Assembly (NCBI RefSeq): GCF_037042905.1
Contig: NC_087247.1
Span: 12,648,001 to 12,712,000, forward strand
Origin: Lytechinus pictus
Taxonomy: Eukaryota
DNA length: 64,000 nucleotides
Reading direction: 5' to 3'
Shown: in pieces, positions 1-64,000 of the stretch
How the letters are laid out: every line of letters starts with the position of its first letter
How positions within the stretch are numbered: position 1 is the stretch's first letter
Program-made: the position numbers and the translations under genes
Notes under the pieces: generated by a model
Database searches by the model: none
Told to the model about the DNA's origin: nothing
What the model saw: only the letters and a program-made list of their open reading frames with translations

Positions 1-1739
1 GATTTGAATGCATTCACATCAACACCAAACATGACCTAAATTAATTCAGTCTTCTACTACTGGTGTGACTTATTATGATATAAATAGGACCGGGAAATAG
101 GGTGCCATGTGCTAGTTAATGAGAGAACTTGCAATGAAGGGTCCCCAACTCTGTTGGAAGAGTATATTGATGATCCAAACAATTCAAACAAAGCTTAAAA
201 TCTGCAATAACGCAGACATATCAAAGGCTTCAGCCTGGAAAGTAATCCCCAATACTGTAAATATCAGGCACGAGACGACATTGATATGACAATTGTCCTC
301 CCTATTCATTATTTGCAGGCAGTGACATGGGTGAATAAAGCTTTGTCATCGTCAACACAACCACAGTCTGTTTTATCAACCGGAAAATCCAAACTCGAAT
401 CGGAAATGGTCCATATTATTCCAATGCTAAAAATAAATGTTCAACCCTTCCGAGTTGAGTTGATCTAGAACAGAATAGAAATGGACTAACTTACGTTAAA
501 AAAGCTACCCCTGACGAGTAATATCACTATCCACAGCCCATGTCAAATGCTCTCTTATACAATCGCCCCAGGCTTCCAATTCAATGGAGCCGTAGACTGA
601 ATGTTACCGAAAGAGCATGAAATACTTGCTCGGGATTGCGTTAAGGTCCGACCGCTCACTCAAAGTCAAGTTCAAAGAGCGATCAAATAGATAATCTGTC
701 TCACTGCACGTAAAAGTTTGTCGACTCGGTCTATCTACAGATCCTCCCCCTGACCTGTACAACCAACTGGAACCAGTTCCGTGGAACCAGAGGTACATGG
801 TTCCACTCCACTAGGGAAGAATTCCCGGATTCCTTAATACGGTGCTCCTGAGAAATTGCTCTTAATAATAGTCTATGGAAAATGTTATCTCATGCCGCAC
901 TTTTCACTATGCATCATAAAGGTGGATTTATCCACCGCTTTGGTTTGCATACATGCCTGGATGGACACGTATAAAGGTTGGGGGTGGGTGGAGAGAATAT
1001 AAAGCGTTTATGAAGAGATGAAGAGGGCTCAGTATTTTTTTCGGGGGGGGGGGATAATGGTAAAATATTCCTGCAAAATTCACGAGTTTGTCAACTGAAC
1101 TTTATCTTTTGTCTAGGATACTGCGATCTGCTTTTAATACGATGTCAATATTCTTTTTCTGCTTTTAAAGGACTCTGGTTGAAAGATTTTATAGAACTGT
1201 CATTGAATTAAGTAACCGCACAGGAACAATATGCAACTTATTAATCGCCACTTGTCAAGGCGTCATTCTCAGAATTTGAATTAACATGGTATTCATATTC
1301 AGAATCTGTTTAGTTATAAGTCAAGAAGCGATTGTAACACACTTAAGTCCTACAAACACAAGTGAATTGCATGATTGCCATTTGTCTTTTCTCTTTTATT
1401 GTTTACTGTATCGTATTTATGTATATAGGCGCATCCCGTCACAAGCCTTTGCTTTTAGGGTTACACGCCTTCTTCTTTAAACCTATATGTACATATTTAT
1501 ATTCTTCATAACAAACTTATTTTTGTATGAATTAATGTTTACCAGAATTGTGGAAATTCGTGAAATGGAAGAAAATAAATGTTTTTTAATTGAATTGAAA
1601 TTCGAGTTTATTTTTACATTCATTTTTTTTTAGTTTCCAGGACAATGCATATGGGTGTTGTGAAGTGAGACATTGTCGAGTTTTCGAGACCACAGTGACT
1701 GCGCAGATGCTTTCTGGGACATTGATAATATATTGAAAA

Positions 1740-1981
1740 TGCCCGTTGCATGACAATGAACAGCTTAGAAGTCATTTCGAAAAGTGGTGCGCCGGGACAG
1801 CAGATCGTCTTAAGATTTGGAGCCGACTAAAAACTGCAAATATGTCGTTTGTCCAGAGACAAGGACGACATTGCTGCTTTGATTCACCGATTTTTGACAA
1901 AGGCTGCTTTGTCATGAAGGGTTTTTTACAATAGATTATCAACGTTCCAGAAAGTGTCTACGTAGTGGTTGTGAAAACTCC
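1740..1981. repeat. Interspersed repeat family shared with ~61875-62125 and 63378-63638
   Basis: Shared blocks CCGGGACAGCAGATCG, TCGTTTGTCCAGAG, TTTGATTCACCGA, GTCATGAAGGG, TCAACGTTCCA(G/C)AAAGTGTCT. Confidence 0.75.
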
Positions 1982-3139
1982 ATATTAATGACAAAAGAGG
2001 CAAACACAAATATTGACATATCCCTATTTGAAACACTGATTTTTTATTTTTTTAAAGAGAGAGGGGGGCATTTTTTAAAATAAATAATACATCAACACCT
2101 TCCCACTTTTGTGTAATGTTGAATACAACAGTAGCTACATGCACATGAGCTATTTTGTATCAAGCATTTTCAGGGGAAATTGGGCTTATGAATACGAGAA
2201 CACAACACAAACTCATTTAACATTTATACGAGAACACAACACAAACACATGTAACATATCAACTTTTTTATCACTACTTTTATAGTAATCAAATGTGATT
2301 GAAAGTCATCATGATCATGGTCATGGAAGAGTTACTAATGCAATTCCTGGCCGTAGAGGGCTACTTTCATCCTATGCCAGGGGCTGTGCCATAAAACGAT
2401 ATCGATATTTGTGACGGATTGCAATATATGTACATGAATTTCTCTAGCAGTCTAGATTTGAAATCACCATGAAATATAAACTTATTTTAAAACTTTGAAC
2501 CGAAAAGTTTGACAAATAAAATATGCCGAATCAATCCGTGCATCTGATTCAGACATATGTTTATTTATTACTTGGTAGTTTATTCTTCTGTCATCAACAA
2601 TATTTTTACAACACTCAAGTTATTATTATTATTATTTTATTCGGCATAATCAAACGCATAAACAACATATACAAACAATTAGGATAAGGAGAGTCACATG
2701 GATGCCGGGAAAGGAAAAAGATTAACTAAATAACTATAACCCGAAGGTCTTCCTTTCAAATCCATGTGACTTTACACAGATAACATACATGTAATACAAA
2801 GTTCACTATCAAACTGATATACATGTAAATTGTATTATATTTGTATACCAATGAAAATCATCACCTCTATCGTTTTACTGACTTTATATCCAATCTTAAC
2901 TATTTATGTACACGTACATACACATTTTCTATATAGACTCAAAGCCAACTGCTGCAATATTCCAAACATGATTTATATACATCGATGTAAATATAAATAG
3001 ATATGTAAATTTATTCTATACTCAATTTTATACTCATCCGAATGAATACAACTGTGTTTTCCGACAACATATGATACGTAATTATAGTCAACATGTTTTA
3101 TATTTGCAGTACTAATACAGAACAAACTGCTTTCCTAGT

Positions 3140-4895
3140 CTAGACGGTCGAATAGAGACTAGCGCGTCTAAAATCAGTATACTGGAGTCCGTTTATGTTG
3201 TTCGACAACGTATCGCTACCAAGTGCCTCACAGACATCGCGTGCCCCAGCAAGGCCATTCTTCCGCCAAGTTAAGTTGACGCTGACGGCTCGGCTACGGG
3301 ACAGAGACAGGCCACACCCTGCTGAAGATCTTGAAGAGAGCTGTTGGTTGGGTTGGTCAAGCATCACACTGGCGTGTTGGAAGCGACCTGACGAGAGAAG
3401 GCAAAGAAGAAGAGTGACATGAATTATTTCACAAACACCAAAATCCCACTTTTTCATTGGTGGTCATGATTTGTATTTCTTATCTTACTACACACCTTCC
3501 TACAAGAAAAGACTAATCCATTGCATATCATGAACAGAGTCAGGTTTCTTTGTTTCGGCGTCTGTCTGATTTCTGTTATCTTTTTATCCGACACCTTCCC
3601 TACTTCCTAAAAGAAAAGACAAAACCATTGCACATCATGAACAGAGTCAGGTTTCTTTGTTTCGGCGTCTTTCTGATTTCTGTTATCTTTTCATCCGTCT
3701 TTGACTTCTTGGTAGGCCTTTTTTCGGGTCTGTCCAGTTGTTGGCAAAAAAGACGTAATTGGCCTGACACTTTCCTAAATCTTTGATACCATGTATCGAG
3801 TCTCGGTTGGTTTATACTTACCTAGCTCTATTGCGAAATATGAAGGGTAATACCCTATGTACAATCAGTGGTGTGAATAAAATGTTTTAGAATAAGGCCC
3901 TATTTTCATACATAATATAAATAAAATCTATTCCTCTTTCTTTCGAACCAACCTATGATACCATCGACAGAAGATGTTAGGCCGGTATTATCAAGAACGT
4001 TGAATGTAAAGGCATCGGGCCGATGTCTGTCCGTGTTGGAATCCAGTCGTTTGCTCATTATCTCAAACCTAGCACCGTTCGCCAGCGACACTACCACGTG
4101 AAGTCCATTGACCTCCAGCGAGTGAGCTCCAAAGGTATACGCAGAGGTGATTCCCCAACGCAAAGGACGACTGGAGTCGACGGCTATACCACCAGAGTTG
4201 AACTTGAGGCGATGTCTGGATGGCTGGGGCGAGTTGAGGACAATGGCGATTTCGCCGATGTAAGTGCGATCTCTGTCTCCGAATCGACCAGAGACAGTGT
4301 CCCCGACGATTCGCCCATTCACAAAGATACCTGAAACAACAGATGAATGTATATCACAAAAATAGCAAAGTTCATTCAGATTTAGAATAGAATAATGGAC
4401 AATTGTACTCCATATGTCACTGCTAGATTCAAATTCAAAACCTTGATACACCTGATAATGTTTTCCCTTTTCCCCTCACAGTTTCTTTTTAAATCTAAAT
4501 CACTATCTTACCCGAGGACAGGGGGTCGGGTGGGACGGTCGAGGCAGAGTGCCCGGCCCCTCTGACATAATTTTACTAAACTTTTGTCGATGCTTGTCAG
4601 AAATTTGTTGCCCATCCAGACGAGTTTTTCCAGGTACGGCACTGATCCAGTAAAAGGAAAGAAGAAAAAACCTATCCAGACCTTTGTGACCTTGATGAAC
4701 ATGTACATGCGAGCAGCATGACATATAAACACTATTTCTTAAACAATATTTGATGCATTTATTATATTTATTTTAATGATATTTTCACGTCTTTACCTTG
4801 CAATGGATCTTCTAATAGAGCAATGACGTCATTGTCTTGAGGATCCTCGTCTAAGCACACGGTGATCTCAACCTTTGGTACAGCTATGGTGAATC
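3140..4895 (-). other. ITIH C-terminal-type domain (last three exons of gene 1)
   Basis: GFTIAVPKVEITVCLDEDPQDNDVIALLEDPLQGIFVNGRIVG...RTYIGEIAI...LTSSVDGIIGRF...SVNLTWRK...C aligns by eye with the ITIH C-terminal pattern FII.hP....hCF......hL.Lh.DP..Gh.VNG.hh...TYF...S..hHGhhGQF. Confidence 0.75.
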
Positions 4896-7800
4896 CTAAA
4901 TCAACAAAAAAAAAACGAAAATAAAATCATAAAGACCAATGCAATAGCCGTCACAATTGGTTTCTCTACATTGTCAATTATATTGTAGAATATTTATAAT
5001 TACCTTTTCCTTGATATAGAGTTTCCAAACCGTTCAATCTTTTGGGATCCTATTGTGAGCATGGTTTGTTTAAAACAATCATATATTTGTTTTAAAAAAT
5101 GTAAAAAAGGAAAAAAAAACTACTATATTCTATAAAATGATTGGAAGAGTATGACTGGATGCAAATTACAGTTTGGAGGCCGAATGGTAAGGGCAAATCA
5201 ACTCACGTCTACATTAATATCTCATAACTCTTGCAACGTGAGAACGAACATGTAAACTAACGTCATTTAGAAGAGATGAATAAAATAAATAAAGGTAATT
5301 CTAGATCAGCAAAGACTGATGTTTATCCAATACTGTAGCTCATTCATGCATCCTGGCATTGATCGTAATGGAGAGACATAGGGTAAGAGTAGGAAGTGAG
5401 GGTTGGGCGATAACTTCTCCTCCACTAAGAACCCCTTTGTCCTCCCCAGTTTCCTCAGTTTGAATTACGATTGACAATTTTCTTGTCCCCCCTTGCACCC
5501 CAACATTTTCCACTTGCCCCCTAAATTACTCCTTTCTTCTAAAATCCTTGAGCCGCCCAAAAAGGAGACGTTGTATTACCTGCAGAAAGAGGTTCTGGTG
5601 CAGGGATAGGAGCAGGTGGGATGACGGTGTAGTTCCTGGAGAGTGTCTTTCGAGCGGTACGGGGCAATGGTGAGGTGATGACTCTCATGCCAAATGGATT
5701 CACCCGACGTGATCCCTGGTCATCTCGACTGATCAACAACGCAGTAGAAGGGTTGAAGAATCTGATTGAGTTGATAGATTACTTTTAAATAAATAATACA
5801 CGACTTGGGATCATGCATCCACAAGTGGAAAGCAAAAATGGTGATTTGATATACATGAAATGACCTCGTTACTCGCATGACTTCTTCAATTAAACGTAAG
5901 AATCAACTCTGTTGACAGTCAAGAACTGCAACCCACTGTGTGATGGATTTGCATAACAGTAGCTCAGTCTCAATTTATAATTAACTTGATAAAAATCACA
6001 ATAGCAGAATAAGCAACAAAGTAAAACACACCGAGGTATTTGTCAAAGAATACTATCCTTGTGTAAATGGATTCTTGGAAATATCCCAAGATAAAAAAAA
6101 AGTTTTATGGTTAACCTTTAATCAAAGACTATTTTCCAGCAAAACAGCTAGATTCGGAATTCACACCTGTACTGGACGGACTTGTCTTTGATTTCACTAT
6201 CCCCGATCATGCTGTAATCTGGTGATTCTTCTGCAAGAGCTTGTTCATTCTTCAAGGATTGGATGATGTGATAAGCCCAGATCCTCTCTATGATATCCTC
6301 CGGCACATCTTCACCAATCAGAGCACGAGAGGGAACCTGGAAAGAGAAGAGCAATAGATTAGTAACAAGAGAAAAGGCCAAGTTACTAGATCCATAGAAC
6401 TGATGGGGAGCGTTTCATCAACATTTCCGTCCGACAAGTTGTCAGATCTGATATCTTTCCTTGAATCTGATTGGCTGAGAAGCACCAGTACTATGGTAAC
6501 TGTCGGATGAAACAGTACTTGTCGGATAAAACGTCTGACGATTCCTTTCATGAAACGCTGTCCTGAATACCGATATTTAAATGACCCACGTTTGGAATTC
6601 AGTAGATCCACCAGTGAGTGCTAATAACCGGGCGGTCGTTTCATGAATTCGCCAGTGCTTGTCATAAATAAAGTGGCACGGAGTCATCAGGTTTTTCAGT
6701 TTGGGTTACATTGTTGGTGTACGTATCACTGATGAGCATTTACATTTTCATTTGCCCCCCCAAAAAAAAAAAAAAAAAAAAAAAACAGTACTATATGACA
6801 AAATTTATAACAATAATAATCATGATATATGAAGAAAACTTAATTTCCTTTACCTGGATATTACCATGTCCTCTAAGAGTAACCGGATCGTTAGTGGTCC
6901 TTCCGTAAACATACGAGTTGAGTGTATCATACGGCGAATTGGGCAGGAGTTTACCCACCACCGTCAACTCGGATCCGTTGAAGTAGTTTGAGAAGGTACG
7001 ATCGCTGAGTGAGTTTGGTTCGATTCCTCGAGAGTAGCGGAATTCTATGTCACGGAGCAGAGGGGTAGCCACCTCGTAGTAGAAGTTCTCGAGGTGTTCT
7101 CCGGCGTCGGCGCGTTCGGGAATCCGGCGTGCGATACCATGGTTCTAGGTAAAATGGTATGGATTATGAGTCGAAATCATCTAACATTTTGTTTTAAGGC
7201 ATCAATGAATACTGAAGTTGTAACTTGGAGAATTTCATTTTTAAAAACTGATCTGTAAAACACGAACAGCTGATATGACCATGCATGTGTAGCACGTGCG
7301 GCGTTTTATGATTTTGTTTTATCCCTCTAAGGGGGGAGGGGCTTGGTAGACAAGACAACGCTCACCAATATCCATAGGCTGCTATACGAAATTCAAAGCC
7401 TTAGACACACGTCTCTCTGCCCCCCCCCCCCACCACCCCACCCTGGATCGCCGCCCATGATGTGTAGTGAAAGGAAGCAACATTGTTCAGTATTCAGCTC
7501 TTGAATACCTTTGCATGCAAGAGAAAGCTCTGACATTTTAGGTTCTGCAGAGGTAGTTCCGTTCTTCATCTCACCTGCAAAGACAGTCTTCTCAAGAAAG
7601 GGTAGTCAGCATCAGCACCGAAGCCGATACAAAAGAGCGAGAAATCACCATTGATCGCCTCGTGGACGTTACGTTCGATGATTGTTTTGTCAATCTCGCC
7701 ATGGTTCGGGTTGCCATCGGTGAGGACGATGAGCATGGAGACGATTTCCTCGTCTTGTGGATCTTGCTCGCTCTCGGTACGTAGCATCTCAACTCCGGAT

Positions 7801-10800
7801 ATGATGGCCTTGTGGAGGTTGGTGTCTAAGAGGTCGGAACAAAAGCGGTGACGAAATTACACACTGCCTCAGATCTCAGTTATACCTCATGCTGACTGAT
7901 GAAAACGAATACACAAGTTACATAATCTGTACCACGAAATGGTAAAAATCGAATATACCATTGATTGAACTATTGATTAAAGGTGAGATCTTTGTCTTTG
8001 GTCTACGATTGACATTATTTTTACTGCGAATTTTCTGCTACAAGACATTGATTCTCCTTATCAATCTTCTTCGACACCTCTACCAATGCTGATATCATGG
8101 ATATGGAATCAAATCATCATCATTCAATGACCATCTTGTTATGATCATCAGGAATCAATTTTTCTCAGTGTGACCCGTTCTTGTAACTTTCGACAGATGA
8201 TCAAAGGCTCAACTCTGATCTTAATGCAATATAGCTAAAAACTCTACTGTGCAAGATAAACGTTTTGATAGCAATTCATCAAACATTAGTACAATGTCTG
8301 AGAAGAAAATACATCGGTTCACAACCATAAATGTCAATTACAAATTGCAAAAACAAATTGATCCCATCGTCCTTTAAGGAATAACCATAAAACAAACGCA
8401 GAGCTCTTCTCCTTATAGATGGTAATTCGCTTGTTTTAAAGAGATTAAAAAAAAAGACTTACTAGCCATTTCCTACTTACTGTCCATTTCCTGAAGACCC
8501 ATGACGAATCTCTTCGCCCTGCGTACATTCTCCTTGGTGGAATAGAGCATCCCAGAACGCTCCAGGAAATGAACATCATCGGAGAAGGGCAGGATATTGA
8601 ACTTGTCCGTCTCCGACATATCATCCAAGATGGTGGACAAGGCATCCTTGACCTGAGACAGTTTGGTGCCCGACATCGAGCCGCTGATGTCGATGACGAA
8701 GATGATGTTCTTGCGGAGAACCGAAAGACCTGATGGCGAGAAGTACTGGACGAAGTAGTCGTTGAGGACCTGTGGTGTTTGGAAACAGTGGCAGATAGGA
8801 AACGCATCGCATGGGACCGTGGAGCAATGACAAAGAGACATACTGATGTTCTCGAAAATATTACTAGTGACAACTAGATAATTACAACCTTCGTTGACGG
8901 ATGATCACATACATCAAGTTCATAAAACGAAATGGAATGAAAGATTAAAGCGTATAAATGCCGTCGAATTTCATCGAATACGACAACAATTTCAGATTCT
9001 TTATCAATGAAGCCAAGAAAATAAGGTAAAATATGAATAACGCTTCCATTTGTCATTAAGTATCACTGTAGTTACTACTACTCCGGCGACCTTGCTAGTA
9101 TTCACCTGTATATCACCGGCATCATTGCCGTGGGTGACGTCGTACTGCACGGTATAGTCAGCCATGATCCCCATAGGGGACACACCCATCTGTTCTCGCG
9201 CCCTGGGTGAGTAATGAACCTCCCATCGATTGCTGTTACGTTTCTGGACACTACGGGCCAGTGAGATTGGATTGGATGCATCGGACTGGTCGAGGAGGTA
9301 ACTGTCCAGGCGAGATAGGCCTTGAGGTTCGATGATGATGGTGTCCAGGTTCATCACTTCAACTACCTTTGATTAAGAGCATTAAAGACGTGGTAGTTAC
9401 AGGATGGAATCTCATTTGTTTTCATTATTTTTTTCAATTACTTGATGATTTTGCTTTTCATATTAAATGGCCAACGGTAAATAAAGAGATGTGTGAAAGC
9501 ACAAAATACAAATCTTTTACGGAACACATAATACGTAGTACGTCTCCTTTCATACTGTGGTGAAAGCATGAGGAGACCTTGTCATCCCCCATCATATTTG
9601 ATAATAATGCTTTGAAAGTTGCTTTGATGATTTTCATCATAAAGAAAACGGTTTAACTGAGGAATACCGCTGGCTAGCAAATCGTAATATTGTTTATCTC
9701 AATTAGATTTTTGTCACATTGTTCATGATATTAAAAAAAAAACATGTTCTTCATCTTTAAGCAAGGTAAATGCAATGACTGACATTCTTATCTGTACCTG
9801 TTCTGGGAAGATCCCGATCTTCTGCTCGTACAATCCAAGGCGTCTTGGTAACTTTCGTTCGTAGGTCAGCCGGAAGTACGCCCTCTCACCTGGTTCAACT
9901 GGAACAGCTATCACCAGAAGATTGTTCTCAAGATCACCCCTGAAGAGAGACGGACAGAAAGAAAGATAAAGGTTGAGGGGAAATATGAAGAACATGCAAG
10001 AAGTTATGAGGTAAGGAATGTGATAGAGAAAGAAGGAGAGTACTGTTATCGATGTGCGTGTGGGTGTGTGCGTATAAGAATGCTATGTGTAGGTGTAGGT
10101 ATGTGTGTTCCAAATTTAAAACATTGTCGCCAAACCATATCCTGAAAATATTGTTTAATGATAAACTTTCGTCTTTGCTTCGTTGCCTTCGGCTTTTATT
10201 TTGAATAAACAGAAATGCCAACAGAACACCAGTATAATACTGGAAGAGGTGATTAAAGATACTTACAATGGTGAGAGAATTCCTCCACTTCTTCCTATCT
10301 CTAGTTTTCCCAGCCCCAGTCCGGCAGTATCTTGTGGGTCGGTCACTTCACTGGTATACACCTCTCCGTTAACCGTTCTAGTTAGAAAAAAAAAACATGA
10401 ATTTAATTTACGTTATAGTTTAAACGAATTTTAAACGTCATTTGCATAGTTTATAAATAAGAAATGTTAATAAATATGTATTTCTTTTATCTGTGTTTAT
10501 GACTTTTTGTAACATTGAAAGGTCATGCATTATCCTATTAAAACAGTGATATCTTTTAAGAATGTCTTAACAGACATTAAATTTAGATTGAAGGCTAATT
10601 ATCCTCTCCTAACACACGATGTTTTACTCTACAAAAATACATATTAAAAAAAATATCGAATCACCAACTATATGATCACGAAATCCTGAATGGGTGATCA
10701 TAATGTAAAGCATTATGGTGCTATTGCTAACGATAAAAGACATAATCAGTGTTATTGTTTTGGCTTGTCTAAGCAATCATTTCAAATCATTGCAATTACC

Positions 10801-13800
10801 ACACGATGACATTATCAATGAATTCCAAATCAGTGTTTGAACTATTAGCAAGCGTCATGAGTTTACATTGTGAGATTAGAGATGAAGGCATCTTCTGGAA
10901 GTTTTTGTTTGAAGACCGCATGCCCTGGAACCCTTCCTTCATTCTGCATTTCGACCTCGACAGTCGTTATTGCATAACGTAGGATGATCAAAGACATTAC
11001 GTTGAAAAGAACAATATTGATATTTTCCTGGAAAGGGGAAGAAAATAATAGAAATAACTTATTTGAATTGTTCGTCTATGTGTCAGACTTCCGATGTATG
11101 TTTTATTTTATCAACAATTTGTTTGGAAAAGGGGATGAATAGAAAAAGAAAGAGTAAAATAGATTAGTCGAGTACCAATTACGAGCTATTTGTAAGATTA
11201 GGTTTTTACTTACATCGTTTTCCATTGCTAGCGGGGCATCTTGCAATTTTACAGGAGCTGTGGTCGGTCCATTCTTGCCTTGAAAAAAAAATTTAAAGGT
11301 GTATCAATTAAAAGATTATAAAGTTGTCACTCGTCAGTAATAACTTCTAAGACTAGAAAGTTGCTCATAAAACGACATGATTTGCGATAGTAGTACTTGA
11401 GAATTTCGAGATTTAAAAATGTCTTAAGTCGTTGACTTGCATTTTTCTTTCAGCGGATAACTTATATTCCTCTTAGACGATAATATCATGGATGAAGTTT
11501 TTGGAGAATACATATTTCCTCCAAAATGATAGAATAATTAGCAGTCGAAAACGACATGATGGTACTAAAAATGCTTTTATCTAGGGTTATTGGAATTTTT
11601 CAATTTGAATTCGTCACTTGTATGTCGTGTATGTTACAGGCCTAGATTATTAAAGCGAAACAACCCTGATCTCACCTATTGCTTCTTTCAACAGATCTCT
11701 GGCACTGTTGGCCAAACTGTAACCCGGAAGTGGAACATCGTCGCTATTGCTTCCGTCGATCACGTCTCCCGTTCTTGGGTGTCTCAGAGCCAATGGAGTA
11801 AGCGGGGTTACCAAGTTATATCGCTTGGCAAGGACGATGATACGCTCTGCAATGTCGTCACGTTCGATGGGATCCCTGCTCCTTGCGTACATGTCGATCA
11901 GATCCTCAAGCCGTTTCATCACCCAGATGCGTTCAACCACGTTTGGTACCGTCCGATGGTAAGACAGTTCCGGAGAAGTTCTCTGTATATTCAAGAAAGT
12001 TTCGTTTCAAAAGGGTAGTCACATCAATAATCATATGATTGTTTTCCAGTGAAAATGTTTTTACTATTATTAAAGCACATTTTGTAAAATGCGGAGATAT
12101 TGTATTACCGTGATTACGCTGGGGTACTTGAATTCTTATCAAATAAAATTTAAGATGCAATAATTCACAAGTCTGCACTAGCCATTCATCTTCTTATCTC
12201 ATTTATGGGGGAAGCTTTAATAAAAAAATGTTGTTTTCTTAAATCATATAAATTCCATTATGACATAAGGTTTACAGCCTTAGCTCGGCACACAAGAGAT
12301 GAGACTGATTTTGCCCTGACGTAACGTCATCACAAATTGCGCGAACCACCATAAACCACCCACAGATGATAACAAACTTACCCTGATATCTGAATTGACT
12401 CTGGTCTGGTCGGGTCCGTCAGTAGATATTGAATCTATCACCCCTCTAAGATAGTTTGATGGTGGATTGTCGTCGAGTCTCCCGGCTATCACAAGCTCCG
12501 ATCCATCGAAGTAGACAGGAAAGCGCCTCTCTGTCAGGGTGTCAGGGTTGACCACTCCGCCTGGATACCTAGCGTGTGATTCAGAGGGGATCAAGGAATG
12601 AGAGGTGTCAACACCATTGGCGTAATCATACAAATGCATATTGTTCATTCGTTATATGGGGGTGGTAGCGACAACTATGCTAAATTACCGTTTGCATTTT
12701 GGGGAATGAGCTAAGGTGTTTAACGTTAACGCGGAGGTACGGCGACCGATGTCACAACGGTATTTTTGCTCTCCTAAAAAGTCGATTAAATGACCGAACA
12801 TTTTAAAGGATATCTTTGAAGACATTCAATAACGAAGTGGATGTTACTATACATGGGGGTAAAAATTACCTCAGAATCTACAAATTTCGGAAGGGTTTGT
12901 TTGTTTGTATGGTTATGACTTGCTGCGCTTTACTTCACTTGTGTTCTTGATTAGGGTGACTGTCGAACTTTATGGAGAAAATTCAGCTCGTTAGTTTAAA
13001 TAGCTTAAAACGATCATCCTTTAAGCACTCTATCAAACGATCATCCTTTTAACACTCTATCAAATAAGACACAAATCGTTGCTAAAATTATATCAATGAA
13101 TAACTCTTACTCCATGGACACATCGAACAAGAGCGGTCGATACAGCTCTAGATAGAAATCACGAAGCTGTTCTGTGGCACTGGAGTCTTCGTAGATCATC
13201 CTGGCAATTCCATTGTTCTCGTAAGCCAGCTTGACAAGAAGATCGAAATCTGCCAGTCGACCGAACCCAAGCGTGTAGAGGGAATGCTCCCCAGCGATAG
13301 CCTCCCGGGCGTTGTCGAGGATCTCTTGAGGATCTGTGACGCCCACCGAAGGGATGCCGTCGGTCAGAAGAATGATCATACTGAGATATTCGTCACCCGG
13401 TCTGTTGTACACAGTCTCGCTGTCTAGGAGCTCATCCGCTCTCAGAATAGCCTCGTTGAGGTTCGTTTCTAGGAGAATAGAGTGATTATCAATTGATTTT
13501 ATAGTATGTACACATGTACATGAACAAATTTCTTGCTTCAGTATTAAGACCAAGGCAATGTATGCGCAAAATTAGAACCGTCGGAAATTGAAATGACGTA
13601 CCAAAGAAGCACATTGATCGTGTTATTGCAAGTTTATAACCAAGATTTGGGGAACGATAAAACGAAACCATCAAGATAATGAAAGAAGATTAACAAGGAA
13701 AGTTAGCAACTGGACAATCCAGAGTGGAATTGAAGAACGTAGAGAGAAGGGGTTTTCAGGAGCATCTCTCTAGCATCACCAGATGTCAAATTCTACGAGC

Positions 13801-16800
13801 CAATATCAATGTTCTTTATTCACCGAGTTCAATCTCTAAGGCTTATCATAAATCAAAATAAAAAAATTTAAAGATGAGTTCCAAGGAGTCAACGTAAGGA
13901 AACCATTATGTGAAAGATAACCTACCAGAGTCATCCCTGAGGCTATCGACGTAGGATTTAGCCTCTTCAATATAGCGTGGAATGGCCGGTGCCAACCTAC
14001 TATTCCCTTTCCAGTACCTAACCCCATCAGAGAATGTGATGATGCTGAAGTAATCTCTGGGGTTGAGACGGTCTAACATGGTCTTGAGAGCTTCTTTGGT
14101 CTGGCTCAGTTTGGTTCCGTACATGGAAGCACTGACATCGATGACGAACACTATCTGCTTCTTCAGAGCGTCCAGTTCGGATGGTGAGAAGAAGTGCACG
14201 AAGTGGTTGTCTTGTACCTGCGTTCAGAGATTCAACCAAGCATTATATCTGATTAAATTCTCCTCGTTTAATGAAAGATCATGATCGACCATGTTTCCTA
14301 TCCAGTATCCACCGACTAGAAAAACAACGATTATGAAACACCATGACAATTGAGGGATAACTTAAAAAGTTGGGCGACTGGACGCCACGACATTTGAAAC
14401 GTAAAAAAGGAGATAACCACAGATAAAAGAGATATAGACCCACGTAGATCTGCATTAATGTGGTGTAGAATTTTTGCTGCAGACCTTATTACATATTTGA
14501 GGGGTCAGTATTGGTTTTAAAAAGAGCATATGCCAATGATGTTTGCTATAAAAAAAAAAAAAAAACCCACACATTTTAAGGCCATAGAACAATATGTATG
14601 GTAGGCCTACATGTATGCCTGTTTCTTGGGTAACATGCATCGATTTTCGCTTATTTGGATCGACCTTTTATCAAATCACAATAATCAACAATGATGGCAT
14701 CTGACCTCCCTTATAGTTTAGGTATTGTATTCTTATATTCTGTATTTCACAGAAAGCAAGGGAACTTCAGAGAAGCAGATACGGAAGATTCGTAATCACC
14801 TGTAGATGACTTCCGTCCGGAGTACGCTCGACATCGTACTTGATCACGATATCCCCATCCAGGCCATTCTCATTGTAGTACGACTGATCATAGACCGTCG
14901 GGTAGAACCTGAACTGGGACCTTGTATCTGAATCCTGCGTAATCCCCGTGGCAAGGTTCAGGGTGTGTCTTCCAGTCCGCGTGTCACCGTCATACTCTGC
15001 GGTCATCTCGCGGATCCTCTGGGGCTCGGTCACCTGTACGTCGATGCCCAGATCTTCTACGAGCTGGGGTAGTAAATGAGAGACAATAAAACCCTTTCTA
15101 GGTATAGGCAGTATGGATCAATAAGTACAATTAAAGCATGAACTTTGTGGTAATGAAGGTTCCATGACATTTCCCCATTCGACAGTTGCTTCTACCGAAA
15201 GTCCACACATTAAGCCAAACATATAAACCCAAACTTCAAACCTTACCTCAACCTTAATCTTAAGGATTCATTAAAGATTCATTCTCGTGTAGATAACGTC
15301 ATCGTGGACAAAAATGAAGTTGAGAAGGAACCAGAGGACCAGTGGCGATGTCAAAATATTTTTATGGAGAGGGATGGCAGGATGACCTAATGATGACATC
15401 ATATCTTTATAAATTGGATTACAGGGGTATTATCATGATATAGAGGTATCCTTTTCAATACTTGAAAACTCATAGAGGAACGGTCACTGCTCCTGGAGAG
15501 GAAAATATAATACCAAAGGTAAAGGTATGAAGGTGTATCATTGGAGGATCAGAATCAGTACATACCTGATGAGGTGCGATGTTGATTCGTTGCTCATACT
15601 GCCCTCTGACTCGTTTCAAGAGTTCATCGTAAGTCAAGACGAAGGTTGCCCGTCCATTGGGTCGAACCTCTGGCAACTGCATCACAAACGCATCTTTCGT
15701 CGGGTCCCTGAGGGATAGAAAATGGAATGAGATGGGAATGGTTACTTCATGGCATGAAGGATATATTCTGAAAATGGTGTGCAAGTGACGAAACTAGAGC
15801 TTTAAGAGCTTTGCATTCTGTCATATCTGACATTCTAATGAATAACTTATGTATATAGAATACAATTCTTACAGTTTCAGCTACAATAGCGTCTGAAGAT
15901 GAGGGATAATCTTAAAATAGCTTGAAATGATGTATTGTATAGTTCAATGATCATCGATTGTTAAATGTTTGATAGCACCTTTAACACACCGTGGTTGTAA
16001 CAATAGTTTGATTGAACGTTTCATGAAAGAACTTGTCGGACGTTTTACCCGACAGTTATCATAGTAATAATGCTTCTCAACCAATCAATATCAAGGAAAA
16101 TCGTCAGATCTGAAAACTTAGCAGACAAAAATGTTGATGAAACACTCCCCTGGTTTTCAACTTGGAATAGGTTAATACGGTGAGATTTCAGACTTCCTTC
16201 TTTCCATCACAGAAATCTACACCCAAATCAAGATTCCCATTGATGGACATTGTTTTACCTTCTTGCAAGCACAGCCAGGACCTGACCGCTGCTACTGGTA
16301 GCAAAGACATCACGCCAACGGCCATCACGGATATTCTGAACAACACCGCGGTAACGCTCTCCATCAATGTCACTGAAAATGAAAATACAATATCATTTAA
16401 TCTACAGAAACCTCATAGCTCTACCTAAGTGATCCTTGGATCCCAGCAGATATCGTGAGCGCAAGACTCCAATGATCACATTGTTATTGCTAATATTATA
16501 CAATTATTGCTCTGTGCAGTTCATATGATTGAAAAATATAGAAATGCGATCCTTATCTAAACAAATACAGTGTGAAACGACATTTGGTCCAATCTTTATA
16601 ACTCTGATGACGATGACTTAAAGTATATTTAATGCAATGTAAAAAATGACTTCATAATATTCCTCATCACCTAACTTACACATAAAAGTCAGATACGTAG
16701 GCACCACTTGGTATTTGTTGGCTGAACTCGATAGGATGGTCTTCATAGTCAACGTTCTCATACTCGGCCTCGACTTTTGTCCGTGCATACCGTTCAGTTG

Positions 16801-19800
16801 TGTCTGACTCCACGTTATATCTCCTTAAAACTATTGGATTGTCCTGAAATGAGGGGTGAATTCATGTGTAGGTCATCAGTAATAAATTGAAGAATATATT
16901 TAAACAAAATCGACGATTTTTTAAAGACATGTAACTTAACACAACTTCCGTATGTAAGCAAATTATTACTTAAAACTCTTTGATATTATAAAAGAGTTTT
17001 AATTGATAATGTGCTTACATACGGAGATTTATATATATTTTTATATATTTCATAGTTTTCATCTTAAAACTTACGACTCGGCGGACTGCAGGGGCATTGG
17101 TCGTAGTTCTTGGTTGTGGTCTCGTTCTTGGCGCTTCTGTTGTAGTAGACCTGGGTCTAGGTGGCCAAGTTCTTGGTGGTGGTCTCGTTCTTGGCGCTTC
17201 TGTTGTAGTATACCTGGGTCTAGGTGGCCAAGTTATTGGTGGCCATGTTCTTGGTGGGGGTCTTGTTCTTGGCGCTTCTGTTGTAGTTGGCCTAGTTCTG
17301 GGTGGCCAAGTCCTTGGTGGCCACGTTCTTGGTGGTGGTCTTGTTCTTGGTGCTTCTGTTGTAGTTGGCCTGGTTCGCGGTGGCCAAGTCCTCGGCGGTG
17401 GCCTTGTTCTTGGTGCTTCTGTTGTAGTTGGCCTGGTTCGCGGTGGCAAAGTCCTTGGTGGCCATGTTCTTGGTGCTTCTGTTGTAGTTGGCCTGGTTCG
17501 CGGTGGCCAAGTCCTCGGCGGTGGCCTTGTTCTTGGTGCTTCCGTTGTGGTCGGCCTTGGTGGCCAAGTCCTCGGAGGCCATGTTCTCGGTGGCCAAGTC
17601 CTTGGTGGGTTAGTTGGGGGCGGTTCTGTTGTAGTTGGAGGTGGCCTTGTACGAGGTCTGGTTGGTGGAGGCTCTACAGGACGAGGGTCGCAATTCGCTC
17701 CACCTATACCTGCCGCCATCTCTCCGACCCTCCCGAACGACGGTCCAACCATAGACCATTCGAAGCCGCTAGGTCTAGACTCGACAATCCTTGTCACAGA
17801 CACCCAATCATCGCCCTCTTCACCAGGATCCGCTACGCGGGAAAGAACCATGCTCATCAAAGGTGTCAGTAAGTTATAACGACGTGATATGACACGGGCA
17901 CGCTCGGCTATGGAGCGTCGCTCCACTGCGTCATCCGCTAGACGGTACCTATTGAACAACTCTCGCAATGTCATGAATGCGTACGTCCTCTCAACGAAGT
18001 TCGAAGGGATGGTATGGTCGTTGACTGTTTGAGGATTCTGGAAAAAAAGTAAGTAAAGGGTACCATATCAAAAGGAAGATTTATCCAGTTATGGCATCCA
18101 ACCAATTTCTGAATATACCCACCTACAATGGAAGATACTATTATATCGAGTAGCGCTAACAATACTGATATTTTAAATTTCCACTGTAAATGTAACTTTA
18201 ACATCAAATTTTATATTCAAACATTTATTTACAAAACATTTGGCAAGTGTGAAAGCAAACTATACTTGGAATCACGATTAAAGTCATGTTGGATCTCCAT
18301 TATAGGAACGTTGTTTACTTAATCATTTATCAGTCAATTAATCATGACGAACTTGGTGTAACTACTTACCTGCATAAGCGAAAGTCTTGCATTCTTTTAG
18401 AGAGACAAAAAAAAAAGAAAGAAAATATTGAAAGGGTTGATAAGTACTCTTGTTTATGGTAAAATCAATTTACTAGACAGAATGATTCTTGACTTATTAT
18501 TTACTGTATGAATATCATAGTATATTAAACATATTATTCATAGGTGCCTTTTACCAGGTTTAAAGTCGTTCCTGATTTCAGAATCATGAGAGTGAAACGA
18601 TTAACGTAAAAGTACAGTTGATTATGAACTACATACTAAGGAATATATGTTCTACGACACCGATGAAGATAGTAGCTCAAGTAGTAAACAGGGAAGGGGT
18701 GTTGGAGTTTGATCCTACACTCCTTTTTAATATTATTTTTATGGATCCCGAGTTGGGGGTTTACCCCCCCCCCCCAAGATCCGCCACTGAGTACAAATTG
18801 TGTGTGTTTGACCGAGCTGGGTCCCGTAACACAAATATTAGCTATTGATCGTATGCTTGATTTTTACGATTGATTGTACATCATAGTCAATGCAATCAAT
18901 CGTAGAAAAATGTTCTACGATCATTGCTGAGCTTTGTTTTTTGGGCCCGTGGTTTGGCTTTTGAGGTGCAATTTCTTGGCTTACCCTCAAATTGACATCC
19001 TCTTTAAAGGTGGTGACGCCATCAGCACCAACAGCGGTAATCTTGATCGGCAAATATCGGAGATCATCGGAACTGAGTATTCCCGAGACGGCGAGTTCGG
19101 AACCGTTGAAATAGTTCGGAAAGGTTGTGGCTGAAGTGCTTCCGGGTCGCACGGCATTGTTGAGGTATTCCACAACAATGTTGAAGAGCAGGGGCGTGGC
19201 AACCTCGCTGTAGACGCCTGCAGAAATATGACGGTAGTATCAATATGCTATGTTAAAAATGATGTCATGAAAGGATCATGTTTTTTTGTTTGTTGATATA
19301 TATATACTCAAATCGAATTAATGAGTGAACTTTTGAAATGAAGTTAAAAAATTGTGTCATGGAAAGATCATGTTCTTTTGTATGTTAATATAAACTCAAA
19401 TTGAATTAATAATCAAAGTTTTGAAATGAAGTATTGCGAAAATGCTAATTAGGTTTTGGGTTATGTGGCAGGTGATAATCGGGAGTATGACATGGTTAAA
19501 CCAGGAGAAAATTTGTTTTTTTGTATGAACTAGACAACTTTTACAAAGGATACTATTCTCTCTCATCTTTTCCTCCGTTCCTACAAAACTTAGACCTACA
19601 ATTGGATAACGTTTCCATTCTTTCCAAATTATGTCTACCGACCTCAAACGAAACCAAGGAGACTTATCTAGACGTACCATACGGGAACTGTCAATCTTTC
19701 TCAAACAATTAGTACCATCAAGCAAAACTTTCAAGATCATCATATAAATGCAACTTTTCATAATTTTAATCATGCGAATTCAGGCATATTCTATCACCTG

Positions 19801-22800
19801 TTCTCAATCACATACCACGTAATTGTCCGGGAGCAGACGAGTCTTCATAAATCCTCCTAGCCATACCACGGTTCTGAAGGGCTAGTCGCACCAAGAAATT
19901 ATAGTTCACCAGCTTGCCGAACCCAAGGGTCACTATAGAACACCGCTGGTCATTGGCGTTACGGACGTTACGTTCGATAGCGGAGAGACTCGTCACACCA
20001 ACGGATGGTTTCCCGTCCGTTAGCACGAATAGGATGCATACCATTGGGTTGGAAATGGTCGAGTTCATGGAGCCAGTGGTTTCAAGGAGACTGAGACCCT
20101 CTAACAGGGCATCGTTCAGGTTGGTCCCTATGGAAGGCAACACAATAGAATGTAGCAGCCACAATCTTTACTCAAAGGCTTCACTAGATCGCCTGTCTTT
20201 ACGATATTTTAATCAAGGTTGAACTACCGATGCAATAATACACATTCTGACATTGGTGACATAATGACCAATAGCAATTCCGTCAAAAGTTTATGTACAT
20301 TTTTTTGAAATATCAGTAATAATATGTATACTCCTTCACATGATGTTCCGCCAAGTTTCTATTGAAGCAAACAGGAAATCCAAAAGCGTACTGCAGATTG
20401 GTCTTACATTGTTTACAAACACCATTTCATCAGTCAGTTACAAAGGCTACTTGTGAATAGGCCTCGTATGTATATATGCGTTTCAAAATGTGCAAGATAC
20501 CACCGCCCTTCCCCCCTCTAAGTTCCTATCTTTATGTCATAATCAACAAACGTAGAGAGCGTCAGCATTTCAAAAGTAGTGACGCCCTTTACGGTCGTTG
20601 TACATATTATTGACTTACCTCTTTGAATGTCTAGTTCGCGAATGAAGTGCTTGGCATGGTTGATGTTGTATGGGTTCACATCAACCATTCGTCCGCGGTT
20701 CCAATCATCGTACACGTAATCGGAAAAGGGCAAGATATTGAAATGATCGCGATCGTTCATCTCGTCGAGAATGGTATACATCGCCTCTTTGGTCTGTTTG
20801 ATCTTATTCCCGTACATGGAAGCACTGAAATCTAGGACGAACACCACTCTTTTGTTCACAGCTCCAAAGTTGGCAGGTGCGAAACGATGGATGAAGTTGG
20901 TTCCCGAGGTCTAATATTACACGTTAAGAGAATAATAAAGACTCTTGATCACTACAGGCTTTTACGAATCATCCATTTTTACTATATTTGGATTTAATGT
21001 TTCTAAGTAGGATTAGGCCCACATTGTCAAGATAATTGGCCAGAACTATAGGTATTAGTATTAATCAATATCAATAATTATGTCTATCGAATCGAATGAG
21101 ATAATCGATGCAGATCTCAACCCAATACTGTATACAATCGTTTGGTACAATAAAGAAAGGTATCCTATCATGTGATGCTTGCTCTGCCGAAAATTGTTCC
21201 TTCGTAACTAATATATCAGACATGTAAGCTGGAACTTAAATAAAGGAGTGAATAAACAAAGATTACTAAATCAATTATGACCACTCCAATCTCAAACAAA
21301 TCCTAACTTAGACGCAAGATACCAGATCAAAATTGTTAAATAACAACATAAGGAAGAGAATTGAGAATTGTCAGATGCTGGCTGGTATGCCTTGACTGCT
21401 CAGAAAATATGAATATTAAAGAGAAAACGAAAGAACCGACGGCTTTGCGTCCTGTCACTCTGAAAGGACACATCTCCTCACCTGCACCTCCCCCACACCT
21501 GGAGGATGAGCGATGTCATACCGGATGATGAAATCTCCGTAGATACCAGGAATATTGTAACGGTTCATGTAGCCATCCTGCTGCTGTTGGGTTGGGCGGT
21601 AGTCGATCTGACATTGCGTCGTCCCGGTTCCCGATGTCCGTGTGTTTCTGAGATGACCACCGAGGTCGTAGACCTTACCTCTGTCATTACTGGCAGCTTC
21701 AAGAAATAATAAATCGTCATGATATCTATTATCATGATTATGGTGAAATGCGCGAACCATACAAATTATAGAAACATCCTTGTAAAGGATTAGAAATGCA
21801 GACATAAGCCGTACCTTTTGAGAAAAAAAAAACGTAGCGAAAGAGCATTTGACTTTATGAATACAAACAAATCTAAGTCTATCTCTAAGTATAATCAGAA
21901 TAAAAATTTTTGCTTTATACATATGCCCATCTTGTGTGTAATTTATATCCAGGATTTCCACCTGAAAGTTCCTGAAATAAATGAATAACTGGACAAAAAA
22001 TAGCATATTGTTCTTGATGTCCTCAAAATTAACTGTCACGGACTTGGGTCATTCTCTTTTCTCATTCTATTCAATTTACTGTAAGCGAAAAGGACAAAAT
22101 AGATTTTGTTATTTAAAGTGACGTAAATGCAATCAAATGGCGTCTTGCCTATCATATCTCTCAGCATCATGAATATACATTTCTAATCTACGTAAGATGT
22201 GAATATATCAGCAACTCATAATCAGATGATCTGGGCCCAAGTCTAGAAAGATTCATGATTGATCTCTTTGAATGCATGATTAGGCTTATAACATGCATAA
22301 TGCAAGCGCGAGACCATCATACAAGGGTTCTCTAAAATAAGATACCAAGATTGGCAAGATAATATGAAATATTTTGGGTACATCTGCCATTGATTTGATC
22401 AATGAGCTTTCTCATTTGTTGTTTAAAAACTCAGTGACATGTAGAGTACACTTCTCTTTGATTGAAAAACATAACGTCGATCGCTTTCCATCGATATAGA
22501 ATGACAAGTAGAATAATTTGATAAAACTATGGCGGGGAGTTGCTTATTCTGCCAAAGTACAGGGCGATATGGACACATCAAAAGACATCATTGATGTTTT
22601 ATTTGGGTTACCTACAGGGGGGAATTCTTATTGCATGTATTTTGTACACCATAACTGTATGTGTGGAACAACGCCATCAAGAGATATATAACACAGATAC
22701 AAGCTGAAACTTGAAACTAAAACTAAAACTAAATCTTGAAAATGAAGAGGGAAAGGTCCTTACTCGATCGGTGGAGACCTGCCATACTGTCAGTGAGCAG

Positions 22801-25800
22801 AGATGAAACAGACTCGGTGTAAGATCTAGTATCGATACCGGCCTCCGATCGTTCGATACCTTGAGGCTCAGTCACTGTGGAGTAGATGCGGAAGTCATAC
22901 ACACTCTAGATGGAAAAGGGAATATAATATGATCACAATAACGATAATAAAGGAATGTTGCCTGAAACGAATATAAACCAAAATCATGTTCAATTCAATT
23001 CATTTATTCTAACTTTTCCATTTTTCAAAAACATCAAAATATGTACAGTTGAAATACACATGTATATACAAAAAAAAATAGATTAAATACATAAGCATTG
23101 CAAATTAACATTATAAGTAAGAGAAATAAATGGAAAATGGAACACCTGTAGAAAGCTTTTTTTAAAAAGCTTGAAGTGTAGTGGAGTGGCTATATACGAA
23201 CCCTCGCCTGAGGTAGACAGTAGTTTACATTGACGTAAATCAGGAAAACTAGCACCTCATACAATAACAGATGATTATACACAGTCATTAATAGAAGAAA
23301 GGCTAGATATGGCTAGGAAAGCAAGAGGATTTTGAGATATTATCTGTTAGAGAGTTTATAGTTCATGTCATGAAATCAGTGAACATTATTTTATTTTTGA
23401 AAAAGTGTACAGAATTTGCCCTCCAACGGGATAGGGCGAAAGGCAAATCCAACTTAAGCAAAGTAGAAGTTGTCATGAAATTGTGTTGTGGTGTCTCAAT
23501 TTTCATCCAAAAAAGGCGATTTTTCATAACATGGGATTCATGCCTATAATGCGATTCGAACTCACTACTTTGCCACTGCAAGCGCAAAGACTATACCATT
23601 GCGCCAAGCTGTGTTGCACGAGTCGTTGCCAATGACTTTGTAGGTTTATGATCCTTGTCTATGAACATCAAGGACACTATGAGTAGTATATTTATTGAAA
23701 ATTCATGAAGTGTAATCTTTGACGGAATAACGCCTATTCTGACGCCGGCAAGATAATGTCGTGGGAAAAGTAATTCAACACCCGGGGATGGGGAACGTGT
23801 ACCCCTAGGAATTCTTTATGTCAAACTGCAGCCTATTTGCAGTGATGAGAGTGAGTTGTCTCGTCACCCAGGCAGTTTGAAATGGTCATGATGGCCACGA
23901 TGCACTGGCGGATGCAGGGGGGGGGGGGGACACAGCCGGCCCGTGCGCCCCCCCCCCTTGAGAGGTACAATAATTTTTTTAAAGTAAATATGCATTTGTA
24001 ACACAAGTGCCCCCCCCCCCCCCCCGTTTTGAAAACGAAGGCTTTTTTTTGCTTGTCAAATTTTATGATGGACGAAATGACCTTAAATTTTGGGTGAAAA
24101 CTCTTCTTTTTTTTGGCTTGTCAAATTTTCCTCGGGAAAATGTGCCCCCCTTTTTTAAAATCCTGGATCCGCCCCTGTCACGATGGTATAGGCTTTGAAA
24201 TTGTCCAAGTTTGGACCGTATCTTATATTTTTTAATTGTATTATCTTATCTTACCTGACTTGGTCTAACGCTGATCCTCTGTGTGTACCAACCATTTTGG
24301 CGTTCCAGTAGTTCCTGGTACTGTATCATAAGCTGGACGTTACCTCGAGGGACAGTATCCACAGTCACGGTGAACAGGTTCCTGGTTTGTTGTCCACTAT
24401 GTTAAAACAAAAGAGGTAAGCTTTTATTGTGTGAACGGAGGTTATTACATCTATAATAAAGTAATTAAAAAGTGTTTTTTACTACATGTAAAATGCCTAA
24501 GAACAATTTATTTCTTACAATATTAGTTTCCCTTTGAACGTGTCAAAGAAAAGGACGAAAACCGAAAAAGGAAGAAGAAGAAAAGAAGAAGAAGGAGGAG
24601 GAGGAAGACAGAGAGGAGGAGGGGGAGGTGGACGACAGGGAGGAGAAGCGGGAGGTGGAGGAGGGCCAGAAAAATAAAGGGGGAAAGGTAAAACAAAAAG
24701 ATGAAAACTAAAATTTGGAGGGTCATGTGCAAACTCTCCTAGAAACCATTTATTCAGGTAAACGATATCTGCAATATCTCAAGATTAATTGTTTTCAGAT
24801 ATATTACACATTATTTTAAAGATTTTCACACCTGAACATCGAACCTTAATCAAGATCCTTGAAATAAAAAAACACGTTCCTTTGAAAACCCGTATACATC
24901 TCTCGAAAAGTTATCAAATATTCTCCTTACCCAGTAGTATATTCCATCTTCTCTAGACTTGATATCGATACGTCTGCCGGTTGCGATAGATCGCTGACTA
25001 GACATCTATCGATAGCATAACCCTGGTATCGTTCCCCATCGACATTCCTGATGAGAAGAGAAGTGAAACGAAATATTAATAAATCATTATCAAAGTCTGG
25101 CATAGGCGGCGATTTCGTGAGAGTTTTGGTCCAACTAGTAGGGGGGGGGCAGACGACCCTCTGCCAAAGGCAGCTGCACAAAATTTAGAAATCGAGGGTG
25201 GGTGACGTAACCCTGTCCACCTCCCCCCCCCCCCCCGATCGCCACCAATGAAGAGGAGGGAATCACCAAGAGAATCAATCGGCAACGAAATTCAATAATT
25301 TAAGAGATTATCCCCCAAAGGTGATCCCTGGCGCCTCTTGCCAACAAAATGCAAGGGAACGTTTCATGCAAGGACGTTTCGGAGGTTTTATCCCATTTCA
25401 TATAACAGTTACCATGTGCCTCTCAGCCAATCAGAATCAAAGAAAGTTGTCAGATCTGGCAACTCGTCGGACAAAGATGTTGATGAAGCTCTCCCCTGAT
25501 TAAAGTATGATTATTTGGAAAGGTATGACAATTTAAGATGACAACTGTTAACATTATTTAATGTAATTTTGGTCTCATTAAAATCATATCTGGGGTATGA
25601 GGAATATGTCATCCTTTACGCCGCTGTATGTAACTGACAAATCATGTGACTGATATAATCCGGTATAATATTATACCGGATTATATCTGTCACACAATTT
25701 GTTAGTTACATGTATATGTAAACGATGAGGTCTAAGTCATTCATAGTTTTGTTCGTTTCCGTTAAAAAAATGTGTAATTGCTACATACACTTAGAGATTT

Positions 25801-26386
25801 GAGTCTATATATTTTGCAACCAAAACCCTGAATTTAGAGGGAAATAATATTTTAGCAGTGGCGTAGTTTAGACCAGGAACCATTTGGTCTATAAATTTGA
25901 AAATTAATAATATGTAAAAAAAAAAAAGATAATAATATAATTACATATTGAAATCGGTGATGTATGAGTTAAGTGGGAGCAGCAGATCGAATGAGACGCT
26001 TTGTCTGTCTGATGCCGGATTTCGGATGTAGGCTCGGATCGTTGTACTGGCAAACCGAACGGCTATCCGAGACTCGACATGGAATCGGACTATCTCAGGA
26101 GGGACTGGAGTCTGAATGAGGAGAGAGAATGATTAAGAGGTTTGAAAAAAGTTTGAATAATCGCAATTTCAAATGTTCAAATCTGACAGTCTATCAAAAA
26201 TTGTATGAATCGCGAGGCAGTATGCCTACGGCGACTAGCTTAGCACACTATATAAAAGGCAAGAAAAAACAAAGGCAGAAAAGATGAAAAAAATAAATGA
26301 GGACTGGAAGAAGAAAAAAAAAGAAGAAGATAATAATTATGATGTTGACGATGATAAATAAAGATACGACTACTATTACTACTACA

Positions 26387-26468
<82 letters not shown>

Positions 26469-28967
26469 AAGACATGGTGTATTACTTTTACTATCTCTTC
26501 TACTACTACTTATACTATCACTACAACTACTACTACTAATAAAGATATAATAAATGAAATAAATTAAAAAATAAAAATAAAAATAAATAAATAAAAAAAA
26601 ATGAAATAAAATAGAAGGGGAAGGAGAAGACGAAATTAGAAAGAAAGACATCCTTTTATTCATTTAGTTGATAATTCAAACGTACCACATCAGCTGCTTG
26701 TCTCTTGACTCGGTCTATCAGATCTTGCTGAAAAAATGAAAATAAAAGAAAGTTCCCATAAAGCAATGCGTAAGGACTGCCATGACTTGCAGAGATATAA
26801 ATCCCCCCCCCCAAAAAAAAAAAATACACGTGTGTCGATCTATAATTTTTCAACCAATCGGGGGAAAAGATGCAATTCGACTCTTCATGAATTGTAATGC
26901 ATCGGACGACTTCAAAGAAGTTATTATCCCCTATTCTTGAATCATATCATGTATAGAACCCACCATGCCTACGGTAACATGATTTAAATAAAACTTCTCA
27001 TAAAACGATTATGCAGATCCTGGTCATACATCCTCAGCTGAACAAATCTACTTATATCTTCATAAGAGCGAATACGTATTGTAAAATTGGATTTACATGG
27101 TTGCCATATGAGGCTATTGAAGAAAAAAAAATCTTTGGGTATGAGTTTTGCTTGGAACGCAAGTACAATAATAAAATGCAAAACAGTGCAACGAATTATT
27201 AACAAATTTACACGACAGGTCAAGCATGTCAAGCCCATTGATCATGTTGATTTTCGAAACAGGGTCTAAACTTGTAAAAAAAATAATTGATAGCTATTTC
27301 ATCAAAATCAATAAATCGGGGAGGGGGTAAATCTGACAGGGTTGGCACCTCCGCTTTCTACCCCCGAGAATATCTCAATCTCCATGACAACCCACGATCT
27401 CCGCCCGTCGCTCCGGTGACAGAGTGTCTTCGAGTCAATAGACCTTCCCACGCCCCCCTTGTCTGCTGGCTTTTTCTCACCTATATACAACCTACCTTGC
27501 TAGACCGAGGTCTCTATAGTTACCAGCTATTGGTTGGATGGTGGTAAGAATAATAATTGTTTTCAATAAAACATCCCACTCTCTGTCCTTTATTCAATGG
27601 CGGTATTTTTCCATTTTAGCGTGCACTTACAATTAAAAAAACATATCCAAAATGGCAAACTATTGTCCGTAGTATTACCTGTGAGTATAATGTATTTCAT
27701 TGAATGAAACGCGTTTCCTATAAATATGACTTTGATTTTTTTAAAGGAATCAAAAGTGACATTCAAGATATCTTATAGATGGAAAGATGATTAAATAATT
27801 ACGTTTGAATTTTGACTCAATCATTGCTTATCTTTTACTATCAAAACGTTTAAAATTGTAATTGCAATAATGAACCTATTTAGTATTATTGTAATATATT
27901 GATTTAAATAACATGATATATTTTGTTAAACTTCAATTTAATAATATATGAAAAATGGTCAACCAACATGTTTTTTCAATAAATAATTAATGTATGCTTT
28001 TGATATAATTTAACACATATTTTTCAAGGTACTTTCATTCATGCTTCACGTTTGAAAATAATCAGGGAATTATCAGCATTGACATGATTGACCACGTATT
28101 TCATTTGTATTTCCAATATTTACAGAGGCTTCTACGAAATATATATGAAGACTTGCGAATACTGATCACATTTATGGAATATTGACTTTAACATATAACA
28201 AATTAAAAACTATGTTGCATGAATTAGATTATTTTTTAATGTTAAAATATATTTTTTCAATATAATTCTGTATTTACGTAAAAGTTAAAATGGATCTGTT
28301 ATAATTTTGATATGTTGTGTACATGAATTAAAACTTATATTTTTCAAAACTGACTGATATTACAAAATGCTAGAAAACAGAAGGGGTTATGATGGGACAT
28401 ACAAAAAATAAATCTCTTAAGCTTCAAAGAGACATATCTTTTCTTTTTAGAAACCTTGAAACTTATTAAACGATGTCTGTTTTGTGATGGTGAGGATTGA
28501 AAAGAAAAAAAATGTTGCATTTATGCTTTTATAAAAATAAATCCCAATTTTGGTCTATTATTTTTTTCTGAACAAAGGTAAGCAATTGTGAAGGGTTTTC
28601 GCACTTTGTTTACATTTAATGTATCACAATCATAGGTAATCACTCTCAGAAATACATTTTCAATTTAAATTGAAAATTTCAGGCCATCAAAATCTTGCGA
28701 CCCACCTTGGAACTGAAAATCATTTTCTCTTCTGCAAATTTGTAATATTAATTTAAAGATTCGTAATATAAGGTTTTATATCTAAAAAAGTTTAACTCAA
28801 GTTTTACTCACCGCTGTAATCGGCTTCTTCCTCAGATGTTTCGCGAAGGCGATCCATTTTTCATTAGCTTTGGAGGATGATGCATCGCAGGGGTAAGAGG
28901 AAAACTGGAGAACAACAACCAAGAGCAAAATCAGGCGAAAGGCGGTGCCCCTTATCGAGAACCCCAT
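3140..28967 (-). CDS. Secreted ITIH (inter-alpha-trypsin inhibitor heavy chain)-like protein with three tandem VIT-VWA modules and one ITIH C-terminal domain; 32 coding exons, ~2418 aa
   Basis: Exons in transcript order: 28967-28812, 26727-26686, 26111-25945, 25047-24931, 24396-24255, 22905-22764, 21696-21482, 20910-20619, 20127-19816, 19217-18985, 18037-17075, 16843-16680, 16372-16259, 15707-15566, 15063-14800, 14217-13926, 13468-13111, 12568-12382, 11982-11676, 11278-11214, 11027-10867, 10377-10267, 9939-9798, 9366-9106, 8769-8481, 7825-7575, 7144-6854, 6336-6167, 5761-5580, 4895-4797, 4330-3953, 3387-3140. All introns are GT-AG with compatible phases; the total is 7257 nt ending in TAG. 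Signal peptide MGFSIRGTAFRLILLLVVVLQFSSYPCDA (alternative in-frame ATG at 28997). ITIH hallmarks recur three times: hFhhDxSxSM.G.K..Q.K.A, TNL, LTDG.P, GFG, A.RI.E, P.L, YF.GSEL, ER.(W/Y). Confidence 0.88.
3492..3698. repeat. Local tandem duplication (~100 bp x2) in the last intron of gene 1
   Basis: CCATTGCA(T/C)ATCATGAACAGAGTCAGGTTTCTTTGTTTCGGCGTCT...GATTTCTGTTATCTTTT occurs twice. Confidence 0.9.
5740..11027 (-). other. ITIH module 3 (VIT + VWA + helical hybrid region) of gene 1
   Basis: VIT: FNVMSLIILRYAITTVEVEMQN...LPEDAFISNLTI...LTYERKLPRRLGLYEQKIGIFPEQ. VWA: IIFVIDISGSMSGTKLSQVKDA, NTNLHKAII, LIVLTDGNPNHG, FCIGFG. Then FYYEVATPLL, NYFNGSELTVVGKL, IIERIWAY. Confidence 0.9.
6405..6566. 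mobile_element. Short MITE family, copy 1 (other copies ~16015-16152 and ~25355-25499 in opposite orientation)
   Basis: Termini GGGGAGCGTTTCATCAA / TTCATGAAACGCT. Shared core CCGACAAGTTGTCAGATCTGA...GATTGGCTGAGA...ATGGTAACTG. Confidence 0.72.
11780..16843 (-). other. ITIH module 2 (VIT + VWA + helical hybrid region) of gene 1
   Basis: VIT: YNVESDTTERYARTKVEAEYEN...IPSGAYVSDFYV...LTYDELLKRVRGQYEQRINIAPHQ. VWA: IVFVIDVSASMYGTKLSQTKEA, ETNLNEAIL, IILLTDGIPSVG, YTLGFG. Then YFDGSELVIAGRL, VVERIWV, RYNLVTPLT. Confidence 0.9.
16015..16152. mobile_element. Short MITE family, copy 2
   Basis: CGTTTCATGAAAG...GTCAGATCTGA...GACAAAAATGTTGATGAAACACTCCCC is the reverse complement of 6405-6566. Confidence 0.68.
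17095..17680 (-). repeat. Coding tandem repeat (PRTWP / PRTRP / TTTEA) forming a Pro/Arg/Thr/Trp-rich linker between modules 1 and 2
   Basis: Lies inside the 963-bp exon 18037-17075. It has seven TTTEAP units interleaved with 15-bp PPRTW/PPRTR units (about 11 Trp). Confidence 0.9.
23541..23610 (-). mobile_element. Degenerate tRNA-derived SINE head / tRNA pseudogene
   Basis: Minus strand has A box TGGCGCAATGGT and B box GAGTTCGAATC at tRNA spacing. The stems do not pair cleanly. Confidence 0.55.
23903..24177. mobile_element. hAT-like MITE
   Basis: Termini CACTGGCGGATGCAGG / CCTGGATCCGCCCCTG. 8-bp flanking repeats CCACGATG / TCACGATG (7/8). Homologous to 48596-48800. Confidence 0.8.
25355..25499. 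mobile_element. Short MITE family, copy 3
   Basis: GGAACGTTTCATGCAAGG...CAGCCAATCAGAATCAAAGAAAGTTGTCAGATCTG...GTTGATGAAGCTCTCCCC. Confidence 0.68.
25628..25711. repeat. Intronic palindrome (perfect 36-bp core, ~84 bp imperfect)
   Basis: GATATAATCCGGTATAAT|ATTATACCGGATTATATC at 25652-25687, flanked by ATGTAACTGACAAAT..TGTGAC / GTCACA..ATTTGTTAGTTACAT. Confidence 0.9.
26369..26538. repeat. (TAC)n microsatellite
   Basis: Near-pure TAC run 26369-26467 plus a degenerate extension. Confidence 0.95.
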
Positions 28968-30392
28968 CCTTCTTCGTTTTCCAGATCTCCACACCATGGG
29001 TTGTATTTTGTGGAAGTTCGTTCCCTGGACTTCCACTGGCCCTCACACCAACCTAGTTTTGCTTCATACCCTACAAAAATCACGGAGACTTCTGATCATC
29101 AAATTAAACTGAAGAACGAGGAGGTCTTCACTTCATTTCGACATATTTCCTTCAGATATCACTTCATGATCACAAAAGTGTTAAAGTCCATTTTTCTCCT
29201 TTTGTCATCCTGCGATTGACTTGTGAGTGGGTGATTGTTGTGGTTTGGGAGTTTGGCTGAAGTCAGAGTCGAGGACTCCGTGGATAGCAAGATTGGTGCA
29301 ATTTTTATCACCGTCCCAAGGTAAAGCACTAGAGGAAAAAAGGTTTTGAAGAAAACAAAGATAAATGGAACTAAAATATAAATGCATATATCGAAAGCAA
29401 AACATGACAAAATTAACAATTATATCACGTAACCAAGGTGACGATTCATAGAAATGAATCTGAAAACTATATTCATCTTGATAACATTACTACTTATTTT
29501 GGTCTCCGGAAATGGTCGTTGGACATTCATTAAGATTGTCTCTATGTACTGACAAACGTTTACCATAAATAAAATCTAAATGGGATGGCAATGGGGGGGG
29601 GGGGGGGCTGATAATTTTTTTAAAACAATTTAGGTGCCTTATTTAGTTAATTAGAGCAAGCTTTTTTATTTCAAGCATAAATTCGCATAATCAATTAGAA
29701 ATGAGTTCTTACGTAGAATTTGATCTAACAGTTTTGTAGATTATGCCAGCATGGGCAACGCGTGTGCCGATTTTCGTCGCGATCACGCGATCGACGACCG
29801 AGATCATAACGGGGGGGGGGGGCTTAATCAGCCCCATGGCCAGTCCTCTTAGGCGTCGAAATTACCCTGTTTTTTTTTAGGGTTAAGGCACGACACCAAC
29901 ATGACCAAGAGCATTTCATTTGTACATTTTGGGAAAAGTGTTAGTACCCCATCTATGGTTGATAATGAACATGTAAGAAAGTATGGGTGAATTATTATGA
30001 TGTCTCATTTAATTTTTGAAGCGAAATGTATCGTATAAATTATATTGCTACCGCGCCCGCACCATAACCATCATCTTTAGTATCGTTATCATCATCATCA
30101 TAAGCAGCATCGGCATCATCGTCATCCCAATAATGTTTCATATATTACCTTAGGGGATCCACGCTCAACCAGCAATGCTTTTTAGTGGATCCCCTCATTT
30201 CCATATCAGATTTTGTTAAAACTATTTTACAAATGTTTTGGAACTCGTTATTGATTTGTAATCATTGTTATCATATTTCATTTTTATTTGTTTATATTTA
30301 TAATGTATATTTGATTTGTATTTGCTTATAATGTTGATAATGGAAATGGAAAATAAACTTGAACTTGAACTTAAACTTTTATCATTTATCAA

Positions 30393-30530
30393 TATCACCA
30401 CCACTATCATCATCATCGTCATCAACATCATCATCATCATCACCATCAGCACCACCATCATCGTCATCATCATCTTCATCATCGATCATCACAATCATCA
30501 TCATCATCGTCATCATCTTCATCATCATCA
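30393..30530. repeat. (CAT)n microsatellite
   Basis: Imperfect ATC/CAT run in the region between genes 1 and 2. Confidence 0.9.
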
Positions 30531-32854
30531 TTTATTCATTCATTCATCGTCGTTTAATGAAGTCATATTATTGACTTCGTCGTCATTAGCCTCGTCGTAT
30601 CACTACCAGTGTTTCCAAGCGTTATCATAATTACATTAAAGTGCATCGCTTTTCAACATCATTGAAAAAAAAAATCATTTTAATAATTTCTTCCATTAGT
30701 ATCGTCTGTAATAGAGGACACTTAGCAAAATAATAAAAACTGGTGTATACATTTTTGAACTATAAATAAAAAATATACATTAGTTTGGCAAATATTATAG
30801 ACTGTAAAGACAGTAAAACGACTCATCAGATACAACCACAACACAAGTCAGAACACCATATAAATGATTTAAGAAAGAAATGTTTTAGTAATCCTCTTGC
30901 AGAAAAAGTTATCGTATTGTGAAAATGCTACTTGGTAACAGAAATAGCTCTGATGATGACTTGCTTACATGAACCGACTTGATTGACGTAGGATCCGTTA
31001 GAACGATCTTATCGATGAAACATTTCCTATTATTCCGAATAACAGTAACCGTCACCACCTGACTAACCTTAGTATCAGTATTACCGATCACAGCCCAATA
31101 GAACATAAGGATACAAGACAAAGGTCAATGGGACATAAACTATTATTTTTCTAGGGAATTCTTGTTCTTTGAGCAAGTCTGTTCATGGTGACAATTTAAC
31201 AAAGAAGAAGAGAAACTGGACGATCACTCGATTATTATTTTTGGACGTTTCAAGACGACGCATCGGTTACAATTTCACCTCACAAATTACCCAACTGTCA
31301 AAGGAAAAGATCAGAAAGTAAGTTGCATTAAGTCTTTTGAAATTATTCAATGCTACTTTAATGATGAGAACATCATTATTTGTAATTAAATTGAAATGAG
31401 GCCGCCAAAATCATGAAGGGGATGATTAGATTTATGGTTTTTTTCAAATGGTTTAAACCATTTCTTTAAATTGGGACCACCTTATCACCAATATTTTTGT
31501 CAAGTTTGCAAGAACATTATCGTCTGTCGACTTATTCCAATGTTGTTTTACTCAACCACAAATTCTACTTGATTTTTATTTCATAGTGTGTATTTGCCTG
31601 TTTGATTGTTTTTTAAAAAGTTTTGGTACCCCCCCCCCAAAAAAAAAAAGAGCTACATGTCACTATTCCATTCATTAACCTGTATTCCCTAAAGAATTAT
31701 GCTCAGAAGAATAAAAAAATAGCAATGTGTCTCTTTGGATAAACTTTTGCAATGCATTCATGATATTTGATTTTGATCGTGTGCCTTAAAGTGCGATATC
31801 TATCTATATATTTTCTTTTTATATAAAACCGCTTCTCAAGCAATTAATGTGCCAAAGGTTTTCATGACATCACCTGATATCTAATCACTGAATGCGTGCA
31901 CTTTAAATTGCAGGGATTGAAAATAATTCCAGATGGAGAGTGATTATCATGGTTAGGGACGAATCAAATACTGGATTTAGTTCTAATGCTATAAAAAAAA
32001 TAATAATCTTGGAGGATTTGAATTTGAATCCCTAGAGATTAAAAAATAATTTTTAGGATTAAAACTAAATTCAGAATTTGATTGGTCCCTACAAAGTCCA
32101 CCTGGTTTAAGTCCATGCAATTCAGAGTATAAAATCAGGCCACAAAAATCATGAGTACTTCTGAACTACATGATTATACGAGTATATGTTTGAATATCAA
32201 TCTTAGATATCAGTTGAAATTTGAACTTCTGACGTATCAATGAGGTGAGAAATATGTCACGATTAAACAATGAGAAAAATAGTAATATTGACAATGGCAT
32301 TTGTATTATTATACAGTATTACGCGCGAAATGATGCAGGGTAAATAGCGGGCAAGGATAGTCCTCCAGTAAGGATTAACAATGACCTTTTAACCGCTTTT
32401 CCATATTTCAATCTAATGTTATATTGATGGATATAAGTATGACATGTCTGTAAACTATATTGGTGAGTATCACTTCCATGTTTTCTTCCTGTCTCTTCAT
32501 CCACGCATTGCACTCATTCATAACAGAATGAGTCAATCGCTATTTTGTTCAGCACGAAGATGTCTAAAATCAAAACTAAAGTGAGGTTGCTTCGAATAAA
32601 ATGCAATAAAAAGGTATATGACTGATTTCCTTTTTCATTATCTTTGCTTTTTAAACAGGAAAGTGTTGCACCTTACTTTCATTTATACCTTTCGGAGCAT
32701 AGCAGTTAAGGTTAAACGGGTGTTGCATCTTGATTTTAATCATTATAGATAGCACTTTCAATGCCATTCGTACTTTTACCGAATAAACCAGTGGGCTCAT
32801 GTCATTACTCGAGTTCACAGTGCAGGGACTAGTTTCGACTATCGACCACTTGGT

Positions 32855-32861
32855 TATATAA
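32855..32861 (+). promoter_or_regulatory. Candidate TATA box of gene 2
   Basis: TATATAAGAGGG about 225 bp upstream of the Kozak-like ACCATGG at 33083. Motif evidence only. Confidence 0.3.
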
Positions 32862-33082
32862 GAGGGTTATAGAGATGTAGATGTACTTTGGAAAATATTT
32901 CACGTGTGGTACATTTTGAACAAGGATCTGTAGGGCTTACTGGTGGAATAAACATATCGCATCACCCCCGTGAATATTTTGTTCTCGCAAACAAATCGAA
33001 ATTTTCTCCAGCTTTTACTCCTAAGGGATATACGTGTCTCAGTTAACTGTAAAATTTTGATATTCTGTGTAGTATCGTCACC

Positions 33083-36000
33083 ATGGCAAAGTTTCGGATT
33101 GTCTTCTGGTTGGTCGTCATGGCAACGTATCTTACAATAATTTGTGCAGACGATATGGATGAAGATAAGCTCGAGAACTTTCACGACTACGGTAAGCAAG
33201 ATACCAATTTCTATTCATGGGAAATTGACTCTGAGATTTTTTGAATGGTTTCAGAACATAAACAGCATGAAAAGTAGAAGAAACAAAGTATTTTGCAAAT
33301 TTTGATATTTGTGATTGCAAAATATTTTTGAATTTTGAGAGTGAGATTGACACAATGCTGGGTACAAAAGAAATGTAATTCTATTCGAGATGGGAGGGGT
33401 GTATATTTCATTTTCCTCTTTTCATTCTTGTCTCATGTAAAAGGGTAAAGCTTTTTCATATTTGTATGTATATGTAGAGAAACATTAATAAAAGATAATA
33501 CTAATGAATCGTAAGTCTTTATTACACAGGACCACGGCGAGGATAGCATTGATTGAAGCATAATCATTAGGGAGTCATGGAGGAGTTCATTATCTACGAA
33601 GGCATTTACCTAATAGAGTTTTTAAAGAAATGTGAAGTTGCGAACCAACAATGGGCGGAGATACTGTGTGAAAGAAAATTGATTATCTTTTATCATAATA
33701 GAGGGAAGGAAATATAAAAAAGTTAGTTACAAAGGTTTCCACGAATTTCTTGATAAAATTGTATTCTCACTTCTTTTCTTGTAGGAATGAAAAATCCACA
33801 GGTGAAATGCCCCAGCAAGTGCTGGTCAAACCCTCCACCCAAGAAAACCATTTGCGCCACCAACGGCAGAACGTATATCTCGTGGTGTTACTTACGCATG
33901 AGCGCATGCGCACTTCGTCCCGTTGCTGATTGGCAGGTGGCTTACTTGGGATCTTGTGTGCACTCGTATGGGTCCGTCAGCTATACATCATCAAGTGCGT
34001 TTCAGGTTAAACATTCTTACGAGGAGGCGATTCCCCTTGGGCAACTAAAGCGTAAGCAGCAACAACAAAGACAAAGAGCTCACTTTGGAGAGGAGGAGGA
34101 GGAGGAAGAGGAAGAAGAAGAGGAAGAGGAGGAGGAGGAAGAACAAGGAGACTATTCTTCACCCGGTATGACCTTTGCATTGTTTTGCTGAAAAAAATAC
34201 TTATGATTTTTCCCCCTTTGAGAAATCATTATCAATTCGAATTTCATTCATTGCAATTATCGATCATACTCAATAACCATTTTATCCACTGTTGTAAACT
34301 TCCATAGCCTGGAAGTGGATCAGTCCTTTAAAAAAAAGCAAGAAAAGAGAAAAACAAAGCAGTTACAGTCACCCAAGGCAAAGACAGGGGACATTTCCAG
34401 TTGACCATGGGCCTTTTCACACGTGAATCTTGAATCATTATTGTAATGATTGCAATTCGTCTTTAGAATCATCGAACCTTTCACACGCTCACTCGAAAAC
34501 TGATTTGAATTCGAATTCCCGAGCGAAGGCGGTATGTGTCCTTGGTGACTTGTCAATCAAATCACTGCATCGCAAATACAAACTACGATGAGTGCATGAC
34601 AATTGTATTATCTACGGAAGTGCTTGAAAGGTCATGTAAGCTCCGCCCCCAAAAGATGTTTTGGAGTCAAGCCTTTCACACGCAAAAGTCGTAAGGTAAT
34701 TTGAGTGAAACAAAACTGGAATTTAACCTCCGGAGTAGAATTTGAATTCGTGATTGTGATTAGTGTTCGTGATTCTAATCATGTACTAGTTTGGTTATGC
34801 ACGTGCTAAATTTTAGTCATTGGCCTTATTTTTCACTGGAATCATCATTCGAATTACGATTTTTTTTTACCGTGTGAAAGGGCGGTACGTTAACTCTATC
34901 CTATCATGACAACTATCGTAATACTGTCGTAACAATTAAGCATGTTATGTAATGAAATTGACACTCGAAACCAAAGCATGCACCCACAAAATTCAAAGAA
35001 GAAAACAGCGAGAATGAAAGCAGTTTAGTTCTAACCAGAAGTAGACAGGCTTTACCGAAGTTGCACCAAATTTCAGAAAATTCCAACCGCGGACATTAGA
35101 TTGATGTGTGATCATTGAGTGTTTACTGAACATATATTAACCATTAGAAAGAAATCGAGATGTACTCTTTCACAAACCGGCCCATATACTGATGAGAATA
35201 TATATTTCATTTCAGTTGCAACGGGAGGAAGCGAATCAGAGGGGGAAGAAGCAGAATCATCACCATTTGTACCATTTAGTTTTGCAGGTAAGCTAATGTC
35301 CACAAAACATAGAGATGTATATAATTATATATATATTGACAATATAATATATTTCTATGCTTCAAAACATAATTAAAACATATATAGGAATACTGTTGGC
35401 GAACCAAACGGGTTGTATCTTCATACACTGAAGATCTGCCATTATTGCAACGCAATGCATTGCAAAATTTGATATCTTAAGATGAAAAAGCTCATAATTA
35501 TAATAACCTATTTCAACTATTTTTTTCCGGCCTGAATCAATAAGTTGTCCGTATCCCGAACTTTACAACGTTTCACAATGCCTGTTGTCTCGTGACAACA
35601 TTCTGTTGTTCTCCACGTTGTCAAGGTTAATGCGGGTGGTGAAAACGCACTGCTGTAACCTAACAATGGTTTGTAACATACTGAGTTCATACAGCCTCTA
35701 GTTGAATACTATACTAGATGCTAGATTTAGTAGTAAATGAGAATTCAAGATTCATGTATTATAATGTAGATTGGTTATCTGAAACGCTAAACATTTTACA
35801 TTCATTTACAGCCCCTGAATCTGCTGAACCAGAAGAATCAGAAGAACCGGAAGAATCTGAAGAACCTGAAGGTTCGGAACCAGCAGAATCGTCACCGATG
35901 GAACAAGCAGGTATTTCTAACAATGGTTGTATATTCCGTTGAAATGAGTCAATGAGACATTTTACAATTGTATTACACACCTTCCATGCGTTTGAAATGA

Positions 36001-39000
36001 TGAAGATAAATGTCTTGAATAACTAATGTACCCATTTGTATTCATTACAGCCTCTGAATCTGCTGAACCAGAAGAATCCGAAGAACCGGAAGAATCCGAG
36101 GAACCAGAAGGTTCGGAACCAGCAGAGTCCTCGCCTTTGGAACAAGCAGGTATTATTTCTGAAGGTTGCATATTCCATTGAAATGAATCGAGTTAACATG
36201 ATAGGCTACACTGTCTGGTGCCATACACATTTTCAAGCATTCGAAATAATGAAGATCAATGTCTTGAATGAATAATTACTTACCAATTATTTATATCCAT
36301 TTGCAGCCTCTGAATCTGCTGAACCAGAAGAATCCGAAGAACCGGAAGAATCCGAGGAACCGGAAGGCTCGGAACCAGCAGAGTCCTCGCCTTTGGAACA
36401 AGCAGGTATTATTTTTGAAGGTTGCATATTCCATTGAAATGAATCGAGTTAACATGATAGGCTACACTGTCTGGTGCCATACACATTTTCAAGCATTCGA
36501 AATAATGAAGATCAATGTCTTGAATGAATAATTACTTACCAATTATTTATATCCATTTGCAGCCTCTGAATCTGCTGAACCAGAAGAATCCGAAGAACCG
36601 GAAGAATCCGAGGAACCGGAAGGCTCGGAACCAACAGAATCCTCGCCAATGGAACAAGCAGGTAAACCGAATCTCTGAAGACTCTTTTACTGAGTTGATT
36701 TGATCTGAGTTGAGAATAAATGAATAACTGAATTTGTGTTTAGTTGGATTTCTTTTTCTCACCGAAATAATTGAAATGGGTCAAATCAGTCTCGAGACAA
36801 CCAATGACCATGTGGGTTATATCCTCCACCTTTCGCAGTGAGAAGATGTGATGATCATTATGCTACGTTTACGAATTAAATTTCGACTTGGCAGCATGAT
36901 TACTCTATCGAATGATTACTCCATCAAAATGAACAATAATAGTTCCTCTTCACATTGATATGATTAACACTTGTGAAATTTGTGTGAATTCTAAAGTAGA
37001 CTTTATTGGTGTTTGAACCACAGCTTCTGAATCTGAGGAGCCAGAAGAATCGGAAGAGCCTGAAGAATCAGAACCAGCAGAGTCATCACCAGTAGAACAA
37101 GCAGGTATGTCACAACACCACTTGAAAACATATAGTTTGATATACCCAACACTCTAAAAACAAATCAATCAAAAATGACTAGTTAATACTAATAGGGTCA
37201 GCTGGGTGCAACTGTTATTCTAGTCATATTTGACTATTTTCTAGTCGTATTTTACCAGAACATAGTTATTTCTGACTAGAATATATGTCAGAAATGTGAC
37301 AAGACATATTAGTTGCACCCAGCTGACTACTGGTCGAGTCAATTTGACTGATTTGTTCCATCAAAATGAACAATAATAGTTCCTCTTCACATTGATATGA
37401 TTAACACTTGTGAAATTTGTGTGAATTCTAAAGTAGACTTGAATGTGTTTGAACCACAGCTTTTGAATCTGAGGAGCCAGAAGAATCGGAAGAGCCTGAA
37501 GAATCAGAACCAGCAGAGTCATCACCAGTAGAACAAACAGGTATGTCACAACACCACTTAAAAAAATATAGTTTGATATACCCAACACTCTAAAAACAAA
37601 TCAATCAAAAATGACTAGTTAATACTAATAGTGTCAGCTGGGTGCAACTTTTATTCTAGTCATATTTGACTATTTTCTAGTCGTATTTTACCAGAACATA
37701 GTTATTTCTGACTAGAATAAATGTCAGAAATGTGACAAGACATATTAGTTGCACCCAGCTGACTACTGGTCTAGTCAATTTGACTGATTTGTTCCATCAA
37801 AATGAACAATAATAATTCCTCTTCACATTGATATTATTAACACTTGTGAAATTTGTGTGAATTCTAAAGTAGACTTGAATGTGTTTGAACCACAGCTTCT
37901 GAATCTGAGGAGCCAGAAGAATCGGAAGAGCCTGAAGAATCAGAACCAGCAGAGTCATCACCAGTAGAACAAGCAGGTATGTCACAACACCACTTGAAAA
38001 CATATAGTTTGATATACCCAACACTCTAAAAAACAAATAAATCAAAAATGACTAGTTAATACTAATAGGGTCAGCTGGGTGCAACTGTTATTCTAGTCAT
38101 ATTTGACTATTTTGTAATCGTATTTTACTAGAACATACTTATTTCTGACTAGAATATATGTCAGAAATGTGACAAGACATATTAGTTGCACCCAGCTGAC
38201 TACTGGTCTAGTCAATTTGACTGATTTGTTCCATCAAAATGAACAATAATAGTTCCTCTTCACATTGATATGATTAACACTTATGAAATTTGTGTGAATT
38301 CTAAAGTAGACTTGAATGTGTTTGAACCACAGCTTCTGAATCTGAGGAGCCAGAAGAATCGGAAGAGCCTGAAGAATCAGAACCAGCAGAGTCATCACCA
38401 GTAGAACAAGCAGGTATGTCACAACACCACTTGAAAACATATAGTTGATATACCCAACACTCTAAAAACAAATCAATCAAAAATGACTAGTTAATACTAA
38501 TAGGGTCAGCTGGGTGCAACTGTTATTCTAGTCATATTTGACTATTTTGTAATCGTATTTTACTAGAACATACTTATTTCTGACTAGAATATATGTCAGA
38601 AATGTGACAAGACATATTAGTTGCACCCAGCTGACTACTGGTCTAGTCAATTTGACTGATTTGTTCCATCAAAATGAACAATAATAGTTCCTCTTCACAT
38701 TGATATGATTAACACTTGTGAAATTTGTGTGAATTCTAAAGTAGACTTGAATGTGTTTGAACCACAGCTTCTGAATCTGAGGAGCCAGAAGAATCGGAAG
38801 AGCCTGAAGAATCAGAACCAGCAGAGTCATCACCAGTAGAACAAGCAGGTATGTCACAACACCACTTGAAAACATATAGTTGATATACCCAACACTCTAA
38901 AAACAAATCAATCAAAAATGACTAGTTAATACTAATAGGGTCAGCTGGGTGCAACTGTTATTCTAGTCATATTTGACTATTTTCTAATCGTATTTTACTA

Positions 39001-42000
39001 GAACATACTTATTTCTGACTAGAATATATGTCAGAAATGTGACAAGACATATTAGTTGCACCCAGCTGACTACTGGTCTAGTCAATTTGTCTGATTTGTT
39101 CCATCAAAATGAACAATAATAGTTCCTCTTCACATTGATATGATTAACACTTGTGAAATTTGTGTGAATTCTAAAGTAGACTTGAATGTGTTTGAACCAC
39201 AGCTTCTGAATCTGAGGAGCCAGAAGAATCGGAAGAGCCTGAAGAATCAGAACCAGCAGAGTCATCACCAGTAGAACAAGCAGGTATGTCACAACACCAC
39301 TTGAAAACATATAGTTGATATACCCAACACTCTAAAAACAAATCAATCAAAAATGACTAGTTAATACTAATAGGGTCAGCTGGGTGCAACTGTTATTCTA
39401 GTCATATTTGACTATTTTCTAATCGTATTTTACTAGAACATACTTATTTCTGACTAGAATATATGTCAGAAATGTGACAAGACATATTAGTTGCACCCAG
39501 CTGACTACTGGTCTAGTCAATTTGTCTGATTTGTTCCATCAAAATGAACAATAATAGTTCCTCTTCACATTGATATGATTAACACTTGTGAAATTTGTGT
39601 GAATTCTAAAGTAGACTTGAATGTGTTTGAACCACAGCTTCTGAATCTGAGGAGCCAGAAGAATCGGAAGAGCCTGAAGAATCAGAACCAGCAGAGTCAT
39701 CACCAGTAGAACAAGCAGGTATGTCACAACACCACTTGAAAACATATAGTTTGATATACCCAACACTCTAAAAACAAATCAATAAAAAAATGACTAGTTA
39801 ATACTAATAGGGTCAGCTGGGTGCAACTGTTATTCTAGTCATATTTGACTATTTTCTAATTGTTTTTTACTAGCACATAGTTATTTCTGACTAGAATATA
39901 TGACAGAAATGTGACAAGACATATTAGTTGCACCCAGCTGACTACTGGTCAAGTCAATTTGACTGATTTGTTCCATCAAAATGAACAATAATAGTTCCTC
40001 TTCACATTGATATGATTAACACTTGTGAAATTTGTGTGAATTCTAAAGTAGACTTGAATGTGTTTGAACCACAGCTTCTGAATCTGAGGAGCCAGAAGAA
40101 TCGGAAGAGCCTGAAGAATCAGAACCAGCAGAGTCATCACCAGTAGAACAAGCAGGTTTGTCACAACACCACTTGAAAACATATAGTTTGATATACCCAA
40201 CACTCTAAAAACAAATCAATCAAAAATGACTAGTTAATACTAATAGGGTCAGCTGGGTGCAACTGTTATTCTAGTCATATTTGACTATTTTCTAATCGTA
40301 TTTTACTAGAACATAGTTATTTCTATACAATCCACAGTCTCATCTATACCAAAGATGAGGGATATTTAAAGTAATGAGAATGGCAAGCTCAAAAACATAG
40401 CCAGTAACTGACGTTGACGAGATCGTCTTTATGGAATTGCCCCCCTGTCACAAGGGTGGACTCTAATAAAAGTCAGATGAACTCAATGTGTACCAAATCT
40501 CAATTTACAATTTATTTCAGTATAAAAAAATTCTAATATCAAAACATCTGTCTCTGAAGTTCAATTTGTCGAACATATGAAGTCTATAAAGAGAGAACAA
40601 ATAGTAACATTTCTAACGATAAAGACATGTCAAACTATGACTCTGATTCACCGGTTCACAATAAAAAGAAAACAAATGATCCTGTATTGATCGAATTTAT
40701 CATATCAAACTCTCGACCTGTCTCTAAATACAATATCCCTGAAAAGATCCTGCACTGATCTAATCAGTAATCACCAAACTTCAATGTTAAGTGTGTCACG
40801 CTTACACCAGTAATAATATCTTTCAAACGTATCAATCAATCCTTTAACTTTGTTCTATTTCACTTACAATCATAAATCTACTCAAACATTCCCATGAAAG
40901 GATCCTGTATCGACCCACCTTCATAACTTTATCATCACTTATATCTTTCAACTAATATATTTTACTGATTATATTTCAAATATTTTTAAACATCCTCAAC
41001 ATCCGAACTTGAGCGTTTCTCCAAATGTCTTTTAGCTCAAAACTATACTCCAACATCGAACAATCTTACAGATAAGGATCCAAATTCAAAATAACGCTTC
41101 TCACTATCATCAGTCAACTGTGTGGTCATCTTAATAATTGTCTGTTATCTCTGATCTCAAATAAATAAGAGTTTCTGATATTTCTCTCATGGTTATTTAC
41201 AAATTATCTGTCTGGTCGTTTTGTAGCCGAAAAACATCCTTTGAAGTCAGTACTTCGTATCATCGGTCAAAAGTAATTCGTCAATCTCCAAATCGAAAAT
41301 GTCCCAATTCTGAAAATCATCCAACTGTGGAATTTATCCCGATCTTGAAACCATCTAAAATTAAAGACAAAACCAAGAATCTCTCTACGATATATCCTGA
41401 CAATAACACCAACTGGAAGTTATTTTTGTCTATCATGTCATATTATTAATAAAAACTTGTTTGAAATTTGTGTAACTTTTTGAGTTTCAAATCACATTCA
41501 AGAATATTCATAAAGTTTGAATTATCTCTCGCATGAACTCACAAAATACATATTTCATGATACTTATAATCTTCCTCATAAATGCATATCTACTTCATAA
41601 GGCTTATAAATAAATATATAAACATTTCGACATCTCTCAAAGTTTATGTTTGTTTGTTTTTTCTTTATAAAAAATTGAAGAAATCACAAATTAACTCACT
41701 GATGGCTTCTTCAATACACTGTCAAGCTGCGATCTTATGTTTTAATAAATCTTGAATCTTAAACATTCTAAACAATCCAACCAAGGTTAACACCCGAACC
41801 CTAAAAACAATTCAAAGAGGCTCACCTAAGTGCTGACAATTCTACAGTTTACTTCTGATGAAACCACATTTCATCGTTATAATTTGTCTATTCCTCAGGC
41901 GAATCTGAATCTGAATCTCCCCAGCCATCGGAATCTGCTGGTAAGTGATTCATTATTCATTATATTAACAACGAAATCTATAGAAAGTAAAAACTAATTC

Positions 42001-44409
42001 GTTCGAAGAAAAACATTCCACCACATGGAGCTGCACATCCTTATCTTAAATATAGTTCATTCATATTTGTGGTGTGATAAGAGATAAGATGAAGAGCAAC
42101 ACAAAATGAATTCCTTAGGTTGCTGAAGGGAACTAGTACCGTACCGGGGATCAAACCAATGACACTGGAAAGTAAACACAAGTGCTGAACTCCTTTAAAT
42201 AGCGCCACGACACCCGTACTATAGACACCGACAAGTGGTGATGACGAAGCCCTGTATCAACATGGCCCAATCACAGAGGGCGGTCTTTATCTTATAAAAT
42301 ATTTATTTTGGGGTATGGTTGTCTTAAATCTAACAAATAGTCAGTTTTTGTTTCATGCCTAAAGTGATTGCTTGTATTAAGTCTCAAAGACCATAAGTCA
42401 ATTTCGAAATCTCTTTCCCTCCTCCCAAGAAATGACCACGAGTAGTATCATTTGTCTACGTCACCATAACAAAAAAATTCGTAACGTTCACAACGTCTTT
42501 TTTTTATATTCCGGATGGAAATGACAATAAATTCACGTCGACAGCTGTATCATGATACTACTGCCAAGATGCGGTGTTGATGAATTTTGGTAGATCTGCC
42601 ACGAGGTTTTGTAGTTCCTAATATAGAGTTCAACCATATATCAAATACCCTTTTATTTTGTTTCCTTAGAACCTTCTGAAGAAGAAGAAGAGGAAGATGA
42701 CGATGATGACGAGGATGATGAGGATGACGAGGAAAATGAGTCATCGTTCAGCGAAAGCGTAGGTCCGCATACAAAAAAGCCAGGTAGAGATTATTCATGC
42801 TGTGCTTAGGCGAAAGAGAAATGAAATGAAAAAATGACGTGATATTAATGTTTTGATTAATAAGAAATAAAATGGAGTAATAGGGCCTATTGATATTGTC
42901 TTGTTTTTATTTATAGTAGAGAGCAACCCGAGAGAGTATTGAGTCATCAATTAAACATGAAAGTTTTAGTTTGGTCGGTCAGTTTGGCCATAAATTGAAT
43001 ATATTAGAATATGCCTGAAGCCAGCATACCTTAATTTGATTTGATTTGATTTAGTAATTTCCGTTTCACAATTGTACATAATATGATAAACATAACATAA
43101 CAAGGTATAACCTTTATACAAATACAAAAAAAATCCTATTTGAAATGGTCTCCAAACTATATTCAGAAGGGCAAATGTCTCTGAAAGTGTCATAAAAACG
43201 AATAAAATTATTTCATTAAACAATCAATTTTTTGTCTTCGTCTTCGTTGTTTTACAGTCCCCCATAATCGCACGCCATCTACCACTCCCGCGAAGACCAC
43301 TACTATCACCACTGCCACCCCGACCACCGTAGCCGTCCAATCCACCACACCCCGTCTTGTTGCCACCACCCAGGAAGGTTGCCAGGTCTTCTGTCCACTC
43401 TCCGGAACGAAGGTGTGTACCACAGCGGGTGTCTTCGATAGCGAGTGCCTCTTCAACTTCTTCAAGTGTCTGGGTAAGATCGGCGAGGATGACGTGATAC
43501 TTTTCGACGGTGAATGCCCGACGACCCCAGCTCCACCGAAGATCAAGACACCACTGAAGCCGGATTTGATCACGAAGGCCCCTGTCCTACCAACGACGGT
43601 AAGATCACGGTCAACGTTGCTGTACACTGAATACGGTCCGGGTCGCGCTGTACAATGATGCATAGAAGATGGTGGAATTTTTTTCTTTTCATTCTCATGC
43701 AAAGTCACTATTCACTCCAATCATGCACCATATAGCCAAAAAGTAGGTAAAATGTGCAATATTGGGATCATACTGGCACATTTGTTTTGGTTTTGGACTA
43801 GGTGAACCTACTAGATTCGGTTTGGCGAGGCTTTCATTAAAGTTCTTTACATTTCTCGAGATCAGTTATTCAATTTTATATTCCGACAACAACTAATTAC
43901 CCTTGTGGAATTGGGGACGAATGATTCTAATGATGATGCTAACAAGAGTGATTATTTTTCAGAAACACAGAGTACTTCATACAATTTTAATATTGAAAGG
44001 AATTGACATTCATAGCAAGTTTCCAATCTTTCTTTTTAGACAGCAATTGTTTTCAGATACCAAATTGTAAAAGCCCAGAAAGTTCCCAACGTCACCACTG
44101 ATCATAATTATGTATTTCACATCTTTCAAATCTAACCTTTCCTATCAACAGACAAAAGGACGATGTCCCGGATCATGTCCCATGATAAATGACCCCGTCT
44201 GTGCGACCTACACAGCTCTCATCTCTTTCTTCTCGACTCCCCAACCTACCCCCAGCCTCGTCACCTACACCAATGAGTGTGTGTTCCTTCTGCTTCAGTG
44301 TCAAGGCAAGATCAGTCCAGATGACATCATCCTGTACCAGGGAATGTGTCTGGCGCCCCCTACGTTACCCGATGTCGATCTCGCTTACCGAGGAACTGCC
44401 GGACCTTGA
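33083..44409 (+). CDS. Secreted, highly acidic Ser/Glu/Pro-repeat protein with three Kazal-type domains; 19 coding exons, ~786 aa
   Basis: Exons: 33083-33191, 33785-34165, 35216-35287, 35812-35910, 36051-36149, 36307-36405, 36563-36661, 37024-37104, 37460-37540, 37896-37976, 38333-38413, 38768-38848, 39203-39283, 39638-39718, 40075-40155, 41899-41940, 42670-42783, 43258-43598, 44152-44409. All GT-AG; total 2361 nt ending in TGA. Signal peptide MAKFRIVFWLVVMATYLTIICA. Six-Cys Kazal domains: CPSKC...ICATNGRTYISWC...C...GSC; CQVFCPLSGTKVCTTAGVFDSEC...C...GEC; CPGSCPMINDPVC...TYTNEC...C...GMC. Confidence 0.85.
34409..34883. mobile_element. PIF/Harbinger-like MITE in intron 2 of gene 2
   Basis: Terminal inverted repeats GCCTTTTCACACG / CGTGTGAAAGGGC. 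The superfamily is inferred from the terminal motif only. Confidence 0.55.
35790..36665 (+). repeat. Tandem array of four 99-bp acidic exons with their introns (periods 239, 256, 256 bp)
   Basis: Each exon encodes A(P/S)ESAEPEESEEPEESEEPEGSEP(A/T)ESSP(M/L)EQA. Introns 36150-36306 and 36406-36562 are nearly identical. Confidence 0.92.
36921..40324 (+). repeat. Tandem array of eight ~436-bp exon+intron units (last one truncated), each with an 81-bp acidic exon
   Basis: Units start CCATCAAAATGAACAATAAT. Exon-to-exon periods are 436, 436, 437, 435, 435, 435, 437. The exon encodes ASESEEPEESEEPEESEPAESSPVEQA (copy 2 has AFE... and ...EQT). Confidence 0.96.
37150..37357. mobile_element. MITE-like fold-back element in the intron of each 436-bp unit (first copy given)
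   Basis: Begins CACTCTAAAAA. Perfect 17-bp inverted repeat GTCAGCTGGGTGCAACT / AGTTGCACCCAGCTGAC, extended imperfectly by AACAAATCAATCAAAAATGACTAG / AGTCAATTTGACTGATTTGTT. The right terminus is missing at the unit junction. Confidence 0.65.
42085..42216 (-). mobile_element. Degenerate tRNA-derived SINE
   Basis: Minus strand GTGTCGTGGCGC...GGTTTGATCCCCGG (B-box-like), followed by the SINE-body-like CCCTTCAGCAA...TTGCTCT. Confidence 0.45.
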
Positions 44410-46304
44410 AGACAACTAGACACTATAATGGTCCTCACCGAGATGTACAAATAATTGGTCTTTCAATCGTTGGTATAACTACCGCCAATCACCAGTGACT
44501 TTCTACCTTCTTTGTTATGTTCTGTTTTTTTATGTGCACGCAACACCTCTAGTATCATGATCGAACAGACCAAGAAAACTGTCGCTTTATGAATTCATCG
44601 ACAGTTTTCAAGACTTCGAGTACCAACAATCATGACAATGGAAGTTGTGACACTCTTGGCTACACATAGCTTGACTACACTTTTGAACCATGGATATACA
44701 GCGGTATACCTAGTGAATACAAGAATCTGCTTTTAGATGAATTGACAAGAGACACATTGGAAAAGAATAAAAAAATTATTGGTAAAAAACATGACGGAAG
44801 ATGAATGGGTGTTCCTAGCGTTGATCGTAAAGTTAGGCATAAATTTACGACGAACCACGTTGGTATGAAGTGCTAAATGGTGCGTCAATTTGCTTTATAC
44901 ATTAGGTAAATGTGATTGTCTTTCTCAACGTTCATCCTAAAATGGCATTTACTTTTTTCGACACTCTTTTGAAGTGCAAGCAGATCTCCTAAATATCAGT
45001 TGCCATTGTCGCAAAGATCGTTACTTAATATGAATAAGTCACATCAACGAAACCGAATCAAACCGATGTGATGGTCTGCCATTCGATATCATGTAATAGC
45101 TTTGATCGGTATGGATTCGTTTTCGTTGGTGTGGCGTTTTGATTGACCATTGGGGCTGGCCCCCGTGATTGTAACTCATATGCAATACAAAAAACCCAAC
45201 AAATTGACAAGATGAGGCTATTTCCTTATGATGCAAAAAAAAAATCACATTTTGTTTTCCAATATCGTTCGTGTTTTCATGTTCATCACGGTATATACAC
45301 GAACTGATCCGTGCGTGTAGTGAGTATATAGATAATTCACAGAGGATATACATTTTAGTATAAATATAATGTATATGCTAATTGAAAATGTGATCATTTC
45401 AAGTTATTTATTGATTGCAGCATATTTTGAAAATAGTTTGTAAATTACAATATAAATGTTTTTAAATATATGAGAGACTTCCTCGAAACGACATGTAAAA
45501 AAATACATGAATAAAAAAAATGTATAGCTAAAATACTTTCTTGATGAAACTTAGTGTCTTTATTTGTATTGACTGGTGAAAATTTTATTTCATTTCTAAT
45601 ATTTAGAAATTTCAAGAACCACTGTTGATTCAATTAGAACATCAAGAAAAAGTCGAACAAGTTAAATTTCTTTACATGACATAAGTGAACAGAAAAGTGC
45701 ATGGGAAGAAATTGCATGTTTATCACATTGGGGACCAAAAACACACAAATAATTTAGATATAAATACATCAGAAATAGAAATAATGGAAGTACTAGAGGC
45801 TCTGTCTAAGCTATGATTGCCAAAAGATAGTCATACAAGGTTAGTCATGTCACACCTCTCCTCACCACGAACCAACCAACTGCCATGTTGACAGCCCCCC
45901 CCCCCCACCCGAGCGCTAGTCAATATCTGACTGCACTGACAACATGGAATGCATACTAATCAACTATTCTCTGTGCTTGACAATTGAGGAAAGTCCGGTT
46001 TAAAAAAATGCATCTATATATTAAAACACGAGCCACATAACGGTTTTGATATTGACCCGGAGGGGGAGCTGAGCAGAAGGGGGAGGGGGCAGCTGACCAT
46101 TTTGTACATTACAATAAATAAGAAATGTTTACGTTTTTGTACACGTTTAATGAAACAAGGGGGAGGGCGGATGCCCCCCCCCCCGGCTCCGCGGCCCATG
46201 AAGTCGACTATCATGTGAACAAAGCAGAAGTTTCGAAAGGCCCTAAAACACATCCTACTTCTATATCATTCTTAATACAGTAATGCCTCCTGTATCATTC
46301 CTAA

Positions 46305-46894
46305 AGGACAAGTTCACCCCAACAAAAAGTTGATTTGAATAAAAAGAAAACAAAATCCAACAAGCGTAACACTGAAACTTTCATCAAAATCGGATGTAAA
46401 TAAGAAAGTTATGACATTTTTAAGTTTTGCTTACTTTCACAAAACAGCTATATTCACATCCCCATCAGTATGCAAATGTGGGAACTAATGAAATCACTCA
46501 CTCACTAATTCTCTTAATTGAAATATTCTAATTTCCTCCTCATTGTCCTGTGAAACGAAGTTTTCTTTCTCCCTGAACATGTGGAATTACCATTACCATA
46601 ACATTTTATGGTTAATTCAAGTTAGACCTTGTTGTCAGATCTGTAAAAATAGAAATATTGTATAATTCAACAATAAAAAACAAAAACAAAAATAGTGAGT
46701 GAGGGACATCATCGATTCTCTTATTTGCCTGTGACTAAATTGTGCATATAACCATTTTGTGAAAAATAAGCGGAACTTTAAAATGCTATAACTTTCTTAT
46801 TTTACATCCAATTTTGATGAAATCTTTAGCATTATGCTTGTCTGATTTCTCTCTATTGATTCAAATCAACATTTTCCTGAGGTGGACTTGACCT
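46305..46894. mobile_element. TTAA-targeting (Kolobok/piggyBac-like) palindromic MITE
   Basis: CTAA|AGGACAAGTTCACCCC ... GAGGTGGACTTGACCT|TTAA, with long imperfect inverted arms (TTTCATCAAAATCGGATGTAAATAAGAAAGTTAT / ATAACTTTCTTATTTTACATCCAATTTTGATGAAA). Confidence 0.78.
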
Positions 46895-48595
46895 TTAACT
46901 ATTCGTTCATATCTATTTTTAGTTTTGTTCCTTACTTCATACAAATTCCTACGCGAAATGGCTGAATCGGTCTGATGCCACGCAAGTACACCCCCTCCTC
47001 ACCAAATCAAGCTACCCCTCTGTTCCTTTATCTTGAATTTAATAAGGATGTCATTTCAAGGTTGTCCTATTATCGAAATTAACACTTGCATTATTCTGTC
47101 TAGCTATAGAGGAAGAGGGGGTAGGGGTCGCAGTTACAGTGAGTTAGTGACAGACAAGTCTATTATCCGTGCAGTATCTCCTGAATCACACCCCTGAAAA
47201 AAATCATAGTAGCTAGTTCATCACTTTGGAGACACAATTTATGTTACCCTAAGTTTTGTGAATTATATAAAATCATGATATCGTTCTCATGCTCTTTCCT
47301 CCGACAAGACTCTATCTATATCCAATACTTTTTCTAATGAATATAACAATTGTTTGAAAACGTAATTCACCCCCTCCCCCGAAAAATAAAACACACAGAA
47401 GCATGAAAAATACATAAGAACTCTCCATCTTTTTTTGAAACATTTAAAACGACATTTACAATGATCAGACAAAAAGTTCCCATTCACTGAATTTGAACAG
47501 AATGAAATCTTTCATCATTTTATATCACTAAAAGTGGCAGGTTGTGGAGGGAATAAAATTATACAAAATGACACTGGGAACTGTATAATAAACTAGATTA
47601 TTTATAGACAAAGAATATTGTAGCTATTCCCTCAATATCAAATGATTGTTTTCAGCGGCTTTTTTCAGACTATTTTGGTGGGTATATTTTTTAGGAGGGA
47701 GTTTAGGGGCACCTAATTAAATTGACATATTTTTTTCTCAGTTGAATACTGCATTTATGACGATATTATAGTGTTACATGACCGAGACCCCTCCTTCATA
47801 TATTCTTATAATTTTTTTCCCCTCCCCCTTTTATCTCAATATTTGAAAATCATTATTGCCCCTGTGGTGCCGCCCTTGTTGGAGGGGACTAAAACTGGGG
47901 GCCATAATTTCTTCATAAAGAGAAATATGATAAAATAAAATAGTAGTCAAAAGTCAATACTTTTACCTTTTTTCACATCGTTATAGTTACAACATGTACA
48001 ATGCATTTTGATACATTTATCTAACAAGATAAGAAATTTTTCATTCAGTGAAGTACAAAACAGATAGTGAAGTCATCTTATCAGTTGATTAAAGTTATGC
48101 ATAAGTTACAGTAAAATATGCCAAACTCTTATTTTTCTTGATATTTATAAAGTATTTTTTACTCTGTTAGGCCTATTTGATTCACTCTTCTGAGTCTTCT
48201 CTGTTTCAAATAAGACAAAATATTCATGATTTAAGTTAGGCCTTTAAAAATGTAAAGTTCGCTCATACATGTCATAGAAAGAAAACAATGGAAGTAGTCC
48301 CACTAATCCTTTAGCTTTGCGGAGATACCTAAGATTTCCGAATTTGTCAATGTCTACAATCATGACAATATTATTCAATAAGCCTCGAACTTTATTTTCT
48401 ATGGTTTATTTTGCTGCTGGCCTTCATCAGAAGAAACACACGCACGCAAATTATCAACACACAGCTACACCCCACACTCCTACTAATACACGTACCGATA
48501 CACGTACCGTACTCCGATACACGTACCTCACATCCACACTCGTACCGCACACACACACGCATTCAACACAAATACAGTACGTACACCCACTTCCA

Positions 48596-48800
48596 CACTG
48601 GCGGATCCAGGGTGTGCCCCCCATTCGAAAGTGAAGACCTTTTTTGTGTTTCTGTTTTTGTTTTTTTGCTTGTCAATTTTTTTTCGTGGACGAAATCCCT
48701 TTAATTTTTGGTTGAACCCCCCTTTTTTGTTTTGCTTGTCAAATGTTTCCTCGAGATAATATGCCCCCCCCCCTTTCGAAAAATCCTGGATCCGCCCCTG
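48596..48800. mobile_element. hAT-like MITE (same family as 23903-24177)
   Basis: Termini CACTGGCGGATCCAGG / CCTGGATCCGCCCCTG. 8-bp flanking repeats CACTTCCA / CACTTACA (7/8). Confidence 0.8.
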
Positions 48801-51800
48801 CACTTACACACAGAGACAACCCACATTCTCTGTTTTCTTTTACAGACTTTTTCAAAATTGTTATTCTCGTCCGTGATCGACCTTTAACGTCACCATCCGT
48901 AAGACGTAATCAATGCCTGCCAGGAAAAATGCCTTTCTCGGATACATTAATACTAAGCCATACTAAAATGTGATTTCGAAATTTGAGGGAAGTGAAGGTA
49001 TAATTCCCATTCACAATTGCACAAATCACAATCATGATCTCTACATTCTACTAGAATAAACACTGTTATCAAAACATGAAGAGTGGAAATGTAAATTAAT
49101 GTTCGGATGTTCAACCTAATTTCCAGTCAGATCCCAGACGATATTCTGTCAATCGTTGATGGCGTTACCTTTGATGTTGATAATTATTATTTTGAAGAAT
49201 GGGAAGTGGTGGGAATGGTTCACATTTACAAGATAGATGAAACTGGCAAACAACCTACGTCATACTTTCCCTGGATATAATTCCTTAGAGATGATTCTAA
49301 TTGTGGTTACCACTACTGACATACATACGACTAAGAAAGGGAGAAAATGGAGGGAAAATGGGTGAAATATGTTGTTATCATTTCTGAATTTCGCGTCAAA
49401 ATCTATCACAAATTTAGATTTTTTTAATTAAAAAGGTCAAAAAGTTTTATCCATATGCCATGTCTGGTCTCATCATTTATTTATTTATTATAATTTTTTT
49501 TTGGGGGGTCTCAATGTACTACTAGTTTCCATGAAAACGGTCACAAAACTAGGTATCGTGATTTGAATTGAATTGAACTGAATTGATTTCATTTTCCACA
49601 TTCTCATTAAAAAACATTCATGTAAATATACAAATCATGATAAAATATGAAACAATTATTATTTCATGTAATAAGCTAAAATGTAAAATGGGGACAAGAC
49701 GTTATCAGCACACCTAATGATTATTCATGATGCCGTGCATAAAACTGTTTTGTTAAAAAAAAACAATGACAAAAATTCAATAAATTAGTTTTTTGTTTTC
49801 ATATTTTGATGAAATTGTCATTTTGCTCAATGAATTTTACTCTATTTATTCAACCCCGAGTACCCCTTTAAACCTCAATAACAGAGGAAAAACAGGACGC
49901 TTGATTTCTATCTATGTCATGAGAGTGCTGACGTCTAAAGAGTTGAGCGGGGGGGGGGGGGGGCAATTCCTTTGCGAGAATATATTAATGTACATGATAT
50001 TTTTCCCTCTCTATATATAAACCATTCAACTCAAAATTCACTAAAAATAGAAAGATGATTATCGCACTTATATTGTTTCTGAGGTGAAAGGAATCAAGGA
50101 ATGAAACAAGTATAGTTCTAAAAGGAACTAACAGTCTTGACGCAGCACATAGGAATGAACTCTATATGAAGTATTTTGAATTTGATACTGGACCCCCCCC
50201 CCCATATCCCCTATTTTCTTTTCCCCTTTTGTTCTAAGAGATTCTTGTAAGATTTTTCTTTATTACTTGTGTTTTAATCCTTGGACCCCATGGAAGAACA
50301 GTACTGTCTGTGGGCAGAGCTGGACTGGGTGTCCTTCCGATTTCACTTTTCTTTGATATTGTTGTATGTCTCTTTTTCTTTGTATATGTTTGTTCAATAT
50401 CTTGTTATTTTTATATCTTGCTTTTATATGTTCATTTGTACACTTATGTTTTTATTGTGAATTTCGGAGAATAAATGAATACAAATACAAATACAAAACC
50501 CCAAATAAATACCTTCCCATTGTGAATTCATAATCTCCTGCATTTTGGTTGTTACAAAAGAGAACAAAATGTGTCAGGTATTAGAATAAATTCAAACCAG
50601 CCTATTAAAATAATGACAATTACATATAAATCATTATGTTCAATATTTCATGGTGAAACCATTATCCATTATCATACTTATCTTTATTGAGAGAAAATGT
50701 GGTGGTTCATGAAAGTGGCAGAAATCTATCAGTAATTGAATTGCTGAATAATTACTTTTTCATCGGATGGATCATTTAAAGTTAGACACCCAACCCCCTA
50801 ACAAAATGTATTACAGGTTAATCAGCTTGATGATAAATTATGCAACATTAAAAAAAAAACCTTAACAACTATTTTGAAAATTTCAAATGAACAATGTACT
50901 GATCATTAATGAATAAATCCAGTTTTCAGCTTAAGTAGATGGACTGTCCATCTACTTTTTTCTCTCCAGTTTATTCTTTCTGTCGTTTCAATTGTCATAA
51001 TTGCAATTCATTACATTTAGATTCAAATCAACATCCATTTCTATTTTTCCACGTTCTGATTTTGGTTGCAATTCTTTGTTTGCGTAAACAATTATTACAG
51101 AAAATAAAGAAAAAATATACAGCAAAAGTCATGTACATGTATACGAGAAAATACTTAATCGATATTGTAGTAAATTGGTCTACGTTTGCATTGTTTTTGT
51201 TACGTTTGCAAAACCTATATCCGTGTTAATCCAGTTTGTGGTTTTTATGGTGTATGGGAAGGGGGGGGGGCAAGGTGCGTGGAAAATAGGGAGGGGGTAA
51301 TGAAAAAAAAGGGAAAATATATGGTTGGGTTACTGGGTGAATAAAAAAATGGGGGAGGGGTGGATCAGCTTAGTAACCGCCTTGAACCAGATCCAATGCG
51401 AGAGACGTGCCAGATATTTGGGATTTGTTGTATCTTTCTATAATTCATCAAGCAAACGCGATTATGACATAAATTATGATGTGCTTAAATATGCCCGGAA
51501 ACTATATTCGCAAATAACTTACAAACAGCAAAAGAATTCATGGCGTAGTGTCAAAAATATCAAAGTCGCCTATGGTGTAGACCGTTAGCTATCGAAATTA
51601 CCATTTATGAAGATTTCTATTTGAACGAACATAGTCGCTATATATACGAAAGGGGATTTTAGAGCCCAATGTCGGAAATAATGTCAATTTCTCTATAAAG
51701 TATTGGAATCAAATAATTTTACATGGATTTTATATTGTGAATATATACCGCATCTGATCTGAACGTTTTATCCGAAATGGGTAAGTATATTACTCAATTT

Positions 51801-54672
51801 ATCGCATATTATCGGTGCCACAGTCATGACAGTGTGATACTGTGTTCACAGTGTGGAAACACTGTGTAAATGGGCTAAATCCAGCTAGTCGTCACACTGC
51901 AAACACAGTACTATCACCATGTTGTACAATGATTATATCACACTATGAATGGTACGTTTTACACTGTATTTCTTCAGGCAGGGTTTAATCAGTATGGTCC
52001 ATGGTTTAATTAAAGGACATTTCCCGCAAAGAACCAACACATTTGGGTATAGTTCAGTATTCTTCTAAATTTATCGTCTCACTGACCCCCCCCCCCCACA
52101 AAATAATATATATATATATATATATTAAACATGTTTATATATGTATATAAAAATCAGTATCGGGCTAATATGTATTTATATTTTCATGATTGTGGAAGTA
52201 TTTTATCATTCTTTAATAATAATCTGATAATGATAATATAGGATATTTGTATAGCGCACGTATACACTCTAAAGACTATTTGGTAAAATGTTCAATGACG
52301 GTAATTATTTGTCCAACCAACATTGGACGTTTCTTTTGGGCATTTTTATTTATCCAGTGTGATGATAATTGTGCCCATTCTAAAGTAATTGCTGCTTATT
52401 TTTTAAAACTTACTGGACATATGCTTCCTGCATTGGGTAAATACTGCCCCAAGTTGGTTGGACCATGGACATGGTTGGACACATAATTACCTTCGTGCTG
52501 GTTCAAACTTTACCCAATACTTTTTACAGTTTATCCACCTTGTGAGGTGGATGTACGTGGCTTTGGTGAATCAAAAAAACGCTGAAATGAAAAAAAGAGA
52601 AGAAAATTGATTACGTCACACTTCGGTACTCTAAATATTAACCCACAATCGCGATATTGACTTCCGTTGATCCAAGAGGAAATAATTACCTCAACCTTTT
52701 CCGATACAAATATAAAACGAAAATTTCTCAATAAAAATCTGACAAATTACCGGAGGCTTCCTTCTATTCATTTCCTTGTTTTTATCAAAATATATCCTCT
52801 TCCGGAGGACCAAGTCAGTTCATTAACCTTCTCCAAAATTTATTGAAATAAATTACTTTTTGGGTCACTAGCGTATAGATGGGTGTGGGCTTGGGGTTCG
52901 ACGCCCTACGAAAAAAAAAGAAAAAAAAGGATGGTTCCAAGAACAAACAGAATGGAAGGATAAAGAGTAAGGAGTGATATTATTTTTCTGACTATTGCGT
53001 CAAAAATATATCACAATTTTTATTTTCATTAGGAAAAAAGTCATTATCTTTCCTCGCTCGCTCGGTCCTTTTAAGAAATTTTGTTAGAAAATGCCATGTT
53101 GTGCCCCCTCAGTACTTGTTTGGCCTAATTACGCTACTGTTTGAGATTAATTTCCTATCTGATTAGGTCATTTATGTGGTTTGGATATGAGTGGACTGTC
53201 CGAGCTTTTTCCTTCATATTTCATTGTTGATATACATCAGGTGGACGTTCGGTGGACATCGTTCTAGGACCGGATTTTCATTCTGTGTCATTTTTCAGTG
53301 AAAAGGGATAGTAAGGGATGCTTCTAATTTCTCCACGTTTGAATCATAAATGAAAGAAAGAAAAACCCCATCAAAACAAGTCATATGCAACCAACACACT
53401 TCCCCGATATATTAACCGGAAGAAATTGGGGGAAGAGAATTGAGCTCATAAGGGATTTTGAGAAACCAAGATACATGTAGTCGCATTTATTGAGTAATAT
53501 TATTATATGAATTTAAAATTAGGGAGGTCAAACATGGAAACAAGCAGACAGCATCGAAATTATAGCTATGATCTTTTTTTTCAACAAAAGCTATTTACGC
53601 CATTGTTTTATATTGGTTTAAACGGTGACTAAAGGTCGCCTCTTTTATTTTCCCTGTAAGGGGCGGCACAGGGTTTTTTCAGGGGAGGGGGCAGCGATGG
53701 TGAATCGAGAAATTGGTCAAAGCACTCCCCAGACTCAAGCTCTTAATATCCCCCCAATTGTTTGGTGGAAGTGTTGTGCGATTTTACTTTGCTGCCCGTT
53801 AATTTCATCTATATCCCTATTGTATTTATTTATTTGAAGGGTATGGGTGTGTATCGTCATCCTTGGTGTTATAGCAATCAGCTATGAATTTATCTTTTTT
53901 ACAATAAAATGAAGAAAAAAATACCTTAAAATCATCGTTTCGTTTTCCTAACTCATGAAAATAATATTCTCGCTTCACTAAGGGCATTAATCCATAACTT
54001 TCTCAGAACTTTTGTCCTTGTTTGAATAACCAACAAATTAACAAATTTTCAAAGAGGATAACGAAAACAGAAATGCATGAAATTAAAATCATCTTTCGTT
54101 TTCGTAACTAAACAGCATTCATGGCAATATTATAAGACTTTCTCAGAACTTTCCTCTTGTTTCCTTTTTGGAAGTTATGAAAATGGAATACTCGCTATAC
54201 TAAAATCTTTAATATAATAGTTTTCTTATATATATTAATGTTGTTTGTAAATCATTTAGTAGATAAATGTCAATACTTATAAAAAAAATGAGTAAATCAT
54301 TTTCAAATACAATAAATACGACAAAGTTTAAGAAAAACAATGGAAAGACAACGGAAACTGTAGCAACAGAGAAGGGGTGGGAAGGAAAAAGGGAAAAAGG
54401 AAGCGCGTCAATATTATGATATGCAAGTATTACTCATGGTCTGAACAGTATTTGGAATCGGGGTACACAAGTCAAACAGCTGTCGTGTCTACAGACTCGT
54501 ACAGGACGGGAAGAGTTAAACGAGTCGTCATGTATACGACGCACCTATATCCAGCAGCACCAATGATTTTCGAGAAAAGAGTGTGACTGAATTGCCTCGG
54601 ATGTGCTTCTCGCCACAAAAAACTGGGTCCCCTGAACAAAGAGGAATCCTTTTGTGATTTCACAAGGTCGGT

Positions 54673-54870
54673 ATATAAGCATTGAGGCTCGGAGGGAGTC
54701 CCACAGATATGTTTAGACTTTGCGCGCCAAAAAACCGTCAACACATTATCGAGGATTTGTAGGAGGTTTCAAGGTACCAAGGAAATATAAACAAAGTTCT
54801 ATATTGATTACTGGCATCTAATTGAGTTTGATCATCGTCGTCTGTCAACTGCATTCGATCACAGAAATTG
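54673..54870 (+). promoter_or_regulatory. Candidate TATA box and non-coding first exon of gene 3
   Basis: The ATG exon of gene 3 begins at a splice acceptor (61340), so an upstream exon is needed. TATATAAG at 54673 is followed by the donor TTG|GTAAGC at 54870. Another strong donor (TGG|GTAAGT) lies at 51780. Confidence 0.3.
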
Positions 54871-57680
54871 GTAAGCAATGCTATTTTGAGTTTAATGAGT
54901 TTTTGGTGTCGACTGTCAAACGGACTGCAATAATAGTGTAACTTCGGCGTTCATTCATGTCATTAATAGGATTCCAGTTTTATTTTCTGATTCTTCGGTT
55001 TCTTTCCCTTTTCTACGTCGCATCTTTATGTTTATTTGAGTTGAATGTGTTTGTTTATGAGTTACTTTTGATCGTCCAATAGTGTTTTATTGTATTCATT
55101 TATCATTATATTCATAAAATGTACGTAAACAAAATCTTCCTACCTCTTCAGTCAGGCAAATGCTAATAGCTAAAATGATTAGTTTTAATTATTCGACTAA
55201 CCCTCAACTACTACAGACATGATAGACCTGAGATCATGAGGGTACTCAAATTTTCACTCTTATTTCTCCTTTCCGTTGCTAAGCATCAATCACTCATAAA
55301 CTATTTTTAAAGAATGGAATCGGAAATATACCGTCACACACGCCTTTTCTTTTGCTCCTAGGATAACAATCTCCCATGCTAGTTAATACCTGTTATACCG
55401 TCGCACCTTGCGCAAAGGGGGCTTGGCAAGACATCACGAGGTAATTACAGTTGGCAAACTGTAAACCTGTCCCAAACCTGTTAATAAAAACAATATCATT
55501 GGCAACACGAAAGAGGATTGTACATGAAGGGGGAACTTATATAGGAAATGCAATTCGATTTATTTCCATGTATGTACATGTAGGTCAGTGATTGTCAAAA
55601 ATGGAGTCATATTTCGGCCTATCTCATTTTTCCATCGTTGCTCACACGGATGTATTTCAGTGAGGGGTAGGTGCCGGTGTGGATTTTGAGGGGAGAGAAC
55701 TGACTTTCGTTTCATGAAATATATCGAATTGCAATGACTTCCTCTATCGGCTGTCAGACGGTCAAGTTTTGCGTGATTATTAATTGCCGTCAAGATCCCA
55801 GATTTAGTCCGTTACTTTTAGACGCGTAGCTTGAAAGAACAATGAAAGCCGGTAAGGTGGTTTTAAAAAAATGAGGATCCTGTTGGCGGGAAAGAAATAC
55901 ATATATTTTGTCTTAATAGCACATACAAGCTCATTGAAATATGATAATTGCAGATACTTTATGTAATGTAAACACTGTTATGAGAAAGGTTCGTCGCACA
56001 CAGCAGTTGCACTGGCGATGCCAGATTTCACCTCATGCAAATGTCAAAGACATCTGTGGTTAAAGCCATCACCTTTTTAGTTAGGGTCTGAGGTTTTACT
56101 GAGAATTGTCATATTGATGTTCGGATAGGATATCGTCAGCCTATACAAGTGTGTGGGAAAGGAATAGGAACATAAGCATTTGGGATTACTATATAGAACA
56201 GAACATATGACAGAGGTACCAAATTGTCGACAACCTCAACAAATGTTTCATTTTCTTGTTAACCCATACTGCCTACTGGAACTACATGTAGGTAATCCCT
56301 GTACAAAGTCTTGTCTTTTCGTTAATGCCCACAATCATTATATTGATTATTATAAGGGAAGTCTAAGGGAATCTGAAAAATTACTAGTCAACGGTAATAA
56401 ATGTGTAACATTTTGCTATTTCTTTTTTTCATTACTGCTCGAAAAACGATATCAGCACGGAATCATTTCTTTCAGCTTCGTGATTTAGCCAGTCCGATCC
56501 TTTAAAGTCACGATAATCTGAAGAGACTACCGTACCGTTAAGGAAATGTTCAAGACGGAGGACATGTATTATGTTGGCTTCTCCATGAAAAGCTTAATCA
56601 GTTACTTCCTCGTGTTAATGATAATTATGCGACCGTCATATCAACAAAATGGACTCCAAACTGACCGATAGTATGTCATTGTAAATAACGCAATCGATTT
56701 AGTGGATCATGAGTCGGTTTGGTTACGTGTGACTGTGTGGTATTAAAAATCTGAACAATCAGCATTACACGAAATTTGATTCGAATGAAAATATTAATTC
56801 GTTTTCTTTATTTCAGAAGTTTCAACACGTCGTATGTCTGTTTGATGTATAATGGCAAGTTGGTGACAGTTTTGTTCACCGCGACCACAATCATATTAAA
56901 GGGAGAAGAGAAATAAGAACAGAAAATGAGAAGAATGAAACTAGATTGTGGAGAGAGAGAGAGGGGGGGGGGGTGGTAAAGCTGATTGAAATAAATATTT
57001 GATTTTTTTTTTCACAAAATATGATACGTGATATATATATACATGTACATGATGTACATATACATGTTTAAAAACATTAACCTTAACAATGCACAATCCA
57101 TATTGTGGCTGTTTGTTTCGAATAAAAGTTTGAATATAATGGAGTACAGTATTTCATTAATTCGGTTTAATAATCATTACTCACATTGGCTCCTGATGAC
57201 GCGTGCCATCAGTGCGGAAGACATTTATTTAAGAGTGACGTAAGCCTAAATCCGGGACTAATTTCACTTCAAATTGATTACAGAGGACAAAACGAAATTG
57301 TGCCCGGCTTGATGCATGTCAGACTAAACTGGATAATGTTGATGGGAACAGTTTTCCATGACGTGCTACTGAATCTACTGTATCCTGAACATAGCTAATC
57401 GTTTGGAGGTTGACGAAAACAGTTAACTAGTTCATCGCACAAAATACAGAATAGTATTAAAATAAATGGAAGGCTAATTTAAACTGCAATTAACATAATC
57501 GGGATATAAGTAATTTGGTCAGTTAATATTCTTATTGAGGGGGGCGTAGGGGCTTCTGCTAAAGTATGTTAAGCGGTTAATGTTCTTTGCCATTTTCACT
57601 TGACTAATTATTGATTCAATTACTTTATTTTAAATGCCCATGTATTTGTTCGTGGTTTTTATTTTATTTCATTTTTTACA

Positions 57681-57905
57681 NNNNNNNNNNNNNNNNNNNN
57701 NNNNNNNNNNNNNNNNNNNNNNNNNNNNNNNNNNNNNNNNNNNNNNNNNNNNNNNNNNNNNNNNNNNNNNNNNNNNNNNNNNNNNNNNNNNNNNNNNNNN
57801 NNNNNNNNNNNNNNNNNNNNNNNNNNNNNNNNNNNNNNNNNNNNNNNNNNNNNNNNNNNNNNNNNNNNNNNNNNNNNNNNNNNNNNNNNNNNNNNNNNNN
57901 NNNNN
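57681..57905. other. Assembly gap (N run)
   Basis: 225 N characters. Confidence 1.
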
Positions 57906-58168
57906 CAACAGCTTTGGCAACTCTTTTATTTAAATATTGTAAAGATATTGTATTGTAACATGTTGTACATGTATAAATTTACACATTTGTATACTTTCTC
58001 CCATACCTGTACTGTATCAAAGCAATAGCTTTGATCCAGCTGAAGCATGGCGGCTTGTCATTGTTCGAAACCCACCTTCACCCGACAAAGGAAATTATAA
58101 TTGGTATAGTGTCGAAAATCTGTCTATCTGACGGTCAATCGGATCGGGGTCGTCCTAGCCACTAACCC

Positions 58169-58240
58169 GTCTCTGTGGTCTAGTGGTTAAGGCACCGGCG
58201 TTCAAAGCTGGGGGCCCGGGTTCGATTCCCGGCAGAGACA
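58169..58240 (+). tRNA. tRNA-like sequence with Glu-type body and UCA anticodon (possible opal-suppressor-like gene, or a young tRNA-derived SINE head/pseudogene)
   Basis: Full 72-nt cloverleaf: acceptor GTCTCTG/CAGAGAC, D-stem GTCT/AGGC, anticodon stem CCGGC/GCTGG with loop GTTCAAA, 4-nt variable loop, T-stem CCGGG/CCCGG with TTCGATT. A box TGGTCTAGTGG, B box GGTTCGATTCC, followed directly by TTTTTT. G at position 32 is non-canonical. Confidence 0.55.
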
Positions 58241-58335
58241 TTTTTTCGGCATCATCAATTTTTCCAAAGGGTAGATAGCTCTGGGGAACCTTGATTTAAG
58301 CTACGCCTACCATTGTTCTCTTCATCCATTTCTTT

Positions 58336-58375
<40 letters not shown>

Positions 58376-58449
58376 ACATCAGAAATGCGAAACAAATTCA
58401 CGAGTAATGCAGTTTTTGAAGTGCCAACCACTAAGTTCTTTTATTCACT

Positions 58450-58488
58450 CTCCAAATTTTCGGTAGACATCTACCTTCTTCAGGGAAG
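58450..58488 (-). ncRNA. Minimal type I hammerhead-ribozyme-like motif in a (TA)n-flanked, Penelope-like repeat fragment
   Basis: Minus strand reads CTTCC-CTGAAGA-A-GGTAG ATGT CTACC-GAAA-ATTT-GGAG. It has both core boxes, a 5-bp stem II, a palindromic AAUU stem III and a 4-bp stem I. The segment lies between (TA)n tracts at ~58340-58372 and ~58527-58572. Confidence 0.5.
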
Positions 58489-58522
58489 ATTCGTGAATTG
58501 TGACAAGTTTGAATGACAGTTG

Positions 58523-58563
<41 letters not shown>

Positions 58564-58963
58564 ACATATATATTCATAAATATTTCAGGATCTATTCATT
58601 ATATTTCATTCAATTTAAATATTTTATTTTTGTCATTATGAAAAGCAACAATAGAAGCAAGTTAGTGTAAAACCATGATTAGAATTATAACACGATAAGG
58701 ACAAGAACTGCTTACAAAATGAAAATAAATTGTTTCCTCTTGTTGATCAATTCAAGAATTCACACATTTTGAAAACGAACGATAATTTCCCTTACGTTTT
58801 ATATTCTCAGAAAAAAAATAATTACGTATCAAAACCAATTTGTGGGATTTTCCCCAAACGTCACAAATATTAATTGCCAAATTAGGGTAGCACTCCCTGT
58901 CAAACTATAGGAAATCCCACATAATGTCCGATAATAATATAATATTTATAATTAGTTATTATA

Positions 58964-59782
58964 CAGTGCGTCCCAGAAAAAACGAAACCGAGATTTAGCG
59001 ATAATTTATCATAACTTATCCATAAATAAAATATACAAATGACTTACCAATGTAAAGCTTAGAATCTTCTCTTTCATCTGGTATTACTTAGATTATTCCT
59101 CATTCACGCATGATTGAGCAAAAAAAAATCGAAGAAAGGATGCCAAAAACTCATTTGGCGGGGGGTATCTGAATTTCAAAAAGAAAATCACATGACTAAA
59201 AAGTTCAATATCTTCTCTTTTCTTTGATACCTAAATCACAGAAAATGGTCAAGTAGTAAAAAAGTTATGATCCCTCGAAACAATGCTTGTATTTCCATAA
59301 TTTCATGAAATAAACGTGTTTTCACCGGTTTCCCACTGAAGCTATCGCACGGTAACAAAAGACTTAATGCATGGCTGATCGTCAACAAAACAGAGTGTCG
59401 AGTGAGTTTGAACGCTAGCCTGTAAAACCTCTTCATTTTATGAAATTATTGAAATTCAAGCCTTATTTTAAATAACCATAACTTTGTTATTTCTTGACCA
59501 TTTTCTGTGATTGAGGTATCAAATTAAAGAGCAGATATTGAACTTTTTAAAAATTTGGTTTTCTTTTTAAAACCCAGATACGGCCCGCCAAGTGACTTTT
59601 TTTTATCCCCTTTTCAAATTGTTTTTGCTCACTCATACGTGAATGAGAAATAATCTAAGTAATTTCAGATGAAAGAGGAGATTCTAAGCTTTAAAATAGT
59701 AGGTCATTTGTCTATTGTATTTGCGATTAAGTTATGATAAATCATCGATGAATCTCGGTTTCGTTTTTTGTTGGACGCACTG
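58964..59782. mobile_element. Tc1/mariner-type non-autonomous element with very long inverted repeats
   Basis: TA|CAGTGCGTCCCAGAAAAAACGAAACCGAGATT ... AATCTCGGTTTCGTTTTTTGTTGGACGCACTG|TA. The arms stay recognisably complementary for over 300 bp. TA target duplication. Confidence 0.85.
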
Positions 59783-61367
59783 TATATTCAAACTTAAGGT
59801 AACTGATAAAAAAAGCAAAAGCTACCCCGAATTATGGGGATAAAACCACATATATAATATCCATGGATATTTTTTTTAATTTCATTTATTTATTTATTTA
59901 TTCATAAATATTACTATTATTATACTTATCATTTGTTTCTGCGGCTGGTGCTTCTATTGATTTTAAAAATTTCGTCTTAGAATTAATAGAATTGGCATGA
60001 CAAATATGAGAGGGAATATTGTTTAAAAGATATAAATAGAAAATCAATTTTGTGGAAAGTAATAATAGTTAGGTCTTCTGATTATTGTGTGTTACTTTCA
60101 ACGAAATCTTGAATAATTTGCGCCAATACCAATAGCGTATAATGAGACAACAAATTTAGAGGACCAGACACAATAATATCAGATTTTGTGATAGATTTTG
60201 ACATGATATTTAGAAAATAAAAATCATACTTCACCCTCTTCCTTTCCTTTGCTTTTTAACTCTTATTTTCTTGGTGGTTTTTTTTGGGGGGGGAGGGGGA
60301 ATGGCCCCAAGCCCCCACCCCAACCCTCTTCTATCATGGACCTACTAGAGAGGTCCATGCTTCCATACGCCAGTGACCAATGTAGTTTTGTTCTGTTAGA
60401 AGATTCAAAAGGGGGCCTCTTAATGGAGGTCGAGGAAGGCTTCAAAACTTTCCTCACAACAAATACTCTAAAAGTGACAGATTGTTTCAACCCTCTCACT
60501 CCACGTGTGCCCTGGCTTTGATTAGCTGTCTGTGTTGATTATTACTAGACCGGTGTGAATCGGTGAATCACCATCAATCTCATGTCCGCCCTCTCTAAGA
60601 TGTGTTTAATCTTTGACAAATAATAAGGGGTGATTCGAGGGCTCATGAGTGCGTTAGTCATGAAGTATCAAAACTTAGTCATCTAAGAAGATGAGATTAT
60701 TCGGGTGCTATATCGAGACGCTTGAATCTGGATGTCAACAGGTCTGTTATTCTTGGCTAGAATCTTCTTTAACCGTTTGTGAAATTACTCTTACGCTTCT
60801 ATTCATTTCCTTTAGATTTGATGATGCATGGATTAAACTTGTTAATCGAAAGCTTGGATTAAGATATTTTATCCCAAAAAAAAAACTTCCCGTGTTACCA
60901 TTATGACTCACATCATTATAAATCAAAATAGACATCGATTTTCATGCTATCATAAACATGATAAAGTGTTTGTTGGAAAATTGTTCCAATAATAACCAAG
61001 AATTAGACCTCACTGAAAGGAAATTTCGTCACCACAAGAAAAAGGATACAACGGTCTATTACTAGATCCACTGGGGAGTTTACGATTCACAACTGGAGTT
61101 CGTATTTATAGTATTATAAAAGTTAATTGTATTAAATTTAACAGATGATAACAACAAGAATCGAAATCATACTAATAACTGGCATATAATTGTGGCAATA
61201 TTGACATGACGAATGAATGATTTAATAAAATGATGAAAGAATTGGTGAATGGATTTATTTATCAAGTTATTGAGTAAAGAATGAATAATACACTGGTAAC
61301 CGTTGTGAAACTGTTTTTCTTTTTCTTTTTTATTTACAGACCTTTATTCGAGAACGGAGAGAGAGAG

Positions 61368-64000
61368 ATGAAGGCTCCATACGTCATCATCCTCTTGGCA
61401 TGCATCATTCTCCATGGCAACGGAGATGATAGTGAAGAAGGTTCGGAGGATGACAGTTCAGAGGAACAAGTGCCAGGTAAGTGTACAATTTCTTACAAAT
61501 TACAAAATGAGTGAGGTGTTGCTAGTTACACAACAAAATTCCCCCAAAAATCACTTTATTATTTATTTTATATTCCATTTCTAAATTAAAAAAAATTATA
61601 AAATAAAATAAAGATGTAATTTAACAATTTAATTGTACTAGTTAAGAAGTTTACGAAAAGATGGCGGACGGCATGCAGGATGGAAGGCTGAAATATATAT
61701 AAATAAATATATATATATATATATTCTGCGCATGCTCTGTCCTGGAGTGCCTTTGACTAAACACGGGCAGCCAATCGGTCTTTTTTCTCATCCGTCATGT
61801 GTTGCAAGCTCCCTCATAGCGATTTTGTTCGCAATTACAACTGGAACGGATTCTACAACACAGTAAATCAATGAAAATGCCCGTCAAATAACAATGGACA
61901 GCTTAAATGACTTTGTCGAAAATTGGTGTTACCGGGACAGCAGATCGATCGTCCTAAGATTCGGAGCTCACGAAAAATTGCAAATAATTTCGTTTGTCCA
62001 GAGTCCAGGATGGCACTGCTGTTTTGATTCACCGACTTTCGACAAAGAATTATATGTCATGAAGGGCTTTTGACAATAAATTCTCAACGTTCCACAAAGT
62101 GTCTGTGTTGTGCTGCGAAACCTCCCTAAATATTGCTTGACTCTAACCCTTCATGGCTTAAAAGGCAGACTGTGATAGAAAATGATTTATTCATTAAACC
62201 CTAGTGTTAAATATTCCATGCAGTTGATTTTCTGGTGACACGACATTTGTTCCTGCGACAAATGCTCTTGGCTTAATTTCGTCCAAGATTTGGGTTTGGG
62301 GATAGGTTTAGGACAGGGTATAGTGTTAAACCCAGGGTTGAAGTTGGTCATTCAGTCAGTGTGTGGAATGTAGAGCGGAGCAATTGTCGCCGGAGCAAAT
62401 GTCATGGAACCGATGTCCTTCTTTTAAGCTTGGAGAAACACAGATAAAACAAGTTATATTTTTATGTTTTCATTTTTTTTCTTTGGTTGCAGCCCAAAAT
62501 AATTGTCCAAGATGCCATCCAAACCCTGATCCGAGATCTACTGTGTGTGGTATCATTGGTGGTATATATAGAGGAATATATAGATCGGAATGCCACCTTC
62601 GACAAGTCGCCTGTTACAATGGGAATGCTCAGTCGAGAGTAGTGCATTGGGCAGAATGTATGACACGCCCACCGGTCAAGCCAGTAACACCAACCCGTAA
62701 GTTACATCGTATTTATTAAAAACATGAATGAAGTTAATAACTTAATAGCAGACGAATCAATGTCGCGTCATCATGGTCATGTTGCTTGTTTAAAAAAGTT
62801 TAGATTTCGACGTTGATACCCCCAAAATTGTCAACTTTCTAAGTTATGGTGGCATTTCAGAAACTTTACCCTTTTTACCTGGGTTAAGATGTTAACGACG
62901 TCTATAGTCTACCTCTACTATGCAGGCGAGACCCCCCCCAAAAAAAAAAATTAATAATAATAAATAAATAAATAAATAAAGAAATAATAAATAAAGTGAT
63001 AATAAATAAATAATAAAAAAAATGCAAAAACAAAACAGAAGAGAGAGCATGTCTTTTGGAGAAAAATTTTACCCTGCCAATAAGGTGATTTCAATAAAAG
63101 CAGGATAAATAAATACAATAATAATTAGTAAAGCTTTGATGAAAGTCTGTCAAAGAATAATGCAGATATAAATGTTAAAAGATTAAATTTACAGAAACGG
63201 GAGTTTTAACTCCATCCTTACTAAATGTATGCTTGACATGGCTTTTGATTATGAATGAAGTAGCAGTCACACCAATTGGTCCATCTCTTGACCGATCAAA
63301 ACTTATACGTTGCCGTAAATGGCATACCGTGGTCGGTTTGGGGTCTTGTTTTGTCTGTGTGAAAGGGGCAGTATTGGGAGTTTCCGCAAAACTACGCAGA
63401 CGCCTTCTGGAACGTTGAGAATCTATTGTCTAAAGCCCTTCACCACGAAGGAGTCTTTGTCGAAAATCGCTAAATCCAAACAGCAGTGTCGTCCAGGACT
63501 CTAAACAAGCGACATTTTTCGCCTGCTCCGAAATCTAGAAGGATATCCTTAGTGTCCAGGTTCACTAATTTTCGACACTGGCATGTTCAATAGATTTTCA
63601 ACGTTCCAGAAAGCGGCTGCGTAACGTTGCGAAAACTCGCTAATCTTTACTCAACTAATCACAGGTCTCCCAAACCAACCAATCGTGTGACACTGAAAAT
63701 AATAGCTAGACTGGTCTGGAGTTGGTTCCGTAGATATGACTGTGGTCATATCCTTTTACAGTTCCTTATGCTGTTCACAACACTTAAGTTCTCCAAAATG
63801 TCTGTCTTATTCTAGGAGTCCCTACTACCAGGAGAATTAAACCAACTCGTCGTGTTACTCCAGCTCCAACGACAAGGAGATCGACTCCGGCAACGACCAC
63901 GACGATGGCCCCCGTGATGACGACGCCATGTCCAGATTCGTGTGACCTGGTACTAGAGCCGGTATGCACGACCGTAGGAACCTACCAAAGCGAATGCACT
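61368..64000 (+). CDS. Secreted Kazal-domain protein, paralog of gene 2 (5' part only; runs off the window)
   Basis: Exon 61368-61476: MKAPYVIILLACIILHGNG DDSEEGSEDDSSEEQVP (acceptor at 61340). Exon 62493-62696: Kazal CPRCHPNPDPRSTVCG...YRSECHLRQVAC...WAEC. Exon 63816->64000: Thr/Pro/Arg linker then CPDSCDLVLEPVCTTVGTYQSEC. Phase-1 GT-AG junctions. Confidence 0.85.
61875..62125. repeat. Interspersed repeat, same family and orientation as 1740-1981
   Basis: Collinear match by eye from AAAATGCCCGT to GCGAAACCTCC. Confidence 0.75.
63378..63638. mobile_element. MITE form of the 1740-1981 family with both ~50-bp termini
   Basis: GAGTTTCCGCAAAACTACGCAGACGCCTTCTGGAACGTTGAGAATCTATTG ... CAATAGATTTTCAACGTTCCAGAAAGCGGCTGCGTAACGTTGCGAAAACTC form inverted repeats. 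Confidence 0.7.

Follow-up and report, generated by a model that had tools for sequence, protein, structure and literature searches.

In Lytechinus pictus, LOC129255898 is a single protein-coding gene for a triple heavy-chain protein, in which three VIT-vWA-hybrid modules of the inter-alpha-inhibitor heavy-chain (ITIH) type follow one another in one open frame. Within the window (the whole stretch of 64,000 nucleotides of contig NC_087247.1 that was analysed, whose numbering is used here) the gene occupies 28997-3140 of the minus strand and comprises 33 exons, all GT-AG (Table 1). A starting splice model of 32 GT-AG exons (2407 aa, stop-free) was refined to these 33, and the resulting 2436-aa translation matches exactly the RefSeq 'uncharacterized protein LOC129255898' (P0155) of L. 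pictus. A preliminary description of this DNA had proposed such a frame of about 2418 aa; the three modules and the in-phase linker exons between them are present where it had placed them, with no stop in the spliced frame, but the length had to be corrected. The gap is explained by a 24-nt exon (18393-18370), by exon 5761-5580, which is longer than first drawn, and by an optional upstream ATG at 28997; counting from that ATG, as RefSeq does, the start codon at 28967 chosen in the preliminary description encodes residue 11.

Table 1. Exons of LOC129255898 in window coordinates, with their content and supporting evidence
Feature	Position	Strand	Content	Evidence
Exon 1	28812..28997	-	ATG and signal peptide	exact translation to P0155
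Exon 2	26686..26727	-	pro-peptide, R-V-K-R/Q furin-type site at 26712-26698	ortholog conservation
Exon 3	25945..26111	-	module 1 VIT, first part	Pfam VIT
Exon 4	24931..25047	-	module 1 VIT	splice model/translation
Exon 5	24255..24396	-	module 1 VIT end	splice model/translation
Exon 6	22764..22905	-	module 1 hybrid region	exact translation
Exon 7	21482..21696	-	module 1 hybrid region	exact translation
Exon 8	20619..20910	-	module 1 vWA first half, MIDAS D-F-S-A-S 20832-20818	Pfam VWA
Exon 9	19816..20127	-	module 1 vWA second half, TN, LTDG 20023-20012	Pfam VWA
Exon 10	18985..19217	-	module 1 hybrid-2 region	splice model/translation
Exon 11	18370..18393	-	24-nt phase-0 micro-exon, 8 aa	translation
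Exon 12	17075..18037	-	module 1 tail, linker element, stalk	RNA: donor 17075 joined to 16843
Exon 13	16680..16843	-	module 2 VIT start	RNA joints 17075/16843, 16680/16372; Pfam VIT
Exon 14	16259..16372	-	module 2 VIT	RNA joints
Exon 15	15566..15707	-	module 2 VIT end	RNA joints
Exon 16	14800..15063	-	module 2 hybrid region	RNA joints
Exon 17	13926..14217	-	module 2 vWA first half, MIDAS D-V-S-A-S 14139-14125	RNA joints; Pfam
Exon 18	13111..13468	-	module 2 vWA second half, LTDG 13367-13356	RNA joints; Pfam
Exon 19	12382..12568	-	module 2 hybrid-2 region	RNA joints
Exon 20	11676..11982	-	module 2 tail	RNA joints 12382/11982, 11676/11278
Exon 21	11214..11278	-	65-nt linker exon, modules 2-3	RNA joint 11676/11278 (X1, X3)
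Exon 22	10867..11027	-	module 3 VIT start	X1/X3 contig loose ends match 11026-10997
Exon 23	10267..10377	-	module 3 VIT	splice model/translation
Exon 24	9798..9939	-	module 3 VIT end	exact translation
Exon 25	9106..9366	-	module 3 hybrid region	exact translation
Exon 26	8481..8769	-	module 3 vWA first half, MIDAS D-I-S-G-S 8691-8677	Pfam; alignment
Exon 27	7575..7825	-	module 3 vWA second half, LTDG 7724-7713	Pfam; alignment
Exon 28	6854..7144	-	module 3 vWA end and hybrid-2 region	splice model/translation
Exon 29	6167..6336	-	module 3 tail	splice model/translation
Exon 30	5580..5761	-	spacer ahead of C-terminal domain; acceptor 5761, not 5728	translation
Exon 31	4797..4895	-	ITI_HC_C start; G-F-T-I at ortholog D-P-H-F position	alignment
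Exon 32	3953..4330	-	ITI_HC_C core	Pfam ITI_HC_C; own-genome match
Exon 33	3140..3387	-	C-terminal end, stop codon 3142-3140	splice model/translation

Concatenation at the gene level, as first suggested from the letters alone, is borne out by the splice model, RNA contigs and RefSeq identity, which together give one gene and one mRNA. Both inter-module joints singled out earlier for an RNA check (17075/16843 and 11676/11278/11027) are crossed by intron-free contigs from two studies. The first is carried by contigs X1 and X2, and by X3 in an allelic form whose 25 'between' letters equal 17075-17099 with 2 mismatches; 11676/11278 is carried by X1 and X3, whose loose end at 11213/11214 continues with the exact start of exon 22. 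A 4905-nt RNA contig runs from module 2 across the module 2-3 joint to about 3.2 kb past the end of module 2 and reaches far enough to span module 3. One raw L. pictus RNA-seq run gave no reads on those exons of the gene that lie in the stretch compared with it; its reads fell only on an intronic repeat.

A Pfam scan of the spliced protein returned the expected three VIT, three vWA and one ITI_HC_C domains, and the same set was obtained for the Diadema, Apostichopus and Antedon proteins. Each unit combines a VIT domain, a vWA with an intact metal-binding MIDAS site and hybrid regions, and covers almost all of the crystallised HC1 chain of vertebrate inter-alpha-inhibitor (residues 29-606 of its 660); a single ITI_HC_C pro-domain ends the protein. 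That there is only one signal peptide and one C-terminal domain was confirmed by hydrophobicity and Pfam: the hydrophobic core lies at about residues 20-30, and in the four other orthologs tested a KD >2 is attained by N-terminal segments alone. Between modules, sequence identity is 33-37%, and all three are equally conserved relative to Diadema (76-77% identity each). Since the DxSxS, TN and [TS]DG motifs are invariant across all three modules of nine orthologs, trivalency is structurally plausible.

Linker sequences show little conservation between orthologs. Exon 12 encodes an element (17767-17690) with an invariant Cys that is conserved across orthologs, followed by a stalk (17689-17087) of about 200 aa, rich in Pro, Thr, Arg and Trp and derived from 63-nt tandem repeats; such a stalk occurs in the L. 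pictus lineage alone, the linker between modules 1 and 2 being about 46 aa in Diadema and about 30 aa in the other classes. Exon 11 is missing from the Diadema protein and so is possibly a cassette exon. Crinoids, the holothurian and one of the asteroid paralog lines retain the Asp-Pro motif DPHF; it has been lost from the echinoids (L. pictus, Diadema) and the other asteroid line, so that the defining covalent heavy-chain chemistry is not possible for this L. pictus protein.

At least nine collinear proteins of 2005-2253 aa were found in at least eight further species of four echinoderm classes, among them one echinoid, one holothurian, two crinoids and three asteroids, one of which has two paralogs; the homolog searches were word-filtered, and this range of the architecture is that among the matches listed. 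In the module tree there is full support for separate clades of module 1, module 2 and module 3, each of which tracks echinoderm phylogeny, and all 27 triple-gene modules form one supported clade (100/99), outside which fall the hemichordate, amphioxus, vertebrate, brachiopod and crinoid single-module ITIHs. The internal triplication is thereby dated to the echinoderm stem lineage, before the divergence of the living classes, and crinoids, holothurians, asteroids and echinoids have all kept the order and the three MIDAS sites. Besides LOC129255898, the L. pictus genome has another triple paralog and an ordinary single-module ITIH with D-S-D-P-H-F (C3:35.585-35.611 Mb). The supposition that the architecture was undescribed holds for the literature, in which our searches found no paper on a multi-VIT/vWA heavy chain, but not for the databases: RefSeq already predicts it for L. 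pictus and for eight further species of echinoderm, always as 'uncharacterized'.

As to function, we consider it plausible, with the balance about even, that the protein is a secreted, multivalent, divalent-cation-dependent binder of the extracellular matrix or coelomic fluid. A glycoprotein of about 260 kDa would work there through its integrin-beta-like vWA/hybrid units, each MIDAS engaging acidic ligands or, on the model of human HC1 self-association, other heavy-chain units. By analogy with vertebrate HC1 only, three sites per chain could provide avidity and the cross-linking of extracellular matrix first suggested in the preliminary description, with no need of a chondroitin-sulfate scaffold. 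Where a lineage still has DPHF, cleavage at the motif would remove the pro-domain, and an ester bond from the one C-terminal Asp could tie the complete triple chain to a glycosaminoglycan; echinoids have lost it, so the protein is expected there to be uncleaved and to act non-covalently. The L. pictus stalk may keep unit 1 apart from units 2-3 as an extended spacer, probably one that is O-glycosylated.

A serious rival, which we nevertheless hold to be rather unlikely, is that the protein serves the coelomic fluid as a multi-bait protease trap, like ITIH4, or as a complement regulator. Its exposed linkers, above all the Arg-rich, Pro-rich stalk, would be cleaved by proteases, and the adjacent vWA would hold these in a non-covalent, MIDAS-dependent complex, giving three traps per molecule. 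ITIH4 offers the precedent, as it inhibits MASP-1/2 and kallikrein in a MIDAS-dependent manner once cleaved in its protease-susceptible region (PMC7793589), and a 'Putative ITIH3' occurs in a holothurian coelomic-fluid proteome (PMC12119288). The stalk, with 43 Arg in 215 residues, has the look of an ITIH4-type bait, the L. pictus protein shares with ITIH4 a proline-rich region and the lack of a C-terminal bikunin/chondroitin sulfate attachment consensus, Kazal-type inhibitor exons adjoin the gene, and C3 is bound by HC1 via its MIDAS. However, the crinoid and holothurian orthologs and one asteroid line keep DPHF, unlike ITIH4, and a lineage-specific stalk provides no explanation for three units kept throughout the phylum.

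Cleavage of the linkers after secretion, which would turn the product into a polyprotein precursor of three heavy chains of about 70-80 kDa acting singly, as in vertebrates, seems improbable to us. Poor linker conservation and the near-complete HC1 chain in each module speak for it; yet neither module 1 nor module 2 has its own Asp-Pro site, the linker between them bears the conserved Cys element and not a cleavage motif, and the ortholog comparison revealed no conserved dibasic or furin-type site at either linker, the sole conserved R-x-[KR]-R being the N-terminal RVKR/Q (8/9 orthologs). Three adjacent single-module genes joined by read-through or a gene-prediction artefact, for which fused tandem ITIH models in low-quality annotation (frog P0002, clam P0055, beetle P0121) could be cited, are scarcely credible and are contradicted by splice, RNA and ortholog evidence: neither module 2 nor module 3 has its own start codon with signal peptide, a stop or C-terminal domain is missing from modules 1 and 2, the inter-module introns measure only 231 nt (modules 1-2) and 397 and 186 nt (flanking the 65-nt exon of modules 2-3), the canonical, in-phase joints are found in RNA contigs from two studies, and the layout recurs collinearly in nine species and twice in the L. 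pictus genome.

The three fused models, with two or three VIT-vWA stretches per predicted protein, were rejected as instances of the same architecture, P0055 and P0121 because an internal unit has its own signal-peptide-like start and P0002 because unrelated sequence separates its two units; on this sequence evidence they are look-alike artefacts of ab initio, low-quality records. Integrin beta subunits (beta-I and hybrid) would share the plan of a MIDAS-bearing vWA inserted in a hybrid domain, a likeness already established for HC1 (PMC7170535) and carried over here, but the triple protein has no known transmembrane segment or alpha-subunit partner. Ambulacrarian single-module ITIH-like genes (the L. 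pictus C3 locus, Antedon P0013, Ptychodera P0019/P0044, Glandiceps P0085) have the same unit and many intron positions in common with the triple genes, but only one unit, and lie outside their clade. The best PDB sequence match is ITIH4 (9C4F/9C4N; E 7e-100 over about 575 residues), which lacks the bikunin/chondroitin sulfate attachment consensus, has a proline-rich region and acts non-covalently via its MIDAS (PMC7793589); it differs in its single unit and its C-terminal region, the echinoderm family ancestrally having ITI_HC_C with DPHF. Solved ITIH1 matches with E 1e-94 over about 575 residues, and HC1-HC3 (ITIH1-3; 6FPY) resemble the triple protein in the domain order of the unit, secretion, an N-terminal pro-peptide, the single C-terminal ITI_HC_C pro-domain and, for crinoid, holothurian and some asteroid orthologs, the D-P-H-F site, which is missing from the L. 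pictus and Diadema proteins. Hyaluronan synthase is reported to be absent from echinoderms (PMC10381214). Vertebrate heavy chains carry one unit per polypeptide and become multivalent when separate chains, their C-terminal pro-domains being removed, are attached by ester bonds to bikunin's chondroitin sulfate (PMC7170535), whereas the echinoderm protein carries three units in one polypeptide.

The gene LOC129255898 is transcribed into one mRNA that encodes three full inter-alpha-inhibitor heavy-chain (ITIH-like) units, each with an intact metal-ion site (MIDAS) in its vWA domain. The window, with a G+C content of ~37%, holds no long prokaryote-type open reading frames and is thus eukaryotic, and the ITIH-like exons lie on its minus strand as stop-free segments in three successive series, from 29.0 kb to 3.1 kb. 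A first assembly from scored splice sites comprised 32 exons, all flanked by AG...GT, in a single frame of 2407 amino acids with 0 internal stops. Comparison with the Diadema ortholog and with P0155, the RefSeq protein of this gene, led to three refinements, namely a 24-nt phase-0 exon, an acceptor at 5761 for exon 30 and an in-frame ATG further upstream, at 28997. The resulting model of 33 exons yields precisely the sequence of P0155 ('uncharacterized protein LOC129255898 [Lytechinus pictus]', 2436 aa), in agreement with the preliminary description, which had placed the three modules (M1, M2 and M3) in one spliced frame. The added micro-exon has strong splice sites and, because it is present in RefSeq and missing from the Diadema ortholog, it may be a cassette exon.

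RNA was compared over 11180-17179, a region that comprises M2 and both inter-module boundaries, using Logan contigs of the runs X1 and X2 (study P1) and X3 (study P2). In all three runs the contigs cover exons and not introns and are therefore derived from RNA, and all joints of M2 were found in them with minus-strand GT..AG ends. The joint 17075|16843, from M1 to M2, occurs in X1 and X2; in X3, position 16843 is joined to a 25-letter stretch that equals 17075-17099 with two mismatches, and thus represents the M1-M2 joint on another allele. The joint 11676|11278, from M2 to the linker exon, occurs in X1 and X3, and for 11214|11027, from the linker exon to M3, whose acceptor falls just beyond the 6-kb region compared, the contigs have a loose end at 11213 with the sequence of the first 30 bases of exon 22, reverse-complemented and without the initial G. 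Moreover, record 5 of X3 (4905 nt) runs from exon 13 or 14 to ~3.2 kb past 11676, which is enough for the whole of M3, the stop codon and ~0.5 kb of 3' UTR. The predicted junctions 17075/16843 and 11676/11278/11027 are hence present in RNA contigs of two studies, the last of them by way of the loose end. The raw RNA-seq run X10 gave 0 reads on exons of the gene within 11180-17179.

The coordinates of the gene and of the further features are listed in the table.

Features of the window (positions within the 64,000-nt stretch) and related loci on the same contig, NC_087247.1 (C3)
Feature	Position	Strand	Remarks
Triple ITIH-like gene LOC129255898	28997-3140	-	
Micro-exon	18393-18370	-	24 nt, phase 0, 8 aa
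Stalk between M1 and M2, in exon 12	17087-17689	-	~200 aa
Interspersed repeat	16017-16155; copies at 6405-6513 and 25357-25501		~110-145 bp, in three introns of the gene
Kazal-type cysteine patterns	33757-34188, 43206-43655, 44071-44406, 62342-62716, 63788-64000	+	upstream of the gene's promoter
Run of 225 N	57681-57905		assembly gap or masked stretch
Single-module ITIH-like gene	C3:35585600-35611100	+	loci L001-L003; conventional, D-S-D-P-H-F intact
Second triple-module ITIH gene	C3:36012900-36036800	+	loci L004-L007; found with M2 exon search; 23 Mb from the window

Searched against Pfam, the whole protein contains three VIT stretches (PF08487, 119.7 bits in total, cut-off 26.5; exon-level matches agree), three vWA stretches (204 bits) and one stretch of the ITI_HC_C pro-domain (PF06668, 47.2 bits, cut-off 27, residues 2228-2370), the latter on the last module only. 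This is the composition that had been expected of the spliced protein, and the proteins of Diadema, Apostichopus and Antedon have it as well. The best sequence match in the PDB is ITIH4 (E 6.9e-100), followed by ITIH1 (E 8.5e-94), with the query residues ~940-1525; some 575 residues of one module match residues 29-606 of the HC1 chain as crystallised (660 residues), so that each module spans nearly the whole of that chain. Homology to the solved ITIH1/4 structures already fixes the predicted fold of a module. M1, M2 and M3 share 33-37% identity with each other and have their first five intron positions and phases in common, which points to a duplication of exon blocks.

A hydrophobic segment lies at the N-terminus of the protein, and in each of four further orthologs no segment apart from the N-terminal one exceeds a KD of 1.4. 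In L. pictus, a further segment (KD 1.95) lies at residues 1581-1599, at the start of the VIT domain of M3, a position that is not notably hydrophobic in other orthologs. The linker between M1 and M2 contains a conserved Gly/Trp-rich element with an invariant Cys at its end. The number of conserved cysteines is seven, and since this count is odd, one of them may be free or engaged in an inter-chain bond. Tandem repeats of 63 nt, 89-96% alike, code for the stalk, which is confined to the L. pictus lineage and rich in Pro, Thr, Arg and Trp (70, 52, 43 and 11, respectively, in 215 residues counted). In this region the RNA contigs of another individual (X3) differ, for which reason the length of the stalk may vary between alleles.

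A profile built from the second vWA exon of each module was run against 1.84 billion representatives and found one 2170-aa protein with three matched stretches, P0001 of Antedon mediterranea. Length-matched searches added at least nine further proteins of 2005-2436 aa, all labelled 'uncharacterized protein'. Triple orthologs occur in the crinoid Anneissia japonica, the holothurian Apostichopus japonicus, the asteroids Patiria miniata (two paralogs, A and B), Asterias rubens and Acanthaster planci, and the echinoid Diadema antillarum, whose protein is 72% identical to P0155, the protein of the echinoid L. pictus itself. Among the matches listed from up to 8000 word-filtered candidates in these protein searches, the triple architecture was found in echinoderms. 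BLAST aligned the orthologs collinearly, module 1 to module 1 and so on. In nine orthologs every module retains the MIDAS motifs D-x-S-x-S, T-N and [TS]-D-G intact. The modules are equally conserved, sharing 76-77% identity with Diadema, 44-50% with the remaining eleutherozoan classes and 36-40% with crinoids; conservation of the C-terminal domain is lower. At the start of ITI_HC_C, the two crinoids, Apostichopus, Patiria paralog B and Asterias carry the D-P-H-F motif, which is absent from L. pictus and Diadema (which both read G-F-[TN]-I there), Patiria paralog A and Acanthaster. Judged from this distribution, the motif has been lost independently at least two times.

Several other models with multiple matches were set aside. 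P0002 (frog), P0055 (clam) and P0121 (beetle) are ab initio, low-quality, non-RefSeq records that we read as fused tandem genes: the clam and beetle models have an internal unit that retains its own signal-peptide-like start, and the frog model has unrelated sequence between its two units. P0005 (catfish), an ab initio non-RefSeq record as well, has a partial internal duplication only, and P0024 (amphioxus, 6024 aa) gave no match to the ITIH-module profile and is thus not built of ITIH-type units. The predicted chain of P0121, from the beetle Exocentrus adspersus, continues from a VIT-vWA protein into several Kunitz domains, which would join heavy-chain-like and bikunin-like parts in one polypeptide; two genes of this kind seem to be fused in the record.

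The per-module phylogeny proposed beforehand was carried out by maximum likelihood (LG+C20+F+G4 by PMSF, 603 columns) on 27 modules and ten single-module ITIHs (three hemichordate, one amphioxus, four vertebrate, one brachiopod and one crinoid), with all rows kept. M1, M2 and M3 each came out as one starred clade (100/100, 100/100 and 100/99), and all 27 modules together formed a single starred clade (100/99). Within each module clade the crinoids come first, followed by the holothurian with the echinoids, and the asteroids. As each clade follows the order of the classes, the triplication is older than crown echinoderms; it took place in the echinoderm stem and was retained across the phylum. 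On this sampling, it is later than the split from hemichordates, unless the gene was lost in the latter. The duplication behind paralogs A and B took place within the asteroids.

In the genome of L. pictus, Pfam matches to ITI_HC_C were confined to two loci, the gene under study and the single-module gene, a search that missed the C-terminal region of the second triple gene. This second gene matches the first in collinear order over M1-M3 and the C-terminal region, with an identity of roughly 40-78% in individual exons, and also lacks DPHF; tblastn found no match in it to the long Pro/Thr/Arg stalk. The genome has one Link-module locus. Upstream on the opposite strand, the Kazal-type patterns, one of which is followed by a long poly-Glu run, place the triple ITIH gene head-to-head with a Kazal-domain gene cluster; these exons were recognised by eye, and a Kazal regular expression on the neighbouring ORFs gave 0 matches. 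In every run the interspersed repeat attains a k-mer depth of ~5000 in RNA, and its flanks vary; it matched no Rfam family and probably represents a SINE- or MITE-like element present in many transcripts.

HC1 was shown to resemble integrin beta and to have a functional MIDAS (Briggs et al. 2020, PMC7170535), and the C-terminal pro-domains of HCs are removed upon attachment to chondroitin sulfate (PMC7170535). The Asp-Pro motif of ITI_HC_C was described as a conserved autocatalytic cleavage site in a sponge study (PMC11670116). We infer that the triple chain would act as a secreted multivalent, cation-dependent binder or cross-linker, of which the ancestral form could be anchored through one Asp-Pro-dependent ester and the echinoid form would be non-covalent. 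The main rival is a protease trap of the kind known for ITIH4, a chain with a proline-rich region and without the bikunin-linking consensus that traps proteases once cleaved, in a MIDAS-dependent way (Pihl et al. 2021, PMC7793589). A polyprotein cut by furin at the linkers was rejected: the sole R-x-[KR]-R site conserved among orthologs is the N-terminal RVKR|Q at residues 68-72, and the linkers have no conserved dibasic site. Three separate genes or read-through were rejected in view of the RNA joints and the phylum-wide collinearity, and because no starts, stops or signal peptides occur internally. Additional transcripts may begin or end between modules; such transcripts would have no signal peptide or no stop codon.

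The cross-linker reading can be extended into an alternative route to inter-alpha-inhibitor-type multivalency, though we consider this unlikely. In the ancestral form, which crinoids, holothurians and some asteroids would still have, three MIDAS-bearing units would be ester-linked at once to a chondroitin-sulfate-type glycan by a single Asp-Pro cleavage. The echinoderm extracellular matrix would thereby gain a trivalent, cation-switchable cross-linker, possibly at work in mutable connective tissues; echinoids and one asteroid paralog line would independently have made it non-covalent. 

Three fused units have been retained phylum-wide from before the living classes split, with all metal-ion sites intact, which shows selection on multivalency itself. 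According to a review of the echinoderm extracellular matrix, which leaves ITIH unmentioned, echinoderms have no hyaluronan synthase (PMC10381214), and the gene therefore offers a means to study the role of heavy chains where hyaluronan is lacking. The repeated loss of Asp-Pro supplies natural covalent versus non-covalent versions for comparison. L. pictus is a genetically tractable sea urchin, so that knock-outs and tagged alleles are feasible.

To our knowledge, inter-alpha-inhibitor heavy chains have been studied almost only in mammals, and in papers on echinoderms they appear only as 'putative ITIH2/3', from coelomic-fluid proteomes or mesenchymal cell clusters. A full-text literature search found no description of a multi-VIT/vWA heavy chain, nor were the LOC identifiers mentioned anywhere in it. 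The preliminary description, which knew of no account of the architecture, therefore stands as far as papers on a multi-unit heavy chain are concerned, but not for annotation, since the triple protein is already predicted by RefSeq; the gene is a domain-architecture variant of a known family. Mammalian multivalency relies on the protein-glycosaminoglycan-protein link to bikunin and on transfer to hyaluronan by TSG-6. The L. pictus polypeptide has three vWFA/VIT units, compared to the one stated for all vertebrate HCs, each of which is predicted to have a single vWFA domain (PMC7170535). Within the family, ITIH4 likewise lacks the Asp-Pro consensus for linkage to bikunin and chondroitin sulfate, as does the L. 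pictus gene.

Follow-up and report, generated by a model that had tools for sequence, protein, structure and literature searches.

SPARCL1/hevin, SPARC and testican are secreted matricellular proteins in which an acidic low-complexity region accompanies a follistatin/Kazal-type module, and Kazal modules of the follistatin/agrin type are frequently non-inhibitory. Agrin-like Kazal proteins and Kazal-bearing low-complexity proteins are known from echinoderm matrices (PMC2614417, PMC4336488, PMC5460417). In the tooth matrix of S. purpuratus, four of five low-complexity proteins contain Kazal domains (Mann et al., 2008; PMC2614417), which confirms what a sequence-only reading of the present DNA had stated about echinoid teeth. 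These Kazal proteins (Glean3:17589, 17590/22278 and 17588; PMC2614417) consist of a signal peptide, one or more Kazal domains and then long acidic low-complexity blocks. Some of them are phosphorylated. Another tooth protein, phosphodontin (Glean3:18919), is a disordered protein with a signal, acidic Ser/Glu/Pro/Gly repeats and a subsequent Asp-rich run, and it shows that Glu-rich, besides Asp-rich, phosphoproteins are present in the urchin tooth (PMC2830187). Sp-Fam20c_1 itself is also present in the tooth matrix (PMC2830187), and in sea urchin Alx1 directly targets fam20C (PMC7719703).

Here, we analysed a window of 64,000 nucleotides from Lytechinus pictus and identified an intact, transcribed echinoid gene on its plus strand (positions 33083-44409; C3:12.68 Mb), which was modelled with 19 exons and GT-AG boundaries at all introns (Table 1). 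A single open frame of 2361 nt, from the ATG at 33083 to the TGA, encodes 786 aa in the order signal-like N-terminus, Kazal 1, 18-Glu run, Glu/Ser/Pro repeats, EEEEEEDDDDDEDDEDDEE, Thr-rich linker, Kazal 2 and Kazal 3. Every protein part that had been listed from the letters of the DNA was found at its coordinates.

Table 1. Exons of the acidic Kazal gene (positions in the window)
Feature	Position (strand)	Content
Exon 1	33083..33191 (+)	Start codon, hydrophobic signal-peptide-like N-terminus MAKFRIVFWLVVMATYLTIICA, then acidic motif DDMDEDKLENFHDYG; phase 1 end
Exon 2	33785..34165 (+)	Kazal 1 (33808-33957), Ser/Gln-rich linker, 18-Glu run (34089-34143, GAG repeat)
Exon 3	35216..35287 (+)	72 nt, encodes VATGGSESEGEEAESSPFVPFSFA; phase 1-1; AG/GT sites canonical, in frame
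Four 99-nt exons	35812..36661 (+)	35812-35910, 36051-36149, 36307-36405, 36563-36661
Tandem 435-bp exon-plus-intron units	36920..40324 (+)	7.8 copies, 98% identical; eight 81-nt exons
81-nt exons (starts)	37024, 37460, 37896, 38333, 38768, 39203, 39638, 40075 (+)	Each encodes ASESEEPEESEEPEESEPAESSPVEQA
Exon 16	41899..41940 (+)	42 nt, GESESESPQPSESA; both joints in X1 and X5 contigs
Exon 17	42670..42783 (+)	D/E run EPSEEEEEEDDDDDEDDEDDEENESSFSESVGPHTKKP; kept in Diadema (L002:41801-41956)
Exon 18	43258..43598 (+)	Thr/Pro-rich mucin-like linker, Kazal 2 (43380-43517), Pro-rich linker; joints in RNA
Exon 19	44152..44409 (+)	Kazal 3 (44164-44349) with 16-residue insertion, conserved tail PTLxDVDLAYR...GP, TGA 44407-44409

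Transcription of this gene was evident from RNA-type contigs, whose coverage was confined to exons with GT..AG joints, and from stranded raw reads matching the strand of the gene. Contigs from two runs backed four 3' junctions (40155>41899, 41940>42670, 42783>43258 and 43598>44152). A joint that goes back 81 nt, which tandemly spliced identical 81-nt exons must produce, was present in X1 and X5 contigs as well as in 8 raw reads of X21; splicing from repeat exon to repeat exon is thus confirmed by RNA-derived contigs. For exons 1-8, splicing was deduced from canonical splice sites, reading frame and conservation in Diadema rather than from reads. The last exon, which is single copy in the genome, is unspliced, as a contig covers 44151-44600 gap-free, and the 3' UTR extends past 44600. 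Expression was low, with 7-9 reads per about 8 million in two raw RNA runs.

The polyanionic part of the protein, a disordered domain of about 420 aa, is built of repeats, each encoded by one phase-1 exon. The 99-nt exons, each with the product A(S/P)ESAEPEESEEPEESEEPEGSEP(A/T)ESSP(M/L)EQA, lie in a 256-bp tandem unit (3.5 copies, 88%) and are themselves 89-98% identical. Within the 435-bp units the exons are 99.4% and the introns 97.7% identical, indicating recent amplification of the unit, and every intron of the array contains a fold-back element (inverted repeat). The 402-aa acidic region is composed of 42% E, 22% S, 15% P, 10% A and 2% G with no basic block, and Glu far exceeds Asp in the protein. 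The mature form has a net charge of about -195 and a calculated pI of about 4. Since residues 135-584 (450 aa) contain no Lys or Arg at all, tryptic proteomics would overlook most of the protein.

The acidic region had been described as dense in S-x-E motifs, the consensus of the Fam20C secretory kinase. We counted 30 such sites within it (31 in the entire protein), so the sites are indeed numerous, but they do not exceed what composition provides, as 2000 shuffles of the acidic region gave 36.4±4.1. Both predicted features of a Fam20C substrate, a signal-like N-terminus and S-x-E sites, are present in the sequence, and loci with a Fam20 domain were found at three places in the genome.

An orthologue was identified in Diadema setosum (XP_072180785.1, annotated as 'uncharacterized protein'), although its RefSeq model is incorrect: the frame is wrong for several repeat exons, and an unrelated 5' extension has been added. 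The two genes share the signal with DDMDEDK, Kazal 1, poly-Glu, the D/E run, VPHN with the Thr-rich linker, and the DVDLAYR tail. Exon 1 is 61% identical to its Diadema counterpart, with the same end point and the motif DDMDEDKxENxHDxG kept, and the repeat unit SESxEPEESE...SSPxEQ(A/G)G is common to both. Such conservation argues for constraint on the motif, beyond composition alone. On the other hand, the Diadema protein lacks Kazal 2, and its repeat exons are fewer and more varied, including one 81-aa multi-repeat exon. In L. pictus, the neighbours of the gene are a downstream tandem paralogue, whose product is small and secreted, with two Kazal domains and an acidic stretch that is merely short, and a head-to-head ITIH-like gene (VWA + ITI_HC_C).

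When the three structured exons were searched with Pfam (Kazal_2 cut-off 22.8 bits), Kazal 1 scored above the cut-off (34.5 bits, E=2.2e-8), whereas Kazal 3 (20.6 bits, E=5e-4) and Kazal 2 (13.1-13.3 bits, E about 0.1) fell below it. Nevertheless, the six Cys are invariant in 7/7 aligned domains, those of Kazal 2 and Kazal 3 all aligning with Kazal 1, and a PDB search with a profile built solely from the four C-terminal-type domains mostly retrieved Kazal inhibitors (best E=7.9e-5). We therefore read Kazal 2 and Kazal 3 as divergent Kazal domains. AlphaFold2 models of both were of low confidence (pLDDT 62.6 and 42.0, respectively), too low for structure search. The family profile matched agrin (5.3e-25) and follistatin (9.2e-12), as well as small Kazal inhibitors including SPI-1, PEC-60 and rhodniin, and the C4-x6-C5 spacing assigns all three modules to the follistatin/agrin subtype. 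In a tree of 61 Kazal domains, Kazal 1 and its Diadema counterpart (81% identity over the kept columns) formed a clade with support 100/99, and Kazal 2 grouped with other C-terminal-type domains (100/98).

The six-Cys framework is shared with classical Kazal inhibitors and with agrin and follistatin modules; what differs is the context, a polyanionic repeat domain, and an insertion of 16-17 residues between Cys3 and Cys4 of Kazal 3, which is kept in Diadema, where this domain is 60% identical. The sequence-only reading had also drawn a parallel with SPARCL1. The parallel holds for the architecture, an acidic region paired with a Kazal-type module; it does not extend to the EF-hand extracellular calcium-binding (EC) domain of the SPARC family, as Pfam returned only Kazal models and no SPARC_Ca_bdg on the three structured exons, the other exons being low-complexity. 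In follistatin-like domains an EGF-like sub-domain would be located ahead of the Kazal core, but here this place is taken by no more than C-x3-C, and the family profile scored only E=0.9 against BM-40, the SPARC structure.

With respect to inhibition, Kazal 2 (C-x3-C-x7-C-x9-C-x6-C-x15-C, P1 Leu) and Kazal 3 (P1 Met) have a 7-residue C2-C3 loop, which suggests chymotrypsin- or elastase-like proteases as predicted targets. Kazal 1 (C-x3-C-x10-C-x10-C-x6-C-x15-C) may not inhibit because its C2-C3 loop is long (10 residues) and its P1 residue is Ser.

We consider that the gene encodes a secreted acidic Kazal phosphoprotein, a reading to which we assign a probability of about 0.5. According to this model, the protein would be secreted with its Thr/Pro-rich linker O-glycosylated, and a Fam20C-type kinase would phosphorylate some of the roughly 30 S-x-E sites in the Golgi. 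Outside the cell, the Glu/phospho-Ser domain would bind Ca2+, or cationic or mineral surfaces, with low affinity and high capacity, and the Kazal modules would either bind serine proteases or inhibit them. The length of the acidic domain may be adjusted through unequal crossing-over of its exon-plus-intron units. As to the place of action, we put other extracellular matrix or secretion at roughly even odds, a calcifying tissue is possible although doubtful, and any other location is less likely still.

The alternative that survives best, tentative as it is, places the protein in the organic matrix of calcite skeleton, tooth or spicule, in or lining the mineral, where it would control CaCO3 nucleation or growth. 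This was the inference of the sequence-only reading, whose structural side is supported: the sequence is that of an acidic protein with a secretory signal, potential Fam20C sites and Kazal modules. Its polyanionic, disordered, Ser-rich and secreted design with one repeat per exon fits this idea, as do the Asp-rich run after the repeats, which phosphodontin also has, and the Kazal-bearing and agrin-like proteins of echinoderm matrices. However, phosphodontin has no Kazal domain, its 11-12-aa repeats (EISSGEGEQPK) each end in Lys and are hence visible to trypsin, and homology with the present protein is not apparent. The tooth-matrix Kazal proteins, for their part, lack the C-terminal Kazal pair and are built of Ala/Pro-rich blocks, neutral or basic, in alternation with acidic blocks rich in Gly; no such pattern was found here (G 2%, no basic AP blocks), and Glu/Ser/Pro repeats with Glu greatly above Asp differ from their Ala/Pro with Gly/Asp composition. 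A large Kazal-rich cluster (C3:5.2-5.5 Mb), presumably containing the counterparts of these tooth proteins, is separated from the gene by about 7 Mb. Although four of the five best non-self genome matches of Kazal 1 fell in C3:5.3-5.5 Mb, the affinity was weak (E=5e-4), the region holds about one third of all genome Kazal_2 matches anyway, and the tree gave no supported link between Kazal 1 and the domains of the cluster; the domain nearest to Kazal 1 in it came from a different contig (support 90/71).

In the papers and supplements searched, no peptide or description matched the protein, and the phosphoproteome tables had no Kazal-plus-Glu-rich entry. Its motifs were missing from the tooth-paper supplements searched as well, but the motif strings used are species-specific sequences. 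The Lys/Arg-free stretch would account for absence from tryptic proteomes. Alx1-type sites of the gene were at chance level only. Taken as a matrix protein, it is a plausible but unproven candidate. Its function would then resemble that of phosphodontin or dentin phosphophoryn, with the addition of its own protease inhibitors, and such a role would refine the reading as a secreted acidic Kazal phosphoprotein rather than exclude it.

Somewhat less probable is that the protein inhibits serine proteases away from mineral, either in solution or associated with mucus or matrix, for example in coelomic fluid, the gut, an epidermal secretion or the extracellular matrix of the larva. In that case the acidic repeats, together with the Thr-rich linker, would not bind mineral but would provide a spacer that is hydrated and resists proteases, or a mucin-like domain that aids solubility. 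The canonical loop length and hydrophobic P1 residues of Kazal 2 and Kazal 3, the mucin-like linker and the ITIH-like neighbour are consistent with this possibility, and the downstream paralogue, a plain two-Kazal protein, suggests an ancestral inhibitor function. However, drift would be more probable in a simple spacer than the observed conservation of repeat motif, poly-Glu and D/E run with Diadema, and the net charge would be extreme for such a role. Finally, it is very improbable that the locus is a decaying gene or an assembly artefact in which the 435-bp units are mis-assembled or collapsed and the frame is fortuitous: the near-identity of the units means that the assembly copy number may be wrong, but the frame is kept and the splice sites are canonical in 19/19 exons, the RNA data include spliced contigs as well as stranded reads, and the Diadema orthologue shares the architecture.

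In a bolder and rather unlikely version of this reading, the polyanionic phosphoprotein, conserved among echinoids and with protease-inhibitor modules on its flanks, is a substantial part of the organic matrix of calcite, and it has escaped all published tryptic matrix proteomes because of 450 consecutive residues without Lys or Arg. If so, it would do in the urchin what dentin phosphophoryn does in dentin, and amplification of exon units would set its length.

Assembly of exons over 33000-45200 resolved the large gene, which encodes an acidic three-Kazal protein, into 19 exons on the forward strand with GT-AG at every intron. The reading frame runs from an ATG at 33083 to a TGA at 44407-44409 (2361 nt, 786 aa), and the order of parts that the sequence-only reading had claimed for this gene was borne out by these in-frame exons. 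All repeat exons are of phase 1-1.

Features of the large gene and its neighbours (window coordinates; L003, stretch holding the downstream paralogue)
Feature	Position	Strand	Remarks
N-terminus	large gene	+	hydrophobic, signal-like
Kazal 1, then 18-Glu run	large gene	+	downstream of the signal-like N-terminus
Repeat exons	large gene	+	one of 72 nt, four of 99 nt, eight of 81 nt; one Glu/Ser/Pro repeat each
42-nt exon, then exon with EEEEEEDDDDDEDDEDDEE	large gene	+	downstream of the repeat exons
Exon with Thr/Pro-rich linker and Kazal 2	large gene	+	penultimate
Last exon, Kazal 3	large gene	+	
Small tandem paralogue	61368-64000 and beyond; L003:1368-4090	+	downstream of the large gene
Paralogue Kazal domain, first	62504-62659	+	
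Paralogue Kazal domain, second	L003:3929-4066	+	extends past the window end
ITIH-like gene	3906-22036	-	ITI_HC_C E=4.9e-12, VWA E=8.7e-9; upstream, head-to-head with the large gene

When 43258-44409 was used as query against RNA runs, eight small runs held about 0.4-0.5 of its words, which matches the exon share of this stretch (599 of 1152 nt). Two contig runs and two raw RNA runs were then mapped onto 40060-44600 (4541 nt). Coverage in this stretch was confined to exons, and the RNA carried the GT..AG joints 40155>41899, 41940>42670, 42783>43258 and 43598>44152. A joint that goes back 81 nt was also present in two contig sets and eight raw reads, a necessary outcome of tandem splicing of identical 81-nt exons. 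In the RNA contigs the last exon runs unbroken into the 3' UTR, and the raw stranded reads had the orientation expected for a forward-strand mRNA, but were few, 7-9 in roughly 8 million. For exons 1-8 the model is based on splice sites, frame and conservation.

Tandem Repeats Finder (TRF) resolved two units in the repeat region, one of 256 bp (3.5 copies, 88%) and one of 435 bp (7.8 copies, 98%). Among the 435-bp units, identity was 99.4% in exons and 97.7% in introns, and amplification or homogenisation must therefore have been very recent. We also observed a fold-back element at 37159-37357, which recurs in each 354-356-nt intron of the 435-bp units up to 40324. It is MITE-like and made up of inverted repeats nested in one another, with complementarity of 91% between the 22-nt arms and 80% between the 30-nt arms. 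RNA-contig word depth over it was very high (about 1330 in X1, one RNA-derived contig set), which suggests further copies of it in other parts of the genome.

An exhaustive HMMER search with Kazal 1 gave 352 matches, and the sole orthologue among those inspected was the "uncharacterized protein" XP_072180785.1 of Diadema setosum; the other listed matches looked generic, being mostly multi-Kazal proteins of roughly 30-45% identity. Word-indexed protein searches with the Kazal 1 region and residues 420-569 of the Diadema protein and with exon 2 of the large gene yielded no orthologue besides Diadema, within restricted length windows that have little bearing on the S. purpuratus and Lytechinus annotations. 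The Diadema locus (L002, in OZ188187.1) has in common with the large gene the signal peptide followed by DDMDEDKxENxHDxG, Kazal 1 with poly-Glu, the D/E run, the exon with VPHN and the Thr-rich part, and Kazal 3 including its insertion and the DVDLAYR tail. Kazal 2 was absent from this locus when it was compared with the large-gene model. In the RefSeq model XP_072180785.1 (L002:10001-44024) several of the acidic repeat exons are read out of frame (NRKNPKNPKK...), and a 5' extension starts about 21 kb ahead of the true signal-peptide exon (L002:31498-31581). The repeat unit itself, ASESE...SEEPEESEEPE...S(S/A)PxEQ(A/G)G, is common to both genes. That it has been kept across two echinoid orders despite homogenisation within species speaks for constraint on the motif itself.

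With respect to the Kazal domains, Pfam placed Kazal 1 in Kazal_2 over the curated cut-off (E=2.2e-8); the other two domains fell under it, Kazal 3 with E=5e-4 and Kazal 2 with E about 0.1. All six cysteines were invariant in an alignment of seven domains (three of the large gene, two of the paralogue and two of Diadema), and the spacing C-x3-C ... C-x6-C-x15-C is that of the follistatin/agrin subtype. A joint profile matched agrin in the PDB at 5e-25, and also follistatin and small Kazal inhibitors, while a profile from the four C-terminal-type domains alone matched mostly Kazal inhibitors (best E=7.9e-5). AlphaFold2 models, made from one sequence for Kazal 2 and from two for Kazal 3, were of low confidence and unfit for fold search. 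In Kazal 1 the C2-C3 loop is 10 residues long; in the other two domains it has the canonical 7, and their P1 residue is Leu or Met. Kazal 3, a single-copy domain in the 812-Mb assembly, has a 16-residue insertion after Cys3. An intron in this exon was rejected as its explanation: the insertion is carried in the mRNA, where an RNA contig spans the exon with no splice, and it is kept in Diadema.

The small paralogue has two Kazal domains joined by a Thr/Pro linker; a signal peptide and then a short acidic run (DDSEEGSEDDSSEE) precede them, and it ends in ...TAGP as the large gene does. In the phylogenetic tree its C-terminal Kazal was sister to Kazal 2 (99/71), Kazal 3 paired with Diadema Kazal 3 (99/86), and these four domains formed one clade (100/98). 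The genome has at least 84 Kazal_2 matches, about 27 of them within 330 kb (5.21-5.54 Mb) of the chromosome that also carries the large gene, at 12.68 Mb; four further domains lie at 13.230-13.234 Mb, about 520 kb downstream of the window. Four of the five best non-self genome matches of Kazal 1 fell inside the 330-kb cluster, a marginal excess considering that about a third of all Kazal domains sit there. In a maximum-likelihood tree of 61 domains, which has little power because only 47 columns were kept, Kazal 1 had no supported partner in this cluster. The ITIH-like neighbour was not found within about 21 kb upstream at the Diadema locus, at whose far end a STRIP-like gene (N1221/DUF3402) was observed. 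A run of N at 57680-57930 in the window is an assembly gap or a masked stretch.

The product of the large gene, which is conserved among echinoids, is best described as a secreted and polyanionic protein with three Kazal domains, probably phosphorylated and O-glycosylated. Its acidic domain (402 aa) consists of 42% E, 22% S, 15% P and 10% A. For the mature protein, the net charge comes to about -195 and the calculated pI to about 4. This domain had been described as dense in S-x-E; the 30 sites do exist, but composition-preserving shuffles gave 36.4±4.1, and the density is thus a by-product of 42% Glu and no independent signal. Fam20-domain loci were present at three places in the genome. Sea urchin fam20C is targeted by Alx1 (PMC7719703), and Fam20C protein has been found in tooth matrix (PMC2830187). 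Alx1-type palindromic sites (TAATNNNATTA) were at chance level in the window (5 versus 4.55 expected).

It is possible, at a probability of about 0.3, that this protein belongs to the mineral matrix of skeleton, tooth or spicule. The design of the protein is consistent with a phosphoprotein of mineral matrix. Kazal-containing low-complexity proteins do occur in echinoid tooth matrix, as the sequence-only reading had stated (Mann et al., 2008; PMC2614417); the composition of those proteins is unlike that of the large-gene protein. Agrin-like Kazal proteins are present in other echinoderm skeletal proteomes (PMC4336488, PMC5460417). Phosphodontin resembles the large-gene protein in its signal, acidic repeats and Asp-rich end, but lacks Kazal domains and is built from another repeat. 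Pfam found no SPARC-type calcium-binding domain in the protein. Literature searches gave no match to the string EEPEESEEPE and nothing specific on Kazal proteins in Lytechinus or on Kazal together with acidic or Glu-rich sequence; the motifs were absent from the supplements of the tooth-matrix paper, and the papers and supplements searched mentioned no matching protein. Tryptic proteomes would be expected to miss such a protein. Residues 135-584 are without any Lys or Arg, so that trypsin leaves a 451-aa peptide and standard proteomics sees only the Kazal flanks; among the tryptic peptides of the mature protein, the 16 with lengths of 7-38 aa all lie outside these residues. A role as an extracellular protease inhibitor or matrix component away from mineral is at present at least as likely as membership in the mineral matrix. 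Bikunin-like GAG attachment, a reading prompted by the ITIH-like neighbour, was not favoured: Gly-Ser sites occur, but no acidic-Ser-Gly sites.

Acidic low-complexity secreted proteins with Kazal modules are a kind already known, of which the large-gene protein is a variant. Among the leading models of calcite formation under biological control are the skeleton and tooth of sea urchins, yet the inventory of the strongly acidic matrix fraction in these is, to our knowledge, poor. For this fraction the large gene offers a concrete, conserved candidate, whose sole annotation is "uncharacterized" in one species and which standard proteomics has a clear technical reason to overlook. Gene knockouts have been made in Lytechinus pictus. 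If the protein acts outside mineral, it would still be a clean case of domain growth through very recent duplication of whole exon-plus-intron units, built around an ancient and conserved repeat motif.

What the first reader, a model, noticed from the sequence alone, without database searches (positions are those of the whole stretch)
37150..40324. A fold-back element in every repeated intron marks the duplication breakpoint and could drive exon skipping or circular RNA
Seen: each intron has a MITE-like inverted repeat with a perfect 17-bp core. The unit junction falls exactly where the right arm is cut off (GATTTGTT|CCATCAAAATG), and the last copy stops mid-element at ~40324. Known: intronic inverted repeats flanking exons promote skipping and back-splicing, and hairpins promote breakage. 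Inference: the element may have seeded the duplication. Because arms from different introns can pair, any number of in-frame acidic exons could be looped out, giving a ladder of isoforms differing by 27 aa.
Basis: partly seen in the sequence, partly recalled or inferred. Interest (0 to 1): 0.7.

Follow-up and report, generated by a model that had tools for sequence, protein, structure and literature searches.

The report
Transposon hairpin inside amplified exon units
A small fold-back jumping-gene remnant was copied along with an 81-base exon when that exon-plus-intron block was amplified about eight-fold in a gene for an acidic secreted protein; it marks the copy junction, but the RNA on hand shows ordinary exon-to-exon splicing and no sign of exon skipping.

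Summary
A 435-bp unit is repeated 7.8 times at 36921-40324. Each unit holds an 81-nt in-frame acidic exon and a 354-356-nt intron.

Each intron contains a 208-nt fold-back element with a perfect 17-bp core. The element is a true MITE:
- It has hundreds of dispersed copies of about 211 bp.
- Its terminal inverted repeats begin CACTC.
- Its target-site duplication is 2 bp, mostly TA.

All window copies lack the last 9 nt of the right terminal repeat. That truncation is the tandem junction (GATTTGTT|CCATC). The eighth copy stops at element position about 125.

Shared private mutations show one insertion that was later amplified with the unit.

Whether the hairpin caused the duplication cannot be decided:
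- Both right-hand breakpoints lie in the element, which is suggestive at roughly p 0.01-0.05, post hoc, n=1.
- An older 256-bp exon array in the same gene has no fold-back.
- Another tandem duplication elsewhere in the genome carries the MITE as an internal passenger.

Exon skipping and circRNA are untested. Seven of the eight exons are identical, so short reads cannot tell the isoforms apart. RNA contigs show exon-exon and exon-to-downstream joints, and a depth ratio of 7.7 fits near-full inclusion.

This is an ordinary kind of event, neatly documented.

The parts
36921..40324 (+). Tandem array of 7.8 exon+intron units (period 435-437). Unit starts: 36921, 37358, 37794, 38231, 38666, 39101, 39536, 39973.
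   Evidence: TRF. Unit alignment: units 5 and 6 are identical, and the edge units differ most.
37024..37104 (+). Repeated 81-nt acidic exon, copy 1. The other copies are 37460-37540 (two substitutions), 37896-37976, 38333-38413, 38768-38848, 39203-39283, 39638-39718 and 40075-40155.
   Evidence: AG/GT boundaries read. RNA joint 37104|37024 ('goes back 81'), and the same joint laid at 40155|40075.
37150..37357 (+). Fold-back MITE, copy 1, lacking the last 9 nt of its right terminal repeat and the TSD. The other copies are 37586-37793, 38022-38230, 38458-38665, 38893-39100, 39328-39535 and 39764-39972.
40201..40324 (+). Eighth MITE copy, left part only (element positions 1 to about 125). The array ends here.
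   Evidence: (aligns to positions 2-119 of a full copy).
37350..37368 (+). Tandem junction: truncated right terminal repeat ...GATTTGTT | CCATCAAAATG. The same junction occurs at 37793|37794, 38230|38231, 38665|38666, 39100|39101, 39535|39536 and 39972|39973.
36662..36920 (+). Unique 5' part of the intron before the array. It has no MITE homology, and the array starts at its end.
40325..40445 (+). Unique sequence directly after the broken eighth MITE copy, part of the 1.7-kb last intron.
   Evidence: no other genomic copy of the first 120 nt.
41899..41940 (+). 42-nt exon to which the repeated exon is spliced. It is followed by exon 42670-42783.
   Evidence: RNA contig joints, corrected by the stated 'cut' offsets.
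35795..36664 (+). Older 256-bp exon+intron array: four 99-nt acidic exons at 35812-35910, 36051-36149, 36307-36405 and 36563-36661. It has no fold-back element and serves as an internal control.

Best explanation
One copy of a roughly 211-bp fold-back MITE inserted into the intron 45 nt downstream of an 81-nt acidic exon of a secreted, Kazal-domain gene. The family has CACTC-type terminal repeats and a 2-bp TSD.

Later a tandem duplication joined a point 9 nt inside the MITE's right end to a point 103 nt upstream of the exon. That made an exon+intron unit whose intron is a chimaera of the two old introns. Unequal recombination between units then raised the number to eight, with the youngest copies in the middle.

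A second rearrangement removed the right half of the last MITE copy. It may have been part of the same founding event or a later deletion.

The MITE is a passenger that happens to mark the junction. It may have favoured the breaks, but this is unproven. In the pre-mRNA each complete copy most likely folds on itself as soon as it is transcribed. That shortens the effective intron, and the eight exons are spliced in series into the mRNA.

Shown: the anatomy, the family membership, the single origin, and the serial splicing joints. Inferred: the order of events, the recombination mechanism, and the co-transcriptional self-folding.
For: - Dispersed family with TIRs and a 2-bp TSD.
- All eight window copies share private markers against the family consensus, including a 6-nt insertion and several substitutions. 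They share the same truncation and are about 6% from the consensus, like other copies. Units differ from each other by 0-16 positions of about 436. This means one insertion first and amplification later.
- The non-MITE part of the unit is unique to this locus.
- The array starts at 36921 with no MITE before it.
- RNA contigs show the exon|exon joint at depth 865. They also show the chain repeated exon -> 41899-41940 -> 42670-42783 -> next exon at depth 113, with GT..AG ends. Four raw reads from a ribo-depleted run show the exon|exon joint.
- The depth ratio is 7.7. My count from the genome arrangement predicts 6.9 for full inclusion.
- The single element folds at -82 kcal/mol. In a two-unit fold the self-paired form holds 70% of the ensemble.
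- Controls: the MITE-free 256-bp array in the same gene, and a 1119-bp tandem duplication elsewhere with an intact internal MITE.
Against: - Both right-hand breakpoints (element positions about 202 and about 125) fall in the MITE. The MITE was only about 12-17% of the ancestral downstream intron, so a causal role of the palindrome is not excluded.
- Equilibrium folding does not forbid inter-intron pairing. It gives 13% for an internal pair. Pairing across exon 8 is strongly favoured, because the left arm of copy 8 has no partner of its own.
- Contig depth is a rough measure, and the RNA sample may carry a different copy number.
- Raw-read support is only a handful of reads.
Confidence: 0.75

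Rival explanations
1. The palindromic MITE caused the founding rearrangement. Replication through the hairpin stalled or the nascent strand snapped back. It then switched template twice: back to 36921 from element position about 202, and forward to 40325 from position about 125. One complex event gave a 1.8-copy founder that was later expanded.
For: - Both right-hand breakpoints are inside the element.
- A 7.8-copy array cannot arise from simple duplication of a unique segment, so a second junction is needed, and it also lies in the MITE.
- Junction microhomology is 1 nt, as in template-switch or end-joining events.
- Palindromes are known fragile sites (review PMC7999016, found; title and abstract only read).
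Against: - The case is n=1 and was selected post hoc.
- The 256-bp array in the same gene formed without any inverted repeat.
- The 1119-bp tandem duplication on another contig has the MITE intact and internal.
- The second breakpoint is about 24 nt from the palindrome centre, not at it.
- A simple later deletion explains the last copy equally well.
Confidence: 0.25
2. Arms of MITEs in different introns pair in the pre-mRNA and loop out one or more 81-nt exons. This gives a ladder of isoforms differing by 27 aa and/or circular RNAs.
For: - All exons are 81 nt and phase-symmetric.
- Inter-intron pairing is nearly isoenergetic with self-pairing. The MFE of two units is the inter-element form, and P(trans) is 0.13.
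- The right arm of copy 7 pairing with the left arm of copy 8 across exon 8 has P 0.99 at equilibrium.
- Reverse-complementary matches in flanking introns promote both back-splicing and skipping in C. elegans (PMC8330042).
Against: - Each complete MITE has its own partner 8-90 nt away, transcribed hundreds of bases before any partner in the next intron.
- Pairing within an intron competes with pairing across exons (statement and reference in PMC7943259).
- The RNA depth ratio of 7.7 against 6.9 expected fits near-full inclusion.
- No joint from the array to any exon other than 41899 was listed.
- A one-exon circle of 81 nt would be unusually small.
Confidence: 0.15
3. The array, or its copy number, is an assembly artefact. 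Alternatively, the MITE inserted independently into each intron.
For: Repeats 98% alike are hard to assemble. I could not lay DNA reads.
Against: - Units carry distinct substitutions in a graded pattern.
- An RNA data set shows the 81-nt cycle contig at about 7.7 times the depth of the flanking exons, as eight exon copies predict.
- Independent insertion is excluded by the shared truncation and shared private mutations.
Confidence: 0.04

Closest known systems
MITEs (miniature inverted-repeat transposable elements) of cut-and-paste DNA transposons with 2-bp target duplications: Tc1/mariner 'Stowaway-like' or, from memory, CMC/Mirage-type with CAC... ends
   Same: About 211 bp, non-coding, near-palindromic, with terminal inverted repeats, a 2-bp TSD (mostly TA) and hundreds of dispersed copies at about 90% identity.
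   Different: The TSD is not strictly TA: TG/TG and CA/CA pairs were also seen. No autonomous partner was sought, so the superfamily is open. The window copies are truncated and can no longer be mobile.
Tandem exon duplication / exon+intron unit amplification in repetitive secreted proteins (review PMC9013439)
   Same: Whole exon+intron blocks are repeated head to tail. The exons are in-frame and phase-symmetric. Homogenised central copies point to unequal recombination.
   Different: Here the exons are used in series to lengthen an acidic domain, as far as the RNA shows. This is not the mutually exclusive choice stressed in that review. The junction can be placed to the base because it cuts a recognisable transposon.
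Inverted-repeat (IRAlu / reverse-complementary-match) driven back-splicing and exon skipping (PMC8330042; competition rule quoted in PMC7943259)
   Same: Complementary sequences lie in the introns on both sides of every repeated exon.
   Different: Each intron carries both arms, so self-pairing competes. No back-splice or skipped product has been seen. Identical exons make such products invisible to short reads.
Palindrome-associated rearrangement / replication template switching (FoSTeS/MMBIR; palindrome fragility review PMC7999016)
   Same: The breakpoints lie inside a long near-perfect palindrome, with 1-nt junction microhomology.
   Different: There is no independent evidence of causation. 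Other duplications in the same gene and genome did not need the palindrome.

Membership tests
MITE (non-autonomous class II transposon) | Terminal inverted repeats | tested here: met
   Full copies read CACTCTAAAAACAAATCAGTC...GACTGATTTGTTTTAAGAGTG. The window copies lack the last 9 nt.
MITE (non-autonomous class II transposon) | Target-site duplication flanking independent copies | tested here: met
   2-bp direct duplications: TA/TA in 7 copies, TG/TG in 2-3, CA/CA in 1. Three more pairs differ by one base. This cannot be assessed for the window copy, because its right end is lost.
MITE (non-autonomous class II transposon) | Short, non-coding, many dispersed copies | tested here: met
   Length about 211 bp. 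There were 797 candidates, and 40 scored hits on 15 or more contigs. There were 662 terminus matches against 0 for the control.
MITE (non-autonomous class II transposon) | Autonomous partner with the same ends | not tested
   No search for a transposase-bearing element was made.
Tc1/mariner (Stowaway-like) superfamily | Strict TA target duplication | tested here: inconclusive
   TA dominates, but matched TG/TG and CA/CA pairs occur. CAC... ends with a 2-bp TSD would also fit CMC/Mirage; that assignment is from memory and untested.
Tandem exon (exon+intron) duplication | Head-to-tail repeats that each contain a complete exon with both splice sites, in frame | tested here: met
   The exons are 81 nt with AG/GT boundaries.
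Tandem exon (exon+intron) duplication | Repeated exons present in RNA | tested here: met
   The exon|exon joint and the joint to the downstream exons appear in RNA contigs and raw reads.
Inverted-repeat-driven circRNA / exon-skipping locus | Complementary sequences in the introns flanking the exon | tested here: met
   There is a MITE in every intron of the array. Computed inter-intron pairing is possible.
Inverted-repeat-driven circRNA / exon-skipping locus | Back-splice junctions or skipped isoforms in RNA | not testable with these tools
   Seven of the eight exons are identical. Normal, skipped and back-spliced junctions therefore have the same sequence. The depth ratio of 7.7 against 6.9 expected argues against heavy skipping.

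The most novel reading that the evidence does not exclude
The palindromic MITE was the replication obstacle that triggered a two-switch founding rearrangement. Its copies, and above all the partnerless left arm in the last intron, now pair across exons. The gene then makes a length-variable acidic domain (an 81-nt ladder) or small circles. Alternatively, the seven roughly 95-bp intronic hairpins feed a small-RNA pathway against this transposon family.
Probability: 0.1. Interest if true: 0.55.

Novelty: new member of a known kind. Interest (0 to 1): 0.3.

Why it matters
The locus is a clean, base-resolved record of how a repetitive acidic protein domain grows. The order was transposon insertion first, then exon+intron duplication with a junction that can be read because it cuts the transposon, then amplification.

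It offers a natural test of two general ideas: whether palindromic transposons bias where exon duplications break, and whether self-complementary elements in every intron help or hinder serial splicing. By itself it does not change either idea.

Tried and rejected
- Independent MITE insertions in each intron. Rejected: the copies share the same truncation and private mutations.
- Right half of the last MITE displaced by a later insertion. Rejected: no right-half homology lies anywhere downstream in the window, and the 120 nt after the break are unique. The next dispersed repeat starts only at 40446.
- A paralogous or single-copy version of the unit elsewhere in the genome, as a pre-duplication state. 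None was found.
- An orthologous locus in a relative. The representative search found only a 166-aa fragment at 75% identity (P0001). Its contig is 1.7 kb, too short to reach the array.
- Annotated isoforms of the protein. The full-length protein is not among the representatives.
- Homology between the 435-unit introns and the 256-unit introns, to find an empty site. Only the exons align.
- 'Self-pairing must win thermodynamically'. My own calculation did not bear this out. The argument for self-pairing is kinetic only.
- No search was made with a joined (spliced) protein model. Exons were searched one at a time by reference. One local script concatenated three exon pieces for a frame check, with coordinates off by one. 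I do not rely on it. Frames are taken from exon lengths and the joints.
Full report
**What is there**

TRF finds a 435-bp period repeated 7.8 times at 36920-40324 with 98% matches. Reading the sequence and aligning the units gives eight units. They start at 36921, 37358, 37794, 38231, 38666, 39101, 39536 and 39973.

Each unit holds an 81-nt exon bounded by AG and GT. The first is 37024-37104 and the last is 40075-40155. The exon encodes (A)SESEEPEESEEPEESEPAESSPVEQA.

All exons are identical except copy 2, which has two substitutions. The exons are phase-symmetric, so removing any number of them would keep the frame.

**The gene**

- It starts with a signal-peptide-like ORF at 33083.
- It has a Kazal_2 domain at 33787-34080 (Pfam E 2.8e-8).
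- It has an older 256-bp array of four 99-nt acidic exons at 35795-36664.
- After the 435-bp array come a 42-nt exon (41899-41940), an acidic exon (42670-42783), and two Kazal-like exons.

Earlier notes of this scan call the genome a sea urchin, Lytechinus pictus. I did not check that.

**The fold-back element**

The 17-bp core GTCAGCTGGGTGCAACT occurs 15 times in the window, as 8 left arms and 7 right arms, with none expected by chance.

The complementarity extends over nearly the whole 208 nt. As RNA, one copy folds at -82.4 kcal/mol, z -9.7.

**It is a true MITE**

The element of unit 1 found 797 candidates in the window's own genome. The scored copies are about 90% identical and lie on many contigs.

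With flanks added, homology stops at 37149 on the left. On the right, the dispersed copies run 9 nt further than the window copy.

Full copies are about 211 bp: xx|CACTCTAAAAACAAATCAGTC ... GACTGATTTGTTTTAAGAGTG|xx, where xx is a 2-bp direct duplication. I counted TA/TA in seven independent copies, TG/TG in two or three, and CA/CA in one.

The full right terminus plus TA, with up to 2 mismatches, occurs 662 times in the genome, against 0 for the control pattern. This count includes left ends on the other strand.

The superfamily is open. TA dominance suggests Tc1/mariner. CAC... ends with a non-strict 2-bp duplication would, from memory, also fit CMC/Mirage.

**The junction**

Every window copy ends ...GACTGATTTGTT and is followed by CCATCAAAATG. 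That sequence opens the array at 36921, where it is preceded by unique intron sequence with no MITE homology.

So the missing 9 nt of the right terminal repeat, and the target duplication, are missing because the tandem junction lies there. 'Exactly where the arm is cut off' is not an independent coincidence, though.

Exact microhomology at the junction is one T. A TGATT patch lies close by in both partners but is out of register.

The eighth copy covers only 40200-40324, element positions 1 to about 125. That is about 24 nt past the centre of symmetry. No right half lies downstream in the window.

The next 120 nt are unique in the genome. A different dispersed repeat begins at 40446.

**History**

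Against a consensus of 20 dispersed copies, all eight window copies share the same private changes: a 6-nt insertion, several substitutions, and the same truncation. They are about 6-8% from the consensus, like other family members at 4-11%.

Units differ from each other by 0-16 positions. Units 5 and 6 are identical, unit 4 is three changes away, and the edge units are the most diverged.

My reading is one insertion, then a founding duplication, then amplification and homogenisation by unequal recombination. That step needs only unit-to-unit homology.

A non-integer array cannot come from duplicating a unique segment. A second junction (40324|40325) is therefore required. It could be a later deletion, or a second template switch in the founding event.

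**Did the hairpin cause it?**

Both right-hand breakpoints lie in the MITE. The MITE made up roughly 12-17% of the ancestral downstream intron. That intron is 1.74 kb today, including a repeat of at least 535 bp that may be younger.

Two independent random breakpoints would both land in the element about 1-3% of the time. But this is one locus, noticed after the fact.

Against a necessary role:

- The 256-bp exon+intron array in the same gene has no inverted repeat better than 73-86% over 14-22 nt.
- A 1119-bp, 1.9-copy tandem duplication on another contig carries this MITE complete and internal to the unit (L044).

I rate causation at about one in four.

**RNA**

One call was allowed, so I laid three ribo-depleted raw-read runs and one contig set on 36850-42849.

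The contig set contains spliced forms:

- A 111-nt contig, which is 81 + 30, the signature of a perfect 81-nt cycle at k=31. It joins exon end to exon start and has depth 865.
- A 427-nt contig running from the repeated exon into 41899-41940, then 42670-42783, then the next exon. It has GT..AG ends and depth 113.

One raw-read run gave four reads with the exon|exon joint. The tool laid that joint at both the first and the last exon copy, and reports four reads as fitting two places. Their strand is the one expected of a + strand RNA if the library is of the usual stranded kind.

Reads on the MITE itself run off into TTAAGAGTGTA..., so they come from other, complete copies elsewhere.

From the genome arrangement I count that each k-mer of the cycle should occur 6.9 times per fully spliced transcript. 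The observed ratio is 7.7. That fits inclusion of all, or nearly all, copies and argues against heavy skipping. Contig depth is a rough measure, and the sample's copy number is unknown.

Normal, skipped and back-spliced junctions among identical exons have the same sequence. Short reads therefore cannot test the ladder or the circles.

**Folding**

I expected self-pairing to win outright, and it does not.

- For two adjacent units, the minimum-energy structure is the inter-element form. In the ensemble the self-paired state has 70% and the left arm of one copy paired with the right arm of the next has 13%.
- At the array's end, the left arm of copy 8 has no partner of its own. Pairing of the right arm of copy 7 with it, across exon 8, takes 99% at equilibrium.

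The case for self-pairing in vivo is therefore kinetic. Each right arm emerges 8-90 nt after its left arm, and hundreds of bases before any arm of the next intron. Pairing within an intron is known to compete with pairing across exons (PMC7943259, citing the primary work).

Its application here remains possible but unsupported.

**Verdict**

This is a real and tidy example of a known kind of event. A MITE was captured in, and marks the junction of, a recently amplified exon+intron unit that lengthens an acidic domain.

The causal and splicing claims are open and need long-read cDNA. No search was made with a joined spliced model; exons were searched singly by reference.

Noticed in passing
window 35795-36664: An older tandem array of 256-bp exon+intron units: four 99-nt acidic exons, 88% matches. 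The exons are related to the 81-nt exons (one 18-nt EEPEES-type block longer), but the introns are unrelated and hold no fold-back.
   Followed up: partly
window 40446-40980 (to ~41100): A second dispersed repeat in the last intron, with at least 28 genomic copies at about 70-76% identity. It was not classified.
   Followed up: no
window 41899-41940: A 42-nt exon (GESESESPQPSESA-like) between the array and the D/E-rich exon 42670-42783. It is supported by an RNA contig with GT..AG joints.
   Followed up: partly
window 39926-39942 with 40248-40264: The left arm of the truncated eighth MITE has no partner in its own intron. Computed equilibrium pairing with the right arm of copy 7, across exon 8, is 0.99. 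This is the one place where looping-out is thermodynamically favoured.
   Followed up: partly
L044:2638-4765 (G000:C11:5976137-5978264): A 1119-bp tandem duplication (1.9 copies, 93%) that contains a complete copy of the same MITE inside each unit, away from the unit boundary.
   Followed up: partly
L045:980-1428 (G000:C11:8346479-8346927): A truncated and a full copy of the MITE abut each other, followed by a 26-nt terminal fragment. This may be adjacent or nested insertion.
   Followed up: no
L010, L011, L012, L014 (G000:C17, 11.96-12.79 Mb) and L013, L016, L018 (G000:C16, 12.0-12.5 Mb): The same MITE insertion with identical flanks recurs three to four times over hundreds of kb. This points to large segmental duplications.
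   Followed up: no
dispersed MITE copies (L008, L022, L030, L012): The matched 2-bp target duplications are not always TA (TG/TG and CA/CA occur). This is unusual for Tc1/mariner and leaves the superfamily open.
   Followed up: partly
window 33083-44409: The host gene has a signal peptide, a Kazal_2 domain, long acidic S/E/P repeats with several S-x-E sites per exon, a Thr-rich linker, and two Kazal-like C-terminal exons. The nearest library protein is a 166-aa fragment at 75% identity (P0001).
   Followed up: partly
window (whole): The window contains 225 N. I did not locate or examine them.
   Followed up: no
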